Positions 1 through 64,000 of a stretch of 64,000 nucleotides of DNA are shown in pieces. Every line of letters starts with the position of its first letter. The first letter of the stretch is position 1. The translations under genes and the position numbers were made by a program. The DNA comes from an uncultured Eubacteriales bacterium (lineage in GTDB: Bacteria; Acidobacteriota; Aminicenantia; Aminicenantales; Aminicenantaceae), in the NCBI GenBank assembly GCA_964406575.1, contig CAYOSH010000022.1, positions 2,740 to 66,739 of the forward strand, given 5' to 3'. The notes under the pieces were generated by a model, which did not search any database, was not told where the DNA came from, and saw nothing but the letters and a program-made list of their open reading frames with translations.

Positions 1-13
1 ATATCAACATCAA

Positions 14-613
14 TTGGGTGAGATGGGCATAGCGTTCAGCGAAAAAAATTATGCCGATTGTATTATTCAAGGCAATACCGAGGCTGTTCGACTCTTCCTC
101 TCAGCCGGAATGTCTCCCGATAAAAAGAACGAGGGCCTCCCTCCTCTTTTGGAAGCCACACGAAGGGGGCACTCCGAAATCGCATTGGCTTTGATCGATG
201 CAGGCGCCGACGTGAATGTGAGAGACCCATATGACGTGACCGCAATGATGTTTGCGGCCATATGCGGCTCAGTTGAGGTTATAAAACGATTGATCGATGC
301 TGGAGCGGACGTTAACGCACGAGATGTGGACGGACGCTCTGTTTTGATCGAAGCGCTAACGACTGAAAACGACATGTCTGTTTCGACAATCCGGTCACTT
401 GTTGAGGCCGGCGCCAATGCGAATATCCGGATTAGCGGAGGAGTGACACCTTTGATGCTCGCTGCGGATGGCGAGCCTGAGGTTCTGCAGATGCTGATCG
501 ATGCGGGTGGAGATGTCAATGCCCGTGATGACCGCGGAGCTACGGCATTGATGCGGGCGGCTAGCACGCCGGAGAATATAGCTATTCTCAAGGCCGCAGG
601 AGCCAAAGAATGA
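14..613 (+). CDS. Ankyrin-repeat protein (probably 5'-truncated by the window edge)
   Basis: Several ankyrin repeats (e.g. GADVNARDVDGRSVL, GVTPLMLAA, GATALMRAA). The frame is open back to the window start. Confidence 0.9.
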   Translation: MGEMGIAFSEKNYADCIIQGNTEAVRLFLSAGMSPDKKNEGLPPLLEATRRGHSEIALALIDAGADVNVRDPYDVTAMMFAAICGSVEVIKRLIDAGADVNARDVDGRSVLIEALTTENDMSVSTIRSLVEAGANANIRISGGVTPLMLAADGEPEVLQMLIDAGGDVNARDDRGATALMRAASTPENIAILKAAGAKE

Positions 614-668
614 CTCGGGCACTATCATATGCACTCAGCGCCCCGCCGCAAGAGCAAAAGGAGCGATC

Positions 669-1724
669 ATGAACGACAATAGGCCGCTTATAAAAAGACG
701 GGAATTTTTGTTCGGCTTGGGATCCTTGCTGGGTTATATCCCTGTAAAGCATTTTTTTGCGTATGAAACGACCGCTTCCGGAACATCCCTTGTATTTAAT
801 GAGGTGTATTTCAAACATGATACGGGATTATTCCATCCAGAAAGTCCTGAACGCCTCAAAGCGATTCTAAACGGACTGCGCGAAAATCGGCTCCTTTCGG
901 TTTTGCAGGAAACGCATCCGCGGGCTGCTTCACTGGAATGGGTTCGCCAGGTTCACAGTGATGCGTATATCGACACCGTCCGTCGGGATTCAGAGAGCGG
1001 AGCGGAGCACCTTTCTACCCAATCCGGGAACACGGTCATCTGCAAGGATTCCTATGAAGTTGCACTTTGGGCGGTCGGCGGCTTATTGTCGGCGTGCGAC
1101 GCGGTCGTCTCCGGAAGAGCAAAGAATGCCTTCTGTGCCATCCGCCCACCCGGGCATCATGCTTCTCAGGACCGAGGAATGGGCTTCTGTCTGTTCAACA
1201 ACGTGGCTATTGCTGCCAGGTATCTTCAGAAAAAACACAAGCTGGGAAAAGTGCTTATCGTCGACTGGGACGTGCATCACGGCAACGGCACACAGGACAT
1301 TTTTTTCAAAGACGGCAGCGTGTTCTTTTGCAGCACCCACCAATGGCCCTGGTATCCTTGGACAGGAAGTGCCGAAGAGATCGGGATTGGTGAGGGAAAA
1401 GGAACAACTCTTAATGTGCCATTGCCCGCAGGGTCCGGAGACAAAGATCTGATCGATGCTTTTAAAAACAAGCTGCGGCCTGCAGCCAATGCGTTTAAAC
1501 CCGATGCCGTGCTCATTTCTGCCGGATTCGACTCACGGACCGGCGATCCTCTAGGGCGTTTCAGAGTCACCGACGCAGGTTACCAAAGATTAACTCAGAT
1601 TCTACTTCAGATTGCGCAAGACAACGCTGAAGGACGGCTCATTTCTGCCCTCGAAGGCGGCTACAGTCTCGAGGGTCTATCCAAAGCGGTCCCCGCGCAT
1701 ATCTCTGCCCTGATTAACGACTAG
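669..1724 (+). CDS. Histone-deacetylase-family Zn amidohydrolase with Tat-like signal
   Basis: Motifs HPESPERL, RPPGHHA, GFCLFNN, DWDVHHGNGTQ, SAGFD and LEGGY. N-terminal KRREFL followed by a hydrophobic stretch. Confidence 0.92.
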   Translation: MNDNRPLIKRREFLFGLGSLLGYIPVKHFFAYETTASGTSLVFNEVYFKHDTGLFHPESPERLKAILNGLRENRLLSVLQETHPRAASLEWVRQVHSDAYIDTVRRDSESGAEHLSTQSGNTVICKDSYEVALWAVGGLLSACDAVVSGRAKNAFCAIRPPGHHASQDRGMGFCLFNNVAIAARYLQKKHKLGKVLIVDWDVHHGNGTQDIFFKDGSVFFCSTHQWPWYPWTGSAEEIGIGEGKGTTLNVPLPAGSGDKDLIDAFKNKLRPAANAFKPDAVLISAGFDSRTGDPLGRFRVTDAGYQRLTQILLQIAQDNAEGRLISALEGGYSLEGLSKAVPAHISALIND

Positions 1725-1807
1725 GCCACAGCAATAAATCTCTACGGAGCTGCCATTTTGACAGAAAAAGCAATTGAATGCCTGAAACGTGCGATTCAAA
1801 TCTTAGA

Positions 1808-1837
1808 TTGACTGGAGAATATCTGAGCACCTATGAT
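1808..1837 (+). promoter_or_regulatory. Candidate sigma70 promoter for the dmpA-like operon
   Basis: TTGACT-N18-TATGAT upstream of the ATG at 1905. Confidence 0.35.
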
Positions 1838-1904
1838 TCTTGATTGTTCGATCATATAAATCCGTGCAAAGCACGGAATATGACGATCGGAGGGAGATAA
1901 TCCG

Positions 1905-3110
1905 ATGAATCGACGAAATTTTATCAAAAGCACCTTGAGCGGAATTCCGTTAATGTCCTCTAAGCTTGTCTTTCAGAGAAATAATGATTCTATCCATCCA
2001 GACCGCTCTTCTCCAGATCGCAGGCTGAGAGCCAGGGAAATGGGGATCATTATAGGTGATTTAGAGCCCGGGCCTCTGAATGCCATTACGGATGTCGAAG
2101 GTGTCAGAGTCGGCCACACCACCATTTCCGTAGGAGATGGTAAAGGTGCCGTACGGACCGGGGTGACGGTCATCCTGCCCAACGATGGAAGAATCACGGA
2201 AGAACAACTCTGCGCGGCTTATTTCAGCTTGAACGGCTGGGGAGAGATGACAGGTGTCGCCCCCATCGAGGAAACAGGCAAACTGTCAACGCCGATCTTT
2301 CTTACAGGAACATACAATGTGGGGATCGTACACACTGCGGCAGTAGATTATTTAAGACAAACTCGTCTGGACGCTAAGGACTCCACGAATACGCTCACAC
2401 CTGTCGTCGCCGAATGTTTCGACGACTTTTTGAGCGATACACTGAGGCGTTTGATCACAAGAGAAGATGTATTCAACGCCATTAAAAAAGCCAAAAGCGG
2501 CCCTGTCGAGGAAGGATCGGTCGGCGGCGGCACCGGAATGACCTCCTTCGGTTTCAAAGGAGGAATCGGGACCTCATCTCGAATGGTTGCCTTGAATGGA
2601 GAAAAATTCGTTGTGGGCGTTCTTGTTATGACAAACACAGCAAACCGCGATCAACTGCGTATCGATGGTGTACCAGTCGGTAAAGAAATCAAGGGATATG
2701 GATATAAAGAGGGAAAGACCAAATCCATCATTCTCATCGCAGCCACCACAGCCCCATTGCTTCCCTTCCAATTGAAAAAAATCGCCAAACATGTGGCTTT
2801 GGGCCTTGCGCAGACGGGAGCGATTTCCCAAACTGGAAGTGGCGACATCATCCTGGCCTTCTCGACGGGCAACAGAATTCCGGCAGAACCTGCCGGATCA
2901 TTCCATAAGATAAGGTCGGTGAGCGATTTCTGGATATCGCCCCTGTATCAGGGAACGGTTGAAGCAACTCAAGAAGCCATCATCAACGCTCTGACGGCCG
3001 CTCAAACCGTTGTGGGAAGAGACGGCAATACCGCGTACGGCCTCCCTCTTGACCAGGTCAAGAGAATCATGAAAAAATACAACAGGTTAAAGGATGGCTA
3101 TTTTGAATGA
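1905..3110 (+). CDS. DmpA/P1 (S58) family aminopeptidase with Tat-like signal
   Basis: NAITDVEGVRVGH, TGVTVILP, EEGSVGGGTGM, FKGGIGTSSR and SGDIILAFSTGN. N-terminus MNRRNFIK. Confidence 0.9.
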   Translation: MNRRNFIKSTLSGIPLMSSKLVFQRNNDSIHPDRSSPDRRLRAREMGIIIGDLEPGPLNAITDVEGVRVGHTTISVGDGKGAVRTGVTVILPNDGRITEEQLCAAYFSLNGWGEMTGVAPIEETGKLSTPIFLTGTYNVGIVHTAAVDYLRQTRLDAKDSTNTLTPVVAECFDDFLSDTLRRLITREDVFNAIKKAKSGPVEEGSVGGGTGMTSFGFKGGIGTSSRMVALNGEKFVVGVLVMTNTANRDQLRIDGVPVGKEIKGYGYKEGKTKSIILIAATTAPLLPFQLKKIAKHVALGLAQTGAISQTGSGDIILAFSTGNRIPAEPAGSFHKIRSVSDFWISPLYQGTVEATQEAIINALTAAQTVVGRDGNTAYGLPLDQVKRIMKKYNRLKDGYFE

Positions 3111-4176
3111 ATCAAAAAAGCTCCACTTGATCGGTAAAATTCCCTGGATTCACCCCCGCGGCAAAAAAAATGCTATCGTCGATGTGGGAGACATCAGGGT
3201 TGGGCATCTCACAGTCTCGAGAGATACTCATAATCCATCGGGACTGACGGAAATGATCAGGACTGGATTGACTGCAATTATTCCTGGGGATATGAATGAA
3301 GAAAACAGATATTTCTTCGGATTCTTTCCTTTTAGGAATATACAGGAAATCACAGGATATGCTGTCACCGAAGATTTCTGTTATTTGAATTCTCCCATCG
3401 TGCTCACCAATTCTTATAGCCTTGGTATTTCCTATAACGCAGTGCTCTCTTTTGGCTTTCGGCTTGGCCGTACCGAGATTTGGCCTCCGGTTCTCCTGAG
3501 TATCGACGATTCTTACCTCAATGGTCAGAAGGAATCTGTGGTAGAGGATAAAGATGTCATTCAACTCCTCCGGAACGCCTCGAATCATTCGGTCAAAGAG
3601 GGCTCCGTAGGTGTGGGATTGGGCCTGCACGCATTCGACTGGAAAGGGGGCATCGGGACCTCTTCACGATTGTTTTCCATCAGCGGCAAGCAATTTTCCG
3701 TCGGCGCTCTGGTCGCTTCAAATCACGGTACCTCAGAGTTATCCGATAGAGCAGACTTGAATCACGATAAACAAAGGAGATACAGACAGAAGGGATCGTT
3801 GACTATTGTCCTCGCCACAGATATGCCCCTTCTCCCCCACCAAATAAAAAAAGTCAGCACAAGTGTCGTTGTGTCATTGCCGAGTGCTAACACCATCAAA
3901 AACAGTAATGATTCAGTCACTTGTGTGCTATTCTCCCTCGCCAACGCCATGAGTCTGAAGGACGACGGACCCAAGGTTTTCGATTACACGGTGGCGAATG
4001 ACTCGTCGCTAAGCCCAATGATCAGAGCCGGTTTGGAGTCCGTCACAGAAGCTGTGCTTCGCTCTCTGTGTCTATCGGAACCTGTTGTGGGACAAGGGAA
4101 CAGAAGATTAGACAACATCCCTGAAGAATCATTTGGAGCTCTTATCCAAGTATTCGAAAAGAGCCTGGCCACCTGA
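3094..4176 (+). CDS. Divergent DmpA/P1 family paralogue without signal peptide
   Basis: NAIVDVGDIRVGH, EGSVGVGLG, WKGGIGTSSR and GSLTIVLATDMPL. Lacks the SGD motif. Overlaps the end of the upstream paralogue. Confidence 0.8.
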   Translation: MAILNESKKLHLIGKIPWIHPRGKKNAIVDVGDIRVGHLTVSRDTHNPSGLTEMIRTGLTAIIPGDMNEENRYFFGFFPFRNIQEITGYAVTEDFCYLNSPIVLTNSYSLGISYNAVLSFGFRLGRTEIWPPVLLSIDDSYLNGQKESVVEDKDVIQLLRNASNHSVKEGSVGVGLGLHAFDWKGGIGTSSRLFSISGKQFSVGALVASNHGTSELSDRADLNHDKQRRYRQKGSLTIVLATDMPLLPHQIKKVSTSVVVSLPSANTIKNSNDSVTCVLFSLANAMSLKDDGPKVFDYTVANDSSLSPMIRAGLESVTEAVLRSLCLSEPVVGQGNRRLDNIPEESFGALIQVFEKSLAT

Positions 4177-4184
4177 ACGTATGA

Positions 4185-5648
4185 ATGGAGAGATCGAGAG
4201 TGAAAAGACATGTTAAAGCCATTACAAATCCTCGCCTGAGCCTGAATATCTTGAGTGCGGAGGACATCTACAAGATTCACACAGCAACTCTGGATATCAT
4301 AGAGTCCGTGGGCGTCAAATTCCCGTCTCCAAAGGTGTTGGACCTTTGGCATAAGCTGGGAGCTTCAGTAAATAAAGAAACGTCTGTAGTGAAAATCCCT
4401 GGTGAAATGATCGAAGAAAGCCTCAAGCTCGCCCCTTCCGCTTTCACCCTCGCGGCAAGAAATGCTGCCTTGGATCTGCCATTAGACGGAAACCATGTCT
4501 TTGTGGGAACGGATGGCTGCGGTGTGGAGATGATAGATATCCAAACCGCTGAATTGCGGCGTTCCTGTCTTAAAGACGTGGAAGACATCGCTCGTGTGGC
4601 CGATTGCCTTGAACAGGTCGCTTTCCAGTGGGTTCCTGTCTCTGCTCAGGATCGTCCCCCTGAAACGAGAAGCCTTTACGAGCTGAAGGCCATATGGGAG
4701 AACTCCAACAAACATGCCCAAACAGAAAGCATTTACTCCGAAAGAGAAGCGAAAGCAGCCATAGAGATGGCCTCTCTTATTGCGGGGGGATCGACAGCAC
4801 TCCGGCAGCGCCCCCTTTTGTCATTCATGGAATGTTCCCTCTCCCCTCTTGCCCATGATGGCGGAAGCCTGGAAGCCGCACTCGCTTCCGCTTCGGCCGG
4901 CTTGCCCACAGGATTCATGACTATGGTCTCCTGTGCCTCGACCGGCCCTGCCACCCTAGCGGGAGCTCTGGCTGTGGGAAACGCCGAGGTTCTCAGTGCT
5001 CTGGCATTGATCCAGCTCGTCTATCCGGGAACTCCTGTCTTCTATGCGGCTGCTCAGACCTCCATGGACTTGCGGATGGGTGCCTATACGGGTGGAGGCC
5101 CCGAAGATTTTCTCTTCGGAGCAGCTTCCAATGTCCTTGCAGATTTTTACAATATCCCTCTCTCTATGGGGTCCTTCGCCACGGGAGCCAAAGAACCCAA
5201 TTGGCAGGCAGGCATCGAGAACAGCCTTTCCACACTGATGGCATCCCTCACAATGTCCGACATGCTTCTCGGTGTGGGCCTCTTGAATGGAAGCCTCATC
5301 TGGTCTTTCGAGCAGATGATCATGGACTGTGAAATCTTCGAAATCATCCGCAAAATGATGGAAGGCATACCAGTCAATAAAGAGACTCTCGCTCTCGACA
5401 CGATCCGCGAAGTGGGGCCTGGAAGACAGTATCTCACCCAGAGGCACACACGGGAACACATGAGAGAGCTTTGGATTCCCAAACTGATGGACCGCCGCCC
5501 ATACAGCGAGTGGATCGAGAAAAAAGACGATGCCCGGGATTGGGCCCGCGAGAGAGCTAGACATATCCTCAAGACGCATGAGCCAGAGCCTTTGCCACAA
5601 GGATTGAGCGCAGAGCTCCTCAAGATCATCGCATCGATGGAATCCTGA
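4185..5648 (+). CDS. MttB-superfamily corrinoid methyltransferase, non-pyrrolysine type
   Basis: MttB-family motifs (PATLAGALAVGNAEVL, QAGIENSLS, LALDTIREVGPG). The Pyl-equivalent position is Ala (IPLSMGSF-A-TGAK). No internal TAG. Confidence 0.9.
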   Translation: MERSRVKRHVKAITNPRLSLNILSAEDIYKIHTATLDIIESVGVKFPSPKVLDLWHKLGASVNKETSVVKIPGEMIEESLKLAPSAFTLAARNAALDLPLDGNHVFVGTDGCGVEMIDIQTAELRRSCLKDVEDIARVADCLEQVAFQWVPVSAQDRPPETRSLYELKAIWENSNKHAQTESIYSEREAKAAIEMASLIAGGSTALRQRPLLSFMECSLSPLAHDGGSLEAALASASAGLPTGFMTMVSCASTGPATLAGALAVGNAEVLSALALIQLVYPGTPVFYAAAQTSMDLRMGAYTGGGPEDFLFGAASNVLADFYNIPLSMGSFATGAKEPNWQAGIENSLSTLMASLTMSDMLLGVGLLNGSLIWSFEQMIMDCEIFEIIRKMMEGIPVNKETLALDTIREVGPGRQYLTQRHTREHMRELWIPKLMDRRPYSEWIEKKDDARDWARERARHILKTHEPEPLPQGLSAELLKIIASMES

Positions 5649-5704
5649 TATATGGAAGGAAAAAGAACTCGTCAGAGGGCAAAGGCGGCCTACTCTGAAA
5701 TTTT

Positions 5705-6976
5705 GTGTATCAGAAGTTATCAATGAAGAATCGAGCAGAAGAGGCTGTATTCAAGTTAAGGTGGGGCGTTCTGCTGATCATGGGCATTGTGGTTTTCGGC
5801 GCCTACTATGCCTTTGATGCGCTGAGCCCCATAGCCTCTTACATCATCAGCGACATGGGGATCACACGCGCGCAGTATGGGCTTCTTTTCAGCTATTACA
5901 GCCTACCCAATCTCATCATGGTCCTGGTGGGAGGAATTCTTCTGGATAAAATCGGCATCAGAAAGGCCGGGAATCTGTTCACAGCTCTTTGTGCGACCGG
6001 CGTTCTGATCACAGCGGCTGCCCCCTCTTTCCCGGTGATGCTCCTGGGAAGATTTATTTTCGGTCTTGGAGCGGAATCGCTTCTCATCACGAAGACAAAG
6101 ATCCTTTCGAAGTGGTTCAAAAGCAAAGAGCTTGCCCTTGGTTTTGCTCTGGCGCTCTCCATCGCCCGGCTCGGAACGATCGCGGCCCACAACACTTCTG
6201 CCCGCATCCAGGCTTTAAGCGGTTCGTGGCGGCTTTCCATTTGGATTTCATCTGTCATCATGTTCATCAGTTTTGCTCTGTTTCTCGTCTATGCCGGAAT
6301 TGATAAAAAATCCGAGAAAAGCTTTAGAGATCCAGACAGAGGAGATAAGAGCGAAAAGTTTGTGATTCAGGATATCTTCCGGTTCAAACCTTCCTATTGG
6401 TTCATCTCCATCCTCAGCATGACTTTTTATTCAGCCATTTTTCCTTTTACGGCATTCTCCACAGTATTCCTGCAGACAAAATTTGGATTCAGCGCTGTCA
6501 AGGGAGGATTTTACACATCCCTTGTCGTCATCGGCTCGATGGTTTTTACTCCCTTATTCGGTTTTCTTGTGGATAAATTCGGGAAGAGAGCTACGATGAT
6601 CATCATCGGATCGATTTTATTAGTCCCCGCACATGCCCTTCTCGGTCTGACTTCACTCCATCCGGCGGTTTCCATGGTGATGCTCGGATTTTCATTCTCT
6701 CTCGTCCCCGCAGCCCTGTGGCCGACCATCCCTCTCATTGTCGAGGAGAAACGTCTGGGTACGGCCTTTGGCCTGATGACTTTGCTCCAGAATATCGGGA
6801 TGACGGCTGTGCCATGGCTGGCCGGGAAAATCACGGATATTTCCGGAGGGGACTACACCTACACAATGATCATGTTCGCTTCCCTGGGATTTGTGGGTCT
6901 CATTTTTTCTATCTTGTTAAAAATTTCTGAAAAAAAAGAAGCTCTGGCCATCGAGCTCCCCGCCGGAGCGGTTTAG
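5705..6976 (+). CDS. MFS transporter (resembles the MFSD1-like dipeptide transporter group)
   Basis: About 12 hydrophobic segments and MFS loop motifs GILLDKIGIR and GFLVDKFGKR. The true start may be ATG 5723. Subfamily is inferred. Confidence 0.88.
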   Translation: MYQKLSMKNRAEEAVFKLRWGVLLIMGIVVFGAYYAFDALSPIASYIISDMGITRAQYGLLFSYYSLPNLIMVLVGGILLDKIGIRKAGNLFTALCATGVLITAAAPSFPVMLLGRFIFGLGAESLLITKTKILSKWFKSKELALGFALALSIARLGTIAAHNTSARIQALSGSWRLSIWISSVIMFISFALFLVYAGIDKKSEKSFRDPDRGDKSEKFVIQDIFRFKPSYWFISILSMTFYSAIFPFTAFSTVFLQTKFGFSAVKGGFYTSLVVIGSMVFTPLFGFLVDKFGKRATMIIIGSILLVPAHALLGLTSLHPAVSMVMLGFSFSLVPAALWPTIPLIVEEKRLGTAFGLMTLLQNIGMTAVPWLAGKITDISGGDYTYTMIMFASLGFVGLIFSILLKISEKKEALAIELPAGAV

Positions 6977-7083
6977 GCCGGCCTGTACTTAAAATTTCTT
7001 AATGAAAACATTCCGACATGTGATATAAGATATTTGGTTCATTCAGTTCTTAATATGGGTTTAACAGCTCTGAGAGGAAAACC

Positions 7084-8886
7084 ATGAGATTGTCAACGAG
7101 CAAAATTCATCTAAAGAAATTTTGTCATCTATTCTTGGCTTGTTTCTTAATTTTGACTGGGATTGCCCTTTCGGAAAATCGCCCTTATGAAGTCATCATC
7201 GATAAAGGAGTTCCCAATGCTATGAGAGACGGAATCAGGCTTTTTTCAAATATTTATAGGCCTGATGCCGATGGAAAATTTCCGGCTATACTCATCAGAA
7301 CACCATATAATAAAGACCGTTACGGCATGGATTACTCTCTTTTCCCAGTTCACGCAGCCCAAAAGGGATATGTGGTCATCATCCAGGACGTGCGAGGCCG
7401 CTATTCCTCTGAGGGTGTATTCCTCCCTTATGTGCAGGAAACTGACGACGGCTATGATGCAGTGGAATGGGCTGCGGCTCTCCCCTATGTGGATGGAAAG
7501 GTGGGGATGGTTGGGTGTTCCTATCTCGGCGGCGTGCAATGGCTCGCCGCAATAGCTGATCCGCCGCATTTGCGGGCGATTTTCCCTCAGTGTACATTCG
7601 CCAATGCCAGACATTTTTTTTATTTGGGCGGGACCTTTGACCTCTCCTGGATCGGCTGGCTGTATGACAGGTTGCCGGACTTGAAACGACACAGAAGCCC
7701 GGAAAAAAATCCGGCCGCGCAAAAAGAGGATTTCCCCTCATGGGAAGCGAATAAATGGCAATGGCTGAAGTATCTTCCCCTTAACGATTTTCCTCTATTG
7801 AAAGAATTCTGCCCCTACTATTATGAATGGATCGCTCACCCCGATGACGGCTCTTTCTGGGATTTTGCAAATATAGAAAAGTTCCATAAGAATGTGAGTG
7901 TCCCCGCATATAATCTGACAGGATGGTACGACGACGGCTACGGACAACCTGGGGCTATCTTCAATTATCTCGGGATGAAGGCTAATGGCAAAACTGAGAC
8001 GGCAAAAAAAGGACAGAAATTGATCATCGGACCCTGGACACACTGCAACAGTGAATCCTCGAAGTCGGGAGATCTCGACTTTGGGCCACAGGCAATAATT
8101 GACGTCGATGCACTTGCTCTCCGATGGTTCGACTACTGGCTCAAAGATATCGGCAACGGGATTATGGAAGAACCGCCTGTGCGGTTGTTCGTCATGGGAG
8201 ATAATGAGTGGAGAAACGAGAAGGAATGGCCGTTATCTAGGGCAGAGCCCACCGCATTCTATCTACACAGCGACGGCTCGGCAAACTCTATTTGGGGTGA
8301 TGGGACTTTTTCTAAAGAGGAGCCCGAGGAAGAAGACCCCGACCGTTTTCTATACGATCCTTCCAACCCGGTTACGGATTATTTTTTCGAGGAGCCGGGA
8401 GCTCGAGACTTGAGGCCGATTGAAGTGCGGAATGACGTTCTTGTGTATACCTCAGATCTTCTTGAAAAAGATATGGAAGTTACAGGCCCGATAGAGGCGC
8501 AAATATTTGCCTCTTCTTCAGCGAAAGACACGGATTTTGTCGTGAAGGTGAGTGATGTGTACCCAGATGGCTATTCCCAGAATATCTCCCCTCCCCTATC
8601 AGGCGTGATCAGAGCGAGATATCGCGAATCCGAATCCGCACCTTCACTGCTGACACCGGGACACATTTACAAATTCACCATTGGTCTGATGTTCACAAGC
8701 CATGTCTTCAAAAAGGGGCATCGGTTGAGGGTCTCCATCACCAGCAGTTATTTTCCTCTCATCGACCGGAATCCCAACACGGGCCATCCATTCGGCACAG
8801 ATTCGGAATGGATATGCGCCAAACAGACCATCTTTCACGATGACGAACATCCCTCGAAAATAATACTGCCTGTCATACCAAGATAA
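7084..8886 (+). CDS. CocE/NonD family serine hydrolase, secreted
   Basis: MRDGIRL, RTPY, QDVRGRYSSEG, nucleophile elbow GCSYLG, IGPWTH and a PepX-like C-terminal domain. Signal peptide present. Confidence 0.92.
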   Translation: MRLSTSKIHLKKFCHLFLACFLILTGIALSENRPYEVIIDKGVPNAMRDGIRLFSNIYRPDADGKFPAILIRTPYNKDRYGMDYSLFPVHAAQKGYVVIIQDVRGRYSSEGVFLPYVQETDDGYDAVEWAAALPYVDGKVGMVGCSYLGGVQWLAAIADPPHLRAIFPQCTFANARHFFYLGGTFDLSWIGWLYDRLPDLKRHRSPEKNPAAQKEDFPSWEANKWQWLKYLPLNDFPLLKEFCPYYYEWIAHPDDGSFWDFANIEKFHKNVSVPAYNLTGWYDDGYGQPGAIFNYLGMKANGKTETAKKGQKLIIGPWTHCNSESSKSGDLDFGPQAIIDVDALALRWFDYWLKDIGNGIMEEPPVRLFVMGDNEWRNEKEWPLSRAEPTAFYLHSDGSANSIWGDGTFSKEEPEEEDPDRFLYDPSNPVTDYFFEEPGARDLRPIEVRNDVLVYTSDLLEKDMEVTGPIEAQIFASSSAKDTDFVVKVSDVYPDGYSQNISPPLSGVIRARYRESESAPSLLTPGHIYKFTIGLMFTSHVFKKGHRLRVSITSSYFPLIDRNPNTGHPFGTDSEWICAKQTIFHDDEHPSKIILPVIPR

Positions 8887-8966
8887 AAATAACCATGTCC
8901 TTGATAGAATTTTCTTCAGGGATATAAAATAGAAACATACCGGCAGCAAAACAAGAAGGAGGAGCC

Positions 8967-10199
8967 ATGACAAGATCCGGAAGCACTCAAGACACCCGTT
9001 CCATCGATGCAGAGATCATTCAACTTTTGATCCGATTGATCAAAGCACGGAGCTATCCCGGTATTCCGCAGCAAGAAAAGGAAGTCGTTCAGGAGCTCGA
9101 TGATTACCTGCGCTCTCACGGCATCGAAACAGTCATCACAGAGGTCTGCGACGGGCGCCCGAATCTCTTAGCTTCGGTTGAAGGGGCGAAAGCAGGCCCG
9201 CATCTGTTGCTATGCGGCCATACCGACACCGTCCCCCCCAATGAAAAAAGCCCGGTGGACCTCTTCGCCGCAGTCAAAAAAGAAGGAAGGCTTTACGGAC
9301 GGGGAACAGCGGACATGAAAGGCGCTTTGGCAGCGATGGCAGGTGCTCTCGTCCATTTGAAGACATCAGGCATACTGACCTGCGGTAAAGTCACGTTGGC
9401 AGCCATCATTGACGAAGAAACACAGACCCTCGGCTCGGAACATCTTGTCAATAGCGGCTTCAAGGCCGATGCCTCGATTGTGGGCGAACCCACCAACAAT
9501 CAAATCGCCATCGGACATAAAGGATTGGAATGGTTGGTGGTCGAATTCGAAGGAAAAGCCGCTCATGGAGGAACTCCGGAATCCGGGATCAATGCCATTT
9601 CTGCAGCCGCTCATTTTGTTCAGCTCCTTGAGAAAGAACTTATTCCCGAATTCCAAAAGAGGCGTGATCCTGTTCTCGGCCTTCCGGTGGTAAATATCGG
9701 AACTATTCAGGGTGGTGACCAACCGAGCACCGTAGCGGCGCATTGTCAGATCAAGCTCGACCGACGCTGGGTCAACACCGAAACGATAGAGCAAGTGTTT
9801 GAAGACCTCGAGATTCTGCTCGAAAAAATACGATCAGCCCAGCCAGGGCTGAAAACAGAAGTCTTCCGCGTTCCAGACAGCATGGCCACGATGCTGCATG
9901 GACCGGTAACCATCGATCCGGAACATCCTGTCGTTCGAGCGGCTCAAAACGCTCTGCGTGCGCACGAGCTGCCGGCGGAATCTCTCGGTGTTTTCCCGGC
10001 CTGGACGGATGCGGCTCTGATCTCCAGGGAAGCAAAAATCCCTTCGATCATTTGGGGGCCCGGCGAGCTGAATTATGCCCATTCACCCGAGGAGAGCATT
10101 CAACTGGAAGATGTGATCTTGGCCAAGAATTTGTATGTTTCTGCCGCTTTGTTCTTTACGGGGTCGCTAACCCAGGCATCAGAGATCAAAAATAGCTGA
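8967..10199 (+). CDS. M20 family (ArgE/DapE-like) metallopeptidase/deacylase
   Basis: CGHTDTVP, LYGRGTADMKG, DEE, VGEPT and AHSPEE. Confidence 0.92.
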   Translation: MTRSGSTQDTRSIDAEIIQLLIRLIKARSYPGIPQQEKEVVQELDDYLRSHGIETVITEVCDGRPNLLASVEGAKAGPHLLLCGHTDTVPPNEKSPVDLFAAVKKEGRLYGRGTADMKGALAAMAGALVHLKTSGILTCGKVTLAAIIDEETQTLGSEHLVNSGFKADASIVGEPTNNQIAIGHKGLEWLVVEFEGKAAHGGTPESGINAISAAAHFVQLLEKELIPEFQKRRDPVLGLPVVNIGTIQGGDQPSTVAAHCQIKLDRRWVNTETIEQVFEDLEILLEKIRSAQPGLKTEVFRVPDSMATMLHGPVTIDPEHPVVRAAQNALRAHELPAESLGVFPAWTDAALISREAKIPSIIWGPGELNYAHSPEESIQLEDVILAKNLYVSAALFFTGSLTQASEIKNS

Positions 10200-10231
10200 T
10201 CAAGCTTCCTTATCTGATTGTTGATTTGTGG

Positions 10232-11209
10232 TTACGCAATGATGCGTTTGAACAGTTCCAGAGGTATGTTACGCCCACAAATAACTGCGACCACTTTCTT
10301 TCCTTTGAAGTATTCTTTCCGTCTGAGAAGGCCGCCGACACTTAACGCGCCTGATCCTTCGACCACCAGACGATGTTGCTCGAACAAAAGACGGATGGAT
10401 GCTTCAATCTCTGTTTCGGTAATGAGCATAATCTCGTCCATATATCGCTGGCACAAATCGAGAGTGATACTGTCGAGATCCACGCCGCCCGCGCAGGTAT
10501 CAGCTAGGGTTGGGTAGGTTTCCATCTCTACGATTTTATTGGCTCGCATAGATTCATACATCACGGGGGAGTTCTCTGGAGAAACGCCAAAAGCTTCTAC
10601 CTTTGGGTTCTGGGATTTTAGCCACCCCGCCGATCCGGTGAGCAATCCCCCGGCCCCGCAGGCGAAGAGGACGGATTCCACGTCGGAAAGTTGCTTAGAG
10701 ATTTCGTATCCACAAGTTCCCTGCCCGCCGACCACGAGGGGATCGTTGTACGGAGACACATAGATCATGTCTTTATTTTCGGCGACACGCCGAGCTTCCT
10801 TCTCCGCATCCCAAGCAGCTTCACCATATACGACCAGATCCAAACCATGGGCTCTCAACTGTGCCAGACGTGATGGGTCAATATCTTTGGCCACGTAGAT
10901 TGTGGCGCGACGTTTTCGAATGCGCATCGCCTCGGCAACTGCTAAGGCGTAATTTCCGGTTGAGACCGAGACTATCCCTTTGTCTAGCTCTGCTTCGGTG
11001 AGCGATAGGATCTTGTTGAGGGCACCCCGGAACTTAAATGAACCCGTTCTCTGCATCGAGTCTAACTTGAGCCACACTTTCCCCTCGATCGTCTCGCTGA
11101 GATACCGAGAGTATTCAAGCGGTGTAGGCGATAGGTGTTCCTGGCATCTTTCGTGTGCTTCCAGCACCAGCTGAGGGACATCGAGTTGTGAGTGGTTTTT
11201 AGTTGTCAT
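10232..11209 (-). CDS. PLP-dependent threonine/serine dehydratase family protein
   Basis: PTPLE, GSFKFRGA (PLP lysine), GQGT, GAGGL and ICGRNI. Confidence 0.88.
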   Translation of the reverse strand: MTTKNHSQLDVPQLVLEAHERCQEHLSPTPLEYSRYLSETIEGKVWLKLDSMQRTGSFKFRGALNKILSLTEAELDKGIVSVSTGNYALAVAEAMRIRKRRATIYVAKDIDPSRLAQLRAHGLDLVVYGEAAWDAEKEARRVAENKDMIYVSPYNDPLVVGGQGTCGYEISKQLSDVESVLFACGAGGLLTGSAGWLKSQNPKVEAFGVSPENSPVMYESMRANKIVEMETYPTLADTCAGGVDLDSITLDLCQRYMDEIMLITETEIEASIRLLFEQHRLVVEGSGALSVGGLLRRKEYFKGKKVVAVICGRNIPLELFKRIIA

Positions 11210-11618
11210 GCTTATTCTCCTGTGTGTAAGGCATAATCGACCATCTTAGCGATTATGATGTTCATATAATTGAGTTTTGGTCTTTATCTCTTTTCTACAT
11301 AAGACTGAGATAGATCTTAACAAATAAAAACACCCCATACAAATTCCCTCCAAAAGCTGTTAGCATCCCCAAAAGCTACACTATTGTGCTTGTACTTTTT
11401 AAAGAAATGCGAAAGCAAAGGGTTCAAATTCAAGAAACTCAAACCAATAGCGGGAAAGGACATGGATATGCTCTGGTAGAAATCAATACTTGCAGATACC
11501 AAAACCAGAAAATCAATTGAAATTATCTTTGCGATTCTCTATATTTAAGCTATCTTAATCCTTTAAAATATACCACTAATTAAACTTTAGAAAAATCTTA
11601 ATCATAAAAGGAGTTATC

Positions 11619-12386
11619 ATGTGTTCAGATGGGATATCAATATCTCTATCGGGGCAGGCCGCCATCATAACGGGAGGTTCACGGGGGCTGGGCAAGGCAA
11701 TAGCGCTGCTGTTTGCTCAGGCAGGAGCGAATGTTGTTGTGAATTACGCAAAAAATAAGACTGCGGCTGAGGAGCTCAAGGAAGAAGCGGAAAAATACGG
11801 TGTGGAAGTTCTAGTCGAGCAGGGCAATATTGCGAATTATGCCGACTGCAAAAGGATACTGGAAAATACTCTCAGACAGTTCAACAAAGTAAATATTCTC
11901 GTCAACAATGCAGGTATATGGGAACTGGGAAATATCGGTGATATCACACCCGATTCCTGGCAGCGGGTTATAGATGTTAACTTAACGGGAGTGTATAATT
12001 TCACCAATTTAGTGGTTCCGGTGATGAAGGAGCAAAAGCGCGGCAATATCATTAATATTTCCTCGCGATGTTCCAGGCGAGGAGAGGCAGGTTCTTCATC
12101 CTATGTCGCAACAAAAGCTGCTCTCAATGGCTTTACACGATCTATAGCATTAGAACTAGGAGCTTATAATATCAGAGCAAATGGCGTTGCGCCCGCATGG
12201 ATTTATTCGGATATGACCTATGAGCATTTGGGAAACGAAGGAGTTGAGGAGGAGATATTGAAGACTATTCCCCTCGGCAGGATCGGTGATCCGGAAGATG
12301 TGGCGAATCTCTGCCTCTTTCTTGCTTCGGATCTCTCAAGTTATTTAACAGGGGAAACAATATTTCTAAGCGGTGGCTCGATATAG
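11619..12386 (+). CDS. Short-chain dehydrogenase/reductase (FabG-like)
   Basis: TGGSRGLG, NNAG and YxxxK (YVATK). Confidence 0.92.
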   Translation: MCSDGISISLSGQAAIITGGSRGLGKAIALLFAQAGANVVVNYAKNKTAAEELKEEAEKYGVEVLVEQGNIANYADCKRILENTLRQFNKVNILVNNAGIWELGNIGDITPDSWQRVIDVNLTGVYNFTNLVVPVMKEQKRGNIINISSRCSRRGEAGSSSYVATKAALNGFTRSIALELGAYNIRANGVAPAWIYSDMTYEHLGNEGVEEEILKTIPLGRIGDPEDVANLCLFLASDLSSYLTGETIFLSGGSI

Positions 12387-12541
12387 GATTCACAGCGAAG
12401 ACATCAAGACAAAAGAAGAAATATAAGGAAACCTCAGAATTCACAGAGAAAAGCTCCTTGGATTATTTCAAATTTTTCGTGATTCTACCGTAGAATTTCA
12501 TTATTATAATATATATATTCAGATAGATCGGAGGGATAAAA

Positions 12542-15343
12542 TTGAAAAAAAAGGGCATTGCAATCGCAGTTTTTGCTCTCGTTCTTTTGACGGCAGACAC
12601 GGGTTTGGCTCAGGCCCCGGACAAACCTGAACCGGGCTCCCAAGCGGCCATCGCCGAAGCGACGACGGAAGAGCGCTTCGTCTCGCCGTGGGTTTCTTAC
12701 GTCCCCGAACACCCGACGGTTCCTTCGCCGACCGACCACCTGGGACACATTGCCGGTGCTCCGGGAGAGCTGTCAAATACTGAAACGATCTATGCCTACT
12801 ATCGGACCTTAGCCAATACTTCAGACCGGGTTCGGGTCGAAGTCATCGGTCGCACCGAAGAGGGCCGCGATATCCTCCTGGTCATCGTGGGAGAGGGGGA
12901 CAGCCTGGCCAAACTCGACACATCCCGCGAGGCCATGGCAGCGCTCGCCGATCCGCGACGGACGGACGAGACCACTATGGAGAAGATCGTTGCAGAGCAG
13001 AAGCCCTTCTACATGCTCCTCGGTGGAATCCACTCCACGGAGACGGGAAGCCCGGAAATGCTCATGGAGCTAACCTACCGTCTGGCGGTCTCCGAAACCC
13101 CTTTGATCAAAACGATACGAGACGCAGTGGTCGTTTTGATCATTCCGGTCGTTGAACCGGACGGCCGCGACCGAGCTGTCGACTGGTTTTACAGGTACCT
13201 TAAAGGCAAAACAGATTTCGACCGTCTTCCCCCCCGCTCGCCTCCCTACTGGGGGAAGTACGTTTTCCACGATAACAACCGCGACGGAATCCAGCGCAAG
13301 CTCGCTTTGACCCGGGCAACACAGGACACTTTTTTAGAATGGCATCCCATAATCGTTCACGATCTTCATGAATCGATCCCTCTGCTTTGCATCTGGACCG
13401 GTACCGGACCTTACAACGTGAACCTCGATCCCATCACAACCACAGAGTGGCACGCCATTGCCTTTCACGAGGTTGCGACACTGACCTCCTTCGGCATGCC
13501 CGGTGTCTGGACCTGGGGTTTTGGGGAAGGTTGGGCGCACATTTACGCCGATTCAGTGGCAACCAATCACAACGCCATCGGCCGGGGCTACGAGACCTTC
13601 GGCAACGCCACCGCCGAGACAGTGCACCGGCGTATCGACCCGAAGCGCCAGACGTACCTCGGAAAACCGGTGACCGAGGCGGAGTGGTATCGAACCTGGC
13701 CACCGCCCAAGGCTTTCGAGTGGTCGCTCCGTAACAATGTCAACTATCAACAGACCGGCGTGCTCTCGGCACTTCAGTACACGGCACTTCATGCCGACGA
13801 TATGATGCGGAACTTTTGGCGACGCGGCCGAAACGCGGTGAAAAAGGGCGAGATCGAGCCGCCCTATGCGGTCTCCATACCGGAGGAACAACGCGATCGG
13901 AGGCGGCTGGCTGTCATGGTGAACCTTCTGCGCTCTCACGGGATCGAGGTCAGACGTTGCCGCAATGCCTTCGAAGTCAAAGAGGGCAGATTCGCAGCAG
14001 GAACCTACCTGGTGCGTTTGGATCAACCTTATCGAAGCTACGCTCACGATCTCTTGATTGCCCAGAAGTTCCCGATGGACAAGACGCCTTACAAACCTTA
14101 CGACGACGTGGGATGGGCGCTTCCGTTTACCCTGGGTGTCGAGGTCACGGCCATCAAGGATGTAACCGTGAGAGACATCCAAGCCGACCTCTTGACCGAG
14201 GACGTCGCCTACCCCGGAAAGGTACTGGGCGACAGTGGTTTCTACCTCATCAAAGATACCGGCCAAGAGGGGCTTCTTGCTGCAAGTGTACGTCTCGCCA
14301 ATTTCGATGTAGAGGTGGTCGAGAAGTCCTTTTCGGTCGATGACACCGAGTACCCGGCCGGCTCCTGGGTCATCGCCGACCAGCCGGGACTGCGACCCGC
14401 TCTCCAAGGCGCAGCGGATTCGCTGGGTATCGATGTTGTCGCCGTACCCTCAGCGCCCGACGTTTCCCGCCACCGACTCGATCTTCCCCGATTGGCTCTA
14501 CTTCAAACCTGGAACGATACGCAGTCGGCGGGCTGGTTACGCATGGTGTTCGACGATGAGGAGGTTCCCTACACGCTCATCATGGACGAGGATGTCCGTG
14601 CTGGCGGCCTCGCGAACCGATTCGATGTCATCGTCTTCCCGAATACCGATGACGGTCTCAAAAGCATCATCAACGGAATCGACCCGACTTACAGCCCGCT
14701 CGCCTACACTCGGACCGAGGAATATCCAACCCTCGGGTTTCCCACTTCCTCGGAAGACATCACTGGAGGACTTACTTGGGAGGGAGTCCAGCACATCGAG
14801 GACTTTGTTCGCAGCGGCGGAGTACTGGTAACGCTCGGCGGCGCCTCTGAGCTGCCTCTAGACGGCGGTATCGCCAAGAACGTAGGCCGGGCCCGTGTAA
14901 ATAATGTCTACACACCGGGCAGCGAGCTACAGATGCGATTCCGGCGACCGGATCACCCACTTGCCTACGGCTATCCGGAAATCACTTCCGCCTTTCGGGA
15001 GAATCGACCCCTATATAGTGTACGCCACATCGACGAAGGACGAATCGTCCTCCAGTGGGGCACGAAGATTCCGACCGACGACGAAGAGGACAAAAGCGAC
15101 GATAATTCGAACAAAGCCGAAATGGCGACGAAATCGCTCGTTTTGTGCGGCGGAATCAAGGGAGCGGGTGAGATTATGGGCAAGCCGGCCATCCTGGACA
15201 TTCCCAGCGGCAAGGGACGCGTGGTCGCCTATGACTTCGATCCGATCCACCGATACCTGACCCTCTCGGACTTCCGACTGGTCTGGAACACAATCCTGAA
15301 CTGGAATGATTTACCGCCGACACCGGAATCTCGAGATGAATAG
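12542..15343 (+). CDS. Secreted M14 zinc carboxypeptidase-family protein
   Basis: Signal peptide, IGRTEEGR, HxxE (IHSTE), PDGRD, HDNNRD and HDLHE. TTG start after GGAGGG. Confidence 0.88.
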   Translation: MKKKGIAIAVFALVLLTADTGLAQAPDKPEPGSQAAIAEATTEERFVSPWVSYVPEHPTVPSPTDHLGHIAGAPGELSNTETIYAYYRTLANTSDRVRVEVIGRTEEGRDILLVIVGEGDSLAKLDTSREAMAALADPRRTDETTMEKIVAEQKPFYMLLGGIHSTETGSPEMLMELTYRLAVSETPLIKTIRDAVVVLIIPVVEPDGRDRAVDWFYRYLKGKTDFDRLPPRSPPYWGKYVFHDNNRDGIQRKLALTRATQDTFLEWHPIIVHDLHESIPLLCIWTGTGPYNVNLDPITTTEWHAIAFHEVATLTSFGMPGVWTWGFGEGWAHIYADSVATNHNAIGRGYETFGNATAETVHRRIDPKRQTYLGKPVTEAEWYRTWPPPKAFEWSLRNNVNYQQTGVLSALQYTALHADDMMRNFWRRGRNAVKKGEIEPPYAVSIPEEQRDRRRLAVMVNLLRSHGIEVRRCRNAFEVKEGRFAAGTYLVRLDQPYRSYAHDLLIAQKFPMDKTPYKPYDDVGWALPFTLGVEVTAIKDVTVRDIQADLLTEDVAYPGKVLGDSGFYLIKDTGQEGLLAASVRLANFDVEVVEKSFSVDDTEYPAGSWVIADQPGLRPALQGAADSLGIDVVAVPSAPDVSRHRLDLPRLALLQTWNDTQSAGWLRMVFDDEEVPYTLIMDEDVRAGGLANRFDVIVFPNTDDGLKSIINGIDPTYSPLAYTRTEEYPTLGFPTSSEDITGGLTWEGVQHIEDFVRSGGVLVTLGGASELPLDGGIAKNVGRARVNNVYTPGSELQMRFRRPDHPLAYGYPEITSAFRENRPLYSVRHIDEGRIVLQWGTKIPTDDEEDKSDDNSNKAEMATKSLVLCGGIKGAGEIMGKPAILDIPSGKGRVVAYDFDPIHRYLTLSDFRLVWNTILNWNDLPPTPESRDE

Positions 15344-15460
15344 TCATGGGGAAAGCGGAAGAAATTAAAGGAAATATGTTTTTTCTGTCAAGCACACATC
15401 ATAACAAGGGACATGGGGACATTAAGGTTGAGTCACCGGGTTACGTCGTGTAAAACCCAG

Positions 15461-16417
15461 CTATTCCATGATTTCTAAGGCATGATAGACGGCCTTGGCG
15501 ATCTGGATATCCTGGACTGCAACGCCTGTCAGGTCTGCAATCGTGGTCTGTTCCTCGGCAGTTCTCCGAAGCTCCGGATGGACGATCACATTCCCTAATT
15601 CCACCACCCGCTCTTTTTCTAGTACGCCGGCTTTGAGCGCTTGATGGATCTCGCCTCTCAAAAGACACTGGCTGATACTGTCAGCGACGACTATATCTGC
15701 TTTTTGAAGAATTCGCGGGTCCAACTCATTCTTCTCCGGAGTATCGGATCCCATAGCGGTAATATGCGTTCCCTTATGGACCTTATCGGCAGACAACAAG
15801 GGGGATTTCGAGGGTGTTGCCGTGACGATCAGATTGCAGTGTGCCGCGATATCCTCGGTCTTCAAGGTCGTCCGGATATTGTATCCTGCGGGCTCCATAT
15901 CTGCTTTATATTCGTCCATCTCTTTCTGATTCATTCCCCACACCATAACTTCCTTGCAGTCTATGACAGGGGCTAAAAATTCAAGCTGCATGCGCCCCTG
16001 CGTTCCTGCTCCCACAATACCTATACGATCGACCTGTTTCGGAGCCAGGTATTTGGCAACGACTGCACCTGCGGCAGCGGTACGCACGTTCGTCAGATGG
16101 CACTCATCCAGCAGTGCGCAAGCCAGCTCACCTGTTCCTTTTTTAAAGAGAAGAATAAGCCCGTCACTCGTATACCTATTCGAGCTGGGGCTTTCGAAGA
16201 ATCCGGAGGCAATTTTAATGACATAATAATCGTCATCCACGATATATCCGTACTTGATGTGAACATCACCGGGAGGCTTTTTGAAGATCATCTCGCCCAC
16301 GGGAGGGATCACGGCTTTGCCCTGGGAATAGGCCACAAATCCTTCCTCTATTTCTTGGACAGGTTGAAGTTTCTTTAAGACATCCTTGATTTGCGGGAGA
16401 TCATAAAATTTACTCAT
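15461..16417 (-). CDS. Ornithine cyclodeaminase / mu-crystallin family protein
   Basis: LTNVRTAAAG, GAGTQG, TATPS, MGSDTPEKNELD and DLTGVAVQD. Confidence 0.9.
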   Translation of the reverse strand: MSKFYDLPQIKDVLKKLQPVQEIEEGFVAYSQGKAVIPPVGEMIFKKPPGDVHIKYGYIVDDDYYVIKIASGFFESPSSNRYTSDGLILLFKKGTGELACALLDECHLTNVRTAAAGAVVAKYLAPKQVDRIGIVGAGTQGRMQLEFLAPVIDCKEVMVWGMNQKEMDEYKADMEPAGYNIRTTLKTEDIAAHCNLIVTATPSKSPLLSADKVHKGTHITAMGSDTPEKNELDPRILQKADIVVADSISQCLLRGEIHQALKAGVLEKERVVELGNVIVHPELRRTAEEQTTIADLTGVAVQDIQIAKAVYHALEIME

Positions 16418-16548
16418 TTCTTATTTCCTTTCCTGATTCTGATCATTATAGAATTATCAACACATGTTTACAAATCAATTAATTCCTCTCATGTTCATTG
16501 ATTCGAGAAGTTTCTCTTTATCCGTGATAAAGGGCCAGCTCCTTATGA

Positions 16549-16595
16549 TGTAGGGTCCATTCCCCGAATGGACCGTTTGGGAAACGGTCCCTACA
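16549..16595. repeat. GTAG-type REP-like inverted doublet
   Basis: TGTAGGG...CCCTACA ends enclosing two hairpins: GGTCCATTC-CCC-GAATGGACC and GACCGTTT-GGG-AAACGGTC. Confidence 0.7.
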
Positions 16596-16705
16596 ATTAG
16601 TCTATCGGATTCCCGTTGTTCGTTTTTAAAATCACTATTTCGGACACTCGAATGTGGCTTATCACGGATTTAGTGACGCTTCCACAATTTCTCTTTTTCG
16701 TTGAA

Positions 16706-16734
16706 TTGACTTCCTATCAGTCCTCTGATATAAA
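16706..16734 (+). promoter_or_regulatory. Candidate sigma70 promoter of the APC permease
   Basis: TTGACT-N17-TATAAA upstream of an RBS and ATG 16762. Confidence 0.5.
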
Positions 16735-16761
16735 GGAGCGCATCCTGAGGGAGATCCACAA

Positions 16762-18156
16762 ATGAGTAACCAGGCAACTCAAGGTTCGTCTCAACTCTTG
16801 CGAAAGATGAACCTTCTGGATACGACATTTCTGGTCATAGGGGCCATCGTCGGCTCCGGAATTTTTATGACGACCGGTTTCATTGCCGAGTATCTCCCCT
16901 CACCCCTCATGATCTTGATCGTCTGGCTGCTGGGAGGCTTTTTCGCCATGAGTGGAGCCCTGGCATTTGCGGAATTGGGAGCTATGTATCCTCAGGCAGG
17001 AGGACAGTACATCTATCTGCGGGAAGCGTACGGTCGCTGGGCAGGTTTTCTTTACGGATGGGGATTTTTCTGGGTGATCGAGTGCGGTGGCGTTGCCGCC
17101 CTGGCCGTCGGATTTGCGGAATACTTCGGGTACTTTGTCCCGGCCCTGTCGACAAAGACCTATCTCTTGAAATTCCATCTTCTAAATCTCGATTATTCCT
17201 TATCTGCAGGACAATTGATTGCCGTGGCCTCTATCCTGTTTTTGTCTGCCGTCAATTACCTGGGTATCAAAAGCGGTATCATGGTTCAGAATATTTTCAC
17301 ATTCTTACGGATTGCGGCAGTGGCCGTGTTGATTGTGCTTGGCCTGGCATTGGGCTCGAAAGCAGGAGTCACCTCCCCAGAGGGACTGTTTACGGGTGAT
17401 ATGTCCTTCAGCATCAAACTGTTCGGACTGGCTTTCATCGCCGTTCTCTGGACTTATGATGGCTGGTATAGCGTAAACTGCGCCGCTGAAGAGATAAAGA
17501 ATCCCGGTAAAAACATTCCCCGCGGTTTGATCTTGGGGACTCTGAGCGTTACCCTCATTTATTTTCTGGTGAACGTGGTCTACGTGACGGCTTTACCTGT
17601 CGAGCGCATGAAAGGAGTCGCCCGCATCGGGGAGCTGGCGTCCACGCAGCTCTTCGGACAGACAGCGACTTTATTTATCTCGGGCACGATCATGATTTCG
17701 ATCTTCGGATGTCTGAGTGCATCCATCCTGTACGGACCGAGAGTTTTTTTCGCTATGGCACAGGACCGCTGTTTCTTCAAGAGTATGCGCTATGTCCATC
17801 CCCGTTACAGGGTTCCGACAAAAGCCATCGTCTGGCAGGGAATCTGGTCTTCCCTTCTCTGCTTATCCGGAACCTATCAAGACCTGTTCGAGTACGTTGT
17901 CTTCGCTCTTGTCATATTCTGGGCTGCGACCGGCTTGGCGGTCATCATCCTGCGCTCCAAACAGCCCACAATCCCACGCCCTTATAAATCATGGGGATAT
18001 CCTGTCTTGCCTATCCTTTTTGTCTTGATCAACCTCGGCGTTTTTTTGAACACGATCTGGGCTCAACCCCTTCAATCTCTCATCGGTCTCCTCATCCTCA
18101 TTGCAGGCATTCCTGCCTTCCTTCACTGGAAATCTAAGGAAACGAAAACTCCCTGA
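16762..18156 (+). CDS. APC-family amino acid permease
   Basis: GAIVGSGIF, AELGAMYPQAGGQY, WTYDGW, EEIKNPGKNIP and PRPYKSWGYP. Confidence 0.93.
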   Translation: MSNQATQGSSQLLRKMNLLDTTFLVIGAIVGSGIFMTTGFIAEYLPSPLMILIVWLLGGFFAMSGALAFAELGAMYPQAGGQYIYLREAYGRWAGFLYGWGFFWVIECGGVAALAVGFAEYFGYFVPALSTKTYLLKFHLLNLDYSLSAGQLIAVASILFLSAVNYLGIKSGIMVQNIFTFLRIAAVAVLIVLGLALGSKAGVTSPEGLFTGDMSFSIKLFGLAFIAVLWTYDGWYSVNCAAEEIKNPGKNIPRGLILGTLSVTLIYFLVNVVYVTALPVERMKGVARIGELASTQLFGQTATLFISGTIMISIFGCLSASILYGPRVFFAMAQDRCFFKSMRYVHPRYRVPTKAIVWQGIWSSLLCLSGTYQDLFEYVVFALVIFWAATGLAVIILRSKQPTIPRPYKSWGYPVLPILFVLINLGVFLNTIWAQPLQSLIGLLILIAGIPAFLHWKSKETKTP

Positions 18157-18617
18157 CCACTAATTTTGAATGAATACTGCGCTGCCTGGCAAGAGACCGT
18201 CTCGGTCGCGACAAATAAATTTCCTGGTTCTCTTCCATATTGTGTGGGTAAATCAAGACTCGTGTGAAGAAGGAAAAGGATTCAGGGATACCCAAAACGT
18301 TTTTACAATTAAAAAATTAGATTCTGTGAAAATCAGTGATGCCTTAAGATTGATAGCAGATTCGGACAGAATGCTACAATTGGTCGAGTTGTTAGGGTAG
18401 GATTTACTAGGTTCAATCGGCACTCCCAGGAAGGATATTATGGCCGTCGAATATGCGATTTGTAATTTAATATGGATAATTTTAAGATAATACTGCAATT
18501 TTGCAGGGATATTCGGTGGAATCAAATAATATACGACGTCAATGAAGGGAGATTTGTATCAAATCCAGCACGCTGTATATTAATAGTTAGGTGAGGCTAG
18601 GGACAAAGGAGAACGCG

Positions 18618-19022
18618 ATGAGAACCAAAGTGGGTTTATGGATTGACCATAGGAAGGCCATTATTGTGGCTGTTACGGATAAAGGGGAAGAGATAGGACT
18701 GATAGTATCGAAGGTTGAGAAACAGCTCCAACGTTCTGGTGATTCGCCTCTTAAGGGGCACTATGAATCGCAGAAAGTGCCGGTAGATGCTAGCCGCCAG
18801 AGAACGTTTACGGGACATCTCAACATTTACTACAAGGCGGTAATTGCGTGTCTTCGTGATGCGGAATCCATTCTGATATTTGGCCCTGGTGAGGCAAAGG
18901 GCGAACTGAAGAAACGTCTTGAAGAAAGCAAACTGGGCGGACGCATCGCAGGTATTGAAACAGTTGACAGGATGACGGATCGCCAGATTGCGGCGAAAGT
19001 TCGACAGTACTTTGCAGAATAG
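18618..19022 (+). CDS. Small protein resembling the eRF1 domain-2-like / host-attachment (baeRF-like) family
   Basis: ATG after AAGGAG. GLWIDHRKAIIV and ILIFGPGEAKGELKKRL patterns. Family recognised from memory. Confidence 0.6.
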   Translation: MRTKVGLWIDHRKAIIVAVTDKGEEIGLIVSKVEKQLQRSGDSPLKGHYESQKVPVDASRQRTFTGHLNIYYKAVIACLRDAESILIFGPGEAKGELKKRLEESKLGGRIAGIETVDRMTDRQIAAKVRQYFAE

Positions 19023-19368
19023 CCTTCGGCAATAGTAAAAATATTTTGAATTTGATCAGAGTACTGGGTGAATCGCTTTTAGTCAAAAAATTCTTTCCAT
19101 TTGTTAAAGTGACCAATTAAAGCGATAGGGGGGATAATCATAATACGTAATGAGGGAACCCGATAGAGTCGGGCGCGAGGACTGTATGAGCAATAGAAGG
19201 TCACTTAGGAAGTGGTGATAATAGTTATAAAATATCCATGTGTGTGATTCACAAGCGTGCGCAGTTTCGCAGCGCCGAGCAGAATAAATTGAAGGGACTT
19301 CCATTAATTAATTCAATGAGTGAGAGGCGGCGTGAAAAAATAGAAGAGAACCAATTTTAACTGAGCAT

Positions 19369-20853
19369 TCAGAGAATTTTGTTGAATCCCAGATTCCGTA
19401 TCTCATCGGCTTGCATTACAAAGCCGACAACTCTTTTGCTCTCATCTCTGATAAAGTCTATCCTGCAAGTGCCCAGGTCATACGCATCGTCGTTCATATA
19501 AGTGCCCATGAAACCGTCGGTTGATATCGCTTCCACGAAGCTCTCATGCCTTCCCAGTTTCATAGACAATTTATCATCTTTCATTTTTAAGATCGCCGTG
19601 GCATCAAGCTCATCAGAATAATAGGTGCCTACAAATTCTGCAAGAGCCGCTGTCGATAACGTCTTGAGAGTCGGTTTTGTTTTGGGGGAGAGGCCTTCTT
19701 CTCTCTCAACTTTCTCTTTAGACTCTGTAAACTGGTCGGCCAAATACACATCCGCAATCCTCCTTGCGATTCTTTCCGGTTCGAACGAACCCAGATTGGA
19801 CAAAATCACCACAGAGAATTTCTGTTCCGGGAACTGGATATAGTGCGCCTTATATCCGACAAATGAGCCTCCATGGCTGATCAATTTCAGGCCTTTATAT
19901 GTGCTGATGCTTAGGCCAAATGCATAGTCGATCGCTGTCCCGTCATTGAGTCGAGCGGGGGTGGTTATCAAATCTATCAGCGCCCGGGTCTTGTTCCCCA
20001 GTTTATTCGTATAAAAATTCTGATCCCACTTGAAGAAATCATCGACCGTCGTGTAAATTCCTCCATCGCCGATCATATCGAGCTGGGTCATATGAATCTT
20101 AAAGCCTCCCTCTGCAAGAGGCAGATATCCCGATGCCCTATTCTTCACGATCTCATTGATATCGTCGTGAAAATAAGTGCTCGTCATGCCGAGTGGATCG
20201 AAGATATATTTCTTTGCAAATTCTCTAGTCTTCATACCGCTTGCACGGCCAACAATTTCTGCCAGCAGAAAATATCCTGAATTCGAATAGGAATATTTAT
20301 CTCCCGGCTTAAAATTGAGCTCTCTCTGACGGGCAAGGAGTTCGATCACCTCCGGAGACGTGTAGAAATATCCTCCCGATCTCCCTGCCAGCGCCTGAAG
20401 AACTAAGTAATCGCGTATCCCACTCGTGTGGTGAATCAGATGGCGGATGGTCACCGGAGGAATATACGCATGCATCTCGGGAAGGAATTTTTGGATATCG
20501 TCGTCCAAAGACAGTTTTCCTTGCTCAGCGAGCAGAGCAATACACATGGCTGTAAACTGTTTTGAGACCGAACCTACCCGAAAGACAGATTGTGGGGTGA
20601 TGGGAATGTTGTACTCGAGATTGGCCGTGCCGTATCCCCGGGCATATACGATCCTTCCATCTTGAAAAATGCCGAGTGCTGCACCCGGGGAATCCACTCT
20701 GTCCCAACTCTCAAAGAGTGCATCGACCTTATCTGTCGCTTCAGAGTGGGTATACGCCTGGAGGGACAAAAGAGGCGAAACATTGGCTAAGAGAAAAACA
20801 ATCAGGCAAAACCATAAGACAGGACTCAGGAAGTTTTTTAACTTAAAATGCAC
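19369..20853 (-). CDS. Secreted beta-lactamase-related serine hydrolase (S12 family)
   Basis: SxxK (GSVSK), LIHHTSG, YSNSGY and HGG. Signal peptide present. Confidence 0.92.
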   Translation of the reverse strand: MHFKLKNFLSPVLWFCLIVFLLANVSPLLSLQAYTHSEATDKVDALFESWDRVDSPGAALGIFQDGRIVYARGYGTANLEYNIPITPQSVFRVGSVSKQFTAMCIALLAEQGKLSLDDDIQKFLPEMHAYIPPVTIRHLIHHTSGIRDYLVLQALAGRSGGYFYTSPEVIELLARQRELNFKPGDKYSYSNSGYFLLAEIVGRASGMKTREFAKKYIFDPLGMTSTYFHDDINEIVKNRASGYLPLAEGGFKIHMTQLDMIGDGGIYTTVDDFFKWDQNFYTNKLGNKTRALIDLITTPARLNDGTAIDYAFGLSISTYKGLKLISHGGSFVGYKAHYIQFPEQKFSVVILSNLGSFEPERIARRIADVYLADQFTESKEKVEREEGLSPKTKPTLKTLSTAALAEFVGTYYSDELDATAILKMKDDKLSMKLGRHESFVEAISTDGFMGTYMNDDAYDLGTCRIDFIRDESKRVVGFVMQADEIRNLGFNKIL

Positions 20854-20984
20854 TTTGACTCACCTCCTCATCGCATTTTTAATGTTAAAGGTCGCTTTTG
20901 GGCACAAAGCGATCCCCGCTCTACGTCATCGGTTCCAATCTAAATTCCGGGTGTTTTTCTGCGGAATATTCCTCTCAGATTCCA

Positions 20985-23717
20985 CTAGAATGACAAGCGA
21001 ATTCCCAATTGCACTCTTCGCGGGGGGATGATTCGAGCCGGCTGCATGAAGCCCTCTGCAGTCCCTCTTGTCGTTAAAGTTTCCACCATCGTCGCTTCGT
21101 TAAAGAGATTGAATATATCCGCGGCGATCCTCAAGCTGAATCTCTCTTTGTACCTGAACGCTTTTTCTATTCTCAGGTCAAGAAGATTCCAAGCATCCAG
21201 GTGATATGTGGAACCCCTTGGCTCTGCCAGGATCGAAAATGCTCCTTGATCCATTCCTGTGACAGAAATAGTCCTTGCTATCGGTTTTCCGCTCATCGCC
21301 GTGTAACTGGCACTCACGCTGAAGTCATAAGGTAAAAGATACGTTCCCTGCACCTTGAACATGAACCTTCGATCGCTTTGCAACAGTCCGTCGTAGCCAG
21401 TGTTGTTGATGAGGTCATTCGGATCCCTCAATCCTGAAAAGTTCCCTTGAGTCAATTGGCCCGTCGATGATACTCCAGAAGCTTTCGAGTAGACAAAAGA
21501 TGAGCTCAACTGCCAGTTGTTCGATAACCGCTTATTCAGTGTGATAAACAATCCTTGGTATTTCTGTTTGTAGTCTGGGTGGTTGATCAGGGTGAGAAAA
21601 TCATCGCCTGGATCAGTTGTCTGATTCCAGACCTGTATGGTCTTTCCTGCAAACTCATCGTAGTAGTCCACAGCTTCAAATTCGGCAGCCGTATTCCACC
21701 ATGATAGAAAATCCTTGGTGTATTTGTAGACATAGGTTATTTCCAGCCCGAAATCTGCAATTAATTCCCGGCTTAATCCCACAGATAACTGCTGGCAGAG
21801 GCTACTTTTCAGATTATCGCCTACGGCTCTTCCGCCGCGTGGATCCCATGACCAGGAAAAGATGTCATACTGTTCCGTATCCCAATTGTAAAGGTAGGCA
21901 TAGACGGGCTGCGAGCTGGGAGAAAGTGAAAAAAAAGTGCTCAGGTATAAGCCTTCGTAATAGTGCCCGTATGTGGCTCTCAAAATAGTCTTGGCATCGG
22001 AAGTGAGCCGATAGACTAGGCCCACTCTTGGTGACCAGTTACTCCAAGAGATAACATTCGATACGCCTTCAATAGTGTTACCAGTTGGGTTTCTATTCAC
22101 ATCGATCTCTTCCACATCGAAAATATCGCCGGATTGTTGATCGAATCGTAGTCCCAAATTGACTGTCAACCTGTCGCCGATGGCCCAAGCATCATCCACG
22201 AACACACCGAGCCTGTTGACGCTGGCCCCGTAGTTGTAAGGATTTTGGAAGTATGCGGCATAGGGATAGCCATCATAATCATAATAGGCGACACCGCCTG
22301 AATAGGAGTAGATACCGGCATAATGTCCTCGGGTAAATTGGACACCGACTTTAAAATCGTGATTTCCGCCTATGAAATCATCTGCATAATAACTGAGGGT
22401 AGCGTTGGCTTGGATTCTGGAAGCATCTGCCTTGGTCCAGCCCCATATCCCGTTCGTGGAATAGCCCGTTGCCGCATCATAATGGATAGACTCATCCAGA
22501 TTTCCATCCTGTGGAACCCACTCGTCATGGGCAAACCATCCCCCTAATTTAAGCTCAAAAATTGCATCCTGGCTCAGAACTGATGTGAGGAGCAGGTTGG
22601 GAACAAGGTACCATCCGGGCTCCAAGGCAGCCGCGTCGTAGGGCTGAGCGGGCGTGATGACATCAGGCAGATCATACACTTCATGCTGATACGATATCAT
22701 CAGTCTATTGTTTTTGTTGAGCTGCATGGTTAGCTTTAGAAATCCTCTCTTATAATCAGCTTTTGTAGGAAATTCTGGTGGAGTTCCCAGTTGGGAATAG
22801 GCGGATCGCTTCCACTGAAGATTACTGTAGAGCCAAATTGTGTCCTTCTTCAAAGGTCCGGATAATTCTAAGCTGAAATCGTTCTGGTAATCGACATTAT
22901 AAGGGTATTCTGCATCAGGCACATTATTGCCGACAAAACTCGAAGGAAGGAGATAAGTGTTGAACTCTCCTCGAAAATCATTGCTCCCCGATTTCGTGAC
23001 GACATTGATGACGGCTCCCTGGAAATTCCCATACTCTGCGGGGGCTCCGATGGAGATGATCTCACCTTCCTGATAAATATCGGGATTGTTCCACACCCAC
23101 GTGGTGCCGTTGAAATCGAAAGATGTGTCAACCCCATCAACCAGGTACGAATCCGAAAAGTAGGACGATCCGAGAGAGGAATGCCATTCTTCTCCTTGCG
23201 TTTCATTTGCTGAGACACCCGGAGCCCAGAGCATGATGTCTATATAGGTGAAACGACTTTTGGGGATATTCTGCAGTAAATCAAGATTGTAGTTGGCAGT
23301 TGTCCCTGATTTAGTGACATCGATCACCGGAGATTCTCCGACAACTGTGACTGTTTCTTCAACAGCTGCTTGTTGCAGAACGACATCCACGGTGACTGTT
23401 TTTCCCACAGAAACGATAATATCTTCCCTCTTGAGTGATTGGAATCCTGCCAATGAGACGGTCATTTCGTATGTTCCCGGGGGAAGCGCAGAAAATATAA
23501 AAACACCGCTCGTAGAGGTTAGATCAGCTTTGACACCGCCAATAAGATCCGGGCTCTGGATTTCTACACTTGCTCCCGGGAGATTCTCATCGGCATCATC
23601 TCTTACAGTGCCTCGAATGGTTCCGGTCAACCGCTGGGCCGAGGAAAAACTCACCATTAAAAGAAGAAAAACCATCAAAAATGGAATAGACCTGAAGAAA
23701 ATCCTTCTAAGAATCAT
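20985..23717 (-). CDS. TonB-dependent receptor, Oar-like, with carboxypeptidase-regulatory-like N-domain
   Basis: Signal peptide, GTIRGTVRD...LPPGTYE, plug motif APAEYGNFQGAVINVVTKSG and C-terminal QLGIRLSF. Confidence 0.93.
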   Translation of the reverse strand: MILRRIFFRSIPFLMVFLLLMVSFSSAQRLTGTIRGTVRDDADENLPGASVEIQSPDLIGGVKADLTSTSGVFIFSALPPGTYEMTVSLAGFQSLKREDIIVSVGKTVTVDVVLQQAAVEETVTVVGESPVIDVTKSGTTANYNLDLLQNIPKSRFTYIDIMLWAPGVSANETQGEEWHSSLGSSYFSDSYLVDGVDTSFDFNGTTWVWNNPDIYQEGEIISIGAPAEYGNFQGAVINVVTKSGSNDFRGEFNTYLLPSSFVGNNVPDAEYPYNVDYQNDFSLELSGPLKKDTIWLYSNLQWKRSAYSQLGTPPEFPTKADYKRGFLKLTMQLNKNNRLMISYQHEVYDLPDVITPAQPYDAAALEPGWYLVPNLLLTSVLSQDAIFELKLGGWFAHDEWVPQDGNLDESIHYDAATGYSTNGIWGWTKADASRIQANATLSYYADDFIGGNHDFKVGVQFTRGHYAGIYSYSGGVAYYDYDGYPYAAYFQNPYNYGASVNRLGVFVDDAWAIGDRLTVNLGLRFDQQSGDIFDVEEIDVNRNPTGNTIEGVSNVISWSNWSPRVGLVYRLTSDAKTILRATYGHYYEGLYLSTFFSLSPSSQPVYAYLYNWDTEQYDIFSWSWDPRGGRAVGDNLKSSLCQQLSVGLSRELIADFGLEITYVYKYTKDFLSWWNTAAEFEAVDYYDEFAGKTIQVWNQTTDPGDDFLTLINHPDYKQKYQGLFITLNKRLSNNWQLSSSFVYSKASGVSSTGQLTQGNFSGLRDPNDLINNTGYDGLLQSDRRFMFKVQGTYLLPYDFSVSASYTAMSGKPIARTISVTGMDQGAFSILAEPRGSTYHLDAWNLLDLRIEKAFRYKERFSLRIAADIFNLFNEATMVETLTTRGTAEGFMQPARIIPPRRVQLGIRLSF

Positions 23718-23933
23718 TTTGCCTCCTTCAAGCTTGCGATTAGAAAAGTTGAGATATTTATTTTATCTCCCCATATACCATTCTACTTGTTCCACAATGC
23801 GGAACTCTGTATCATACTCTGATTCATTATTTGAACAATTGATCAGTTTTGTCAAGCTCTAATACAGCCTTTTTAATATTATTTTTATCCAATCGCAATT
23901 TTGGCGTGTTGGATAAAATTCAATTTGTTTTAA

Positions 23934-23950
23934 TGCAAGTTGTATGCCAA
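23934..23950 (-). promoter_or_regulatory. Sigma54 (-24/-12) promoter upstream of the TonB-dependent receptor
   Basis: Minus strand TTGGCATACAACTTGCA, with GG-N10-GC spacing matching the consensus. Confidence 0.7.
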
Positions 23951-24126
23951 TCTTCTTGGAAATGATTTCAAAGAATTCTATGCCGAGTTGAGGTTCCAAA
24001 ATACTCTGCTTTTTTCATGATCCTCGTTCATAAATTTGGAGAATTCAATTTATTGAATTGGCAGGAAAAAGTTAAAGTGAAGCAACTCTGCTTTCAAAAT
24101 AGAGGTTAGAGTGCGCCGATATCCGG

Positions 24127-24903
24127 TTAATCGGCCGTCCCACCTCCGTCAACAACAAGCGTTGCTCCTGTCATGAAGGTGGAGTCGTCAGAGGCAAGAA
24201 AGAGTGCGGCTTTGGCGATTTCCCCGGGCGTCCCGATCCGGCCCATCGGGCGTTGCGCGACAGCTTGCTCATGGTATTCTTCCCATGTCATTCCGCGCAT
24301 CCGGGCATCTTCACCGAGCATCGGGGTTTCGACATCACCGGGACAGAGGCAGTTCACACGGATTCCCTGTCTTGCGTGATCTAGGGCCATGGCCTTTGTT
24401 AAAAGAACAACACCGCCTTTGGATGCACAGTAAGATACGGCTTCGTTGCCGCCCACAATCCCCCATCCGGAACCGTTATTGATGATCACGCCGCTCTTTT
24501 GGGCGATCATGTGAGGGAGAGCGAATTTTGACATCAGATATGTCCCCTTAAGGTTGATATCGATGGTGAGATCCCATTCTTCTTCTGAACAATCCACTGC
24601 AGTGTTCGGGAAATAAACTCCTGCATTGTTAAAGAGAATATCCAGCCGTTCAAAAGCCTTCATCGTTTTCTCAACAGTACTCTGGCACTCATCGGGAAAC
24701 CGAATATCTGCGATAATGTATATCGCCTGACCGCCGCCATCAATGATTTCTTTGACGACTTCTTCACATCTGTTCTCATTGCGGCCCGTAATACATACCC
24801 TCGCACCCTCTTTGGCAAAAAGAATGGCTGTGGCTTTGCCTATTCCGGAGTTCCCCCCGGTGATTAAAGCGACCTTATCCTTAAGTTTCATATTATCCTC
24901 CAT
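24127..24903 (-). CDS. Short-chain dehydrogenase/reductase
   Basis: TGGNSGIG, NNAG, YCASK and VDGG. Confidence 0.93.
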   Translation of the reverse strand: MEDNMKLKDKVALITGGNSGIGKATAILFAKEGARVCITGRNENRCEEVVKEIIDGGGQAIYIIADIRFPDECQSTVEKTMKAFERLDILFNNAGVYFPNTAVDCSEEEWDLTIDINLKGTYLMSKFALPHMIAQKSGVIINNGSGWGIVGGNEAVSYCASKGGVVLLTKAMALDHARQGIRVNCLCPGDVETPMLGEDARMRGMTWEEYHEQAVAQRPMGRIGTPGEIAKAALFLASDDSTFMTGATLVVDGGGTAD

Positions 24904-25274
24904 CTCTCGTTTTATATATAGGTCGAACCATGAAACTACTCTTTGAAGACGAGCGGACTAAGGATGCATAAGACCATGGAGTAAAAAATCATAACTGTTC
25001 CTTTCCAATTTTTCAACTTCTATCATGAGAGGATAAACATCCTTATTTCTGTGATAAGAGCATTAGACGTAAAAAAGAGAGAGACACTGTCCTTATGAAT
25101 CGGATGGCGGCGGGTGGGGGGGTCTTCGACGAATATGGACTGTGACGAACTCTTGCTTTTATCATTTGACTTGAAAACATCACGGAAATAAGGATGCTTC
25201 CCATGAGAGTCATTAAAATTATGCTCTTTGGTCCCGTTGAAATTAGAGAGCGAAAGAGATAAAATAATGACAAG

Positions 25275-25511
25275 ATGAAATGTCCGGGACAGGATACACG
25301 CCACTGGAAAAAAGAAGATATTTTTGAGGTTCATTGTCCCGCTTGCCGGACAACCGCTGAATTTTTCAAAGACGATGTTCGAAGACGCTGCAAAAAATGC
25401 AACACATGGATTCCCAACCCAAAACTCGATCTCGGATGTGCCGAATGGTGCAATTATGCGGAGCAGTGTCTCGGCAATGATTCCTTGAAAAAACGGAAGA
25501 AAAAAAAGTAG
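25275..25511 (+). CDS. Small Cys-rich metal-binding protein (CPGQD type)
   Basis: MKCPGQD...CPAC...CKKC...CAEWCNYAEQC with 8 Cys. Ends in TAG. Confidence 0.75.
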   Translation: MKCPGQDTRHWKKEDIFEVHCPACRTTAEFFKDDVRRRCKKCNTWIPNPKLDLGCAEWCNYAEQCLGNDSLKKRKKKK

Positions 25512-25544
25512 CTTCAATATCACATTCTGGTTTTCAGAATTCAA

Positions 25545-26141
25545 ATGATCAGTAAAGACCTCTGGATCACTCTTGGAGGACTGGATGTCTGCGACGTCGA
25601 GAGACGAAGCCTGTCAAAATATAATCCGCAGACTCAAAGTTATCGTTTAAGAATCCTCAACAGGGATTATGATATTTCCCCAGCAAAAAAAAGCGTACGG
25701 CTTGCCGAGTCAATTCTGGAGCAATTTCCAAGCTTCTATGTGCAACTTGTTACCGTCAACTATCTCATCGGAGCAAAAGACCTACCTCTGACCGGAAAGT
25801 GGATGGCTGTGACTCAATTCCCTTCAGGCCCGCTGTTTTTCCGTGGATCCCATAAAATGCCGAGCGATGCACTGGAAAAAGCCTTCAGTCATAATGAAGA
25901 TGACTTTAGCTCGCTATCTCTGGCTTATGGTGGCACCAAAGTGGATGGAGGCGATTGTGCTTTTGAATTCCCTTTCTTCCCCCGGCTCCCTGTCAGGCTG
26001 CTCCTCTGGTTAGCGGACGAGGAATTCCCCGCCCGGATGGTATTCCTTTTCGACAGAACGGCCGATCAGCATCTTCAACTGGATGGATTATGGGCTTTGG
26101 GGAAAGCTCTTGCACACGTGCTTCTTCACAAAACTCTCTAA
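25545..26141 (+). CDS. DUF3786-like protein
   Basis: YLIGAK..PLTGKW, FFRGSH, FPRLPVRLLLWLADEEFPA and FLFD, a pattern typical of DUF3786 proteins found near corrinoid/acs genes. Confidence 0.75.
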   Translation: MISKDLWITLGGLDVCDVERRSLSKYNPQTQSYRLRILNRDYDISPAKKSVRLAESILEQFPSFYVQLVTVNYLIGAKDLPLTGKWMAVTQFPSGPLFFRGSHKMPSDALEKAFSHNEDDFSSLSLAYGGTKVDGGDCAFEFPFFPRLPVRLLLWLADEEFPARMVFLFDRTADQHLQLDGLWALGKALAHVLLHKTL

Positions 26142-26190
26142 GGATCATTCAAAGAACCCTCAAGGTTTTAACAACTCATTGACGGAGGAA

Positions 26191-27477
26191 TCAGCCGGAA
26201 TCTATGGTTTGCCAGTCCAGCTTCTTATATTTGCGTCGAAATTGAGACGGTGTGCTCTTCTCCATCTGCTTGAATGTTTTTGTAAAATGGCTCTGATCGA
26301 AAAAACCAGCCTCGATCGCGCAATCTGCAATGTTGACATCCGTATTCAGAAGAAGATATTTCCCATACTCAACTCTGAGCTTCTTAATGTAATCCGAAAG
26401 CGATACCCCTGTCTCTTCCTTAAAAAGGTGAAGACATCTGCTCGTGCTCAGGCCACCAATCAACGCGACTTCTTCAGATTTTATCTTACGGGTAAAATTT
26501 TGATCGATATAGTCGATCATTTTTCTGATCTTGATTTTTTTCTTCTTCTCTTTGGTGGCTGAGACTCTAGTGATAAAATTGGTCAGAATATCATTAAGTT
26601 TGAACAGCAGTTCGTCTAAATCAGTCGCCCTATTCAGCTCCGTAAAATAGGAGTAGTTCAATCCCATCAGGTCTTTTGCATCCACTCCTGCCTCTATAGC
26701 CGTTCTTGAGATGATGACAACCAATTCGATGATTCGGACCTTGATGATCTCAAAATTCATGCCGCTGTCAAAAAAAATCGAACCCAAGAATTCGTTGAGA
26801 ATCTCTCTTGCCCCTGTTTTATCTCCGAGTTTGACCTTCTGAATGATCTCTTCCTGTTTGTCCAGAATCTTTCTAGCAACATCGGGCCTGTTTTTTTTCA
26901 GATCATCCAGGAAATTGGCGATTTTGTATTGCTGGATGTATTTGGCCTTTCTGTCTTCGAGAAAATTCATATCATTGATCTGATATTTCCTGGTGAGCGT
27001 GAGAAGGTAGGAAACGTTTTCCCTCACTTTTTTGAGCGAAAATATTTTAAATTTCAAATCCCGGAGCTTTAGCTCGTCCACTGACTCACAAAAACTCCCA
27101 AGATTCTGGGCCAGCTCATCGATAAAATCCTGCCTCATCTTCGGAAATATAGCAAAACCGCTCAGAAACCCTCCGAGGAGCTTTTTATTAAGAACAATGG
27201 GTACGGCGAACATGATCAGCCCAAGGGGACAATAGGTGATATAGCCCTCTCCCCACCGGAAGGCTTCTTCAATAGCTTTCAACATCTTCAATTGACAATT
27301 GCTCATCAGAGCACTGTTCCTGCTCGTAAAAGTTTGTTCGCATATCGTGCATTTTTTACTGCTGTGTAAAATTTCTCCGCTGGCATTGATGAGCACGAGA
27401 GGCAATCCTGTTTTAGTTGTGTATTTACCGGCAAGCATTTTAAACTTCGTTTCCGGTACGATTTTCTGAAGCTGCAT
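26191..27477 (-). CDS. AraC-family transcriptional regulator with N-terminal PocR sensor domain
   Basis: PocR-like TGLPLVLI...YITYCPLGLIMFAVPI. AraC HTH motifs LFKEETGVS and GFFDQSHFTKTFK. Confidence 0.88.
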   Translation of the reverse strand: MQLQKIVPETKFKMLAGKYTTKTGLPLVLINASGEILHSSKKCTICEQTFTSRNSALMSNCQLKMLKAIEEAFRWGEGYITYCPLGLIMFAVPIVLNKKLLGGFLSGFAIFPKMRQDFIDELAQNLGSFCESVDELKLRDLKFKIFSLKKVRENVSYLLTLTRKYQINDMNFLEDRKAKYIQQYKIANFLDDLKKNRPDVARKILDKQEEIIQKVKLGDKTGAREILNEFLGSIFFDSGMNFEIIKVRIIELVVIISRTAIEAGVDAKDLMGLNYSYFTELNRATDLDELLFKLNDILTNFITRVSATKEKKKKIKIRKMIDYIDQNFTRKIKSEEVALIGGLSTSRCLHLFKEETGVSLSDYIKKLRVEYGKYLLLNTDVNIADCAIEAGFFDQSHFTKTFKQMEKSTPSQFRRKYKKLDWQTIDSG

Positions 27478-27504
27478 GATATTTTATTTTTATATTTATT
27501 AGTT

Positions 27505-27566
27505 TAGCATAATTATACAAAAATTAATCCCAAAATGCTAGACGAACTGCACAGTAAAATGCTAGA
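27505..27566. promoter_or_regulatory. Candidate AraC-type operator region between the regulator and the corrinoid gene
   Basis: TAGCAT-N6-ACAAA at 27505-27521 and a direct repeat AAAATGCTAGA at 27532-27542 and 27556-27566. Confidence 0.45.
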
Positions 27567-27629
27567 TTATTTGAATAGTCAAGTGACTTCAGGACAAACC
27601 CGCTTGAATCGGCGTGTGAGGTTGTAAGA

Positions 27630-28289
27630 GTGGAAATACTTTTTGAGATCGCAAATAATTTGGAACATGGAGATTCTTCTGCAGTCAAAGAATCGTTGAG
27701 AAAAGCACTTTCTATGAATATTGCCCCTGAGAAAATCCTGAGTTTGGGGCTGATCAAAGGAATGGAAGCTGTCGGGAAAAAATTCAAGGCAAATGAAATC
27801 TTCATTCCCGAAGTCTTGATCGCATCGAGAGCGATGAAATCAGCGATGGACGTCATCAAACCATTTCTGACCGAAGGCACAGAATACTCTCAGGGAAAAA
27901 TAGTTTTGGGCACGGTGAAAGGAGACATCCATGACATCGGGAAGATGGTTGTGAGGATCGCGCTGGAAAGGGAAGGATATGATGTCATCGACATAGGCAT
28001 TGATGTCCCCAAGGAAGCCTTTCTGGAGGTGGCACTGAAAGAAGGCCCAGATATCGTGGGAATGTCTGCACTTCTTACGACAACAATGTCATACATGAGA
28101 GAGGTTACAGGTTCTATCAGATCCGCCCGCTTAAAAAAGAATGTCAAAATAATTATCGGCGGGGCGCCCATCACACAATCCTTTGCCGATGAGATCGGAG
28201 CCGACGGATACGCGCAAGAAGCGGAATCTGCAGTGACTCTTGTGAGAAGCCTTCTGAAAAACGAAGAAACGAAAAGGAAACATCGATGA
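27630..28289 (+). CDS. Cobalamin-binding (corrinoid) protein
   Basis: Cap domain FIPEVL, DxHxxG (GDIHDIGK), SALLTTTM and GGAP. Confidence 0.93.
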   Translation: MEILFEIANNLEHGDSSAVKESLRKALSMNIAPEKILSLGLIKGMEAVGKKFKANEIFIPEVLIASRAMKSAMDVIKPFLTEGTEYSQGKIVLGTVKGDIHDIGKMVVRIALEREGYDVIDIGIDVPKEAFLEVALKEGPDIVGMSALLTTTMSYMREVTGSIRSARLKKNVKIIIGGAPITQSFADEIGADGYAQEAESAVTLVRSLLKNEETKRKHR

Positions 28290-29071
28290 AATTTGCTGTT
28301 ACGGGAAAAGGAGGGACCGGAAAAACAACGATAGCAGGTATTTTGGCCCATTTTTTCAGCAGAGATGGCTATCATGTCTTGGCCGTGGATGCTGATCCGG
28401 ATTCCAACCTTGCTTCAGCCATTGGCGTCCCGGAGAATGAGGTCACCTCAGTCATTCCGATCTCGAAACAGCGTCAACTCATTACGGAAAGAACAGGTGC
28501 GAAACCCCGTCAATTCGGCCAGCTTTTCAAAATGAATCCGAGCGTGAGCGATATTCCGGATGCGTTTTGTATCGATCACAAAGGCATAAAACTTTTGATC
28601 TTGGGGGCTATCCAAAAAGGGGGGGCGGGTTGTGCGTGTCCGGAAAATGTGCTTCTCCGGAGCCTCTTATCCGAGATTATTCTCAATCGTGATGAAGTCG
28701 TTATCGTGGATATGGAAGCAGGCATCGAGCATCTAGGAAGAGCGACATCCCGGTCGATAGACAAAATGCTGATTATTGTAGAGCCCGGATCCCGAAGCAT
28801 ATTGACGGCAAAAACAATCCTGAGGCTTGCACGGGAAATCGGGGTCGAGTCTTTCGGCATCATCGGGAATAAAATCCAGGACAAAACACAAGAGGATTGG
28901 ATCCGTAACCAATTCCCTAAGGGACTTCTTTTGGGGACGGTTTCCTATCGGGATATCATCCGTGAGACCGACCAATCCCAGCAACCGATCATAGAATTCC
29001 TTGATGAAAACTTGAGCAGAGAATTTGACGCCATTTACCAATCTTTAAAGAATCTGGAGCGACTGTCATAA
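28286..29071 (+). CDS. cooC: CO dehydrogenase Ni-insertion ATPase CooC
   Basis: GKGGTGKTT, DADP, CxC (GCACPEN) and DMEAGIEHLGR. Confidence 0.92.
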   Translation: MKFAVTGKGGTGKTTIAGILAHFFSRDGYHVLAVDADPDSNLASAIGVPENEVTSVIPISKQRQLITERTGAKPRQFGQLFKMNPSVSDIPDAFCIDHKGIKLLILGAIQKGGAGCACPENVLLRSLLSEIILNRDEVVIVDMEAGIEHLGRATSRSIDKMLIIVEPGSRSILTAKTILRLAREIGVESFGIIGNKIQDKTQEDWIRNQFPKGLLLGTVSYRDIIRETDQSQQPIIEFLDENLSREFDAIYQSLKNLERLS

Positions 29072-29110
29072 GCCAAATTTTACATAGGATTCATTTATTC
29101 GGAGGATAAA

Positions 29111-29127
29111 TAGCATTTTTTTACAAA
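29111..29127 (+). promoter_or_regulatory. Second copy of TAGCAT-N6-ACAAA upstream of the mesB-acs genes
   Basis: TAGCATTTTTTTACAAA, same spacing as the site at 27505. Confidence 0.4.
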
Positions 29128-29208
29128 TTATCAGGAGCTAAATACAAGATATAAAAAGAACGCTGATTTTAAATAATAGAGTCGATATCTAACTCTCGGA
29201 GGTCAAAC

Positions 29209-30249
29209 ATGTCTTTTAAACCACAATGTCTTGCTTCCGGAATCGGAAGTTTCCCCCATAAGAATGTGGCCAGAGCCTGCGATTTGATCATGGAGACGAT
29301 CCCGGTGATCCCCATCTGGCCTCAACTGCCGAACACCAACTTCCGCGAACAAATGGAAGCCCAATACAGTGAGGCATTTCCCAATGTGGTCATAGATGAC
29401 TCTAAAGAGAAAATGTATTTCAACACTGCTGAGGAGTCCACAGCTGAGCTGGAAAGATTCTATGAGAGCTATATGGCAGAAGACCTGGGTCACTTTAAGA
29501 TATCCGAGGAATTCAGCCGTGGAATCTATGAGATGGAAAAAAGACTCGTCGCAGACCGGCCTTCGTCCATCCTGTTTTTCAAAAGCCAAGTGACCGGTCC
29601 GGTCACATTTGGCCTGGCGACTGTCGATGAGAATAAAAGAGCACTCTACTACAATGAGGTCTACAGGGATGTTGTCGTTAAAGGGATTACGATGAAAGCC
29701 AGGTGGCTCTTGGAAAAATTCAGACCTCTTGGATACAGCCAGATATGCTTTGTGGATGAGCCGATCCTCACCGGCTTTGGTTCCTCAACTTATGTCAGCG
29801 TTCAGAGGGAAGCCGTGGTGCATGACTTGAGCGAGGTGGTGGAAGCGGTCCATGCAAATGGCGCTCTTGTCGGGACCCACTGTTGTGGAAATACAGAGTG
29901 GCCTCTTTTGATTGATGCGGGCGTGGACATCATCAGTTTTGATGCCTATGAATTTGGCGACACGATCGCCTATTATCACGAACAGACGAAAAGATTCTTG
30001 GAGAAGGGAGGTGTACTGGCCTGGGGAATAGTGCCCACCTCGGAAAAAATAGCCGGAGAGACACCCGAATCTTTAATAACCCGGCTGAAAGAAAAAATAA
30101 CTCATTTGGCGAATAAGGGAATCGACCAGCACCTCATTTGGGAGAAATGCCTGTTGACCCCGAGCTGTGGCACTGGCTCTTTGCGGATTGAACTTTCAGA
30201 AAAAATCTTTTATACATTGTCTGAGGTGAGCCGTTTGCTCCGCGGATGA
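29209..30249 (+). CDS. mesB: Core (folate-independent) methionine synthase, MesB-like
   Basis: Catalytic-domain-only MetE-like protein with IGSFPH, WPQLP, TGPVT, FVDEP, HCCGNT, SFDAY, AWGIVPT and TPSCG. Resembles Dehalococcoides MesB as I recall it. Confidence 0.78.
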   Translation: MSFKPQCLASGIGSFPHKNVARACDLIMETIPVIPIWPQLPNTNFREQMEAQYSEAFPNVVIDDSKEKMYFNTAEESTAELERFYESYMAEDLGHFKISEEFSRGIYEMEKRLVADRPSSILFFKSQVTGPVTFGLATVDENKRALYYNEVYRDVVVKGITMKARWLLEKFRPLGYSQICFVDEPILTGFGSSTYVSVQREAVVHDLSEVVEAVHANGALVGTHCCGNTEWPLLIDAGVDIISFDAYEFGDTIAYYHEQTKRFLEKGGVLAWGIVPTSEKIAGETPESLITRLKEKITHLANKGIDQHLIWEKCLLTPSCGTGSLRIELSEKIFYTLSEVSRLLRG

Positions 30250-30336
30250 AGACTACGTGGAATATATCTTCCTCAGAGGAGTGATTTCTGGATAGTATTA
30301 AAAAGAAATTTGAGTTAAGAGATGAGGTAATAAATC

Positions 30337-32268
30337 ATGGATGATAAAAGCAGGGACAATACAGACCATCAACTGCTGAAGAAAAATGTCCAGGAAGGAA
30401 TCGAAACTGTCTGGGACCGGTCGGACCAACAAAAGCCCCGGTGCGGTTTTGGAGAAAGCGGGCTCTGCTGCCATAACTGCTACATGGGGCCGTGCCGGAT
30501 CAATCCCAAAGGAAAAAGCCCTCAAAGAGGAGTTTGCGGTTCCACGGCCGAAGTTATTGTCGCCAGGAACTTTGCCCGCATGATTGCGGGAGGCGCGGCC
30601 GCCCACTCCGACCATGGGCGGGATGTGGCCAAGACACTGCTGTTAGCCGCGCAATCTCCTGATTCGGGATACACGATCACAGATGTGGGCAAGCTCAGGA
30701 AGGTGGCCAAAGTCCTGGACATCCCTACGGATAACCGGGAAAAAGAAGAGATTGCTCTTGAAGTCGCTCAAAAGGCGCTGTCAAATTTTGGAAATCAGGA
30801 AGGGGTCGTGTCTTTCACTCGCCTTGCGCCTGAAAAAAGACAAGCCCTGTGGCGGGACTTGGGTATAGTGCCTCGCGGAATTGACAGGGAGATCGTCGAA
30901 GTGATGCACCGCACGAGCATGGGCGTGGATCAAGACCACAAGAACATAATGCTTCAAGGCGCAAGAGCTGCTCTGGCCGACGGATGGGGCGGATCTATGA
31001 TTGCGACGGAACTCCAGGATATTCTTTTCGGAACCCCATCCCCTATCAGAGGGCAGGTGAACCTAGGTGTGCTCTCCGAAACGGATGTGAATATCGTTGT
31101 CCACGGTCACGAGCCCGTGCTGGCAGAAGCCTTGGTCTTTGCATCTCAGGATAAAGACCTCCTGGGGCTTGCCAAATCACAAGGGGCCACCGGGATAAAC
31201 CTGAGCGGTATTTGCTGTACGGCTAATGAAATCCTTCTGCGGCATGGATTGCCCATTGCCGGCAACATTCTCCAGCAGGAGCTGGCTATTGCCACAGGAG
31301 CCGTGGAAGCCATGATCGTTGATGTCCAGTGCATCATGCCCTCATTGCCAGAGATTTGCAAATGTTACCACACAAAGCTCATCACCACCTCCCCAAAGGG
31401 AAAAATAGAAGGCGCCGAACACATTGGCTTTACCCATGAACGGGCTTTCCAAACAGCCAGAGAGATCATAAAATTATCGGTCTTGAATTTCCCGAAAAGA
31501 GGCAAATTCGAGATTCCCAAAGAGAAAATGGATCTGATCGCGGGCTTCAGTCACGAGGCCATCAATTACATGCTCGGCGGATCATTTCGGGGCTCCTACA
31601 CTCCTCTCAATGACAACGTCATCAACGGCCGGATTAAAGGAGTCGCGGGAGTCGTGGGTTGTTGCAATCCCAAAGTCACTCACGACCGCATCCACATCGA
31701 TCTTGTCGAAGAGCTCATCGCCAATGATATCCTGGTCGTGCAGACTGGATGCTCGGCCATCGCCTGTGCCAAAGCCGGTTTGCTCGTCCCTGAATCCGCG
31801 GTAAAGTATGCGGGTAAAGGGCTAGCCGAAGTGTGTTCGGCCGTGGGTATGCCTCCCGTGCTTCACTCGGGTTCCTGTGTGGATAACAGCCGTATTTTGA
31901 TCGCGCTCTCCGAGATGGTAAAGATCGGCGGACTCGGCGAAGATATCAGCGACCTCCCCGTTGCGGGAGCAGCACCGGAATGGATGAGCGAGAAGGCCAT
32001 TTCAATCGGACAGTATTTCGTCTCCTCGGGAGTCTTCACTGTATTCGGAGTGGGTCTTCCAATCTCTGGCAGCGGCCCGTTCTGCGATCATGTATTCAGA
32101 GAGTATGAAAACATCTTTGGCGGGATGTGGGGCGTTGAGCCAGATCCGGGAAAAATGGCCGGATTGATGATCGACCATATCAATAAAAAACGACAAAAAT
32201 TGGGCATCAGCAAGGCAAAAAAACGAGTCCTTTATGACATGGAAATGAGAAGAGAACTGGATATTTAA
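30337..32268 (+). CDS. cooS: Anaerobic Ni,Fe CO dehydrogenase catalytic subunit
   Basis: CGFG...CCHNCYMGPC, GVCG, HSDH, HGHEP, CCTANE, DVQC, TGC, GSCVDNSR and WMSEKA. Confidence 0.96.
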   Translation: MDDKSRDNTDHQLLKKNVQEGIETVWDRSDQQKPRCGFGESGLCCHNCYMGPCRINPKGKSPQRGVCGSTAEVIVARNFARMIAGGAAAHSDHGRDVAKTLLLAAQSPDSGYTITDVGKLRKVAKVLDIPTDNREKEEIALEVAQKALSNFGNQEGVVSFTRLAPEKRQALWRDLGIVPRGIDREIVEVMHRTSMGVDQDHKNIMLQGARAALADGWGGSMIATELQDILFGTPSPIRGQVNLGVLSETDVNIVVHGHEPVLAEALVFASQDKDLLGLAKSQGATGINLSGICCTANEILLRHGLPIAGNILQQELAIATGAVEAMIVDVQCIMPSLPEICKCYHTKLITTSPKGKIEGAEHIGFTHERAFQTAREIIKLSVLNFPKRGKFEIPKEKMDLIAGFSHEAINYMLGGSFRGSYTPLNDNVINGRIKGVAGVVGCCNPKVTHDRIHIDLVEELIANDILVVQTGCSAIACAKAGLLVPESAVKYAGKGLAEVCSAVGMPPVLHSGSCVDNSRILIALSEMVKIGGLGEDISDLPVAGAAPEWMSEKAISIGQYFVSSGVFTVFGVGLPISGSGPFCDHVFREYENIFGGMWGVEPDPGKMAGLMIDHINKKRQKLGISKAKKRVLYDMEMRRELDI

Positions 32269-32289
32269 AAGAAAAGGAAAGGAAATCTG

Positions 32290-34494
32290 ATGTCAAAACT
32301 CATCGCATCGAGAGCTATTCGGGGGGCCCACAAGTTGGTTGCCCGTGCTGAGAACGAACTGCAGCAAGCGATCAAAGAAAAAGGCACTCAAGAAAAAGTG
32401 GAATTTCCAAATACAGGTTATTATCTGCCCATTTCTTATGGCATTTTAGGATTGCAGATCGATACTCTTGGTGGACTTACAGAACTGCTGGAGGAGGCGA
32501 AGATTCTTCTTCCTCAAATCCCTGAGGATAGTTTATGGCTGCCTTATCTCGGCCACACACTAGATGCAGGCATGGCAACTCTTTTCGCCGATGAAATTAT
32601 CGAGGCCATAAAATACACGTCAAATCCCCTTCCCTATCTCACAGCGCCGAATCCTTCAGAGAGCCAGCTCTGGCTGGGAGCGGCCAATGATGTGATCATG
32701 AGAGAAAGAGGTATAGAGTTTGTCGACGGAACGGCTCCCGGTTTTGCCGCGTGTGTGGGTTACTGCCCGACCAATGAAATCGCTGTCAAGATCGCGCGCG
32801 AACTCCAGGAGAAGAATCTCTATGTCTTTATGTCTGCGGAAACGGAAGGAAAATCCATGGCACAACAGCTCCGAGAGGAAGGCATCCAGATGGGTTGGGA
32901 GACCCGTCTCGTTCCTTTTGGCAATGATGTCACGGCAACGATTCATGCGCTCGGATTTGCCACGCGGGTGGCTCTCTCTTTCGGAGGTGCGCAGCCTGGA
33001 GACTTTCAACGCGTGTTGCGCTACAATAAAAACAGAGTCTTTGCATTTGTCCTCGCACTCGGCCCTGTGGATGACGAAAAGCATGCCCAGGCGGCGGGTG
33101 CCATCAACTACGGCTTTCCCACCATCGCCGATACAGACATCGACCAGATCCTTCCCACAGGAATCTGCACATATGAACATGTCGTCTCCCCCGTTTCCCA
33201 CGACAAGATCGTTGCCAAAGCGATCGAAGTCAGAGGACTGAAGATCAGCATCACCAAGGTTCCCATTCCTGTTCCCTTCGGTCCGGCCTTTCAGGGCGAA
33301 CGGGTCCGAAAGGACGACATGTACGTCGAACTCGCAGGCCAGCCTAATCCCGGATTTGAGTTCCTCGCAATCAAGAGTTTAGACGAAGTCGAAGATGGCA
33401 AGATCGAGGTGGTCGGTCCAGAGATCGATGATCTAGATGAGGGCGTTCAAATTCCCCTGGCCATCTGGGTCGATGTGGCCGGCCGACAAATGCAGCCTGA
33501 TTTTGAACCTATCCTGGAACGTCAGATCCATGACTTTATCAACTGTGCGAACGGTGTTTTCCATATGGGGCAACGAGACATCAACTGGGCTCGCATCAGC
33601 AAGGAAGCCAAGGCTAAGGGATTCAAATTCCGGCACTTTGGCTCTATCATCCATGCAAAGCTGCATGGAGAATTCGGAAAAATCGTCGACAAGGTTCAGG
33701 TCAAGATCTACACACGTGAGAAAGAGATCCTGGAACTCATCGATCTGGCGCGTAAAGTTTATCATGAAAGGGATGCACGCCTTGCGGATATGACGGACGA
33801 GTCCGTGGATACGTTCTACAGTTGCACCCTCTGTCAGTCTTTTGCTCCGAATCACGTCTGCGTTATCACCCCGGAGCGCTCAGGATTGTGCGGTGCATAC
33901 AACTGGCTCGACGGGAAAGCGGCCTATCAGATCAACCCCACAGGACCCAATCAACCCATCAAAAAGGGGATTCCTATCGATGAAAGGAAAGGACAGTGGG
34001 AGGATATCAATACTTTCGTCTACAACAGCTCGCACAAGACACTGGAACGGTTCAATGCCTACAGCATGATCGAAGACCCCATGACATCCTGCGGTTGCTT
34101 TGAGTGCATCTCTTGTATCCTGCCCTCGACAAACGGAATCATGGTGGTCTACCGGGATTACGCCGGTATGACACCGAGCGGAATGAAATTCTCGACACTC
34201 GCAGGGACAGTGGGAGGTGGAGTGCAAACCCCTGGATTCATCGGTCATAGCAAGCACTATATCGGCAGTAAAAAATTCATCAGCCACGAAGGGGGCGCCA
34301 TGCGTATTGTTTGGATGAACCGCAATCTCAAGGAAGAGTTGGAACCGATACTTCGCGAGATCGGTAAACAGAATGGCATCGAGGATCTCTGTGACAGAAT
34401 CGCCGATGATACCTTGGCGACGACAGAAGAGGAAGTTCTGGAATTCATAACCAAAAAGAACCATCCGGCTCTGTCCATGGATCCTTTGTTTTGA
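32290..34494 (+). CDS. acsB: Acetyl-CoA synthase (bacterial type)
   Basis: FPNTGYYLP and A-cluster ligands CTLCQSFAPNHVC...LCGA and PMTSCGCFE. Confidence 0.97.
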   Translation: MSKLIASRAIRGAHKLVARAENELQQAIKEKGTQEKVEFPNTGYYLPISYGILGLQIDTLGGLTELLEEAKILLPQIPEDSLWLPYLGHTLDAGMATLFADEIIEAIKYTSNPLPYLTAPNPSESQLWLGAANDVIMRERGIEFVDGTAPGFAACVGYCPTNEIAVKIARELQEKNLYVFMSAETEGKSMAQQLREEGIQMGWETRLVPFGNDVTATIHALGFATRVALSFGGAQPGDFQRVLRYNKNRVFAFVLALGPVDDEKHAQAAGAINYGFPTIADTDIDQILPTGICTYEHVVSPVSHDKIVAKAIEVRGLKISITKVPIPVPFGPAFQGERVRKDDMYVELAGQPNPGFEFLAIKSLDEVEDGKIEVVGPEIDDLDEGVQIPLAIWVDVAGRQMQPDFEPILERQIHDFINCANGVFHMGQRDINWARISKEAKAKGFKFRHFGSIIHAKLHGEFGKIVDKVQVKIYTREKEILELIDLARKVYHERDARLADMTDESVDTFYSCTLCQSFAPNHVCVITPERSGLCGAYNWLDGKAAYQINPTGPNQPIKKGIPIDERKGQWEDINTFVYNSSHKTLERFNAYSMIEDPMTSCGCFECISCILPSTNGIMVVYRDYAGMTPSGMKFSTLAGTVGGGVQTPGFIGHSKHYIGSKKFISHEGGAMRIVWMNRNLKEELEPILREIGKQNGIEDLCDRIADDTLATTEEEVLEFITKKNHPALSMDPLF

Positions 34495-34510
34495 TCGAGC
34501 CACAAAGAAA

Positions 34511-35263
34511 ATGAGGACTATAGCCATCTCTGGAAAGGGAGGAACAGGAAAAACCACTCTAGCTGCACTCATTATCCGTTGGTTGAGCGAGAATAGATCG
34601 AGGTCCATCCTGGCTGTAGACGCTGATTCCAATGTCAATCTCAACGATATTCTCGGTGTCAAAATCAGAGACACGGTTGGTGCCATAAGAGAGGAGATGA
34701 AAAAAAGCGTGGACAACCTTCCCGCAGGCATGACGAAACAGCAATTTCTTGAGTACAAGATTCAGACCAGCCTTGTGGAGACTCGAAATTTCGACCTCAT
34801 CGCCATGGGCCGGCCGGAAGGGCCGGGCTGCTATTGTTATGCCAACAACCTTCTGCGGGATATTCTCAAAACTCTGGGAGAAAATTATGATTACGTCGTC
34901 ATCGATAATGAGGCGGGCATGGAACACCTCAGCAGGAGGACGACACAGGCCATCGACTATCTTCTCAGCGTCTCGGACGCATCGCCCCGGGGAATACAGA
35001 CAGCCGGGAGGATCAGCAAGACGCTGGAAGAATTGGATACGCGTGTGCGGAGGAGATTCCTGATCTTGAACAGAGCTCCTGAAAATCTTACGGAAACCGT
35101 AATGGGCGCCATTCAACAAGAAGAACTGCATCTGTTAGCTGTGATACCGGAGGACGCCGCACTCCTCAAAATGGACCGCGACGGGATGCCTGTCTATAAC
35201 ATTTCGGCAAATTCACCCGCCTATCAGGCGGTCAATGAATTTATGAATAAACTTGATTTATGA
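34511..35263 (+). CDS. cooC: CooC2/AcsF-type Ni-insertion ATPase
   Basis: GKGGTGKTT, MGRPEGPGCYCYAN and DNEAGMEHLSRRT. Lies between acsB and acsD. Confidence 0.92.
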   Translation: MRTIAISGKGGTGKTTLAALIIRWLSENRSRSILAVDADSNVNLNDILGVKIRDTVGAIREEMKKSVDNLPAGMTKQQFLEYKIQTSLVETRNFDLIAMGRPEGPGCYCYANNLLRDILKTLGENYDYVVIDNEAGMEHLSRRTTQAIDYLLSVSDASPRGIQTAGRISKTLEELDTRVRRRFLILNRAPENLTETVMGAIQQEELHLLAVIPEDAALLKMDRDGMPVYNISANSPAYQAVNEFMNKLDL

Positions 35264-35279
35264 AAGGACAGGGCCACAA

Positions 35280-36257
35280 ATGAAATTCGATGTTCCCAAA
35301 GAACTCAATGCAGGCCATGTGCTTGAGGTGACTATCGGTGCCACCTCAGAGCAGGGAGGAAGCCGCTCCCATACGGTGACAATCGGTGGAAGCACAGCCC
35401 TCCCCTTCCATTTTTTTGAAGGAGAGTTTCCCCATCGTCCCCTAATCGCCATGGAAGTTTTTGACAAAAAATCCGAAAAATATCCCTCGTCGCTCATGGA
35501 CTACTACAGAGATGTTATCGAAAAACCTGGAGAAATGGCAAAGAAATGTGTGGATGAGTATGGGGCAGAACTCATAAGCGTGCGACTTGAAGGCACACAC
35601 CCGGAGAAAGGGAATAAAAGCGCTGACGAGGCAGTAGAAATCGTCAAACAGGTGCTCGAAAGTGTGAGGGTCCCTCTAATCATCACTGGCCACAGCTATT
35701 ATGAGAAAAACAATGAAGTCATGAAAAAAGTCTGTGAAGCAACTGCCGGAGAAAACTGTCTCATCAGCTATGTGGAAAAAGACAACTATAAAACAATTGC
35801 CGCCGCATGTATTGCCTACAATCACACTCTTGTTACGCAGACGCCAATCGATGTCAATCTCGCCAAACAATTGAACATCCTTTTGACAGAGATGAGTTTT
35901 CCGCCGGAAAAGATTGTCATGGATCCTCTGACGGGCGCACTGGGATATGGCATCGAATACACATACTCGATCATGGAGAGAATTCGTATCGATGCTTTGG
36001 CTGGAGACAAAATGATGGCCTTTCCCATGCTGATCAATCCCGGATATGAGAGTTTTCGAGTCAAGGAAACTCGTGCACCTGAACAGGATTATCCTGATTG
36101 GGGGAATGTCGACCTCCGGGGAGCGTACTGGGAGATTGCTACGGCAATGAGCCTTCTCGTTGCTGGAGCCGATCTACTCATCATGTACCATCCTCAAGCT
36201 GTGGCCGCAGTGAAAAAGAAGGTCGAGAAAATGTTTGATGGCAGAGGAGGAGATTAA
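35280..36257 (+). CDS. acsD: Corrinoid Fe-S protein small subunit
   Basis: PIDVNLAKQLN, MDPLTGALGYGIEYTYSIMERIR and WEIATA. ATG at 35280 is preferred over the TTG at 35253. Confidence 0.95.
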   Translation: MKFDVPKELNAGHVLEVTIGATSEQGGSRSHTVTIGGSTALPFHFFEGEFPHRPLIAMEVFDKKSEKYPSSLMDYYRDVIEKPGEMAKKCVDEYGAELISVRLEGTHPEKGNKSADEAVEIVKQVLESVRVPLIITGHSYYEKNNEVMKKVCEATAGENCLISYVEKDNYKTIAAACIAYNHTLVTQTPIDVNLAKQLNILLTEMSFPPEKIVMDPLTGALGYGIEYTYSIMERIRIDALAGDKMMAFPMLINPGYESFRVKETRAPEQDYPDWGNVDLRGAYWEIATAMSLLVAGADLLIMYHPQAVAAVKKKVEKMFDGRGGD

Positions 36258-36259
36258 CA

Positions 36260-37597
36260 ATGGCCTTATCCGGTTTAGATATTTTTAAGTTGTTGCCTAA
36301 AACCAACTGCGGTGATTGCGGAGTCCCGACATGTATGGCCTTTGCCATGAAATTGGCCCAAAAGAAAGCCGAACTCAGCGAGTGCCCCCACGCTTCTGAA
36401 GAAGCCAAATCTACACTTGGCGCTGCCAGCGAACCTCCCATCCGATTGGTAAAAATCGGAAAAGATCATCCTTTAGAGGTGGGAAGTGAAACGGTCATGT
36501 TCCGTCATGAAAAAACATTTTTCCACCAAACGGGGATCGCTATCCAATTGCGCACTTCTGAGGGAGAAAGCACACTTGAACAAAAGATCCGAGAAATCGA
36601 AGAGTACAGAGTGGAAAGAGTCGGAGAGATGCTCAAAACGGATTTATTCTTGATTACTCATGACTCCCCTGATAAGGATATATTCCTCAAAACCATTCAC
36701 CTGGTCAAAGAGAACTCGACAAAAGGAATTATCTTGGACTGTGCCGAATACGAGACACTAAAGGCTGGAACCTCGCTGCTCAAAGATAGTCATGTGGCCG
36801 TCCTGCTGAAAAAAACAATCTCAGATGATTGGATAGACCTGGCAAAGATTTATAACTGCAGCTTGATCTTGAACTCAGAATCGTATGAGGATCTAGCCGC
36901 ACAAGTGGAAAAAACGAAACAGGCAGGAATCCAAGATATCCTATTGAATCTCACGTCAAAAAATACAGGAATGCAAATCCAGCAGAACACAATTTTAAGA
37001 CGGAGCGCTCTTAAAAAGGCCTATAAACCCTTTGGATTTCCCCTATTTCATCAAATAAATACAGAAACGGAATTTGATATGTTCGCAACGGCCGCAGCAT
37101 TGCTTTGCAAGTATGAATCCATAATCGCTCTTCCTGAATATAATAGGGCACTGCTTTATGCGCTCCTAACACTGCGTCAAAACATCTACACGGATCCCCA
37201 GAAGCCTATCCAGGTGGACCCTAAAGTCTATCCCATAGGCGAACCGACACCGGAATCACCGGTCTTTGTCACAACGAATTTTTCTTTGACCTACTTTATT
37301 GTTTCCGGAGAAATTGAAAACTCCGGAATCTCCGCTCACTTGGTCGTCTGTGACACAGAGGGTCAATCTGTGCTCACAGCCTGGGCCGCCGGTAAATTCG
37401 TCGGAGAAAACATCGCAAAATTCATCAAAACGATCAACCTAGAACAGCAGGTCAAGACCAGGAAAATCGTGATCCCCGGATTTGTCTCTCAAATCAGCGG
37501 CGATTTGGAGGAGAACCTCCCCGGATGGGAAGTCATCGTCGGCTGTCAGGAGGCGTCTGACATCCCCTCGTTTGTGAAAAACGTAGAACTGACCTGA
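36260..37597 (+). CDS. acsC: Corrinoid Fe-S protein large subunit
   Basis: LPKTNCGDCGVPTCMAFA...CP, IYTDPQKP, TTNFSLTYF and SVLTAWAAGKF. Confidence 0.97.
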   Translation: MALSGLDIFKLLPKTNCGDCGVPTCMAFAMKLAQKKAELSECPHASEEAKSTLGAASEPPIRLVKIGKDHPLEVGSETVMFRHEKTFFHQTGIAIQLRTSEGESTLEQKIREIEEYRVERVGEMLKTDLFLITHDSPDKDIFLKTIHLVKENSTKGIILDCAEYETLKAGTSLLKDSHVAVLLKKTISDDWIDLAKIYNCSLILNSESYEDLAAQVEKTKQAGIQDILLNLTSKNTGMQIQQNTILRRSALKKAYKPFGFPLFHQINTETEFDMFATAAALLCKYESIIALPEYNRALLYALLTLRQNIYTDPQKPIQVDPKVYPIGEPTPESPVFVTTNFSLTYFIVSGEIENSGISAHLVVCDTEGQSVLTAWAAGKFVGENIAKFIKTINLEQQVKTRKIVIPGFVSQISGDLEENLPGWEVIVGCQEASDIPSFVKNVELT

Positions 37598-37686
37598 GAT
37601 CGATGCGCCTTTTATCAGCCATGGAAATAAAATGTATCAACGATGAAAAGTGGGAATATCGGGAACCACGGGAGGCATGAATATCA

Positions 37687-39624
37687 TTGAATACGGCTCG
37701 AATCAAACCCGACCCTGACCGTTCAAACCACAAGGTTAAGTTTCAGCCATTCGGAGTTCAAATTATTGTGCCCCCAGGGACATGTCTTCTTGATGCCTGC
37801 CGCAAAGCGAGAATTCCATTGAGCACCTCCTGTGGGGGAAAGGGCACCTGTGGTGACTGTATCGTCAGGATTATCAAAGGAGCAACCACAACCAAACCTT
37901 CGCTTTTCCTCCCTGAAAAACTCCGTAAACAGGGATTCGTTTTGGCCTGTCAGACCTTGATTGAAGATGATCTCACAGTCGAGCTTCCTGAGTTTCAGGA
38001 ACTTTCCCTGAAGATCCCCGGTGATATGCGATCCCTGTTGGATCAAAAAGAGGTTCTTATCGCCGATCTCGCAGTTAGCCCCCCTGTTGAGAAGCTGTCT
38101 CTGACTCTTCCCGTATCCACTCTCGATGACAACTACAGCGATTTAAAGAGACTGGAGACTAAAATTAAGAAAGAACGGCCCCTCCTCGACACTGTATATT
38201 GCGAATATTCGGTGTTGAAGAAGCTCGCCCATGCTGTTCGAGAACAACAGGGCCAAGTCGAAGTCGTCCTTTTCAGGGACGGCCCGTCATGCACCATTCT
38301 CAACGTAGAGCCCCTCTCTCCTCAAAAAAATCTCCTCGGCATTGCTTGTGATATCGGTACGACCTCGGTCACGCTTCAAGTTGTCGACCTTCTGACCGGA
38401 AAGATTTTAGGATTTGCGTCCAGCTACAACCAACAGATCCGATGCGGCGAAGACATCATCTCGCGAATCAACTATGCCCAAAAGCCTGAAAGATTACAGG
38501 AACTCCAAGAATCGATCATATCGACAATCAACAATCTCCTTGAGAAAGCCTTGAAGGCGGTTGGAGGAATAAACTCGGATATCTATTATGCCTCTCTTAC
38601 CGGAAACACTACGATGATCCATCTTTTGCTGGGGCTCGATCCACGTTACATCCGTGAAGAGCCTTATGTGCCAACACTGAACCGTGTGCCCATTTTGAGG
38701 GCGCGAGACGTTCATCTCAAAATGAACGCGGAAGCGAGAGTTCATTTTGCGCCTTCTGTGGGAAGTTATGTCGGGGGAGATATTCTGGCGGGTTTATTGT
38801 GTACGCCCATCGTGTCCCAAGTGGATAAGATTTCTGTCTTCATCGATATCGGCACAAACGGTGAATTGGTTTTGGGCAACAAAGAATGGCTCATGAGCTG
38901 TGCCTGTTCGGCAGGTCCGGCGTTCGAAGGCAGCAGCATTCGTTGTGGGATGCCTGCCGCAATAGGGGCGATCGAGAAGTTAAAAATCAAAGAAGACGGC
39001 ACAGTTGAATACAGAGTCATAGGGGGTGGAAAGCCAAAGGGAATATGCGGTTCGGGACTTATCGATCTTCTCGCTGAGCTGTTCGTTCATGGGTGTGTGG
39101 ACCGCCACGGAAAGTTCAACACAGAAAAGATCGGCGGAAGGCTCGTGGGTAAAGAAGCCGGTAAGGGATTTCTCGTGGAAAGGGGCACCCGTACCTTCTG
39201 GGGCAAAGATCTTTTGATCACCGAAAATGATATTGCCAATCTCATCCGGACCAAGGGCGCCGTTTTTTCTGCCTGTGCGTTGTTGCTCAACCATGCCGGA
39301 TTATCTTTCGACCAAATCGAATCTTTTTATATCGCAGGCGGTTTCGGGCAGAATCTGGATGTTGAAAACGCTGTCCGTATCGGCCTTTTGCCAGACCTTG
39401 AGCGAGCCAAATTCCATTATTTGGGGAACACATCTCTCCTCGGAGCCCATCTCATCCTGCTTTCCGAAAAAAACAGAGACCGGGTCAATGAACTCGAAAG
39501 AATGATGACCTATCTGGAATTGAACATAGAGCCGGGATATTTCAACGAATACACGGGCGCCCTGTTCCTTCCCCATACAAAAAAGGAGCTATTCCCATCG
39601 GTCGAACGGTTGTTCGAGCGTTGA
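37687..39624 (+). CDS. ASKHA-type reductive activator of corrinoid proteins (RACo/AcsV-like)
   Basis: N-terminal 2Fe-2S motif CGGKGTCGDC...LAC, DIGTT, YVGGDI, DIGTNGE, SAGPAFEG, GICGSG and AGGFG. Confidence 0.93.
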   Translation: MNTARIKPDPDRSNHKVKFQPFGVQIIVPPGTCLLDACRKARIPLSTSCGGKGTCGDCIVRIIKGATTTKPSLFLPEKLRKQGFVLACQTLIEDDLTVELPEFQELSLKIPGDMRSLLDQKEVLIADLAVSPPVEKLSLTLPVSTLDDNYSDLKRLETKIKKERPLLDTVYCEYSVLKKLAHAVREQQGQVEVVLFRDGPSCTILNVEPLSPQKNLLGIACDIGTTSVTLQVVDLLTGKILGFASSYNQQIRCGEDIISRINYAQKPERLQELQESIISTINNLLEKALKAVGGINSDIYYASLTGNTTMIHLLLGLDPRYIREEPYVPTLNRVPILRARDVHLKMNAEARVHFAPSVGSYVGGDILAGLLCTPIVSQVDKISVFIDIGTNGELVLGNKEWLMSCACSAGPAFEGSSIRCGMPAAIGAIEKLKIKEDGTVEYRVIGGGKPKGICGSGLIDLLAELFVHGCVDRHGKFNTEKIGGRLVGKEAGKGFLVERGTRTFWGKDLLITENDIANLIRTKGAVFSACALLLNHAGLSFDQIESFYIAGGFGQNLDVENAVRIGLLPDLERAKFHYLGNTSLLGAHLILLSEKNRDRVNELERMMTYLELNIEPGYFNEYTGALFLPHTKKELFPSVERLFER

Positions 39625-39673
39625 CCGATGATAGAAATACAACCTGAAATGTTCGTATATTGGAGGAAATAAA

Positions 39674-40561
39674 ATGGCTCAAACAATCCTCGACCGTCTC
39701 AAAAAGAGAAAAATTCTTCTTGATGGAGGATTCGGGACCGAACTTATTAAAAATGGTTTTCCTCAGGGCGCCTGTCCTGAGTCCTGGAATGATGAAAAAC
39801 CGGATGTCGTTCAGAAAATCCACAAAAGTTATTACGATGCAGGATCGGACGCCGTCCTGACCAACAGTTTTGGAGGAACGGCTATCAAGCTTCGGGCTTA
39901 CAACTTGGAAAATAAATGCTTTGATCTCAACCGTTTGGCAGCACTTATTGCAAACGAAGTGAAGCCGGAAGGAAGATTTCTTGGAGGAAGCATGGGGCCG
40001 ACAGGGAAATTCCTCAAGCCTCACGGAGAGTTCACCGAGGAGGAATTTGAAGAGGCCTATGCCGAGCAGGCGCGTGGCTTGACAGCCGGACAAGTGGACT
40101 TTCTCCTCATCGAGACACAATATGATCTGATTGAAGCCCTGTGTGCGTTCCGGGGGGCACGGAAAGCTTCGGATTTGCCGGTCTTTTTGACAATGACCTT
40201 CAATCATCATCCCAAAGGCTTTTTCACTCTGATGGGGAACAGTGTCGATCAATTTCTTGAAGCCATGGAGAGAGAAGGCGTCCCTGTTGTGGGATCCAAC
40301 TGTACTCTGAACAGTGCGGAGATGGTCGAGCTGGTGAAGATCATGCGGGAAAAAACATCGCTGCCGATAATTGCCCAAGCCAACGCGGGAAAACCTTCCC
40401 TTTCCGAAGAGGGCGAGGTCGCCTATTCTCAGGGGATGGAGGACTATCTGCGATTCATCCCTCAGATCATCGCAAACGGTGCGGACATCATTGGGGGCTG
40501 TTGCGGAACAGACCCGGACTACATCGCACGGATGTCAGAGATTGTGAAAACGTCGTCTTGA
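39674..40561 (+). CDS. Stand-alone homocysteine S-methyltransferase domain (MetH N-terminal-like)
   Basis: LDGGFGT, TNSFG, GSMGPTG, IET, and Zn ligands GSNC and GGCCGT. Confidence 0.92.
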   Translation: MAQTILDRLKKRKILLDGGFGTELIKNGFPQGACPESWNDEKPDVVQKIHKSYYDAGSDAVLTNSFGGTAIKLRAYNLENKCFDLNRLAALIANEVKPEGRFLGGSMGPTGKFLKPHGEFTEEEFEEAYAEQARGLTAGQVDFLLIETQYDLIEALCAFRGARKASDLPVFLTMTFNHHPKGFFTLMGNSVDQFLEAMEREGVPVVGSNCTLNSAEMVELVKIMREKTSLPIIAQANAGKPSLSEEGEVAYSQGMEDYLRFIPQIIANGADIIGGCCGTDPDYIARMSEIVKTSS

Positions 40562-40578
40562 ATGGAAAACGTACCATC

Positions 40579-40630
40579 TCCAAATCCGTGATGGATATTT
40601 AACGAATGTTCATACGATCACGGATTTGGA
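40579..40630. repeat. Perfect 14-bp inverted repeat (stem-loop)
   Basis: TCCAAATCCGTGAT (40579-40592) and ATCACGGATTTGGA (40617-40630). Confidence 0.75.
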
Positions 40631-40657
40631 AATACAAGCAATGAAAAGGAAACACCT

Positions 40658-41464
40658 GTGATAGACAATGATTCCTCTCTTCTCTCTGCGCAGGATGATT
40701 TCCCGCTGTGGTCAGCTCCGTTTGGATTTGTGCTTCTGGATCACGTCCGGCTCAGGCCGAAGATCAAAGTCCTTGATGTCGGTTTCGGTTCAGGCTTCCC
40801 ATTGTTGGAACTGGCACAAAGGCTGGGAGATTCTTCGACCGTCTTTGGAATCGACCCTCTTAAAGCCGCTCATGAGAGAACTCAATACAAGATGGATGTG
40901 TTAAAGATCAAGAATATACAGCTCATCGAGGGGGATGCGTCTTCCATGTTTTTCCCGGAAAACACCTTTGATCTCATCGTGTCCAACTTGGGAATTAATA
41001 ATTTTGATGACCCGCAAAAAGTCTTTATAGAGTGTTTTAAAGTGGCCAAAGGCGGAGCTCAGATCGTCCTGACAACAAATCCCAAAGGACATATGAACAC
41101 ATTTTATCTCGCCCTCGCGAAGACATTGAAAGAGCTTCACAGGGAAGATCGAATGGATGATCTCAGGGCGCACATCGAACACAGGTTGACGCTGGAAACG
41201 ATCGGCGAGTATCTGACACATGCAGGTTTTCGAATCACAGGGACATATCAAGACTCTTTCCAGCTTTCTTTCTTGGATGGGACGACTTTTTTTAGTCATG
41301 CTCTGATCAGATACGGCTTCTTGGACGACTGGAAACGGCTTTTTCCCGTTCCAGAGCAAAAAGAAATCTTCGCAACGCTGGAAAAGAATCTGAACCAAGT
41401 CTCAAAACGAACAGGAAATCTTGAATTTACTATCCCCATCGCTTGCATTGAAGGAGAAAAATGA
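40658..41464 (+). CDS. Class I SAM-dependent methyltransferase
   Basis: VLDVGFGSG, GID and FDLIVSNLG. Confidence 0.88.
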   Translation: MIDNDSSLLSAQDDFPLWSAPFGFVLLDHVRLRPKIKVLDVGFGSGFPLLELAQRLGDSSTVFGIDPLKAAHERTQYKMDVLKIKNIQLIEGDASSMFFPENTFDLIVSNLGINNFDDPQKVFIECFKVAKGGAQIVLTTNPKGHMNTFYLALAKTLKELHREDRMDDLRAHIEHRLTLETIGEYLTHAGFRITGTYQDSFQLSFLDGTTFFSHALIRYGFLDDWKRLFPVPEQKEIFATLEKNLNQVSKRTGNLEFTIPIACIEGEK

Positions 41465-41522
41465 TTTTGCAAAACCGAAGAGGAATCGTGGTTGAGACTT
41501 CTTAATTTTTCCGGAATTCATC

Positions 41523-41552
41523 TTGACCTCCTGCTGATGGGAGGAATAGAAT
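41523..41552 (+). promoter_or_regulatory. Candidate sigma70 promoter at the start of the corrinoid-mttB-pyl block
   Basis: TTGACC-N18-TAGAAT upstream of the RBS GAGGAG and ATG 41584. Confidence 0.4.
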
Positions 41553-41583
41553 CAAGGATTACTATGACAAGAGAGGAGAGACA

Positions 41584-42234
41584 ATGAGTAATGAAAAGTT
41601 TCTTGAAATGGTCAAAAAGGCGATCGTCGAAGGGAATAAAGACGAAGCGGAACAACTGGCACAACAGGCGATCGCAGAAAAAATGGATCTCAACGAGGTC
41701 ATCGAACAGGGATACATACTGGGGATCCAAGAAGTGGGACGTCTGTGGGAAGAGGGGGAATATTTTTTGCCCGAGTTGATCACCAGCGCGGAATGCATGA
41801 AGGCCGCTATGGAGATCATGAAGCCCGAGCTGGAAAAAGCTCATATCACCACACGATCCGAGGGAAAAGTCGTCATCGGAACTGTCGAGGGCGATATCCA
41901 CGATATCGGTAAAAACCTCGTAGCTTCGATCCTCTCAGCAAACGGATTCGATGTCATCGATCTCGGAGCGGATGTGAAGCTGGACCAGTTTATTGAAAAA
42001 GCGGACGAAGTGAACGCTGACCTGATCTGTTTATCTGCGCTCCTGACTACGACCATGACCGGACAAAAAAAGCTGATCGAGCGCCTCAAAGAAAAAGGCC
42101 TTTATGGACGATTCAAAGTCATGGTGGGCGGAGCTCCTGTCAACCAAAAATGGGCTGACGATATCGGTGCTGACGGCTATTCGGAGAATGCTCTCACAGC
42201 GGTGGGCGCAGCGAAAATGTTGGCAAAAAAATAG
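41584..42234 (+). CDS. Methyltransferase cognate corrinoid protein (MttC-like)
   Basis: YFLPEL, GDIHDIGKN, SALLTTTM and GGAP. Adjacent to an MttB homologue. Confidence 0.93.
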   Translation: MSNEKFLEMVKKAIVEGNKDEAEQLAQQAIAEKMDLNEVIEQGYILGIQEVGRLWEEGEYFLPELITSAECMKAAMEIMKPELEKAHITTRSEGKVVIGTVEGDIHDIGKNLVASILSANGFDVIDLGADVKLDQFIEKADEVNADLICLSALLTTTMTGQKKLIERLKEKGLYGRFKVMVGGAPVNQKWADDIGADGYSENALTAVGAAKMLAKK

Positions 42235-42314
42235 AACAGGCGTCAAAGAAGCCAAAACACATCCAAATAATGTTACAGATTGAGTTTTTAATGAAAATCA
42301 TTTAGAGGAAAAAA

Positions 42315-43787
42315 ATGATTGAACCGCGAAGACCAAAATTAGAACTTTTGAGCAATGAACTGATCCAAAAAATCATAGATGAGGCATACGATATCCTCGA
42401 AAATCAGGGTGTTTTTATCGAGAACGAAGAGGCGCTGGAGCTTCTTCGAGATGCGGGGATGAAAGTCGATACGTCCTCCCAGAGAGTAAGAATCACCCCG
42501 CAGCTCGTTGAAGATTCTCTTGCATCGACGCCAGCCTCTCTTAAGATGTATGACAGGGACGGAGAGACAGAGTATCTCATTGGGGAGGATGAAGTCCATT
42601 TTAACCCGGGCTCTGTGGCTGTCACCATACTGGACTTCGAGACACAGCAGGAGAGGAAGGCTGTCACTGACGACCTGATCCGGTTTACCCATCTGACTGA
42701 CTGCCTCGAGCATCTCCACTTCCAGAGTACCGGAATTCTGAGCAGTGATGTCTCGGAGATCATTTCGGACAGCTACCGGTTGTACATCGGCCTCTTATTT
42801 TCCAAAAAACCCATTGTCACCGGAACCTTTCGAGTGGAAGGATTTGAGCCCATGCACAGAATGCTCGTGGCCGTACGGGGAAGTGAAAAGAATCTTTCGG
42901 ATAAACCGCTGGCAATCTTCGATGCCTGCCCCTCCCCTCCTCTCAAATGGAGCAATTTGACCGCCCAAAGTTTGATCGACAGCGCCAGGGCTGGTATTCC
43001 CTCCGAATTGATTTCCATGGGGATGACAGGAGCCACTTCTCCCGTCACGATCACAGGCACGCTGGTCCAACATGTGGCTGAAAACCTGTCCGGTTTGTTG
43101 ATATGTCAGCTCGCCAAAAAGGGCGCACCAGTGATCTTCGGCGGATGTCCTTTGAGTTTCGATATGAGGAAAGGGACAACTCCTATCGGCGCAATAGAAA
43201 CTTTGATGATCGACTCCGCTTACGTTCAGATTGGAAAACATCTCGGTCTTCCGACTCACTCTTACATGGGAATGAGCGATGCTAAGATCAATGATGCACA
43301 GGGAGGATTTGAAACTGGAATAGGTATAATTCTGGCCGCACTTTCAGGAGTGAATGTGATCTCCGGCGCAGGAATACTGGATTTCATCAGGTGCCAGAGT
43401 CTGGAAAAACTGGTCATTGACAATGAGATCTGCGGGATGGCATACCGTTTGATAGAAGGGATAGCGCAACGCGATGATCCGATCGCTCTGGATCTTTTCA
43501 AAGATTTCGCAGCCGACACACAGTTCCTCTCTATGCCCCACACCAGAAAGTGGTACAGAGAGGAACACACATTTCCCAAGCTGATCGATCGGGATCCCTA
43601 TGACATCTGGGTATCCAAGGGGAAAAAATCAATTTCTTCGCGGGCCAAAGAAGAGGTGGAGAGCCTGCTGCAAAAGAATCTAGCGCCGCTTCCTGATAAA
43701 GAAATACAAAAGGCGCTCAAGGAAATCATGTTGTCCGATGCGCAAAGAAACGGCATGCCCTCGCTGCCCGAGATAGACTTTCCTTAG
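42315..43787 (+). CDS. MttB-superfamily corrinoid methyltransferase, non-pyrrolysine type
   Basis: SPVTITGTLVQ, FDMRKGT and SLEKLVIDNEI. The Pyl-equivalent position is Met (LPTHSYMG-M-SDAK). No internal TAG. Confidence 0.92.
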   Translation: MIEPRRPKLELLSNELIQKIIDEAYDILENQGVFIENEEALELLRDAGMKVDTSSQRVRITPQLVEDSLASTPASLKMYDRDGETEYLIGEDEVHFNPGSVAVTILDFETQQERKAVTDDLIRFTHLTDCLEHLHFQSTGILSSDVSEIISDSYRLYIGLLFSKKPIVTGTFRVEGFEPMHRMLVAVRGSEKNLSDKPLAIFDACPSPPLKWSNLTAQSLIDSARAGIPSELISMGMTGATSPVTITGTLVQHVAENLSGLLICQLAKKGAPVIFGGCPLSFDMRKGTTPIGAIETLMIDSAYVQIGKHLGLPTHSYMGMSDAKINDAQGGFETGIGIILAALSGVNVISGAGILDFIRCQSLEKLVIDNEICGMAYRLIEGIAQRDDPIALDLFKDFAADTQFLSMPHTRKWYREEHTFPKLIDRDPYDIWVSKGKKSISSRAKEEVESLLQKNLAPLPDKEIQKALKEIMLSDAQRNGMPSLPEIDFP

Positions 43788-43822
43788 AAAAAATTGACTA
43801 GTTTATACAAAAAAAAAGAGCT

Positions 43823-44698
43823 ATGATGGGGACATCCCCAGTCATTAGACAAACAATGCCTTCAAAAAAATATGGCTGGACGACCAGCCAGATGCAACGA
43901 TTGAGAGAACTCAATGCGACCGAGGTCTTGCTCAGCAAACAATTTCCTGACCTTAAGACACGAAATAGAAACTTCTTCAAGATCGAACAAAATTTGGCTC
44001 GTCAGAGTCAAGAAAATCTCCAAGTCTTGCGCACAAAGCGCCGGCGTCCTCGGTTGTGCGAACTGGAAGATTTCCTTGTACAGACGCTGGTGAAACAGGG
44101 CTTCGTTCAGGTTGTCACACCGATTCTCATTGCCAAAGATTCCCTCGCAAAGATGTCGATTGAGCCAGGTCACGAGCTGTTCAAACAGGTTTTTTGGGTC
44201 GAAGAAAAAAAATGCCTGAGACCTATGCTGGCTCCCAATCTCTATTTTCTGCTGAGAGAGCTCGTGAACATATGGGAAAAACCGGTGAGGATCTTTGAAG
44301 TGGGCCCATGTTTCCGAAAGGATACAAAAGGCCGACACCATATCAATGAATTCACCATGCTCAATCTTGTGGAACTGGGCTTACCGATAGCTAAAAGAAA
44401 AGAGAGACTGGAGGAACTCGCATCGATCATTTTGCAATCAAGCGATATCGCAAAATTCAGTTTTGTCTCTCATCGGAGCGAAGTCTACGGCGAAACGATA
44501 GATGTTCTTTCCGGTTTCGAAGTCGCCTCAGGAGCGATGGGCCCTCATCCACTGGATTCGAATTGGGGAATCACGGATCCCTGGATCGGCATTGGATTCG
44601 GATTGGAAAGACTGCTTATGGTCAGGGAAAATTTCCAAAATATCCAGCGTGTTGGCCGAGCCCTGATCTACCTGGATGGAGAACGACTGAACATTTGA
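43823..44698 (+). CDS. pylSc: Pyrrolysyl-tRNA synthetase C-terminal catalytic subunit
   Basis: WTTSQMQRLRELNA, GFVQVVTP, CLRPMLAPNLY, FEVGPCFRK, EFTMLN, PWIGIGFGLERL and YLDGERLNI. The start could be the later Met (MPSKK). Confidence 0.97.
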   Translation: MMGTSPVIRQTMPSKKYGWTTSQMQRLRELNATEVLLSKQFPDLKTRNRNFFKIEQNLARQSQENLQVLRTKRRRPRLCELEDFLVQTLVKQGFVQVVTPILIAKDSLAKMSIEPGHELFKQVFWVEEKKCLRPMLAPNLYFLLRELVNIWEKPVRIFEVGPCFRKDTKGRHHINEFTMLNLVELGLPIAKRKERLEELASIILQSSDIAKFSFVSHRSEVYGETIDVLSGFEVASGAMGPHPLDSNWGITDPWIGIGFGLERLLMVRENFQNIQRVGRALIYLDGERLNI

Positions 44699-44769
44699 GA
44701 ACATTTTGCTCTCTTAATTTGAGTGATCAAGAGATGAGTTAGGATTCTATTCACACAACAGGAGATGGA

Positions 44770-45420
44770 ATGATGAGTAAAGAAGAGTTTTTTAAAGAAG
44801 CCGAGCAATCGATTTTAAACCATGACAAGGCTAAAGCCGAGGAGGTTGCACGAAAGGGCCTCGCTGAAGGTCTAGATCCGGTTGAATTCATCACAAAGGG
44901 CTTCCGTGAAGGGATCACTCAGATCGGAGATCTTTTCAGTAGAGGGGAGATTTTCCTGCCGCAACTCATCGAAGCAGCCGAGGCTATGAAGACAGCAAAT
45001 AAAATCCTTACAGAATCGATGCCAGAGTCTGCTCAAGAGAAAAGAGGTAGGTTCGTCATAGGAACAGTGCAGGGAGACATCCACGATATCGGAAAATTCT
45101 TAGTGATCTCTCTCCTTCGCGTCAACGGTTTTGAGGTTTACGACTTGGGTCATGATGTCGAAATACAAAAATTTATCGATAAGGCCCTGGAAGTCGAGGC
45201 GCATATTATCGGAACGAGCGCCCTCCTGACCACAACCATGATCGGGCAAAAAACCCTGGAAGAAAAGCTGAAAGAATCCGGACTTAAAAGCAGGTTCAAA
45301 ACGATGGTCGGCGGAGCCCCGGTCACCCAACGCTGGGCCGAAAGGATCGGAGCCGATGCTTTCGGTGAGGACGCCAACGATGCCGTAGAGAAAGCCCTCC
45401 GTCTGGTCGGTTCAAAATAG
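44770..45420 (+). CDS. Methylamine methyltransferase corrinoid protein (probably the MtbB partner, MtbC-like)
   Basis: IFLPQL, GDIHDIGK, SALLTTTM and GGAP. Located inside the pyl cluster; the partner assignment is inference. Confidence 0.9.
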   Translation: MMSKEEFFKEAEQSILNHDKAKAEEVARKGLAEGLDPVEFITKGFREGITQIGDLFSRGEIFLPQLIEAAEAMKTANKILTESMPESAQEKRGRFVIGTVQGDIHDIGKFLVISLLRVNGFEVYDLGHDVEIQKFIDKALEVEAHIIGTSALLTTTMIGQKTLEEKLKESGLKSRFKTMVGGAPVTQRWAERIGADAFGEDANDAVEKALRLVGSK

Positions 45421-45465
45421 ATCGCACTTTCTTTTTTTTTGAGTGAGATTCGCAGACATAACATT

Positions 45466-46578
45466 ATGGCAGAGAGAGATCGATACCCAAAACTCGAAGA
45501 GATCCTGGAAAAATCTCTGCAAAGAAAACCACTATCCGCATCAGAAATCACATATCTTCTTGGATTAACGGAAGGGAACAAGATATCCCGAGTTTTTCAA
45601 ACAGCCCAGTATCTAAGAGCCAAGCATTTTGGGAACAAAGTCTTTCTTTACGGATTTGTCTATTTTTCCACATACTGCCGGAATAATTGCACATTCTGTG
45701 CATCCCGGGCGTCCAATAAGCTCGCGCTACGGTATAGAAAAAGCCAATCGGAGGTCTTAGAAGCAGCTAGCCTGCTGGCGGAATCCGGTGTTCATTTGAT
45801 CGATTTGACCATGGGAGAAGACCCCTTCTACTGCAGGAGTGAAGGCGAACACGACTCTCTCCTGACACTGATTTATAAGGTGAAGACAGAAACAGGTCTA
45901 CCGCTCATGGTCTCACCAGGAGTGGTTACAAAAGATGTGCTAGCGGAGTTTGTTAGGGCAGGGGTCGATTGGTATGCCTGTTATCAGGAAACGCACAACC
46001 GACAGCTATTCGCCTATCTCCGCCCGGAACAAAATTTTGACACACGTCTCTCGGGTAAAATTTTAGCGAAACAGCTGGGAATCCTGATCGAAGAAGGAAT
46101 TTTGACAGGAGTCGGAGAATCTCTCTCTGATATCGCATTATCCATGGAGGTAATTCGGGCGTTAGGCGTTCAACAGGCCAGAGTGATGAGTTTTGTTCCC
46201 CAGATCGGGACGCCAATGTGTGATAGAAAATCGCCTTCTCGGCTAAGAGAGTTGATGACTATCGCCGTGTTACGCCTCTTGTTCCCGGACCGGTTGATCC
46301 CTGCTTCTTTAGATGTAGACGGCCTTGATCTCCTCCAAGAGCGGTTAGAAGCGGGTGCGAATGTGATCACATCCCTGATCCCTCCAAGACTTGGATTATC
46401 AGGCGTTTCTCAGCCCTCTCTCGGCATAGACGAGGGATCCCGCACGGTTCCAGGTGTGGCTCCCCTGCTCAATGAGATGGGGATGGAGGCGGCTGCGCCT
46501 CAAGATTATTCTCTATGGATTTATGCCGAAAAATCAGCCTTAGCTCGCCGTTCGGCAAATTATGAGGTGGCCGCTTGA
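45466..46578 (+). CDS. pylB: 3-methylornithine synthase (radical SAM)
   Basis: FLYGFVYFSTYCRNNCTFC, HLIDLTMGEDP, ACYQETH, RVMSFVPQ.GTP and LIPASLDVDG. First ATG at 45466; an in-frame TTG lies at 45439. Confidence 0.96.
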   Translation: MAERDRYPKLEEILEKSLQRKPLSASEITYLLGLTEGNKISRVFQTAQYLRAKHFGNKVFLYGFVYFSTYCRNNCTFCASRASNKLALRYRKSQSEVLEAASLLAESGVHLIDLTMGEDPFYCRSEGEHDSLLTLIYKVKTETGLPLMVSPGVVTKDVLAEFVRAGVDWYACYQETHNRQLFAYLRPEQNFDTRLSGKILAKQLGILIEEGILTGVGESLSDIALSMEVIRALGVQQARVMSFVPQIGTPMCDRKSPSRLRELMTIAVLRLLFPDRLIPASLDVDGLDLLQERLEAGANVITSLIPPRLGLSGVSQPSLGIDEGSRTVPGVAPLLNEMGMEAAAPQDYSLWIYAEKSALARRSANYEVAA

Positions 46579-47735
46579 GAGTGGCTGTCGTCGGTGGAAA
46601 GCTGCAGGGAGTCGAGGCAGCTTATCTTGCGCATCAGGCGGGATGGCAGGTTTTGCTCATTGACCGGGATCCGGACGTTCCCGCGAGAGGCCTTGCCCAT
46701 TCCTTCATCCAGTCGGATGTCACGCAAGACACACCGGATATCTCGGATATATTCAAGGACATGGACCTCATTATCCCGGCATTGGAAAATCAAAAGGCGC
46801 TCGAATCTTTGAAGGACCTGTCGAAAAGAAAAAGATTTCCGCTTGCTTTCGATGATGCGGCATATGCAGTTACTTCGTCCAAACAAAAATCGGACTCGCT
46901 TTTTAGAGAGTTAGGCCTTCCCGCACCTCGACCATGGCCTGACTGCGGATTTCCAGTGATTTTGAAGCCCTCAGAGTCGAGCGGAAGCCAGGGAGTTATT
47001 AAAATTTACGACAGAGAGGACCTGATTTCCTTCCGTCGGGGAAATACATTTTCTAACGATTGGATCACCCAAGAGTTTCTCGAGGGTCCCTCATACTCTC
47101 TGGAGATTGTAGGCATCGATGGAAATTATCGCTCCCTGCAATCCACGATCATCGAAGTCGACAGGAGTTTCGACTGCAAGAGAGTTATCGCCCCAGCCGA
47201 TTTGCCGGAAACTTTCGTTAACAGATTCGACGAAATCACTGTCGCCGTTGCCGAGGCCATCCACCTTACAGGAATAATGGATATAGAAGTCATTTGCCAC
47301 AATAACGAGCTAAAGATCCTGGAAATCGATGCCCGCCTGCCCAGCCAGACCCCGACAGCTGTGCTCAAATCAACCGGCATCAACATGCTGGAACTCCTGT
47401 ACGACATATTCAACAGAGGTATAATGCCCGATATCTCACTGATTATGGAGGAAAAGCCTGTCATCTATGAGCACATAAAAGTGAATCCCGATACATTAGA
47501 ATTGTCTGGTGAACATATCATGGCAGAGGCGCGACCTCTTCGCTATCAAAAGAATTTTTTTGGAGCTGACGAAGCTCTCACGGATTTTGACTCAGATCAT
47601 CCGAGTTGGGTGGCGACTTTGATTTTAACCGGGAAAACCAAAACAGAGGTCGTCCAAAAACATCACCGCGTTATGGAAACAATTCGGCAAATTTTCGGAC
47701 TGCGAGAGTGTTCGGACCCGCATCCGGGATTGTAA
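46575..47735 (+). CDS. pylC: 3-methylornithine--L-lysine ligase (ATP-grasp)
   Basis: VVGGKLQGVEAAYLA, SGSQGV, DCKRV, EIDARLPSQTP and GEHIM. TTG start overlaps the pylB TGA. Confidence 0.96.
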   Translation: MRVAVVGGKLQGVEAAYLAHQAGWQVLLIDRDPDVPARGLAHSFIQSDVTQDTPDISDIFKDMDLIIPALENQKALESLKDLSKRKRFPLAFDDAAYAVTSSKQKSDSLFRELGLPAPRPWPDCGFPVILKPSESSGSQGVIKIYDREDLISFRRGNTFSNDWITQEFLEGPSYSLEIVGIDGNYRSLQSTIIEVDRSFDCKRVIAPADLPETFVNRFDEITVAVAEAIHLTGIMDIEVICHNNELKILEIDARLPSQTPTAVLKSTGINMLELLYDIFNRGIMPDISLIMEEKPVIYEHIKVNPDTLELSGEHIMAEARPLRYQKNFFGADEALTDFDSDHPSWVATLILTGKTKTEVVQKHHRVMETIRQIFGLRECSDPHPGL

Positions 47736-47778
47736 TAAGATCTTTTGTTCTGGTAAGGACTGAAAGAACTGGTGTGAT

Positions 47779-48636
47779 ATGACGCGTTTAAGCAGTGAGT
47801 TGATCTCAGGAATGAGTGAGACTCTCGCTGCCTACGACATCGAACTCGCACAGAAGACCGGGCTTACTCTGAGACAGATCGTGGCTCGAACAGCCGGTTT
47901 ATCTGAAGAAACCCTGTGTAGTGCTTTCGGCTCTGAGAGTGCTGCCGTAATTCCGGTCACAGCAGGTCAGGGAGTTATCCAGGGATTCACTCAGGCTGTT
48001 GAAGGGATTATCGAATACTTGGGCTGCCCTTGTTTCATAACGGCAAACAGTGATGCCGCAGGACTGGCCGAAGGCATCGAAAAAGGCGCAACGATCGTCT
48101 TTTTAGCAGATGATAACCGCTTTATTGCCATTAACCTTATGCAGAAGCGCGTCGTCGACAATGCCGCGGCGACCGGATGGAGCTATGCCTATGCTTTAGA
48201 TGCCTGTGCCGGCGGTCTTAAGGATCGAGAAGTGCTTCTCATCGGCGCAGGAAGAGTAGGAGAACATGCCTTAGCGGCTCTCGAGAAACTGGAGGCAAAA
48301 GTAGGTGTTTTCGATATTAACGGTCAGAGAGTGCACGACCTTTCGTCCAAGTTCAGCATAAGCGAGGAAGAAGATCTTACAGCTTCCTTAGGAGGATACA
48401 CCCTGTTATATGATGCATCTCCAGCTTCGAATATTATCCATACAGAACACATCAAACCGGAGACGATCATCGCAGCCTGCGGCATACCGCTCGGCGTGAG
48501 TGATGAGGCTCGTTGTCTCGTCGAAGAGCGCCTCATCCATGATCCTCTCCAATTGGGAGCTGCAGCAATGCTTGCCATGGCCGTTCGCCATGGTCTGAGT
48601 GATAAAAACGGGGGGCGGATCGGACGGATCGCATAG
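47779..48636 (+). CDS. pylD: 3-methylornithyl-N6-lysine dehydrogenase (pyrrolysine synthase)
   Basis: MTRL, IPVTAGQGVIQGF, ADDNRF, GAGRVG and IHDPLQLG. The last 9 codons lie within pylT. Confidence 0.95.
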   Translation: MTRLSSELISGMSETLAAYDIELAQKTGLTLRQIVARTAGLSEETLCSAFGSESAAVIPVTAGQGVIQGFTQAVEGIIEYLGCPCFITANSDAAGLAEGIEKGATIVFLADDNRFIAINLMQKRVVDNAAATGWSYAYALDACAGGLKDREVLLIGAGRVGEHALAALEKLEAKVGVFDINGQRVHDLSSKFSISEEEDLTASLGGYTLLYDASPASNIIHTEHIKPETIIAACGIPLGVSDEARCLVEERLIHDPLQLGAAAMLAMAVRHGLSDKNGGRIGRIA

Positions 48637-48681
48637 ACCCTAAATCTATGAAGCCGGGTGCGACTCCCGGGCTCCCCGCCA
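48610..48681 (+). tRNA. pylT: tRNA-Pyl (anticodon CUA)
   Basis: 72-nt cloverleaf: acceptor GGGGGGC/GCTCCCC, single linker base, D-stem GATC/GATC with a 5-nt loop, 6-bp anticodon stem CATAGA/TCTATG, loop CCCTAAA (CTA at 48640-48642), 3-nt variable loop, T-stem CCGGG/CCCGG, discriminator G and encoded CCA. Confidence 0.97.
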
Positions 48682-48732
48682 AGAGGATATCTTTGTTTGT
48701 AAGAGTTGAAAAATTGAAGATACGAATGTAAA

Positions 48733-49071
48733 ATGGCTGAGAAAAAAATCAAAGACAAGTACATCCGCAAGCAGGTCGATTTCTTCATCCTGCTCGAAAA
48801 GATCAGACTGTGGCCCTCCCGTGGCGGTCTGCTGCACGGGATCAAGGCCTTTACGATAAAGGGAACTCTTGCTGAGATCACCACTCACTGTAATGAGACT
48901 TTTTTGATTCGGCATTCCAAAAAAAGCCGGGCCGCCCGATGGCTGCGGAATAAATGGTATTTCCAGAGCTGCAAAAAATGCAATATTCCCGAGTGGAAGA
49001 TCACGAAGTACCAGAAAACACACTTCGACCAGCATCGCGGCTCTCTATTAAGAAAAAAGACCGAACAATGA
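48733..49071 (+). CDS. pylSn: Pyrrolysyl-tRNA synthetase N-terminal subunit
   Basis: KIRLWPSRGGLLHGIK, THC, SKKSRAARWLRNKW and CKKCNIPEWK. Confidence 0.96.
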   Translation: MAEKKIKDKYIRKQVDFFILLEKIRLWPSRGGLLHGIKAFTIKGTLAEITTHCNETFLIRHSKKSRAARWLRNKWYFQSCKKCNIPEWKITKYQKTHFDQHRGSLLRKKTEQ

Positions 49072-49207
49072 CAGATTCTTGTGATAGGAGTTCGATGGGA
49101 TAAGAGAAAAGATACTTTTACAGAGAGATTCGATTTTTTTTATGAGTGTGTGCTAAAAGACACACAAAAAAATAAAAAAATCCACAAAGAAAGGAGGTGA
49201 AAAAGGA

Positions 49208-50593
49208 ATGAAGAAAATCAGAACAAGAATGGGAGATGGTTCCCTTGTGGAGCTCACCGAAGACGAATTGAAGCGAGAGTTCGAAGAAGGAACTCGAGAT
49301 GCAGCCGACAGGGGGAAAATCCCAGCCCTCACACAAAATGAGCTGGATCATCTCTTCGACATCTACAGCTCTCCATCGCGACCAGTTGGAGTTGAAATGG
49401 GAAATGAAGTCATTTTTACTTATGACTCGACATGCGGTGAAGTCCAGCGCACACTCACCCCGATCGACAGGACCCAATCGCTCCAACTGTTCGAAAGAAT
49501 GCTGGGTGCCGATACAGTAGAACTCGGTCACAACGATTACAGCTTCAAAGCGGTCAAGCCTGTCATCAGCTATGAGCGGACAGTCCTGGAGCAAGCTCTA
49601 CTAGTCACAACTGTACCTGTACTCTACGGGGCCATGCCCAATCTAGGGCTGTACTACCGGCCAGAGGGTCCGGTTCAGAACCCATCCGAGCTCATGGCTT
49701 CGGGAACAATCGACGAAGCCAGAGAGGCGCATGAAGAAGCCATCGAGTATGCGGTCAAAGATATGGTTTATGTGGCCAGCGAGCTGTATGAATCAGGCGT
49801 GGACGCCATCGACTTCGATACGACAGGTTCTGCCGGTGATCCAGACTTTCTAGCCGCTTTGCGGGCGGTGGAGATCCTGAAGGGGAAGTATCCGGACCTT
49901 TGTGTGGAGATGGGCATGTCGGGGGAATTTGTCCTAGGGATGCATGGAGGCTTGACTTACGATGATATTAGACTGGCGGGATTGTATCCTCATCAACAAG
50001 TCCAGCTTGCAGAGAAGGCGGGAGTCACGATTTTCGGACCCGTTATTAACACGAATACCAGCAAGACCTGCGCATGGAATGTCGCGCGTGTCGTAACCTT
50101 CCTTAAATTTTGTGTAGAACAATCGAACATTCCAGTGCACGCAAACATGGGAATGGGGGTCGGCGGATTACCTGTGACGCCCTATGTCCCTATTGATGCA
50201 GTCTCGAGAGCGTCCCAAGCCGTGGTTGAGATCACGCGTCTCGACGGGTTGTAGGTGGGCGTGGGAGACATTCTCGGCATGGCTGCGACTCACGCGATTG
50301 CGTCGGGCATGGGCGGGATGCGCACCGCCGGAGATCTGGTGGCGCGCATGCAAATGTCCCGGGGTATGAGACTCAAGGAAGCCAAAGAGTACGTGGCTGG
50401 CAAACTGAACCTTTCACTCATTGAACTCAGCGATCCGCTCGTGATGTCTGAGCGCAGAGAGGACCTCAAGCTGGGATTGATCAATCCCCCACCCAACTAT
50501 GTCAAGGGCATCGAGGCCAAGTTCCACATTGCAGAACTACTGGGAGTCGAGATCAACTCCCTCCGGCGGTTCAGAGAAAAAATCAAAATTTGA
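49208..50593 (+). CDS. mtbB: Dimethylamine:corrinoid methyltransferase containing pyrrolysine (461 aa, Pyl at codon 349)
   Basis: RMGDG N-terminus, DYSFK.VKP, YGAMPNLGLY, FDTTGSAGD and HANMGMGVGG. The in-frame TAG at 50252-50254 falls in RLDGL-O-VGVGD, matching the conserved DGI-O-IGVGD of MtbB. Homology continues after it (AGDLVARMQ, KGIEAK). Confidence 0.96.
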
Positions 50594-50694
50594 TCAGTCA
50601 TCGAAAATGACCGATTTTTTGATGTGAGTGTGTTCGTGCATTTATCTAAGATCGCAGCCTTTTTTGGCCATGCGACAGAAAGCGAGGGAGAATT

Positions 50695-52410
50695 ATGCGA
50701 AAACGTTTTTTCCTCTTCGGGTGTCTTTTAGCTTGGAGTTTTCTTTTCTTATGCTGTGGTTCTGTCAAGAAAGATTTCGAAATCCTGATTGTGAAAGGGA
50801 CTATAGTTGATGGTTCGGGAAAACCGGGTTTTCAAGGAGACATTGGCATATCCGGAGATACAATTGTCGCTGTCGGTGACCTGTCGGGGAAAACGGCTCA
50901 TCGCACAATCGACGCAGAGAACCGCATAGCTTCTCCGGGATTCATCGACATGCATACGCACTGCGATGGAGGTTTGGGGGAACAAGAGTCATGTGCGAAT
51001 TTGAATTACCTGATTCAGGGAACAACAACCGTTGTAACGGGCAACTGCGGAGGTGGCACCTACAATATTGCAGAGACAAAAGCTGAATGGGAGCTCCAGG
51101 GCATAGGTACAAATGCGATTCATCTCATCGGATTTGGTGACGTCCGGCAGGCCGTTTTGGGCAATGAGCCGCGCGACCCCACTCCTCAGGAGCTTGAGGA
51201 AATGAAAGCCATCGTGCGCCGGGGGATGCAAGAGGGAGCCTGGGGAATGAGTACGGGCCTTGAGTATATCCCTGACATGTATGCGACGACAGAGGAGATT
51301 ATTGCCGTCACGCATGTTGTCTCCGAATTTGGCGGCATTTATGCGAGTCACCAGAGAAACGAAGTGGCCCGCGTACCGGACGCGACCAGAGAGAGCATCA
51401 GGATTGCCAAAGAGACAGGAGTCCGGGTCAATATCTCACATCTTAAAATCTGCGGAAAGAATAACTGGGGGATGATGGACGAAGTCATTCAAGTGATCAA
51501 TGAGGCAAGAGACAACGGGATCACAATCACAGCAGATATGTATCCTTACGATAAAGCTGCGACAGGGCCTCTTATCGCTATTGCGACTAACTCCGGCTGG
51601 TCGTGCTTCCGGCTTCCCGAAGAGATGCAGCCATTTGCGGCACTCAGAGAAAAAATGAAAAATGAAATGTTGACGGAAGAAGAAAGGGCCGATTTGAAAC
51701 GGCAATATATCGAAGAACTCGAAAAAGCGCTTTCCGATAAAGCCAAACGGGACGAGATCAGGAAATCGGTGCTCTTCGGAGTTCCTCACAATCCAAGCCC
51801 TGTTGCCGTGTCGGGTTGGGATAGCTATGCAGTCGTCGCCGCGAGGAAAAACACTCACCTGATCGATAAAATCATCTCTGACCTCGCACTCGAACAGCAG
51901 AGAGATGCTTTCGACATAGCGGCTGAATTGGTCGTGGAAGAACCTGACCTGTACCTCTCCTGTGGCGCGCTGTCTGACGAAGACATGAAAAAATTGATGA
52001 CATACGACTGGTTGATGTTTTCCAGCGATGGAGGGGCTTACCCGGTACCGGACAAAGCAGACAGCCCCAAACCGGGCCATCCTCGGAGTTTCGGCAGTCA
52101 AGCAAGGGTTCTTCGTAAGTACGTGCGAGAGGAGGAGGTTTTGCGATTGGAAGAAGCCGTCCGGAAAATGACATCTCTCCCAGCCCAATTCCTCCAGTTA
52201 AAGGACAGAGGTTTGCTCATGGAGGGATACAAAGCGGATGTGATTGTGTTCGATCCTAAAACCATCAAGGATAACGCCACGTACGCAAATCCGAAGCAGT
52301 ATAGTACTGGTACGGATTTTGTCCTGGTTAACGGTGAAATCAGTGTCGAAAGAGGAAAATACACAGGCTCTCGCAACGGTAATCTGCTGCTTCTGACAGA
52401 AAATCGATAG
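50695..52410 (+). CDS. N-acyl-D-amino-acid deacylase family amidohydrolase, exported
   Basis: PGFIDMHTH, GNCG, MSTGLEY, SHLK, SSDG, HPRSFG and AVRKMTSLPA. N-terminal signal, possibly a lipoprotein. Confidence 0.9.
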   Translation: MRKRFFLFGCLLAWSFLFLCCGSVKKDFEILIVKGTIVDGSGKPGFQGDIGISGDTIVAVGDLSGKTAHRTIDAENRIASPGFIDMHTHCDGGLGEQESCANLNYLIQGTTTVVTGNCGGGTYNIAETKAEWELQGIGTNAIHLIGFGDVRQAVLGNEPRDPTPQELEEMKAIVRRGMQEGAWGMSTGLEYIPDMYATTEEIIAVTHVVSEFGGIYASHQRNEVARVPDATRESIRIAKETGVRVNISHLKICGKNNWGMMDEVIQVINEARDNGITITADMYPYDKAATGPLIAIATNSGWSCFRLPEEMQPFAALREKMKNEMLTEEERADLKRQYIEELEKALSDKAKRDEIRKSVLFGVPHNPSPVAVSGWDSYAVVAARKNTHLIDKIISDLALEQQRDAFDIAAELVVEEPDLYLSCGALSDEDMKKLMTYDWLMFSSDGGAYPVPDKADSPKPGHPRSFGSQARVLRKYVREEEVLRLEEAVRKMTSLPAQFLQLKDRGLLMEGYKADVIVFDPKTIKDNATYANPKQYSTGTDFVLVNGEISVERGKYTGSRNGNLLLLTENR

Positions 52411-52423
52411 TGTTAGCGATTAT

Positions 52424-53530
52424 TCAGTGCGTAACGAATACAGTCTCTATACTCTCAGAAGTACAGGCCGCAAGTAAACCTGTGTAGTCGACTTCAAAAG
52501 CGATGAGATCTCCGACCCGATAATCTTTGTCAGAGCTTTCGATGTTGATTATCGTATGATCGAACGTCTGCCCAAGAATTTCAATTTTTGGATCCACAGG
52601 CCAGATATTTGCCGATGAGACATCCTGATACCCCAGAGCTAAAAGAGCACGTTTACGGTCTCCCCGGTCAACAAAAGTTTTGGACCTCATAAAAGTGTCG
52701 AAGCCGAGTTCACCGAACGGAACTGTGGGTTTACGGTTGACTTCGATGATTTCTGCCTTCAGGACGTACAGGTTTGAAACCACTCGGTTGACATCCATAT
52801 CTGAATGATAAAATCCCTCCAGATATTTGACATCCACATACTCAATCCCGAACTGATGCAAAGCGCCGATGCGAAGATGATTGATTCCCTCAGGCCATGT
52901 TCCTTTCTCGATCAAGTGATAACTCGTACAGTTTCCCCCAGATAGGTATCTGAATTCTATCCCGAGTTTGGCATCAAGCTCACGCGCGATTCGGACGAAC
53001 ATCCTTCCGTTCTCCAAAGTAGGCAGAACACTTCCATAGCAGTTAAAGTTGGTTCCCAACCCATATAACTCCAGGTTAGGTAGCTCCAGGATTTGTTTTA
53101 CAGCTTCTTCCAGATAGTTGCGATTTTCGAACCATATGCCCTCGCGGATATCGCCCATATCAACCATAAGAAGAACTTGGTGGGCCCGTTTTTGTTTAAC
53201 AGCCTCCTTTGATAGAGACTGTATTACTTCGACCTCAGAATTCAGAGAGATATCGGCAAATTTTACGACCTCTTCGATTTCTCCGGGAGATGGAGTGCGC
53301 AGAAGACATTTTTGGCATTTCAGGCTCTGCAATTTTCTTAAATTATAAATCCGGGACTCAGCCACAACATCCATCCCCGCTTTCACGATGGCTTCAGCCG
53401 TTTCATAAAGGCCGTTGAATACTTTATTGACTCCCATAACCGTCACGCCATATTCGGCAAGCTTCTGAAGTTCCAAACGAGCATTGTGTTCCAGTTTGCC
53501 CAGATTGATTTCCAGCTTTGGATAATTCAT
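52424..53530 (-). CDS. Alanine/ornithine racemase-family PLP enzyme (Orr-like)
   Basis: YPKLEINLGKLEHN, GVNK (PLP lysine), AESR, DISLNSE, MVDMGDIREG, SGGN and INHLRIG. Confidence 0.85.
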   Translation of the reverse strand: MNYPKLEINLGKLEHNARLELQKLAEYGVTVMGVNKVFNGLYETAEAIVKAGMDVVAESRIYNLRKLQSLKCQKCLLRTPSPGEIEEVVKFADISLNSEVEVIQSLSKEAVKQKRAHQVLLMVDMGDIREGIWFENRNYLEEAVKQILELPNLELYGLGTNFNCYGSVLPTLENGRMFVRIARELDAKLGIEFRYLSGGNCTSYHLIEKGTWPEGINHLRIGALHQFGIEYVDVKYLEGFYHSDMDVNRVVSNLYVLKAEIIEVNRKPTVPFGELGFDTFMRSKTFVDRGDRKRALLALGYQDVSSANIWPVDPKIEILGQTFDHTIINIESSDKDYRVGDLIAFEVDYTGLLAACTSESIETVFVTH

Positions 53531-53695
53531 TCCTTTGATCTCCTGTATAACATATATATAGGTCCAATTCTTTTTAGCTCAGAATCATCTCTAAAAGGAC
53601 ACGCGGATCTTATTACATAAAATATCTTTTCCACCAGGGGGATTTGTATGTTCTTTGAAGATTAATAGCACATTTATTATTGCATAAACAACTTG

Positions 53696-53728
53696 AAAAA
53701 AAAGGGGAAGCTTGCGGGCTTCCCCTTT
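53696..53728 (-). terminator. Rho-independent terminator of the TonB-dependent receptor gene
   Basis: Hairpin AAAGGGGAAGC-N6-GCTTCCCCTTT with an A-run that reads as a U-tract on the minus strand. Confidence 0.85.
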
Positions 53729-53750
53729 GTTTGTAAACGGCTTGAGCTAT

Positions 53751-56435
53751 TTAGAAAACGAGACGAATACCTAACTGAGCTCTCCTGGGTAAAACGTAAC
53801 CTGATGGTGCCAAGTAGGCGTCGCTGGCTGCATTAGTTTCGGCGACGTAGTAGTAGTAGTCGGCATTAAAGATGTTCCATACGTCTATCAAGAGTTTTAA
53901 TCTCGTTTGTTTCCAGAGTCTAAATTCCTTTTCCAGTCTCATATCCAAATATGTGGGGTTCGGATATCTTTGGCTGCCTCTTTCTTCAGCTGCTATCATT
54001 CGACGTCCCTGATTCAGCTGTACCGCTACTTCGCGGTTAAAAGGTCTCCCTTGCTCATAAGAAAAATAGGCGCTGAGCATTATTCCATAAGGAAAGATAT
54101 AGGTTCCACTGATCTTGAACTGATATTCCCGGTCATAATAGCCCGGGACTCCGTACATATTGATTAAATTGTTCGGATCGCTAAAGCCAACGGGGTACTC
54201 CCGTGACTTAGACAAGGTCAAACTCCCATCCACCTGCCAGTTGTTGGAGAGGCGCTTCCTGAAAGCTAAAATTAACGCTTTATAATTAGAAGAATTACCT
54301 GGATTGGTGGTTACATAGAAATTGTCATCAGTGCTGTTTGTCTGATTGTAGACCTGAATGACTTGGTCCCCATATTCATCATAGTAATCTATAAGCTCAT
54401 ATTCTCCACCAGTATTCTGCGTGGTGACAATATCCTTTGATTCCTTATAGATACCAGTTAAAGAAAGAGAGAATTCAGGGAATATTTCCCTTTCAATTCC
54501 TACGGAAAATTCGTCAGAATACGGATTTTTCATATTCCGGTCAAACCCTCTATTAGCAATGGGATCTATGTGTTGCCATAGATAATCGTATTCACCTGTG
54601 TCCCAGTTGTATCCATACCAGTATCTATCGGATTTCGATGGGGCGCTACTATAAAAGACATTCAGAAGCATATGGCCATAATACCGACCATAGCTTGCTT
54701 TCAATATTGTTTTCCTATCCGCAGTCAATTGGTAAACAAGTCCCAGCCGTGGCGAAAATGTATCCCATCTGAGAAGGTCCATATCCGCCGGAAATGTTTC
54801 TCCTGTTGGATTTGCGTTTTCATCCAGTTTACTGTACTCGGGGTAGCCGCCTCGAGTGCGATCAAATCTGACACCCAAGTTCAAGGTTAAGCGGTTATGA
54901 ATAACCCAACTATCGTCGAGAAAGGCACTGATTCTGTTGGCAACTCCTCCATATTCTTCTGGCAGCATAAAATAAGCATAATAAGGATACCCATCCCAAT
55001 CGTAATAATACACGTTGCTGTGGTAGCCCCATTTCCATCCAGCCCAGCTGTGGTTGTAAATAACCCCAAATTTGAATTCGTGGTCGCCCAGGAGAAAATC
55101 GTCAGCAAAATGGGAAACTGTGCCCTGGATTTGATGCTGGCCGGTGGGCCAGTCACCCCACCATCTAGAGTTTCCTGAAGTTATCCCAGTTGCAGCATCA
55201 TAATGTTGAGGAGTTACCATGTCTCCATCTGCAGCTCTAGTTAAGAGAGTAACCCACCATCCGCTATATTTGATCTCAAAGAATGTATTTTGACTGAGGA
55301 TTGAAGTCCAGGAGGCGCTTGGTAGAGGATTCCAGGATTGTTCAGACGACACGGCTTCATAAGAAGTATATGCATTAGGCGTATCTTCCCATCTATACCA
55401 GTTGACGTCACATGAAAAGGTGAACTTATTATTTTTATTGATCTGCCAGTCAAGTCTCCCGAACGTAGTATTTAGGCGATATTTTGCAGCTCCAAAAGCC
55501 GGATCGGCCCCCACTCCAACCGATCTATCAGTCATGACCTGTCCGGCAAGAAAAAACCAGAGTTTATCCTTTATTATGGGACCCCCTATGGTACCAGTAA
55601 GCTCTCTATACGCATCGACATAGAAAGGAAATTCTTCGTCGGGTGTATTATTTCCTGTTAACCAGTTTGCACGATAATAAAAATTGAGATTGCCACTAAA
55701 TGTATTGGAACCAGTTTTGCTGACGAGGTTGACAACCATACCCTGAAAGTTTCCATATTCAGCCGGAGCTCCTGATACGATAACATCTATTTCTTCGATC
55801 TGATCGGGATTCGCCCATAACCAGGAACCTGCGTTTTCTGGATTGGTGGTTTCTACCCCTTCAAAGTAATAGGTGTTTGCGGTGTCACTAGATCCCATGG
55901 CCGATTGCCAATTATTCGAGTGGTCTCCTGATGAGCTTGAGATGCCTGGCGTTGTTCCCACATAATCGAAAAAGGTAAAACGGCGCATTGGGAGGACCTC
56001 CATCAGTTCTGAGTTGATATTGGTGGAGAGTTCCGACTTTTGCACATCCACCATGGGAGATTCCGCTGATACTGTGACGGTCTCCTCTAAGCTGGCCAAA
56101 TTTAAGATCACATCCACTGTAGTCGTTCCACCAATGTCTACCTTGAGTTTTGTTCTTTTGGCAGTCTGGAAGCCTTCCATTGTAACGGTTACCTCATATT
56201 CTCCAGGCATAAGGTTTGGAAACCTGAACTTCCCTTCATCATTAGTTATAATAGAACGCAGGCCCCCCATAAGCTTCTCACCTGATAGTTCGACTGTGGC
56301 GCCCGGCAAAAACTCTCCTTCTGTATCTGCGACCGTCCCTTTTATGCTTCCGGTTCTTATCTGAGCATAGCTCATACTACCCATGAGTAAAAAAACTGCA
56401 ACAATAGCGATCATTGATACGATTGTTCTTCTCAT
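53751..56435 (-). CDS. TonB-dependent receptor, Oar-like (paralogue of 20985-23717)
   Basis: ATG 56435 after AGGAGG, signal peptide, APAEYGNFQG and C-terminal QLGIRLVF. Confidence 0.93.
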   Translation of the reverse strand: MRRTIVSMIAIVAVFLLMGSMSYAQIRTGSIKGTVADTEGEFLPGATVELSGEKLMGGLRSIITNDEGKFRFPNLMPGEYEVTVTMEGFQTAKRTKLKVDIGGTTTVDVILNLASLEETVTVSAESPMVDVQKSELSTNINSELMEVLPMRRFTFFDYVGTTPGISSSSGDHSNNWQSAMGSSDTANTYYFEGVETTNPENAGSWLWANPDQIEEIDVIVSGAPAEYGNFQGMVVNLVSKTGSNTFSGNLNFYYRANWLTGNNTPDEEFPFYVDAYRELTGTIGGPIIKDKLWFFLAGQVMTDRSVGVGADPAFGAAKYRLNTTFGRLDWQINKNNKFTFSCDVNWYRWEDTPNAYTSYEAVSSEQSWNPLPSASWTSILSQNTFFEIKYSGWWVTLLTRAADGDMVTPQHYDAATGITSGNSRWWGDWPTGQHQIQGTVSHFADDFLLGDHEFKFGVIYNHSWAGWKWGYHSNVYYYDWDGYPYYAYFMLPEEYGGVANRISAFLDDSWVIHNRLTLNLGVRFDRTRGGYPEYSKLDENANPTGETFPADMDLLRWDTFSPRLGLVYQLTADRKTILKASYGRYYGHMLLNVFYSSAPSKSDRYWYGYNWDTGEYDYLWQHIDPIANRGFDRNMKNPYSDEFSVGIEREIFPEFSLSLTGIYKESKDIVTTQNTGGEYELIDYYDEYGDQVIQVYNQTNSTDDNFYVTTNPGNSSNYKALILAFRKRLSNNWQVDGSLTLSKSREYPVGFSDPNNLINMYGVPGYYDREYQFKISGTYIFPYGIMLSAYFSYEQGRPFNREVAVQLNQGRRMIAAEERGSQRYPNPTYLDMRLEKEFRLWKQTRLKLLIDVWNIFNADYYYYVAETNAASDAYLAPSGYVLPRRAQLGIRLVF

Positions 56436-56547
56436 TATTCTCCTCCTTTTATTTTTTTTGCGCATTGATGATAGAATTTGTCTCTTATTTTCTTTTTTCA
56501 TTGGAAAAATAAGATTCTTTTCATCAAAATCCTTTGCTTATGTTTTT

Positions 56548-56576
56548 AGATTATTTTATAAAATTGGCATTGTCAA
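56548..56576 (-). promoter_or_regulatory. Candidate sigma70 promoter of the second receptor
   Basis: Minus strand TTGACA-N17-TAATCT. Confidence 0.5.
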
Positions 56577-56598
56577 TATAAAAAAAATCTTTGTAGAT

Positions 56599-56720
56599 TT
56601 AATTTTTTTTCTTTTTTCTATGTTCCGGGATTTCCTGGTGGTTGCCGAAATATTTATCGCTGGGTGTGACATTATCCATGGCCTCATGGGAGCCGCGGTT
56701 GTTGTAATATTCAACCCATC
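56599..56720 (-). pseudogene. IS3/IS481-like transposase C-terminal remnant
   Basis: WVEYYNNRGSHEAMDNVTPSDKYFG resembles the YNxxRxHxxLxxxTPxxxY tail of the integrase core. No N-terminal part is present. Confidence 0.7.
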
Positions 56721-56879
56721 TGAATATCGTGAGTTCTGGCTGGAAGTAAAAAGACCAAAGCATCACTAATTCCATGAAGGAGTTCACTCATTTGCAATTT
56801 CTCTAATATTGATAATACAATGATTTATGAATTTGAGTGAGATAAATAAGTGAGATAAGCTCAATAAAATGACGGAAGA

Positions 56880-58970
56880 ATGAATATAATAAAAAAAAGC
56901 ATAGTCATTCTGTTCCTATCTTTACTGGCTTTCTCGCTGGAGGTTTCATCCGGAGTCAAATCAGAAGGCGAACTCCCTCCCCGATTTAAAAACTGGCTGG
57001 AAGAGGAGGTAAACTATATTATCACGCCTCTAGAGAAAGAGGTTTTTCTCCAGCTTCAGACAGATCGAGAAAGAGATTTTTTTATGGAAGCATTTTGGAA
57101 ACACAGGGATCCAACGTCTGGAACGCCAGAAAATGAATTCAAGGAAGAGCATTATCGCCGCATCAATTATGCCAATTTTCATTTCGGGAGAGATGTCCCC
57201 TGGCCCGGCTGGAAAACCGACCGGGGAAGGATTTATATCATTCTTGGTGAACCCAGGGGTATCGATCATTACACCGGCGAAACTCAGATATATAACAGTG
57301 AAGTCTGGTTTTATCAAGGTTTAACCCAATACGGTCTTCCCTCCGGGTTCAATCTGATTTTTTATCAGAAAGATGGGGTGGGAGAGTATGTTTTATACAG
57401 CCCCAGTGCCGATGGCCCTAAGGCACTGCTCACATCCTATTATGGCGACCATGCGGATTATGTCCAAGCTTTCCAGGCTTTAAGGAAAATAAATCCCAGC
57501 CTGGCCAAAGTTTCTCTTTCCCTTATTCCCGGAGAATCAACCCTATATGGCCGCCCCTCGTTGGCTTCTGATATGCTGATCCAGAATATTTATACCGTTC
57601 CCCAAAAGGAATTGAAGGACAAATATGCCCAGACGTTTTTGGCTTATAAAGACAGAGTGGAAGTGGAATATTCGACCAATTACATAAACAATGATTCTTC
57701 GATCAAAATCCTTCAAAATCCTCCAGGAGTTTATTTTGTTCACTATGTTGTGGAAATCATGAAATTTTCATTGCAGCAGTATCAAGATAAATATTCCACC
57801 CATTTAAAAGTCAACGGAAATGTTTCCGATTCAGAGGGAAAAACAATTTATCAATATGAAGGCCCCATTTCTATAGAATTGGATGAAGACCAGCTTAAAA
57901 GCATCGCCTACAAGCCCTTCGCTATTTATGATATGTTCCCTTTGGTTGCTGGCTCCTACAAATTTTCGCTCATCATAAAGAATGAAGTCTCTAAAGAATT
58001 CACCACAGTTGAAAAGGATATTATCATTCCTGAGGAAAATTCCGCACTGGGCATGAGTTCTTTGGTATTAGGTTATAAGATGGATCAGGCCTCTCCTGAG
58101 GCGCAGAATCTTAAGGCCTTCAAATTAGGCTCTTATCAAATCCTTCATCAACCTAAAAATATCTTCCGTCCACAAGATACACTCTTCCTGGCTTTCCAGA
58201 TCACTGGATTATCTTATGATTTGAGGCAAAAAGGTCAGTTGAAATATGAATTTTTCAAAGACGATGAGCCGTTTTTAAATTTCACCCAAAAAGTCAGCCA
58301 ATATGAAGGAGGGGTGAATTTTAAACAGGAATTCTCTCTCCAGGAATTTCCTCCAGACTACTACCGCCTTCATGTTGGGTTGTGGGATGGTGAACAGGAA
58401 ATCCTTTCTGAGGAAGAGAATTTCGGGATTTCCTCTGTCTCAGATTTCCCCCGCCCCTGGATTCATACCAAAACACTGCCGCCCCCAGATGACCCTGTCT
58501 ATTCCTTCCTGCTGGGAAAGCAGCTGTTAAGCAAGGGCGAAGTCAATAAAGCACAGGCCAGATTAGAGGAAGCTTTCCGGAAGAAACCCGATTCCTTAGA
58601 TTTTGCCCTGAACCTGGCCCAAGTCTATTCTGTTCAAAAAAAATACCAACAGGTTAAGCAGGTACTGATGGCTTTCTCTGATGTGTCCGAGGTTCCTTAT
58701 CAACTCTATCTTCTTTTGGGAAACTCCCATCAGGCTCTGGGGGAATTCGATCAGGCCATTGCCCTCTACAACAAGGCTCTCTCCCAGTATGGGATAAATT
58801 CAAACCTTCTGAATTCAATAGGAGAATGTTTTTACCACTTGGGGATATGGGATGAAGCCCTGGCTGCATGGGAGAAATCACTGGAAATCAACGACCGTCA
58901 GCCTGATGTTGAGGCAAAGGTAAACACCCTGAAAAAAAAAGAAGTCGAACCAGCGACCTGTGGTGTTTAA
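56880..58970 (+). CDS. GWxTD domain protein with C-terminal TPRs
   Basis: FWKHRDP, EHYRRINYAN and GWKTDRGRIYIILGEP. TPR repeats at the C-terminus and a signal peptide. Confidence 0.92.
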   Translation: MNIIKKSIVILFLSLLAFSLEVSSGVKSEGELPPRFKNWLEEEVNYIITPLEKEVFLQLQTDRERDFFMEAFWKHRDPTSGTPENEFKEEHYRRINYANFHFGRDVPWPGWKTDRGRIYIILGEPRGIDHYTGETQIYNSEVWFYQGLTQYGLPSGFNLIFYQKDGVGEYVLYSPSADGPKALLTSYYGDHADYVQAFQALRKINPSLAKVSLSLIPGESTLYGRPSLASDMLIQNIYTVPQKELKDKYAQTFLAYKDRVEVEYSTNYINNDSSIKILQNPPGVYFVHYVVEIMKFSLQQYQDKYSTHLKVNGNVSDSEGKTIYQYEGPISIELDEDQLKSIAYKPFAIYDMFPLVAGSYKFSLIIKNEVSKEFTTVEKDIIIPEENSALGMSSLVLGYKMDQASPEAQNLKAFKLGSYQILHQPKNIFRPQDTLFLAFQITGLSYDLRQKGQLKYEFFKDDEPFLNFTQKVSQYEGGVNFKQEFSLQEFPPDYYRLHVGLWDGEQEILSEEENFGISSVSDFPRPWIHTKTLPPPDDPVYSFLLGKQLLSKGEVNKAQARLEEAFRKKPDSLDFALNLAQVYSVQKKYQQVKQVLMAFSDVSEVPYQLYLLLGNSHQALGEFDQAIALYNKALSQYGINSNLLNSIGECFYHLGIWDEALAAWEKSLEINDRQPDVEAKVNTLKKKEVEPATCGV

Positions 58971-59016
58971 GACCAACCAAACTTGGCTGTCATTTACTAA
59001 AAACGTTTCACAACCA

Positions 59017-60483
59017 TTAACCTCGTTCCAAAGGAGGCAGATCGATGCCCATTCGCTTGGCATCGTCCTTCATGATGCTCATCAGTGCCTTGAGCGAATC
59101 GTCCGATAGCGGTTCCACTGTGTAGGACCTCATGACTCTCTCGACTTCCTCGCACGCCCGATTCCATGCGCTCTTTTTCCCATGACTCGTCCAGACATCA
59201 TATGTATCGCGGTCAATCACAACACCGGCCTGATACATTTCCTCACGATACCACCGAAGCGTCTCTTTCGAAGTCAAAAAATGTTTGCCATCGTAAATAT
59301 CCCCGTACAGATCCCCGCCCAATCGATCTCCCCGGGCTTCGATACCCCTGACCATTCGAAGAGCCATGCCGCAGATCTCGTTATCCAGAACGAGTTTTTC
59401 CAGACTCTGACAGCTCTCGAAATTCAGCATACCCGGACCCGAGATGACGTTCGCACCCGCTAGAGCTGCAACGAGCGCTCCCATCCCTGTCTCCAAACCC
59501 GCCTGTCCGTCGACGATTTTAGCGTCGGAAAGTCCCATATAGGCATGAGTGGGAAGCCCCAGATGTTTCCCGATCTGAACATAAGCAGCATCGATCATCA
59601 TTGTCTCCACAGCTCCCATAGGTGTCGTTCCTTTCCGCATATCAAACGCTGCGGGCGAACCCCCAAAAATGATCGGCGATCCCGGATGGGCTAACTGGTG
59701 AATGACAATACCACTCAGGTTTTCGGCAGTCAATTGCACCAATGCGCCGGCCAGCGTTACCGGAGACGTGGCTCCGGTCAAGGGCATAGATATCAGTTCG
59801 GCGGGAATCCCAGCCTTAGATGCATCGATGAGATCCTGACAAGTCAAGTTGCTCCATTTCAAAGGAGCTGAGGGACAGCAGTCAAAGATTGCCAGAGGCT
59901 TATCTCTAAGGGCTTTTTCACTCCCCCGGACTGAGACAAGCATATCTTTCATGATCTCAAAACTCTCCAAAGCAAAAGTACCAGTCACGACCGGTTTCTT
60001 GCTGAACTGCAGTCCGATATATAACCGATACCTGTCCTGCATGGCTTGAGGGACATCGGTGGAAATCATCTCTGTACTCTGTGCCGCAATGTTGGGGAGG
60101 GCATCGATCAATATCGCAAAACGGATGAGATCCTTGGTAACCGGATCTCTTTCTTCCAATGTAACCGGATCCAAAATCGTCAAAGCTCCGGAGCCCGGAT
60201 CAAAGTGAATCGCATCGCCTTCCAGATTCATCGCCAGATCGCCGCTGCGGTCATAGACTTTGATGGAATGAGGCGCGGTTTTCAGGGACTTTTCGACTAG
60301 GTTTTCCTTGAACAACACCGTTCGCTCTTTACATTCGCATCCTGCGTCTGCTAGAAGCCGCAACGCTTCATCGTTCTCTATGAGCACGCCCGTTTTTCCC
60401 AGAACATCCAATGCTTCAGAAACAATCTGATCGATGAACGATTCAGCCAGCATGTCCAGCTTCGGTCTTTTCGTTTCTAACAT
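59017..60483 (-). CDS. MttB-superfamily corrinoid methyltransferase, non-pyrrolysine type (close paralogue of 42315-43787)
   Basis: ATG 60483 after AGGAGG. Shares PLKWSNLT, FDMRKGTTP and QIGKHLGLPTH with 42315. The Pyl-equivalent position is Leu. Confidence 0.92.
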   Translation of the reverse strand: MLETKRPKLDMLAESFIDQIVSEALDVLGKTGVLIENDEALRLLADAGCECKERTVLFKENLVEKSLKTAPHSIKVYDRSGDLAMNLEGDAIHFDPGSGALTILDPVTLEERDPVTKDLIRFAILIDALPNIAAQSTEMISTDVPQAMQDRYRLYIGLQFSKKPVVTGTFALESFEIMKDMLVSVRGSEKALRDKPLAIFDCCPSAPLKWSNLTCQDLIDASKAGIPAELISMPLTGATSPVTLAGALVQLTAENLSGIVIHQLAHPGSPIIFGGSPAAFDMRKGTTPMGAVETMMIDAAYVQIGKHLGLPTHAYMGLSDAKIVDGQAGLETGMGALVAALAGANVISGPGMLNFESCQSLEKLVLDNEICGMALRMVRGIEARGDRLGGDLYGDIYDGKHFLTSKETLRWYREEMYQAGVVIDRDTYDVWTSHGKKSAWNRACEEVERVMRSYTVEPLSDDSLKALMSIMKDDAKRMGIDLPPLERG

Positions 60484-60708
60484 TGTTCCTCCTTCATCAT
60501 TGTATATCATACATTATTCAGAATATCTTGCATTATTCGGTATATCTTACATTATTTTTGGCAAGAATTCAGGTGATTTATCAGGGAAAGAAGCATCCTC
60601 ATTGCATACAAAATTGTTGACAATTTAGTGATTTGCGTGAAACGATACAGCTTCTACCGAGCGTATACATAAAATGCATTTAAAGATCATATGAAAAGGG
60701 AGCCATCA

Positions 60709-62748
60709 ATGAAGAAAGTGTTTTATCGTTTTCTAAGTTTAGCTCTCGTCCTGGGATTGGCTTGCGCGGCCGCATTCGGGCAGGAAGATCGTGACGCCCG
60801 AAATTTGACCGTCGACGATTATTTCCGAATCCAACGCGTCTCTGATCCGCAAATCAGTCCCGATGGGAAGTGGGTCGCCTTTGTCGTATCCACTATGGAC
60901 CTCGAGGAAGACGAGAGCGAGAGCCGAATCTGGATGATGCCAGTTGAGGGTGGTGAGGCGATACCGATGACGGCAAAAGGAAGCTCCGCCTCACGGCCGC
61001 GGTGGAGTCCGGACGGGAAATATTTGTCTTTCCTCGCGGCTCGAGACGGTGGCAAGGCCCAAGTCTGGACGCTGTTCCGAAAGGGTGGAGATTCTGTACA
61101 GCTCACCGAGGTCGCCCAGGGAGTGAAATCCTACGATTGGTCTCCGGACGGCGGCAGGTTACTGCTAACTCTTCAGGATCCGAAGCCCAGAGAAATAAAG
61201 GACGACAACGGCGATGACAAGAAGGAAACACCCAAACCCTGGGTGATCGATCGCCTTCAGTTCAAGCAGGACTACATTGGCTATCTGGATCGTCGCCGGA
61301 CCCACCTCTATGTCTTCGATGTGGAGTCCAAGACGACGACTCAAATTACATCCGGTGATTTCGATGATAGTGCTCCAGTTTGGTCGCCGGACGGCAAGTC
61401 CGTGGCCTTCGTCAGTAACCGCACCGATGAGCCCGACCATAACTATAACACCGACATATGGGTTGTTGCGGCGGACAATCCGGATCAAGGGAAAACCCTG
61501 CTGCAGGTGACCCATAATCCTGGGGCCGATAGCTCGCCCACCTGGAGCCCCGACGGCAAGTCCATCGCTTACATCTCGATCACCGACATGGACGCGTTGG
61601 TGTACGCTACGCCTCACCTGGCGGTGGTCTCCTCTAAGGGTGGTGAAGCCAATGTGCTCACCGAGAAGCTGGACCGGCATATGTCGAATCCCCGTTTCTC
61701 CCTGGACGGAGAGTCGATTTGCTTCGTTCTCGAAGATAGCGGTGAGCGTCAGCTGGCTTGCATTCCAGCGGGAGGAGGCACTGTGGAACGGCTCGTTACC
61801 GGCTCTCAAATCATCAATGAATTCGAGATCGGTAAGGATGGTACGATCGCCGCCCTCGTTACAGGGCCCCATCTCCCTCCTGAGGTTTTTATCTACACAA
61901 GAGGTGTATTGAAGCAGCTCTCTCATGCCAACCAGAAGCTCCTTTCCGAGGTTCGGCTTGGAGCCGTCGAGGAGATCCGGTTCAAGAGCAAGGACGGAAC
62001 CGAAATAGAAGCCTTTATGGTGAAGCCGCCGGCATTCGATCCGAGCTTTCGCTACCCCGCTCTGCTCCGTATACATGGCGGGCCTGTCTCCCAATACGAT
62101 TACGGCTTCAACTTCCAAGCTCAGCTCTTTGCTGCTGACGGCTATGTGGTCGTCCTCCCCAATCCGCGTGGCTCTTCAGGCTACGGCCAGGATTTTTCCC
62201 TGGGCATCTGGAAATCATGGGGTGAGAAGGATTACGAGGACGTCTTAGCCTCGGTCGACTATGTCATCGAGCGAGGTTTTGCCGATCCCGATCGACTAGG
62301 GGTAGGCGGATGGTCCTATGGCGGATTGTTGACCAACCACGTTATCGTCAAGACCGGCCGATTCAAGGCCGCCATCACTGGCGCCGGATCTACGCTTTAT
62401 GTCGCCAACTATGGCCATGACGAGTACCAGCGGTGGTGGGAGTACGAGCTCGGTGTTCCCTGGAAAGAGGAGAATCGAAAGATTTGGGAAAAGCTCTCGC
62501 CTTTCAACTATGTGGAGAACGTGACGACCCCAACGCTCATCGTGGGAGGGGAGAAGGATTGGAATGTCCCCATCCTCAATTCGGAGCAGCTCTATCAGGC
62601 GCTCAAACGACTGGGGCGTGTGACACTACTCGTCGTGTACCCCGGCGAGTTTCACGGGATCGGGAAGCCGTCCTACATCAAGGATCTTTATGAGCGCTAT
62701 CTGGACTGGTACGGCAAGTACGTGAAGGGTCGCGCATCCACTAACTAG
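60709..62748 (+). CDS. S9 family (prolyl oligopeptidase / acylaminoacyl) peptidase, secreted
   Basis: WSPDG beta-propeller repeats, IHGGP, NPRGSSGYG, GWSYGG, GEKD and YPGEFHG. Confidence 0.94.
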   Translation: MKKVFYRFLSLALVLGLACAAAFGQEDRDARNLTVDDYFRIQRVSDPQISPDGKWVAFVVSTMDLEEDESESRIWMMPVEGGEAIPMTAKGSSASRPRWSPDGKYLSFLAARDGGKAQVWTLFRKGGDSVQLTEVAQGVKSYDWSPDGGRLLLTLQDPKPREIKDDNGDDKKETPKPWVIDRLQFKQDYIGYLDRRRTHLYVFDVESKTTTQITSGDFDDSAPVWSPDGKSVAFVSNRTDEPDHNYNTDIWVVAADNPDQGKTLLQVTHNPGADSSPTWSPDGKSIAYISITDMDALVYATPHLAVVSSKGGEANVLTEKLDRHMSNPRFSLDGESICFVLEDSGERQLACIPAGGGTVERLVTGSQIINEFEIGKDGTIAALVTGPHLPPEVFIYTRGVLKQLSHANQKLLSEVRLGAVEEIRFKSKDGTEIEAFMVKPPAFDPSFRYPALLRIHGGPVSQYDYGFNFQAQLFAADGYVVVLPNPRGSSGYGQDFSLGIWKSWGEKDYEDVLASVDYVIERGFADPDRLGVGGWSYGGLLTNHVIVKTGRFKAAITGAGSTLYVANYGHDEYQRWWEYELGVPWKEENRKIWEKLSPFNYVENVTTPTLIVGGEKDWNVPILNSEQLYQALKRLGRVTLLVVYPGEFHGIGKPSYIKDLYERYLDWYGKYVKGRASTN

Positions 62749-62787
62749 GCAAGGGCTGCCTTAAATGCGTAAAAGCCGCCCAGCCTG

Positions 62788-63039
62788 TTGAGTGACCATT
62801 TGAGCGCAATTGTCATGGAACCGCAGCGCCGAGATTCCATCCTTGCTCGCACGCGCCAGATCATCCGCAAAAACCTCCCTCCAATGGAAGAATGGTTCTT
62901 GAAGCGTGATGATATTTTCAGCTATGTCCGTCCGAGCGCCGGAGCCTTCGTTTATTGTGAATACAAATCTATCTTTGTAGATGTCGATGGAAATGGCAAG
63001 TTCGATTCCCCACTTCCAAAAATCAAGTTTATTTTCTGA
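62788..63039 (+). pseudogene. Chimeric gene remnant (aminotransferase class I/II fragment joined to an unrelated C-terminal tail)
   Basis: ILARTRQIIRKNLP...FSYVRPSAGAF resembles an aminotransferase C-terminal region, followed by IFVDVDGNGKFDSPLP. No RBS or N-terminal part. Confidence 0.55.
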
Positions 63040-63128
63040 AGGAAGGGTGGTGTCTCGCTTAAGCTGGAAGGTTTGGAGCTCCCGGGGGATTTATGTCGCT
63101 TTTTGAGTCCTTAACCAAAGGCCATTTA

Positions 63129-63998
63129 TCAGGTGCTGTTCTGCAACTGTCTTGCTCTTTCAACATGCTGGCGCGATTCTGCTGACCTTCCTAACCTGTT
63201 GTATATATCAGCCAAAACAAAGTGGCCCAGGATCGCCACGTTCTTCTCTGGATTGAGGCTCAGCCCTTTCTCCGCCAGCTCGGCCGCTTCGATCAGGTCC
63301 TTCCCGTTGTCCATGTTCGCTTTTGCTAGAAACACGTAGGCATCCGGAAATTTCTCATTCTTCTGGATGCAGCTCTCGAATTCTTTGATTGACTTGTCCA
63401 GTTCTTTTGTCTTTGTGTACAACAGACCGAGATTGAAATCAGGCTTATGGTTAAAGGGACTGGTTTCCTGCTCCTTTTGGTATTCCTGGATGGCCAAAGA
63501 GATTTCCCCTCTCTCCTCATGAAGCAATCCCAGATTGAAATGGGCGTTCTGTAAAGGGACGCTCCTTTCGAAGCTGAGAGCGGTCCGGATCTCTTTCTCA
63601 GCCTCTGCATACATCTTCTTTTTAAGATAAAGAGCTCCCAAATTATTGTGGAAGGCTGGACTTTCAGGGTCCAGAGTTACAGCAGTTCTCAGATGCGCAA
63701 TGGCCTCATCCAGATCGCCTTGCAGTTCGTATAAATCCCCAAGGTGGAAGTGTGGCTTTGTATCCTTGGGATCGATAGCGATCAGGCGATTGAAGCCGAT
63801 GATCGCTTCTTCTATTTTCCCGGATTTCTTATAGGCCAGCGCTATGCCGAATATGGCATCGTAATATTCCGGGTCAACGGAAAGTGCTTTTTTGTACTCT
63901 TCGATAGCCTCTTCGTACTTTTCCTGTTTGGAAAATATATTGCCGAGGATATACCTGGCTTCCAGCACAGAGGGATCCCTCTCCAGTACCTTCTTTAT
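63129..63998 (-). CDS. TPR-repeat protein (C-terminal part; 5' end beyond the window)
   Basis: Consecutive TPRs (EEAIEEYKKALSVDP, HNNLGALY, HFNLGLLH). The frame is open to the window end. Confidence 0.9.
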   Translation of the reverse strand: MKKVLERDPSVLEARYILGNIFSKQEKYEEAIEEYKKALSVDPEYYDAIFGIALAYKKSGKIEEAIIGFNRLIAIDPKDTKPHFHLGDLYELQGDLDEAIAHLRTAVTLDPESPAFHNNLGALYLKKKMYAEAEKEIRTALSFERSVPLQNAHFNLGLLHEERGEISLAIQEYQKEQETSPFNHKPDFNLGLLYTKTKELDKSIKEFESCIQKNEKFPDAYVFLAKANMDNGKDLIEAAELAEKGLSLNPEKNVAILGHFVLADIYNRLGRSAESRQHVERARQLQNST

Positions 63999-64000
63999 CG

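Follow-up and report, generated by a model that had tools for sequence, protein, structure and literature searches.

Known systems for acetogenesis from N-methyl compounds, such as MtgB/MtgC/MtgA of Desulfitobacterium hafniense and those of Acetobacterium woodii and Eubacterium limosum, use a pterin-binding MT2 to methylate tetrahydrofolate and AcsE to carry the methyl group on to CoFeSP. Methylotrophic acetogenesis of this kind is cited in PMC10805028 and PMC12478193, and MtgBCDE of Ruegeria pomeroyi has been described as a glycine betaine demethylase/methionine synthase (Mausz et al. 2025, PMC12478193). Wood-Ljungdahl organisms, Dehalococcoides mccartyi among them, have been described as pairing AcsCD with MesB, or core-MetE (Deobald 2020, PMC7005905; Price 2021, PMC7857596), and expression of bacterial Pyl-mtbB/mttB has been reported in Actinobacteriota (PMC10805028).

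The locus described here lies in a 64-kb window, i.e., the whole stretch of DNA analysed, and unites in one 25-kb block acetyl-CoA synthesis, dimethylamine/betaine-like demethylation and pyrrolysine genes, without the usual folate link. The block holds 22 genes and a tRNA-Pyl, all on the + strand, and spans 27630-52410 with a widest intergenic gap of 137 bp; the same-direction run extends past 50593, and position 25275, given as the start in an earlier note on this DNA, marks no specific feature and lies inside an unassigned 173-aa ORF. The features of the block and its flanks are as follows.

25545..26141, + strand: DUF3786 protein (Pfam PF12654, 142.9 bits), adjoining the regulator
26191..27477, - strand: PocR-sensor/AraC-type regulator (Pfam PocR and HTH_18), divergent from the block
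27630..28289, + strand: CorA, small corrinoid protein, first acs operon gene (Pfam B12-binding and B12-binding_2)
28286..29071, + strand: CooC1, Ni-insertion ATPase (Pfam CbiA/ParA family)
29209..30249, + strand: MesB-type core methionine synthase, a core-MetE-like zinc methyltransferase (by fold and ligand spacing)
30337..32268, + strand: AcsA, Ni-CODH catalytic subunit (TIGR01702, 641.6 bits, cut-off 478)
32290..34494, + strand: AcsB, acetyl-CoA synthase (NF040764, 1064.9 bits, cut-off 800)
34511..35263, + strand: CooC2, Ni-insertion ATPase (Pfam CbiA/AAA_31)
35253..36257, + strand: AcsD, CoFeSP small subunit (NF003376, 408.2 bits, cut-off 280)
36260..37597, + strand: AcsC, CoFeSP large subunit (NF003195, 499.8 bits, cut-off 306; Pfam FeS and CdhD)
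37687..39624, + strand: RACo/AcsV-type reductive activator of corrinoid proteins (Pfam Fer2 and RACo linker, middle and C-terminal domains)
39674..40561, + strand: HcyMT, MetH-type homocysteine S-methyltransferase, MtgE-like (PF02574, 220.8 bits)
40658..41464, + strand: class I SAM-dependent methyltransferase (Pfam Methyltransf_11/25)
41584..42234, + strand: CorB, corrinoid protein paired with MttB1 (TIGR02370, 246.4 bits, cut-off 215)
42315..43787, + strand: MttB1, non-Pyl MttB-superfamily methyltransferase (PF06253, 300.7 bits; under the trimeth_pyl cut-off)
43823..44698, + strand: pylSc, pyrrolysyl-tRNA synthetase catalytic subunit (TIGR02367, 336.8 bits, cut-off 178)
44770..45420, + strand: CorC, corrinoid protein of the pyl-mtbB cassette (TIGR02370, 235.4 bits, cut-off 215)
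45439..46578, + strand: pylB (TIGR03910, 459.2 bits, cut-off 348)
46575..47735, + strand: pylC (TIGR03909, 441.5 bits, cut-off 248)
47779..48636, + strand: pylD (TIGR03911, 244.9 bits, cut-off 150)
48610..48681, + strand: pylT, tRNA-Pyl, anticodon CUA (ARAGORN)
48733..49071, + strand: pylSn, PylRS N-terminal subunit (TIGR03912, 128.3 bits, cut-off 51)
49208..50593, + strand: mtbB, dimethylamine:corrinoid methyltransferase (TIGR02368, 523.3 bits, cut-off 369)
50252..50351, + strand: PYLIS_2-like element (Rfam RF02509, 64.8 bits, gathering score 36), beginning at the mtbB TAG
50695..52410, + strand: D-aminoacylase-family amidohydrolase (Pfam Amidohydro_3; PDB D-aminoacylase 1m7j, 235.7 bits)
52424..53530, - strand: ornithine racemase (Orr)-like protein (NF040742, 379.8 bits, under the cut-off of 480), convergent with the block

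A single PocR/AraC regulator precedes the three corrinoid methyl-transfer modules that, arranged head to tail, make up the block: an AcsE-less CODH/ACS operon (CorA, CooC1, MesB, AcsA, AcsB, CooC2, AcsD, AcsC, RACo), an MtgB/C/E-like module (HcyMT, the SAM methyltransferase, CorB and the non-Pyl MttB1) and a complete pyrrolysine cassette, which encodes a Pyl-containing MtbB and the corrinoid protein CorC but no methyl-acceptor enzyme. The earlier note had named CODH/ACS, CoFeSP, two CooC, an activator, three corrinoid proteins, MttB, the pyl genes and MtbB on one strand opposite a PocR/AraC regulator; all of these are where it placed them, but it had overlooked MesB, HcyMT and the SAM methyltransferase. 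The assembly of the block looks sound, because an identical gene order recurs in three other genomes and a contig from an independent run (X4, record 12, 43502-44182) spans the MttB1/pylSc junction. Judging from a sequence scan, in which no standout + strand terminator-like site was found between block genes, the block is probably transcribed as one or few units. The regulator keeps its position in 9/12 acs loci of the order, the DUF3786 gene is next to it in relatives as well, and the Orr-like gene is also found beside the amidohydrolase in genome G170.

In the first module, CODH, ACS, AcsD and AcsC were judged against NCBIfam cut-offs and all four pass. CorA carries a GDIHDIGK motif and is MtgC-like, yet falls under the cut-offs, and the position of CooC1 is kept in relatives. 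The activator scores 654 bits as AcsV (below the cut-off of 800) and 113 bits against the RamA subfamily; the earlier note's view of it as the single activator is true of the window but not of the genome, which encodes a second protein of Fer2 and RACo architecture on contig C11. MesB has no match in Pfam, NCBIfam or PDB sequences and has more than 6265 homologs, some of them named methionine synthase II. The top folds matched by its AF2 model (pLDDT 82.8) are MetE barrels, URO-D, MesD (3rpd) and MtaA (4ay7), and its invariant H224, C226, D245 and C320 have the spacing of core-MetE His215/Cys217/Asp236/Cys312. Like the known MesB/core-MetE enzymes, it is a single-barrel zinc enzyme of about 345 aa with equally spaced H-x-C...D...C ligands, clustered with acsC/acsD in a genome without MetF and AcsE. 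Unlike the D. mccartyi-type systems, the block has a full Ni-CODH and two CooC, and therefore CO need not accumulate; its operon also holds small corrinoid proteins and N-methyl methyltransferases, a further difference from the MesB systems described in those papers. A MesB-like gene and AcsA share a locus in 53/57 loci of at least 9 kb.

The second module resembles MtgBCDE: both combine a pfam06253 methyltransferase with a small cobalamin protein, a distinct PF02574 subunit for homocysteine binding and a RamA/RACo-type activase (PMC12478193). The top PDB match of HcyMT is the MetH Hcy domain (1q7m, 156 bits, against 59 for BHMT), and Cys210 and Cys276-Cys277 are present. MttB1 is about equally close to MtgB (2qne/9yce, 220 bits) and MttB (7xcl, 202 bits), and its putative substrate is probably a quaternary amine. 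The SAM methyltransferase is confined to relatives with the fused block, whereas MttB1 orthologs occur, irrespective of ACS, in 92/101 genomes of the order; ACS is present in 19/101, and therefore at least 73 genomes with MttB1 are ACS-negative. In 12 ACS-negative MttB1 loci, CorB adjoins MttB1 in all 12, a homocysteine methyltransferase does so in four and a RACo-like activase in six, while the module lies within the acs locus in 9/12 ACS-positive genomes examined in the order. Thus, the MttB1-CorB module is independent of ACS. The block's system differs from MtgBCDE in being anaerobic and in its fusion to the acs operon and the pyl cassette.

Like known bacterial Pyl cassettes, the third module has a split PylRS, pylBCD and pylT, together with a methylamine methyltransferase whose gene contains a TAG and the cognate corrinoid protein; it differs from them in its lineage (Aminicenantes), in its physical fusion to the acs operon and in having MtbB as the only Pyl enzyme detected; neither MtmB nor a TAG-interrupted MttB was found in the genome. 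The mtbB gene has a single in-frame TAG (Pyl349) at 50252-50254, across which two Pfam halves join to give a read-through product of 461 aa. TAG is still the stop of 467/2141 long ORFs, and that of pylD falls within pylT. CorC, which accompanies the pyl genes in every cassette seen, scores 210 bits with the MtbC profile, under its cut-off. The amidohydrolase likewise accompanies the cassette; it precedes pylSc in G001 and G010, whereas in G170, G171 and the present genome it follows mtbB.

Synteny bears out the earlier note's expectation of a conserved block only in part. G170, G171 and G102, from two genera, are colinear with the complete block, and G126, G166 and G123 share the MttB1-pylSc junction, which brings in a third genus. 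The cassette is apart from acs in G001 (by 2.7 Mb) and in G010 and G056 (on other contigs); G109 shows a second configuration, in which 9.7 kb separate the cassette from the acs operon on the operon's regulator side. In G145, which is 91% complete, a full pyl-mtbB cassette adjoins CorB-MttB1 and AcsB was not found. Adjacency of pyl and acs is thus not general.

Searches of the genome for acsE-type and metF genes, which the earlier note had proposed, found both truly missing. MTHFR, MetE and the MetH pterin domain are absent from the genome, and its sole Pterin_bind match is a DHPS beside ftsH; the pterin-binding MT2 and AcsE of N-methyl acetogens are thus not encoded, in contrast to the shared features of CODH/ACS and a non-Pyl MttB enzyme that would load a cognate corrinoid protein. 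In G171, of the same genus, a pterin methyltransferase and an S-methyl_trans/MTHFR fusion occupy 2.8 kb between genes that are contiguous, about 109 bp apart, on contig C9 of the present genome (G000). This pair, which parallels the pterin-binding subunit encoded next to a MetF paralog in relatives, has been cleanly deleted here, and with it the counterparts of MtgD and MetF (PMC12478193); the genome therefore has no folate route. Since G171, G102 and G126 retain MTHFR and the pterin methyltransferase along with the cassette, loss of the folate genes is not tied to the block. A homolog of the pterin methyltransferase was found in only 1/114 loci examined, 36 kb from an acs operon.

Given the deleted folate link, we interpret the block as a methylotrophic unit that works without folate, and tentatively favor, at somewhat less than even odds, acetyl-CoA as the end point of the catabolic share of N-methyl groups. 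The methyl transfers are conjectured from observed gene identities, synteny, deletion and genome-level associations. MtbB would move a methyl from dimethylamine to CorC and MttB1 one from a quaternary amine to CorB, with RACo holding the corrinoid cobalt reduced. A share may pass via HcyMT to homocysteine, giving methionine, whereas the catabolic share would most likely be joined by ACS with CoA and with CO, formed from CO2 by CODH using electrons from amino-acid fermentation. Acetate kinase or ADP-forming synthetases could then yield ATP from acetyl-CoA; the acetate-forming and Rnf genes sought at the earlier note's suggestion are present (two acetate kinases, three strong ATP-grasp_5 acetyl-CoA synthetase-type genes and two RnfD/NqrB-type loci). 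This reading is favored by the enrichment of pyl cassettes and MttB expansions in ACS-positive genomes, in counts for which relatives are not independent and PF06253 matches are not copy numbers: ACS is present in 10/12 cassette-bearing genomes, the present one included, versus 19/101 in the order sample, where all four genomes with a strong PylSc have it, and AcsB in 6/9 additional genomes of the family that carry PylSc; ACS-positive genomes have on average 4.2 PF06253 matches and ACS-negative ones 1.1, with at least three in 11/19 and 2/82, respectively. The earlier note's integrated route from N-methyl compounds to acetyl-CoA is upheld as to the block and these enrichments, but no enzyme was identifiable by which the small corrinoid proteins could methylate CoFeSP or ACS, and MttB1-CorB does not depend on ACS. 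This step might take place by a methionine/homocysteine relay, with HcyMT working forward and MesB in reverse, or by direct corrinoid-to-corrinoid or corrinoid-to-ACS transfer. Demethylation of methionine by Co(I) is uphill by about 25-30 kJ/mol, by analogy with methyl-H4MPT:CoM transfer, which counts against the scheme.

Methionine is the only methyl acceptor with assigned enzymes, MesB and HcyMT being the only methyl-acceptor enzymes in the block, and all three modules might instead supply its S-methyl group without folate, N-methyl carbon never entering acetyl-CoA. ACS would then cleave acetyl-CoA, the CoFeSP methyl passing to MesB and CO being oxidized by CODH, while MttB1/CorB and MtbB/CorC would serve HcyMT. 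The enzyme families needed for every step have roles documented in the literature, MesB acting with CoFeSP (PMC7857596; PMC7005905) and MtgB/C/E with a RamA-type activase (PMC12478193), and the absence of MetE, the MetH pterin domain and MTHFR, the clean deletion of the folate-dependent split-MetH-like pair, the occurrence of the MttB1 module without ACS in most of the order and the pyl cassette of G145 all agree with it. Four MttB-family genes, MtbB and the pyrrolysine machinery would, however, be a large cost for one biosynthetic methyl in a host with a window so rich in genes for peptidases and amino-acid uptake; the bias of pyl cassettes and MttB expansions to ACS-positive genomes would be left unexplained, and G171, G102 and G126 keep the folate-dependent route yet also the cassette. 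We regard this explanation as rather unlikely. It is still less probable that the modules are neighbors by history, acs and pyl cassettes having each been inserted beside an old, near-universal MttB1 module with independent function and regulation. The modules are indeed separate elsewhere, with acs lacking pyl in 15/19 ACS-positive genomes of the order sample, pyl off acs in G001 and G010, the MttB1 module alone in ACS-negative genomes, and the acs cassette CooC1-MesB-AcsA...RACo found in other phyla without the other modules; promoter-like sites (score 10/12) precede CorB (41523-41552) and pylSn (48706-48734), in a scan overall not above chance. Against this, three genera preserve the entire order and the 35-bp MttB1-pylSc junction, with proteins 70-95% identical; the pyl cassette is found next to the MttB1 module or the acs operon in three distinct layouts (the present block, G145 and G109); pyl is enriched in ACS-positive genomes; and the cassette, having neither acceptor enzyme nor activase of its own, must borrow both.

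The host is an uncultured sediment bacterium, and the sequencing runs that contain this DNA are labelled salt marsh metagenome.

The region between 27630 and 52410 of the window holds 22 protein genes and one tRNA gene, all on the forward strand and separated by gaps of at most 137 bp (ORF listing). The earlier note had read this region as one integrated module that carries N-methyl groups through corrinoid proteins to ACS; ORF listing and family scans recovered every gene it named, but also a 346-aa protein, a homocysteine S-methyltransferase (HcyMT) and a SAM methyltransferase that it had overlooked. The observation is confirmed and its interpretation is partly supported. In the gene order below, CorA, CorB and CorC are small corrinoid proteins and MttB1 is a non-Pyl MttB.

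26191-27477, divergent from the block: PocR/AraC regulator
27630-52410, forward strand, start of the block: CorA, CooC1, the 346-aa protein without family match (29209-30249), AcsA (CODH), AcsB (ACS), CooC2, AcsD, AcsC, RACo/AcsV-type activator (RACo)
Middle of the block, forward strand: HcyMT (PF02574), class I SAM methyltransferase (40658-41464), CorB, MttB1
End of the block, forward strand: pylSc, CorC, pylB, pylC, pylD, tRNA-Pyl (CUA), pylSn, mtbB, D-aminoacylase-family amidohydrolase

CODH, ACS, AcsC, AcsD, PylB, PylC, PylD, PylSc, PylSn and the read-through MtbB pass their NCBIfam cut-offs. Going by how close homologs and loci are named, the organism belongs to the uncultured Aminicenantes. 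The genome assembly (G000) comprises 4.34 Mb in 99 contigs and is 89.4% complete. A search for sequencing runs gave nine DNA runs and no RNA run; short contigs from the re-assembled reads, whose depth cannot rank the genes, cover the region, and the MttB1/pylSc junction is bridged once by an independent contig. Scans of 36000-53600 gave no excess over chance of either promoter-like sites (20; 16.7 ± 3.5 expected) or terminator-like sites (12; 17.6 ± 4.1 expected). The parts of the block belong to known kinds (MesB-acs operons, MtgBCDE-type systems, bacterial pyl cassettes); the novelty lies in the fusion of these three modules, in a folate link that is cleanly lost and in the use of pyrrolysine in Aminicenantes. 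No description of this block turned up in the portion of the literature reached by our search, and MAG tables in supplements may list such genes.

The first module is the acs operon, in which family scans found AcsA, AcsB, AcsC, AcsD and CooC. Its arrangement in fetched loci (PocR opposite CorA, followed by CooC1, the 346-aa protein, AcsA, AcsB, CooC2, AcsD, AcsC and RACo) is kept in the ACS-positive Aminicenantes examined by tblastn, some loci having a second RACo-like gene between CorA and CooC1, and the stretch from CooC1 to RACo also occurs in other phyla. A complex prediction of AcsB residues 326-734 with CorA, both supplied as alignments and run without controls, scored 0.01 with no verdict, and counts neither for nor against a contact. 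The 346-aa protein gave nothing usable from Pfam (E-values up to 10), NCBIfam or a PDB sequence search, and a protein atlas offers automatic names alone, for example "methionine synthase family"; more than 6265 homologs exist, to some of which one source gives the name cobalamin-independent methionine synthase II. The AlphaFold2 model of this protein (pLDDT 82.8) best matches the catalytic barrels of MetE in Foldseek searches, followed by URO-D, MesD (3rpd) and MtaA (4ay7), and is a single MetE-type barrel of ~340 aa without the N-terminal folate-binding half. The zinc ligands of the MesB/core-MetE type (His-x-Cys ... Asp/Glu ... Cys) are found as H224, C226, D245 and C320, invariant among 30 sequences, with a spacing of 2/19/75 compared to 2/19/76 in core-MetE, the ligands having been assigned by this spacing rather than by residue-level structural alignment. 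In the available text on the 343-aa core-MetE of Dehalococcoides, the ligands are His215/Cys217/Asp236/Cys312 (PMC7005905). Price et al., in the accessible part of their paper, name the family MesB and propose that its methyl groups are taken from CoFeSP, i.e. AcsC and AcsD (PMC7857596); their criterion for membership is a phmmer score of 130 bits or higher against the characterised D. mccartyi enzyme. The distribution of the putative MesB encoded here fits this proposal, as homologs are present in 20 of the 101 genomes of the order sample, comprising all 19 with AcsB and one more (G095), and MesB and AcsA share a locus in 53 of 57 loci of at least 9 kb from several phyla.

The second module resembles the MtgBCDE-type systems, since a pfam06253 MT1, a cobalamin protein, a homocysteine-binding subunit and a RamA/RACo-type activase are all found, as MttB1, CorB, HcyMT and RACo. 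In the text available to us, Mausz et al. show that MtgB/C/E with a RamA-type activase is a glycine betaine demethylase as well as a methionine synthase (PMC12478193); the make-up of our module is the same. HcyMT as a corrinoid-free BHMT/MmuM-type enzyme could be ruled out, as it scores 156 bits with the homocysteine domain of MetH but only 59 with BHMT, and adjoins CorB. MttB1 is not specific to ACS genomes: orthologs with 50-87% identity are present in 92/101 genomes, most of them without ACS. Among 12 ACS-negative loci, CorB and MttB1 are adjacent in all 12, HcyMT adjoins them in four and a RACo-like activase in six, and the MttB1/CorB/HcyMT/RACo-like set also occurs together in ACS-negative relatives. 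The module lies within the acs locus in nine of 12 ACS-positive order genomes. The block activator is of RACo/AcsV architecture, including a 2Fe-2S domain at its N terminus, and scores 112.9 bits against the RamA equivalog TIGR04270 (cut-off 500); it presumably works like RamA, because both share the ASKHA core, but lies outside the RamA subfamily. It is the single activator within the window, which the earlier note had suggested may serve all corrinoid proteins; a second RACo-architecture protein is encoded on contig C11 of the same genome.

In ACS-negative genomes, a RACo-like activase (~30% identical to RACo) lies directly 5' of HcyMT/CorB-MttB1 (loci L010, L013, L016, L019, L023 and L140), whereas in ACS-positive loci (L133-L137, L139) the same paralog stands beside CorA at the 5' end, and the acs cassette separates it from HcyMT. 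Judging from this layout, acs may have entered the middle of an older MttB1 module or dropped out of it. The SAM methyltransferase between HcyMT and CorB is seen only in relatives with the fused acs-pyl block (G170, G171, G102, G126 and locus L078), its weak best matches being of ArsM/UbiE/BioC type. Two further MttB-family genes are present in the window. MttB2 (59017-60510, reverse strand), a second non-Pyl MttB with 58% identity to MttB1, is a lone gene flanked by those for a TPR protein and an S9 peptidase. The third (4185-5648; 27% identical to MttB1) has no adjacent corrinoid protein gene, and its neighbours (1905-10199) are two S58 peptidases, an MFS transporter, an X-Pro dipeptidyl peptidase and an M20 peptidase; its substrate might be an N-methylated amino acid or peptide, for example proline betaine.

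The third module (pylSc-CorC-pylBCD-pylT-pylSn-mtbB with the amidohydrolase) has neither an acceptor enzyme nor an activase of its own. The pyrrolysine system is complete, with tRNA-Pyl (CUA) found by ARAGORN and pylSn, pylSc, pylB, pylC and pylD above the NCBIfam cut-offs. The mtbB gene contains a single in-frame TAG (50252-50254), at which an Rfam PYLIS_2 match starts, and profile positions 3-353 and 355-463 flank the TAG, such that the read-through protein is full-length (461 aa, Pyl349; 523.3 bits against a cut-off of 369). MtmB was not found in the genome and none of the MttB paralogs has an internal TAG; thus, MtbB is the only detectable Pyl enzyme. TAG ends 467 of 2141 long ORFs genome-wide and is therefore not avoided, and back-up stops do not come sooner after TAG (median 18 codons, against 13-14 for other stops). 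The stop of MttB1 is a TAG followed two codons later by TGA (43785-43796), and the TAG of pylD (48634-48636) sits inside the tRNA-Pyl gene. Two non-Pyl mttB genes contain Rfam PYLIS_3 matches above the gathering score (43272-43371 and 59433-59532); we read these matches as coding similarity, as the genes are without TAG and the match at 43272 starts at an ATG codon, and they call for caution in automatic annotation. The D-aminoacylase-family amidohydrolase and an ornithine racemase (Orr)-like gene (50695-53530) travel with the pyl cassette, and paralogous pairs occur elsewhere too. As PylC/PylD take up D-ornithine, a link of this pair to pyrrolysine synthesis or proofreading is conceivable. 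Our search, as far as the literature was accessible to it, found no report of pyrrolysine use in Aminicenantes; public annotations already name the genes.

Strong PylSc matches were found in 4/101 genomes of the order sample and 10/96 of the family sample, with G000 counted in both, and modules were compared by running the proteins of the window against fetched loci with tblastn.

Arrangement of the pyl cassette and acs genes in relatives (G, genome)
G170, G171, G102: entire block, in colinear order
G126, G166: MttB1-pylSc junction shared, on partial contigs
G109: cassette on the regulator side of acs, at a distance of 9.7 kb
G145: cassette, then CorB-MttB1; AcsB not found (91% completeness)
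G001: cassette 2.7 Mb from acs on one contig
G010, G056: cassette on other contigs than acs
G123: MttB1-pylSc remnant only; AcsB not found
G167: uninformative

The acs-pyl adjacency on which the earlier note had built is kept in the colinear relatives, but not in G001, G010 and G056. The fusion is therefore stable in a subclade of three genera and recurs in other forms, but is not obligatory. In the single-contig relative G123 (L114; G123:C1:1922000-1941999), MttB1-pylSc is kept with no pylBCD, pylSn, mtbB, CorB or acs genes nearby, and looks like what is left of a fused block after decay. Among the 12 genomes in which a cassette is seen completely or in part, ACS was found in 10 (G000, G001, G010, G056, G170, G171, G102, G126, G166 and G109) but not in G145 and G167; in the order sample, 19/101 genomes have it. 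For PF06253, the 19 ACS-positive genomes have 80 matches (at least three in 11 genomes) and the 82 ACS-negative genomes have 92 (at least three in two). The relatives are not independent of one another, and match counts do not give copy numbers. The pyl/ACS and MttB/ACS associations are thus indications only.

The folate link to this block has been lost in G000. Among the methyl-branch genes to which the earlier note had pointed, Fhs and FolD are present, but MetF/MTHFR and AcsE (methyl-THF:CoFeSP methyltransferase) could not be found. The single PF00809 (Pterin_bind) match of G000 is the DHPS beside ftsH, leaving no second match for AcsE in the 89.4%-complete genome, and MetF (PF02219) is deleted at its syntenic site; MetE was also not found in G000. 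A pterin-methyltransferase homolog is absent from 113 of 114 acs/pyl loci. By contrast, MTHFR is present in 85/101 order genomes, mostly as a fusion of ~610-645 aa, and a pterin methyltransferase of ~270-290 aa often lies on the same contig a few kb off. This pair, found elsewhere in most genomes, corresponds to MtgD and MetF2 in the available text of Mausz et al. Most relatives have the MtgD-like pterin-binding subunit, which is missing from G000, where DHPS is the sole PF00809 match and the syntenic site shows a clean deletion. For example, in G171, of the same genus, a Pterin_bind protein (291 aa) and an S-methyl_trans+MTHFR fusion (608 aa) come after hydantoinase genes, with flanks colinear to contig C9 of G000, where ~109 bp stand in for 2.8 kb. 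The absence is therefore a real deletion inside C9, which rules out an assembly gap as its cause. MTHFR is missing in G000, G001, G010, G056, G170 and G123. That pyrrolysine genomes always lack it, as do 4/4 in the order sample, does not hold, since G171, G102 and G126 of the five closer relatives have it; the link between pyl and MTHFR loss is weaker than the pyl/ACS and MttB/ACS associations. Four MtaA/CmuA-like URO-D proteins (contigs C18, C12 and C4; L005-L008), the best with 137.7 bits against a cut-off of 244 and none adjoining a corrinoid protein gene, are possible extra MT2 enzymes by sequence. The acetate-forming and Rnf genes for which the earlier note had suggested looking are present, as two acetate kinases, three strong matches of the ADP-forming acetyl-CoA synthetase type and two loci of RnfD/NqrB type.

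Based on these gene identities, we propose that MtbB and MttB1 would load CorC and CorB, that RACo would reactivate both, that HcyMT would make methionine and that MesB would connect CoFeSP with homocysteine and methionine. The N-methyl-derived methyl groups may then reach ACS via a step for which we can name no enzyme. We favour this reading tentatively, with slightly less than even confidence, on account of the associations across genomes, the scale of the investment and the want of another catabolic sink once the folate link is gone. The methyl groups could instead serve methionine alone, a reading in which every step can be assigned to a known enzyme family; given the same associations and investment, we consider this rather doubtful. 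That the three modules are independent appears quite unlikely, even with the cassette and acs apart in some relatives and MttB1 common in genomes without ACS.

One candidate for the missing step in passage to ACS is a methionine/homocysteine relay replacing tetrahydrofolate as the one-carbon carrier, by which methyl groups of dimethylamine or betaines would enter acetyl-CoA without a pterin. HcyMT would shift the methyl group from MetH-type corrinoid proteins, loaded by Pyl-MtbB and MttB1, to homocysteine, and MesB, working in reverse, would methylate CoFeSP from methionine. If true, the relay would account for the ACS genes being flanked by two different homocysteine methyltransferases in an operon lacking AcsE. 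By approximate free energies, the overall reaction starting from methionine, CO2 and reduced ferredoxin would be slightly exergonic, the MesB step alone being uphill, so that the relay is feasible as a whole; we nevertheless regard it as decidedly improbable.

To our knowledge, all characterised routes from methylated amines to acetyl-CoA use a pterin carrier, i.e. tetrahydrofolate in acetogens and methanopterin in methanogens. Here, a widespread sediment lineage has an intact and conserved CODH/ACS, methylamine and pyrrolysine block, yet its pterin methyltransferase and methylene-THF reductase have been cleanly deleted. Should methyl groups reach ACS, the Wood-Ljungdahl carbonyl branch has an entry that does not depend on folate, and Aminicenantes would be rivals of methanogens for dimethylamine and betaines in sediments of the salt-marsh type; otherwise, the block amounts to three alternative folate-free methyl supplies for methionine. 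In either case, it extends genetically encoded pyrrolysine use to Aminicenantes. Lastly, AcsC has a weak HgcAB-like match, and a stretch on another contig of G000 (C6:92148-92492) is 32% identical to the corrinoid-binding end of AcsC and could be an HgcA-type mercury-methylation gene.

What the first reader, a model, noticed from the sequence alone, without database searches (positions are those of the whole stretch)
43823..50593. Complete pyrrolysine system with an amber-containing dimethylamine methyltransferase in an atypical host
Seen: pylSc, pylB, pylC, pylD, a full tRNA-Pyl(CUA), pylSn and mtbB, whose TAG at 50252-50254 sits at the conserved Pyl site. The ORF track wrongly splits mtbB into two ORFs. 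Known: split PylSc/PylSn is the bacterial type, best studied in Firmicutes and Deltaproteobacteria, and usually discussed with trimethylamine MttB. Inference: the flanking genes point to an Aminicenantia/Acidobacteriota-like host. The only clear Pyl protein in the window is MtbB, and all three MttBs here are non-Pyl.
Basis: partly seen in the sequence, partly recalled or inferred. Interest (0 to 1): 0.85.

Follow-up and report, generated by a model that had tools for sequence, protein, structure and literature searches.

The report
Pyrrolysine system in an Aminicenantes genome
A salt-marsh bacterium of the little-studied Aminicenantes group carries the full gene set for the 22nd amino acid, pyrrolysine, apparently to make one enzyme that takes methyl groups off dimethylamine; the system is well known, but I found no paper that reports it in this group.

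Summary
The mtbB TAG (50252-50254) sits at the conserved pyrrolysine site. Every protein passes its NCBIfam cut-off.

The host inference holds. The closest loci are 'Candidatus Aminicenantes' MAGs, including closed chromosomes, and they share the gene order and flanks.

The cassette is not a one-off. PylSc occurs in 22 of 339 genomes of the host's class and TAG-mtbB in 23 of 339 (19 genomes have both). It was found in 0 of 400 other sampled genomes of the phylum.

The class holds two unrelated cassette types. An AU test rejects a single clade, p = 0.002.

In this genome MtbB is the only recognisable Pyl protein:
- All four MttB homologues have Ala, Met or Leu at the Pyl column.
- No MtmB was found.
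- TAG still ends about 22% of ORFs.

The cassette lies directly downstream of a CODH/ACS operon.

Verdict: a known system in a lineage where the papers I could search do not report it. It is a new member of a known kind, of moderate interest. Small oddities are C33 in the tRNA and a pylD stop codon that lies inside pylT.

The parts
43823..44698 (+). pylSc, catalytic subunit of the split pyrrolysyl-tRNA synthetase
   Evidence: TIGR02367 336.8 bits, cut-off 178. Best solved relative is the Desulfitobacterium hafniense PylSc chain 2zni_A, E 2.7e-100, over residues 13-291.
   Evidence: TIGR02370 235.4 bits, cut-off 215. The MtbC equivalog NF041607 gives 210 bits, below its cut-off of 350. Pfam B12-binding and B12-binding_2. 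It sits between pylSc and pylB in every type-A locus.
45439..46578 (+). pylB, methylornithine synthase (radical SAM)
   Evidence: TIGR03910 459.2 bits, cut-off 348, profile 4-347 of 347.
46575..47735 (+). pylC, 3-methylornithine--L-lysine ligase
   Evidence: TIGR03909 441.5 bits, cut-off 248.
47779..48636 (+). pylD, dehydrogenase of the last step of Pyl synthesis; its TAG stop (48634-48636) lies inside pylT
   Evidence: TIGR03911 244.9 bits, cut-off 150. Stop position relative to the tRNA gene.
48610..48681 (+). pylT, tRNA-Pyl with anticodon CUA
   Evidence: ARAGORN. Features read from those calls: 6-bp anticodon stem, 3-nt variable loop, 5-nt D loop, one base between acceptor and D stems, G73, encoded CCA, and C33 in place of U33. 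On 18 gap-free homologues, 99.7% of cells pair, 8 of 22 pairs change on both sides, and 0 of 500 shuffles reach this.
48733..49071 (+). pylSn, tRNA-binding small subunit of the split PylRS
   Evidence: TIGR03912 128.3 bits, cut-off 51. Aligns to the Methanosarcina PylRS N-terminal domain 5ud5_A, E 1.6e-9, with the His and three Cys columns kept.
49208..50593 (+). mtbB, dimethylamine:corrinoid methyltransferase with one in-frame TAG
   Evidence: TIGR02368 523.3 bits, cut-off 369. PF09505 638 bits. One TAG inside the match. In the 112 codons after the TAG, synonymous changes exceed non-synonymous ones against 7 of 7 type-A homologues.
50252..50254 (+). TAG codon at the conserved pyrrolysine site of MtbB
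   Evidence: Motif DGL*VGVGD. Same column in 19 of 19 homologues. 23 of 23 class matches have exactly one TAG. The Rfam PYLIS_2 match starts exactly here.
42315..43787 (+). non-Pyl MttB-superfamily methyltransferase (Met at the Pyl column); substrate unknown
   Evidence: PF06253 300.7 bits. TIGR02369 393.6 bits, below its cut-off of 525. No internal stop. Met at the column where Pyl-MttBs have a stop.
41584..42234 (+). second corrinoid protein, paired with the non-Pyl MttB
   Evidence: TIGR02370 246.4 bits, cut-off 215. The MtgC models stay below their cut-offs.
39674..40561 (+). homocysteine-S-methyltransferase-fold protein, candidate methylcorrinoid methyltransferase (MT2); acceptor not determined
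   Evidence: PF02574 220.8 bits. NCBIfam matches to the MetH N-terminal part. Homologues sit beside Pyl clusters in L048, L049 and L025.
37687..39624 (+). AcsV/RamA-like corrinoid reductive activase
   Evidence: NF040756 654.4 bits, below its cut-off of 800. TIGR04270 (RamA) 112.9 bits, also below cut-off.
30337..37597 (+). CODH/acetyl-CoA synthase operon: CODH catalytic subunit, ACS alpha/beta, CooC-like ATPase, AcsD, AcsC
   Evidence: TIGR01702 641.6 bits, NF040764 1064.9 bits and NF003376 408.2 bits. NF003195 499.8 bits. CbiA-family ATPase at 34511-35263.
4185..5648 (+). non-Pyl MttB-superfamily paralogue (Ala at the Pyl column)
   Evidence: TIGR02369 455.5 bits, below 525. No internal stop. 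Alignment column.
59017..60510 (-). non-Pyl MttB-superfamily paralogue (Leu at the Pyl column)
   Evidence: TIGR02369 392.7 bits, below 525. No internal stop. Site residue.
50695..52410 (+). amidohydrolase next to the cassette (context; role unknown)
   Evidence: Amidohydro_3 and Amidohydro_1. NF006560 202.8 bits, below cut-off. A homologue lies beside the cassette in L011 and, upstream of pylSc, in L015 and L016.

Best explanation
This is an intact, bacterial-type pyrrolysine cassette that belongs to an Aminicenantes (class Aminicenantia) genome from salt-marsh sediment.

Proposed mechanism:
1. PylB, PylC and PylD make pyrrolysine from two lysines.
2. The split synthetase PylSc + PylSn charges it onto tRNA-Pyl(CUA).
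3. The charged tRNA reads the single in-frame UAG of mtbB in competition with release factor 1. This gives full-length dimethylamine:corrinoid methyltransferase.
4. MtbB methylates the corrinoid protein encoded inside the cassette.
5. The upstream genes (corrinoid activase, a MetH-like methyltransferase, CODH/ACS) then pass that methyl group into C1 and acetyl-CoA metabolism.

Shown by computation: gene identities, tRNA structure, the conserved TAG, selection on the part after the TAG, conserved gene order, and distribution across genomes.

Inferred only: aminoacylation, actual Pyl insertion, the substrate, the fate of the methyl group, and any regulation.

The cassette is a lineage-specific 'type A' module in the order pylSc-mtbC-pylBCD-pylT-pylSn-mtbB. 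It is inherited together with mtbB within the host's order. It serves, as far as can be recognised, one protein.
For: Gene identity.
- All six pyl genes and mtbB pass curated equivalog cut-offs with near full-length profile coverage.
- PylSc aligns end to end with the solved D. hafniense enzyme.
- PylSn keeps the His and Cys columns of the solved N-terminal domain.

tRNA.
- It has the tRNA-Pyl hallmarks.
- Its cloverleaf is backed by compensatory changes: 8 of 22 pairs, 0 of 500 shuffles as high, on 18 of the 36 tRNAs collected.

The TAG is decoded.
- It is at the same column in 19 of 19 homologues and in 23 of 23 class matches.
- After the TAG, synonymous changes outnumber non-synonymous ones: 28 to 11 against L010, 31 to 20 against L016, 40 to 29 against L051. 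This part is therefore under protein-level selection.

The cassette belongs to this host.
- The same order and the same flanks (AcsC, MT2, SAM-methyltransferase, corrinoid, MttB upstream; amidohydrolase and a racemase downstream) occur in independent MAGs L010, L011 and L013.
- The full cassette lies on a single-contig 4.07-Mb Aminicenantes chromosome, L016 = G025.
- Tetranucleotide make-up of contig C22 correlates at 0.975 with the rest of the genome (median of 53 contigs 0.984). The cassette at 0.884 is within random 6.8-kb pieces, at the 14th percentile.
- Contigs from four further salt-marsh runs cover the region at 95% identity or more and list no variant at the TAG.

Co-inheritance.
- PylSc and TAG-mtbB co-occur in 19 genomes, out of 22 and 23 positives among 339.
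- The PylSc and MtbB trees both give type A as one clade (93/96 and 100/100) with the same sub-groups.

Single Pyl protein.
- The four MttB homologues have no internal stop, and no MtmB was found.

Pathway context.
- CODH/ACS, an AcsV/RamA-like activase and three corrinoid proteins lie on the same strand directly upstream.
Against: - No expression or protein data: no listed sequencing run that holds the stretch is RNA.
- The tRNA has C33. U33 is reported as an identity element for the Methanosarcina barkeri enzyme, though the D. hafniense enzyme does not contact it (PMC7609411, passages).
- TAG is a common stop here: 719 of 3275 crude ORFs, 22%. It ends mtbC, pylD and neighbouring genes. Unregulated suppression would extend many proteins.
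- RF1 was not found in this assembly, only RF2. The competition step therefore rests on relatives, where 33 of 41 have RF1.
- The corrinoid protein, the activase and the MttB homologues score below their specific equivalog cut-offs. Partner assignments and the route of the methyl group are inferred from adjacency.
- The candidate MT2 has a homocysteine-methyltransferase fold. The acceptor could be a thiol rather than tetrahydrofolate.
- The genome is 89% complete. Other Pyl genes could be missing. Only 10 of 117 long TAG read-through candidates were tested.
Confidence: 0.8

Rival explanations
1. The cassette is foreign to the genome: a mis-binned or chimeric contig from a Desulfobacterota, Chloroflexota or Firmicutes organism in the same sample.
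For: - The window comes from a 99-contig MAG with 2.6% estimated contamination.
- The same gene order occurs in a Deltaproteobacteria MAG (L022) and a Thermodesulfobacteriota MAG (L018).
- Two of the closest records are labelled 'uncultured Eubacteriales' (L010, L013).
Against: - The cassette sits 44 kb into a 68-kb contig whose composition matches the bin.
- Identical flanks occur in three independent MAGs.
- Complete type-A cassettes are found in nine genomes from three families of the host's order. One of them is a single-contig chromosome titled Aminicenantes.
- Type A is monophyletic and separate from the Desulfobacterota rows.
- The two 'Eubacteriales' records are the same contigs as G019 and G062, which the genome tool places in the host's own family.
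Confidence: 0.03
2. The cassette is a relic. The TAG in mtbB simply terminates translation, giving a truncated 348-aa product, and the pyl genes are no longer used.
For: - TAG is an ordinary, frequent stop codon in this genome.
- There is no expression evidence.
- The tRNA deviates at position 33.
- No structured recoding signal follows the TAG: 7 non-standard pairs in the first Rfam hairpin, and a folding z-score of -1.56.
Against: - All seven genes are uninterrupted and score well above their cut-offs.
- The 112 codons after the TAG keep an excess of synonymous over non-synonymous change against all seven type-A homologues compared.
- The TAG and the cassette are kept across three families.
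- Decayed loci look different. L038 has fragmented pylB and pylC matches.
Confidence: 0.07
3. The Pyl system is functional, but the methyl group does not feed acetyl-CoA synthesis. It would instead be oxidised through a reversed Wood-Ljungdahl route, or passed by the MetH-like methyltransferase to homocysteine or another thiol. Dimethylamine would then serve as electron donor, nitrogen source or methionine-methyl source.
For: - The candidate MT2 belongs to the homocysteine S-methyltransferase family (PF02574).
- Marine Deltaproteobacteria with Pyl-MttB and Pyl-MtbB are described with a reverse Wood-Ljungdahl pathway (PMC8318568, passages).
- No MtmB is present to use the monomethylamine that MtbB would release.
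Against: - The genes from CODH/ACS to mtbB (30337-50593) lie on one strand, in one run with short gaps. This favours a shared function.
- I did not survey the methyl-branch or respiratory genes of the genome, so this rival is not tested.
Confidence: 0.3

Closest known systems
Desulfitobacterium hafniense pyl cassette (split PylSc/PylSn; PylSc-tRNA structure 2ZNI)
   Same: - Split synthetase, pylBCD and a 72-nt tRNA-Pyl.
- PylSc aligns over residues 13-291 at E 2.7e-100.
- The tRNA keeps G8, G10:C25, A11:U24, G51:C63, A37, G73 and the 3-nt variable loop. These are named as recognition features in PMC7609411 (passages).
   Different: - The gene order differs. Here pylT lies between pylD and pylSn and overlaps pylD, and a corrinoid gene lies between pylSc and pylB. 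The D. hafniense order pylT-pylSc-pylBCD-pylSn is recalled, not tested.
- The tRNA has C33.
- The client enzyme is MtbB rather than an MttB-family protein.
Marine and sediment Deltaproteobacteria (Desulfobacterota) with Pyl-MttB and Pyl-MtbB (PMC8318568)
   Same: - Anoxic-sediment bacteria.
- Pyl-dependent dimethylamine methyltransferase plus Wood-Ljungdahl genes (passages).
- L022 and L018 share the type-A gene order.
   Different: - A different phylum.
- Here there is no Pyl-MttB, and MtbB is the only recognised Pyl protein.
- PylSc is only 58-60% identical to L022 and L018 and forms its own clade.
'Type B' cassettes in another family (f15) of the same class (L042, L044, L046-L050, L053, L055)
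   Same: - Same class by the genome tool.
- Complete pyl gene sets with tRNA-Pyl.
- TAG-mtbB is present.
   Different: - Canonical order pylT-pylSc-pylB-pylC-pylD-pylSn, with no embedded corrinoid gene.
- PylSc is 50-55% identical and groups with Desulfobacterales and Gemmatimonadota rows (100/95).
- The AU test rejects one clade with type A, p = 0.0023.
- L048 and L049 also carry a Pyl-MttB with the in-frame stop.
Methanosarcina MtbB / MtbC / PYLIS_2 (Rfam RF02509)
   Same: - The same enzyme family, with the TAG at the same site.
- The Rfam model matches at 64.8 bits, starting at the TAG.
   Different: - Bacterial host and split synthetase.
- The first Rfam hairpin is not kept: 7 non-standard pairs.
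- The 100 nt fold no better than 15 of 200 shuffles.
- The match therefore reflects conserved coding sequence.

Membership tests
Split bacterial pyrrolysyl-tRNA synthetase (PylSc + PylSn) | Class II catalytic subunit matching the PylS C-terminal equivalog | tested here: met
   TIGR02367 336.8 bits, cut-off 178.15. 2zni_A at E 2.7e-100.
Split bacterial pyrrolysyl-tRNA synthetase (PylSc + PylSn) | Separate gene for the N-terminal tRNA-binding domain | tested here: met
   TIGR03912 128.3 bits, cut-off 51.15, as a 112-aa ORF 4 kb downstream of pylSc. Aligns to 5ud5_A with the His and three Cys columns kept. That these residues bind zinc is recalled.
Split bacterial pyrrolysyl-tRNA synthetase (PylSc + PylSn) | Charges tRNA-Pyl with pyrrolysine | not testable with these tools
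   Needs an aminoacylation or amber-suppression assay.
tRNA-Pyl | CUA anticodon, 6-bp anticodon stem, 3-nt variable loop, short D loop, one base between acceptor and D stems, G73 | tested here: met
   ARAGORN call and drawing. Pair counts on 18 homologues: 99.7% paired, and 4 of 6 anticodon-stem pairs change on both sides.
tRNA-Pyl | U33 next to the anticodon (an identity element for the M. barkeri enzyme, PMC7609411) | tested here: not met
   The loop reads CCCUAAA. C33 occurs in 7 of 36 collected tRNA-Pyl genes: the window, L010, L011, L013, L015, L016 and L042. The review says the D. hafniense enzyme does not contact U33.
Pyrrolysine biosynthesis PylBCD | All three enzymes present, intact and adjacent | tested here: met
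   TIGR03910 459.2 bits, TIGR03909 441.5 bits and TIGR03911 244.9 bits, all above cut-off with near-complete profile coverage.
Pyl-dependent dimethylamine methyltransferase MtbB | Full-length match to the MtbB equivalog with a single in-frame TAG at the conserved site | tested here: met
   TIGR02368 523.3 bits, cut-off 369.1. One TAG. Same column in 19 of 19 homologues.
Pyl-dependent dimethylamine methyltransferase MtbB | Pyrrolysine actually present in the protein; activity on dimethylamine | not testable with these tools
   Indirect support only: the excess of synonymous change after the TAG.
Pyl-dependent trimethylamine methyltransferase MttB | In-frame TAG at the conserved site and a score above the TIGR02369 cut-off | tested here: not met
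   The four homologues in the genome have no internal stop. The three in the window score 393.6, 392.7 and 455.5 bits, below 525. The four have Met, Leu, Ala and Ala at the Pyl column. They belong to the non-Pyl MttB superfamily.
PYLIS recoding element (Rfam RF02509) | Conserved stem-loop directly 3' of the UAG | tested here: inconclusive
   The score of 64.8 bits exceeds the gathering score of 36. However, 7 pairs of the first hairpin are non-standard, and the folding z-score is -1.56.

The most novel reading that the evidence does not exclude
The type-A module of Aminicenantia may be a self-limiting genetic-code expansion kept for a single protein.

- Its tRNA-Pyl gene starts before pylD's stop codon in every type-A locus where both genes were seen.
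- Cutting the tRNA out of the operon transcript would therefore leave the pylD message without a stop codon.
- That would couple tRNA-Pyl supply to a shut-down of pyrrolysine synthesis.
- This could help the organism tolerate a genome in which 22% of ORFs end in TAG.
- The C33 tRNA would be a co-adapted variant of this lineage's synthetase.

Together with the fusion to a CODH/ACS operon, this would make Aminicenantes unrecognised dimethylamine consumers in salt marshes.
Probability: 0.12. Interest if true: 0.65.

Novelty: new member of a known kind. Interest (0 to 1): 0.45.

Why it matters
Pyrrolysine use in bacteria has been described for few phyla. In the passages I read, these are Firmicutes, Deltaproteobacteria, Actinobacteria and Spirochaetes (PMC9630628), plus Chloroflexi (PMC5424206).

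This window adds a widespread, uncultured sediment lineage. It also shows that the trait recurs there, in about 7% of the class's species genomes, in two separately acquired forms.

It suggests that Aminicenantes compete with methylotrophic methanogens for dimethylamine in salt marshes. That bears on methane budgets.

It is also a warning for annotation. Standard ORF calling splits mtbB, so the pathway is invisible in routine MAG annotation.

For genetic-code-expansion work, it offers a natural PylSc/PylSn/tRNA set with a C33 tRNA.

Tried and rejected
- **Expression.** The look-up of sequencing runs listed 11 holders, none on record as RNA: no RNA holder listed. Ten are salt-marsh metagenomes. 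One freshwater-sediment run holds only a 0.05 share, which I did not lay.
- **Laid contigs.** Contigs of X3-X6 are short (315-1778 nt) and low depth. They list 24 variant places, none at 50252-50254, but I cannot show that each run covers that codon.
- **PYLIS as a recoding signal.** Rejected as evidence; see the membership test.
- **Genome-wide search for further Pyl genes.**
  - 117 of 719 TAG-ending crude ORFs have an in-frame extension of 60 codons or more. This count includes mtbB itself and mtbC, which runs into pylB.
  - I tested 10 of the 117 with Pfam, read through the TAG.
  - In 9, no single domain match crosses the TAG. L056 has two UbiA stretches and only the upstream one was printed, so it was not resolved further.
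  - In 1 (C25:4240-6042, - strand) an FtsX domain spans the TAG. That gene also needs a frameshift about 170 codons later, so I read it as a broken gene or an assembly error.
  - The other 105 (besides the 10 tested, mtbB and mtbC) were not tested.
- **MtbC-PylB fusion by read-through.** The two genes are in the same frame here, but not in L010 by its coordinates. Treated as chance.
- **RF1 loss.** Only RF2 was found in G000. RF1 passes its cut-off in 33 of 41 relatives, including the Pyl-positive genomes G003, G006, G019 and G025. I therefore read the gap as assembly incompleteness (89%).
- **L014/L045.** In this closed chromosome (G059) the cassette seems to stop after 46 residues of MtbC, but the locus holds 200 N there. 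It was not used as evidence of decay.
- **Promoter and terminator scans.** Counts did not exceed the shuffles: 19 against 16.0 +/- 4.4, and 12 against 18.2 +/- 4.7. No operon boundaries are claimed.
- **Not run.** Structure prediction, complex prediction, the large protein searches, the ESM Atlas and the phage/plasmid/E. coli collections. The family assignments were already unambiguous.
- **Supplements.** Supplementary tables of PMC9630628, PMC5424206, PMC8318568 and PMC10805028 were not seen. They could list Aminicenantes PylRS sequences and so bear on the novelty claim.
- **Sampling caveat.** The outgroup rows of both trees come from one pattern-based scan seeded with this PylSc (33 loci). 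The sister group and the donor of type A are unresolved; the base of the tree is a polytomy.

Full report
**What is there**

The stretch 43823-50593 holds eight features on the + strand:
- pylSc, 43823-44698
- a 216-aa corrinoid protein, 44770-45420
- pylB, 45439-46578
- pylC, 46575-47735
- pylD, 47779-48636
- tRNA-Pyl(CUA), 48610-48681
- pylSn, 48733-49071
- mtbB, 49208-50593, with one in-frame TAG at 50252-50254

Each pyl gene and mtbB passes the curated cut-off of its NCBIfam equivalog with near-complete profile coverage. Pfam gives 638 bits for Dimeth_Pyl over 3-462 of 463 positions when the TAG is read through. It passes the 'methyltransferase cognate corrinoid protein' model (235 bits, cut-off 215). 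It stays below the specific MtbC cut-off (210 bits, cut-off 350).

**The tRNA**

ARAGORN finds one tRNA in the whole window, tRNA-Pyl. The drawing and sequence show:
- a 7-bp acceptor stem
- one base (G8) before a 4-bp D stem
- a 5-nt D loop
- a 6-bp anticodon stem
- the loop CCCUAAA
- a 3-nt variable loop
- a 5-bp T stem
- G73 and an encoded CCA

I collected 36 tRNA-Pyl genes from fetched loci. On the 18 that align without gaps, the cloverleaf pairs in 99.7% of cells. Eight of 22 pairs change on both sides, and 0 of 500 shuffles reach that.

One departure stands out. Position 33 is C in the window and in L010, L011, L013, L015, L016 and L042 (7 of 36). It is U in the rest. A review (PMC7609411, passages) names U33 and A37 as identity elements for the M. 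barkeri enzyme. It also says the D. hafniense PylSc and PylSn do not contact them. The other features it names (G8, G10:C25, A11:U24, G51:C63, the 3-nt variable arm) are present here.

**Is the TAG decoded?**

- The same in-frame stop lies at the same column (DGL*VG) in 19 of 19 MtbB homologues from fetched loci.
- It is TAG in all 10 checked at the DNA level.
- All 23 MtbB matches in the host's class carry exactly one TAG.
- In the 112 codons after the TAG, synonymous changes outnumber non-synonymous ones against all seven type-A homologues compared. Examples are 28 to 11, 31 to 20 and 40 to 29. This is what a translated region shows.
- The Rfam PYLIS_2 model matches at 64.8 bits, starting exactly at the TAG. 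Seven pairs of its first hairpin are non-standard here. The 100 nt fold no better than 15 of 200 shuffles, z = -1.56. I read the match as conserved coding sequence, not as a recoding structure.

**Whose genome is it?**

The window is G000:C22:2740-66739 in a 4.34-Mb, 99-contig assembly, 89% complete with 2.6% contamination. The closest PylSc loci (79-85% identity) are records titled 'Candidatus Aminicenantes bacterium'. Two are titled 'uncultured Eubacteriales'. By contig number, length and coordinates, those two are G019 and G062, which the genome tool places in the host's own family.

NCBI files Aminicenantia under Candidatus Aminicenantota. Its placement in GTDB's Acidobacteriota is recalled.

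The flanks fit a diderm of this kind. They include TonB-dependent-receptor-like barrels with CarboxypepD_reg domains and a GWxTD protein. That these are typical of the group is recalled.

**Chimera test**

- Upstream genes (AcsC, MT2, SAM-methyltransferase-like, corrinoid, MttB) recur in the same order in L010, L011 and L013. The downstream amidohydrolase and racemase-like gene recur in L011.
- The complete cassette lies on a single-contig 4.07-Mb chromosome, L016 = G025.
- C22's tetranucleotide profile correlates at 0.975 with the other contigs. The median of 53 contigs is 0.984, and C22 ranks 17th from the bottom.
- The cassette scores 0.884, within the spread of random 6.8-kb pieces: mean 0.918, sd 0.041, 14th percentile.

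**Distribution**

| Search | Result |
|---|---|
| PylSc over cut-off, 41 close genomes | 8 of 41 (5 of 8 in the own genus) |
| PylSc over cut-off, class | 22 of 339; 11 of 95 genera |
| PylSc by family, without G000 | f1 9 of 95; f2 2 of 2; f7 1 of 20; f15 9 of 72; 0 in 11 other families |
| PylSc, even sample of the phylum | 0 of 400 other genomes |
| TAG-mtbB, class | 23 of 339 |

Nineteen genomes have both PylSc and TAG-mtbB. G006, G059 and G291 have only PylSc. G004, G005, G290 and G295 have only mtbB. Several of these seven are fragmented (G004, G005, G006, G290 and G291 have 400 or more contigs), and G059 has an N-gap at the locus. In the own genus, 7 of 8 genomes have one or both.

MtmB-family matches occur in 4 of 339 genomes, none with an internal stop and none in G000.

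**Two cassette types**

Type A runs pylSc-corrinoid-pylB-pylC-pylD-pylT-pylSn-mtbB.
- It is complete in nine genomes of families f1, f2 and f7: the window, L010, L011, L013, L015, L016, L051, L052 and L054.
- Four shorter loci are consistent with it.
- The same order is seen in a Deltaproteobacteria MAG (L022) and a Thermodesulfobacteriota MAG (L018).

Type B is found in family f15.
- It has the order pylT-pylSc-pylB-pylC-pylD-pylSn, complete in six loci and partial in three.
- Its PylSc is 50-55% identical to the window's.

In a 46-row PylSc tree:
- Type A is one clade (93/96).
- Type B is one clade (95/86), nested with Desulfobacterales and Gemmatimonadota rows (100/95).
- An AU test rejects A and B as one clade, p = 0.0023.

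A 19-row MtbB tree gives the same type-A clade (100/100) with the same sub-groups. The cassette and its client gene therefore travel together. The base of the bacterial part of the tree is unresolved, so no donor can be named. The outgroup sample is only what one pattern scan returned.

**A one-protein pyrroproteome**

The genome has four MttB-family genes. Three are in the window and one is on C38. All are uninterrupted, and the three in the window score below the Pyl-MttB cut-off. True Pyl-MttB genes of other loci, including type-B L048 and L049, have their in-frame stop at one column. At that column these four have Ala, Met, Leu and Ala.

TAG ends 719 of 3275 crude ORFs, or 22%. It ends mtbC, pylD, the upstream MttB and corrinoid genes, and the amidohydrolase.

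A limited read-through screen found no convincing further Pyl gene (10 of 117 candidates tested).

RF1 was not found in this assembly, only RF2. It is present in 33 of 41 relatives, including Pyl-positive ones.

**Context and likely function**

From 27630 to 50593 the + strand carries:
- a corrinoid protein and a CooC-like ATPase
- the CODH catalytic subunit, ACS alpha/beta, a second CooC-like ATPase, AcsD and AcsC
- an AcsV/RamA-like activase
- a homocysteine-S-methyltransferase-fold protein
- a SAM-methyltransferase-like protein
- a corrinoid protein and a non-Pyl MttB
- the cassette and mtbB

The simplest reading is a methyl-amine to corrinoid to C1/acetyl-CoA module. The acceptor of the MT2-like enzyme and the direction of the Wood-Ljungdahl reactions are not determined.

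The stretch is held by salt-marsh metagenomes. The closest described analogue is the marine Deltaproteobacteria with Pyl-MttB, Pyl-MtbB and a reverse Wood-Ljungdahl pathway (PMC8318568, passages).

**Novelty**

- Full-text searches for pyrrolysine with Aminicenantes found 5 papers. I read the matching passages of two of them; the other three I saw only as search listings (title and start of abstract). None links the two.
- Pyrrolysine with Aminicenantia found 0 papers.
- Pyrrolysine with Acidobacteria and pylS found 1 paper, unrelated.
- Pyrrolysine with Acidobacteriota found 2 papers holding the terms, listed as one work. There Acidobacteriota expressed only methanol and methoxy genes, and the Pyl genes were in Actinobacteriota.
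- Aminicenantes with mtbB or dimethylamine gave no relevant paper.
- The two surveys read name five bacterial phyla in all.
- Supplements were closed.

The system is textbook. The host lineage is new to the literature I could search, although the sequences are public in many MAGs. I rate it a new member of a known kind, interest 0.45.

**Oddities worth a note**

In 10 of 17 loci examined, the pylD stop codon lies 6-41 nt inside the tRNA-Pyl gene. These are all nine type-A loci plus L022, and the reading frames differ. In the other seven loci it lies upstream of the gene.

If pylT is cut from the operon transcript by RNase P (established tRNA biology, not tested here), the pylD message would lose its stop codon. 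That is the basis of the bolder reading given in the section on the most novel reading.

Noticed in passing
window 48610-48636; also L010, L011, L013, L015, L016, L051, L052, L054, L022: The pylD ORF ends inside the tRNA-Pyl gene, with its stop 6-41 nt past the tRNA's first base. This holds in all nine type-A loci and in one Deltaproteobacteria MAG, in different reading frames. In the window the stop is a TAG in the anticodon stem. In the seven other loci examined the stop lies upstream of the tRNA.
   Followed up: partly
window 48638-48644 (anticodon loop): tRNA-Pyl has C33 instead of the near-universal U33. This is shared by 7 of 36 collected tRNA-Pyl genes, across two families of type A and one type-B locus.
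   Followed up: partly
window 45418-45441: mtbC ends in TAG and is in frame with pylB 18 nt downstream, so amber read-through would fuse the two proteins. By their coordinates the two genes are not in the same frame in L010, so this is probably chance.
   Followed up: partly
window 50695-52410 and 52424-53530 (- strand); L015, L016, L011: An amidohydrolase (D-aminoacylase-like subfamily match, below cut-off) sits beside the cassette in two arrangements: after mtbB in the own genus and before pylSc in family f2. An ornithine-racemase-like gene follows it here. A link to the metabolism of the D-ornithine-derived part of Pyl is conceivable but untested.
   Followed up: no
G000:C25:4240-6042 (- strand), locus L057: A MacB/FtsX-type permease has an in-frame TAG inside its FtsX domain, plus a frameshift about 170 codons later. 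It looks like a broken gene or an assembly error, not a Pyl gene.
   Followed up: yes
G000 whole genome; G000:C5:160647-161687: Only RF2 (prfB, 514 bits) was found. No RF1 passes its cut-off in this 89%-complete assembly, nor in G001 and G007 of the same genus. 33 of 41 relatives have RF1.
   Followed up: partly
window 43272-43371 (+) and 59433-59532 (-): Rfam PYLIS_3 (mttB) passes its gathering score inside two non-Pyl MttB genes, at 44.2 and 38.9 bits. The first codon of each match is ATG or CTT, not TAG. These Rfam models evidently pick up conserved coding sequence.
   Followed up: yes
L045 / L014 (G059, closed chromosome): The cassette appears cut after 46 residues of the corrinoid protein, next to a run of 200 N. 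This is a gap or withheld stretch, so the state of the cassette in that genome is unknown.
   Followed up: no
window 25545-27477: A DUF3786 protein and a divergently placed AraC-type regulator lie just upstream of the corrinoid/CODH/ACS/pyl gene run. They are possible regulators of the module.
   Followed up: no
G014, G077, G207, G006 (class relatives): MtmB-family genes without any in-frame stop (non-Pyl MtmB homologues) occur in 4 of 339 class genomes, three copies in G014.
   Followed up: no

Follow-up and report, generated by a model that had tools for sequence, protein, structure and literature searches.

The cluster of pyrrolysine (Pyl) genes considered here poses the question as to why a biosynthetic gene, pylD, should have no stop codon ahead of the tRNA-Pyl gene (pylT) that follows it, and should instead be read into the tRNA and be closed there by a TAG, which is the codon that this tRNA decodes. 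The initial annotation of the window (by which we mean the whole stretch of 64,000 nucleotides that was analysed) drew attention to this arrangement and proposed that translation of pylD and production of tRNA-Pyl from one transcript would compete, and that this could be a feedback device.

The pyl Gene Cluster and the pylD–pylT Junction

The genes of the cluster are located on the same strand in the order pylSc, corrinoid protein, pylB, pylC, pylD, pylT, pylSn, and mtbB. The genes flanking the junction are as follows:

42315–43787, + strand: MttB-family ORF (ORF list and profiles)
43823–44698, + strand: pylSc (ORF list and profiles)
44770–45420, + strand: corrinoid protein (ORF list and profiles)
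45439–46578, + strand: pylB (ORF list and profiles)
46575–47735, + strand: pylC (ORF list and profiles)
48733–49071, + strand: pylSn, the small subunit of the Pyl-tRNA ligase (TIGR03912, E 1e-37)
49208–50593, + strand: mtbB, a dimethylamine methyltransferase with an in-frame TAG at 50252–50254 (TIGR02368)

With its TAG read through, the mtbB product matches TIGR02368 with 523.3 bits across residues 6–458. The junction itself is made up of the following features:

47779–48636, + strand: pylD coding sequence, 285 aa, stop included (ORF list, TIGR03911, and PF21455)
48610–48681, + strand: pylT, tRNA-Pyl with anticodon CUA and an encoded CCA (ARAGORN; cloverleaf in the fold)
48610–48636, + strand: overlap of 27 nt, in which the last eight sense codons of pylD (GGRIGRIA) and its TAG are tRNA positions 1–27
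48634–48636, + strand: TAG stop of pylD, in the 5' strand of the anticodon stem (sequence and fold)
48640–48642, + strand: anticodon CTA, starting at tRNA position 31, in the loop CCCUAAA (ARAGORN and fold)
48649–48651, + strand: TGA, the next in-frame stop, after a read-through of five residues (translation)

The identification of PylD is based upon a match of 244.9 bits to the NCBIfam profile TIGR03911 (curated cut-off 150.05), which represents PylD, the 3-methylornithyl-N6-L-lysine dehydrogenase. This match spans residues 2–265 of the protein and positions 1–262 of the 266 in the model, and the PylD_N domain (PF21455) was also detected (E 4.5e-33). Residues 38–266 could be aligned with the solved PylD chain 4j43_A (259 aa; E 4.5e-29), which ends three residues past the last of these, and hence the protein from the window carries about 16 extra residues (RHGLSDKN followed by GGRIGRIA), the final eight of which are encoded by the tRNA.

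The tRNA-Pyl is the single tRNA that ARAGORN called in the whole window and the sole tRNA-Pyl among the 43 tRNAs called in the genome, which is 89.4% complete. When the region 48560–48700 was folded, a full cloverleaf was formed in both the MFE and the centroid structures, with tRNA positions 23–28 (CAUAGA) as the 5' strand of a 6-bp anticodon stem, and all four of the features that we take as defining for a tRNA-Pyl are present in the dot-bracket fold. It thus combines a CUA anticodon and a cloverleaf with pylS and pylBCD as neighbours. The base preceding the anticodon is C, not U as in the UUCUAAA loops of L124, L125, and L131. A search of Rfam gave no match at E ≤ 1 in 47000–50000, and the assignment as tRNA-Pyl is therefore based upon ARAGORN, the fold, and the neighbouring pyl genes. 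In its anatomical part, the initial annotation is borne out by these observations: the sequence, the ARAGORN call and the ORF agree that the end of pylD and its stop are encoded by the first 27 nt of pylT, the fold places this stop within the anticodon stem, and translation confirms that read-through would add five residues (T-L-N-L after the TAG) before the TGA.

Authenticity of the Junction

An overlap of this kind would also be seen if an indel had arisen during assembly or if the tRNA had been called falsely, as might be thought from the closure of both other frames just upstream of the tRNA and from the silence of Rfam in 47000–50000. The out-of-frame stops on which the initial annotation had based its call for an indel check (TGA at 48596–48598 and TGA TAA at 48600–48605) are indeed present upstream of pylT; their bases fall within the in-frame codons cTG AGT GAT AAA, in which the D/N-K pair is conserved. 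A frameshift, hinted at by the out-of-frame TGATAA, was ruled out by the conserved D/N-K codons and by a frame that is the same in 68 homologues and in independent contigs. No indel was revealed around the junction, as the Logan contigs from the other runs X3 (48300–48778), X6 (48434–48714), and X4 (48595–48755) are identical to it with 0 mismatches and 0 gaps. The contig from X1, which may be the source sample, is likewise identical; the sequencing runs listed as containing the sequence comprise 18 of DNA and none of RNA. Additionally, the identical junction occurs in many independent assemblies, the tail is common to the 68 homologues, the cloverleaf folds, and the Pyl-dependent mtbB adjoins. 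An artefact has a negligible probability, and it is already refuted by the contigs from the runs and by the relatives.

Conservation of the Overlap Within the Order

PylD proteins scoring above the TIGR03911 cut-off were found in 20 of the 339 genomes of the class, 12 of which are from the order of the window (families f1, f2, and f7). Together with G004, which contains a partial copy, this order provides 13 genomes with pylD, and in all 13 of them tRNA-Pyl directly follows pylD, whose frame is open into the tRNA. The stops that close this frame differ between the genomes:

TAG at tRNA positions 7–9, acceptor/D junction: G628 and G470 (n = 2)
TAG at tRNA positions 25–27, anticodon stem: G000, G003, G004, G005, G006, G019, and G451 (n = 7)
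TAA at tRNA position 32, formed by the last two bases of the anticodon and the next A: G001 and G436 (n = 2)
TAG at tRNA positions 42–44, variable loop: G025 and G033 (n = 2)

A further 26 loci were fetched from metagenomes by means of an anticodon-arm pattern, so that this arm is shared by construction while the upstream sequence is unselected. After one chance match, two loci cut at the tRNA, and two with a short upstream sequence were set aside, 21 loci were informative, and the pylD frame is open into the tRNA in every one of them. The stop is the TAG at position 25 in 14 of these loci, the TAA at 32 in three, and the TAG at 42 in one; for two of the TAA loci (L056 and L059), which were counted as uncertain, a tRNA-like sequence is present without an ARAGORN call. 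In the remaining loci, pylD is closed either by a TGA at tRNA position 17 in the D-loop (L040) or past the tRNA (L039 and L047), the whole of which is then contained within the pylD ORF, with a TAA 39 nt past the tRNA. In L047, this long ORF ends 1 nt ahead of a pylSn-like ATG. The CAUAGA stem is also kept in L009 and L010, where its TAG is not the pylD stop.

At the protein level, 118 PylD homologues were analysed, drawn from the best 120 of 292 matches after P0060 and the 190-aa P0106 were dropped, and 86 of them carry the 5' sequence of the tRNA as a translated tail. The labels on close homologues are discordant, and include Aminicenantes, Acidobacteriota, 'Eubacteriales', and Heimdallarchaeota. 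A clade of 80 PylD proteins (SH-aLRT 99) was recovered in a quick ML tree, and all 80 members have tRNA-coded tails; several separate origins are required for the form ending at TAA 32. The same tree, which is based upon proteins only, places 12 proteins with canonical ends (the clade P0082–P0097) among the overlap clades, and judging from this placement the overlap may have been lost in places. A stop regained ahead of the tRNA was seen in none of the 13 genomes, none of the 21 metagenome loci and none of the 80 clade members. It may also be mentioned that 285-aa PylD entries from annotation pipelines carry tails which are tRNA sequence.

The tail peptides obtained in the different frames include GGRIGRIA, GGGSDGSHRP, WGVDRKDPIDPKSM, and GG, and within one frame the changes in the tail follow substitutions in the tRNA (R/Q and R/W/K). 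As the frame differs between lineages, selection does not act on this peptide at the protein level, and because both the frame and the stop vary by lineage, the peptide and the identity of the stop as TAG are incidental. The overlap is kept in the relatives either with fixed stop positions or with full nesting (L039 and L047), and in the window it lies on the same strand, with a C-terminal extension of PylD that is translated tRNA, as in the overlap of selB with selC. The initial annotation had asked whether the overlap is conserved in related genomes, and had named a neutral and recent loss of the stop codon as what relatives terminating before the tRNA would imply. The 13 genomes and 21 loci answer the first point in the affirmative; they also speak against the second, because none of these relatives stops before the tRNA.

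pylD Genes Outside the Order

Outside the order the situation is different. The pylD gene has its own stop in all eight PylD-bearing genomes of family f12, which belongs to another order of the same class, and in G271 from the same phylum, and ARAGORN called no tRNA after pylD in any of these nine loci (about 1.4 kb past pylD). In G271, pylD is followed by a PylSn-like ORF that overlaps its stop, and a PylSn-like ORF, recognised by eye, is also found behind pylD in L127, L128, L132, and L133. This outgroup state indicates that, near the base of the order to which the window belongs, pylT took up its place between pylD and pylSn and the stop of pylD was lost.

A Similar Overlap at a Housekeeping Gene

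As a control for chance, same-strand ORFs of at least 200 aa were sought that are open into the 5' end of a tRNA, and this is the case for two of the 43 tRNAs of the genome. One of the two in G000 is pylT; the second is tRNA-Gln(UUG), and the ORF preceding it is a GHMP kinase that is ispE-like judging by its Pfam domains and by a downstream prs-like gene. The stop of this ORF is a TAG on positions 8–10 of tRNA-Gln. Among relatives from nine families of the order, the overlap was found in 29 of 30 loci, and the remaining locus is without tRNA-Gln. In a sample from the phylum consisting of 28 loci, with L119 left out, the ispE-like stop precedes tRNA-Gln in 15, at distances of 3–145 nt; another three were scored as having the stop inside tRNA-Gln, but only L102 of these resembles the window, five loci are without tRNA-Gln, and five are without a long ORF upstream. 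An overlap has thus been frozen for very long at a housekeeping gene, and hence persistence alone is no proof of a function that is specific for Pyl.

Nucleotide Constraints Upstream of the tRNA

Two features immediately precede the tRNA within the coding sequence of pylD:

48574–48594, + strand: candidate hairpin CCAUGGC/GCCAUGG with a 5-nt loop and a closing G-U pair, in the tail codons of pylD (MFE fold)
48595–48609, + strand: A-rich stretch that encodes L-S-D-K-N of PylD and would also form the 5' leader of the pre-tRNA

At position −1 of the tRNA, a C or a T is present in each of the 23 distinct junctions. In all of the 68 proteins, the residue encoded directly ahead of the tRNA is one of C, S, N, Y, H, R, F, and D, each of which is compatible with an NNY codon. 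Bacterial RNase P prefers U at this position. The third base of any stop codon is a purine, and the pyrimidine at −1 is thus sufficient to exclude a stop that is flush with the tRNA.

The hairpin is formed by the codons for A-M-A-V-x-H-G, 16 to 36 nt 5' of the tRNA. In 17 sequences, its pairing was retained in 94.1% of 119 cells, as compared with 16–39% when the partner strand was slid; at one covarying pair, five of the 17 sequences have AU in place of GC, and U-G pairs occur twice. At residue 270 of PylD, 67 of the 68 proteins have C, R, G, or S, four dissimilar residues that have NGY codons in common, and the pairings observed at residues 267/271, viz. M-H (36), I-Y (11), M-R (4), and I-C (2), correspond to complementary or wobble codon pairs. 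Support for the hairpin across these related sequences, in which residues i and i+4 may covary as protein, is modest. The pattern in the last codons of pylD nevertheless shows what appears to be selection at the RNA level, which a neutral reading leaves unexplained, and as a speculation the hairpin might shield the upstream message at its 3' end once cleavage has occurred.

Possible Explanations for the Overlap

On balance, we consider it probable that the overlap is a tolerated and frozen fusion of a co-transcribed tRNA to an upstream ORF, with any coupling between the two as a side effect. The fusion would have had a single origin near the base of the order, upon the arrival of pylT between pylD and pylSn, where it would have been joined flush onto the 3' end of pylD, which from then on would end at the first in-frame stop of the tRNA. 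The tail of PylD encoded by the tRNA would then be a by-product, with the TAG as its stop by coincidence. The arrangement would have remained frozen for two reasons: the tRNA sequence offers a stop whatever the frame of entry, and the final codons of pylD double as the leader of the pre-tRNA, in which a pyrimidine is kept at −1.

If pylT is co-transcribed with pylD, as we infer, a cut by RNase P at 48609/48610 would give rise to one tRNA and to a stop-less pylD message, which would have lost its final 24 nucleotides of coding sequence along with the stop and would presumably be rescued by tmRNA. The genome contains both a type A RNase P RNA (306 bits) and a tmRNA (184 bits). A ribosome finishing pylD, on the other hand, would hold the acceptor, D, and anticodon arms unfolded; given the general footprint of ribosomes, one positioned at the TAG would cover roughly tRNA positions 1–40. 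As such a ribosome would block the acceptor stem and cleavage by RNase P would remove the stop, the two outcomes are expected to be mutually exclusive for each RNA molecule. The logic of cleavage, non-stop message, and occlusion by the ribosome that was put forward in the initial annotation thus appears sound when analysed in this manner. The coupling would be of the selB/selC type, and a tuning of it for the sensing of Pyl is not supported.

A different possibility, although an unlikely one, is that the overlap is a selected homeostasis device of the Mukai type, which is not specific for TAG. Synthesis of PylD would here be weighed against release of tRNA-Pyl on each transcript, so as to set the ratio of the Pyl supply to tRNA-Pyl, and the upstream hairpin would be included in the device. 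Several observations are in accordance with this: the overlap has been held in the 13 genomes, the 21 loci and the clade of 80 proteins even though the frame or the site of the stop has changed at least four times, coding sequence conserves both the hairpin and the −1 pyrimidine, and in the clade with full nesting pylD is closed 1 nt ahead of the pylSn-like ATG, as in selB-ORF1/2. However, the equal persistence at the ispE-like/tRNA-Gln junction concerns a pair for which no ratio is obviously needed, and the nucleotide constraints suffice to explain the absence of new stops. The missing regained stops could instead reflect selection on the overlap itself.

A broader proposal, which we regard as distinctly unlikely, holds that in this order the operon-embedded tRNAs pylT and tRNA-Gln have been deliberately fused to upstream ORFs, so that ribosome traffic across the acceptor and D arms gates the access of RNase P, with the hairpin as part of the gate in the pyl case. 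If this were true, the release of tRNA-Pyl would be tied to how heavily the message for Pyl biosynthesis is translated, and the arrangement would constitute a translation-controlled switch of tRNA maturation that parallels selB/selC and links both natural expansions of the genetic code.

The overlap could also be one of coding sequence without any interplay, if pylT had its own promoter inside pylD, possibly with a start near G+1; tRNA and message would then be separate RNAs and the message would rarely be processed. In favour of this, tRNAs usually require more transcripts than the mRNAs of enzymes, and some relatives have −10-like hexamers (CATAAT, AATAAT, or AATGAT) at −12 to −7 of the tRNA. 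The corresponding hexamer in the window, however, is AGTGAT, with no −35 at 16–19 nt from it. A scan of 42000–51000 for sigma-70 promoters and terminators gave 11 promoter-like sites, as compared with 8.3 ± 2.4 in shuffled sequences, and one of these (48706–48734) overlaps the ATG of pylSn. Within the region scanned there was no promoter-like site just upstream of pylT, where the initial annotation had recommended that an internal promoter be looked for, no promoter- or terminator-like site separating pylD from pylT, and no convincing terminator from pylD to mtbB. An internal promoter may be of a type invisible to a sigma-70 scan. Any RNA read through the operon would still fold the tRNA, which in this folded form would be a substrate for RNase P, and we consider a mere coding overlap to be quite improbable.

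The feedback suggested in the initial annotation, in which charged tRNA-Pyl would read the pylD TAG and termination at this codon would sense the abundance of tRNA-Pyl, has very little probability in the light of these results. The majority stop is indeed TAG (at position 25 in seven of the 13 genomes, and at TAG 7 or TAG 42 in four more), and a second stop is present four codons further on. However, the stop is TAA in G001 and G436, TGA in L040 and a TAA past the tRNA in L039 and L047, and L009 and L010 retain the CAUAGA stem without making use of its TAG. Further, in a crude set of 2455 non-overlapping ORFs of at least 200 aa from the genome, TAG is the terminator of 21.5%, which makes it an ordinary stop in this organism, and the comparator overlap occurs at tRNA-Gln. 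Read-through would lengthen the protein by five residues, past the end of the solved chain, with no evident consequence. A programmed read-through with insertion of Pyl is similarly at variance with the use of TAA or TGA elsewhere and with a five-residue peptide whose sequence is dictated by the tRNA.

Relationship to Known Systems and Significance

The arrangement resembles the tRNA punctuation of mitochondria, where tRNAs in polycistronic RNA mark the sites of cleavage, in that protein and tRNA sequences overlap and cleavage gives messages without a complete stop. Mitochondria complete such stops by polyadenylation; to our knowledge no such repair exists in bacteria, in which stop-less messages go to tmRNA, and the genome considered here, with a size of 4.3 Mb, is not under comparable compaction. 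Co-transcripts of mRNA and tRNA that are separated by RNase P occur in the secG-leuU and tufB operons of E. coli. As in these, under the tolerated fusion proposed here, the tRNA is located downstream of an ORF in one transcript, but in E. coli the stop of the ORF precedes the tRNA. With the canonical bacterial pyl clusters, represented by G271 and the eight f12 genomes, the cluster shares the same genes, a split PylS (pylSc and pylSn), and a contiguous pylBCD, whereas in the window's order pylT separates pylD from pylSn and pylD is without its own stop. In Desulfitobacterium hafniense, the order of the genes is pylT-pylSc-pylBCD-pylSn.

The closest parallel is provided by selB/selC, in which the gene for tRNA-Sec is nested in, or partly overlaps, the SelB ORF (Mukai, 2021; PMC8124441). 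The article describes the case as the first report of a nested tRNA, and it is based upon bioinformatic prediction; it reports partial overlaps with a conserved stop in the tRNA, full nesting, and some regained upstream stops, and section 2.6 presents a model of non-stop messages and alternative expression as a hypothesis only. Compared with this description, the pylD/pylT overlap likewise places a tRNA for code expansion within the 3' end of an ORF of its own machinery on the same strand, has a C-terminal extension that is translated tRNA, occurs in partial and fully nested forms that are conserved across lineages, and in the fully nested form has its stop adjoining the next start codon. It differs from selB/selC, as described there, in that it concerns Pyl and not Sec, a different phylum, and a biosynthetic dehydrogenase rather than an elongation factor that binds the tRNA, and the rationale of 'sequestration' is for this last reason inapplicable to it. 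The pylD/pylT series comprises all three frames and no fewer than five stop sites, and regained upstream stops, which the article reports for selB, were not found for pylD in the 13 genomes and 21 loci. The Discussion of the article also cites a tRNA-Lys within cox1 in the mitochondria of Armadillidium vulgare.

Pyl was not found to be mentioned in the available parts of PMC8124441, none of the four papers citing this article is on Pyl by its title, and no report of a pylD/pylT overlap was found in the literature searched, which consisted of titles, abstracts, and passages from PMC1976440 and PMC9630628. In the literature searched, tRNA-Sec/selB was the only bacterial case found of a tRNA within an ORF. 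The pylD/pylT overlap is to pyrrolysine what selB/selC is to selenocysteine, with a richer natural series of frames and with a housekeeping comparator. It offers a natural series in which one tRNA is combined with at least five stop sites and with relatives that lack the fusion, and which is suited for asking whether translation and RNase P compete. The same series also bears on how far cells tolerate a non-stop message, and on the supply of tRNA-Pyl in relation to the synthesis of Pyl.

Anticodon loop and acceptor end of tRNA-Pyl

Nearly all tRNAs carry U33, the base located immediately 5' of the anticodon. In the tRNA-Pyl of the window, this position is occupied by a C and the anticodon loop (48638-48644) reads CCCUAAA. 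The same loop is common to the window's own genome (G000) and to the genomes G001, G003-G006, G019, G025, G033, and G451, and the loop UUCUAAA is present in G628, G470, and G436. No mention of the C-for-U33 replacement was found in passages of one published source (PMC9630628). In the minimum free energy fold, the C at position -1 is predicted to pair with the discriminator G (48609/48678), which would give an acceptor helix of 8 bp. In most relatives, the base at -1 is a U, which could pair with the discriminator as G-U.

Sequence elements flanking tRNA-Pyl

A conserved candidate hairpin is located within the final codons of pylD (48574-48594), where one covarying pair was observed and the codons are restricted to NGY. 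The top sigma-70-like match of the region (48706-48734; TTGAAA-17-TAAAAT, 10/12) overlaps the start codon of pylSn at 48733. The stretch gatacgaatgtaaaATG is also present in the loci L001 and L002, and it is absent from L003-L005.

Methyltransferase genes

Upstream of pylSc, the window contains the following ORF:

42315-43787, MttB-family ORF, 490 aa

This ORF is uninterrupted and lacks an in-frame TAG, and its product possibly belongs to the non-Pyl members of the MttB superfamily. The mtbB gene (49208-50593), by contrast, contains an in-frame TAG at 50252-50254.

Irregular pylD copy and conflicting source labels

In one locus (L011; G033:C14:96289-97082), the match of pylD to the model is split into two segments (positions 1-170 and 191-262), and just 178 aa are encoded by the frame that is open into the tRNA. 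This pattern could reflect a frameshift, a pseudogene or a misassembly of this genome. The source labels of near-identical pyl clusters (Aminicenantes/Acidobacteriota, "uncultured Eubacteriales" and Heimdallarchaeota) conflict at the phylum and even the domain level, which suggests mis-binning or mislabelling of MAG contigs.

Other overlaps between ORFs and tRNAs

Outside the window, another overlap is present in G000:

G000:C1:48689-48763 (locus L063:1690-1764), tRNA-Gln(UUG) overlapping an ispE-like ORF

The stop codon (TAG) of this 302 aa GHMP-kinase (ispE-like) ORF forms positions 8-10 of the tRNA, and a prs-like gene lies downstream. The ispE-like stop is within tRNA-Gln in 29 of the 30 loci from the order-wide set; in the wider phylum it is mostly ahead of the tRNA (15/28 loci).

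In one metagenomic clade, consisting of 8 proteins of 308-318 aa, the entire tRNA-Pyl lies inside the pylD ORF (L047:5475-5592; also L039). As the stop codon of this ORF is 1 nt ahead of the ATG of a pylSn-like ORF, the arrangement suggests that the two ORFs may be translationally coupled, in which respect it resembles selB-ORF1/2 (PMC8124441).
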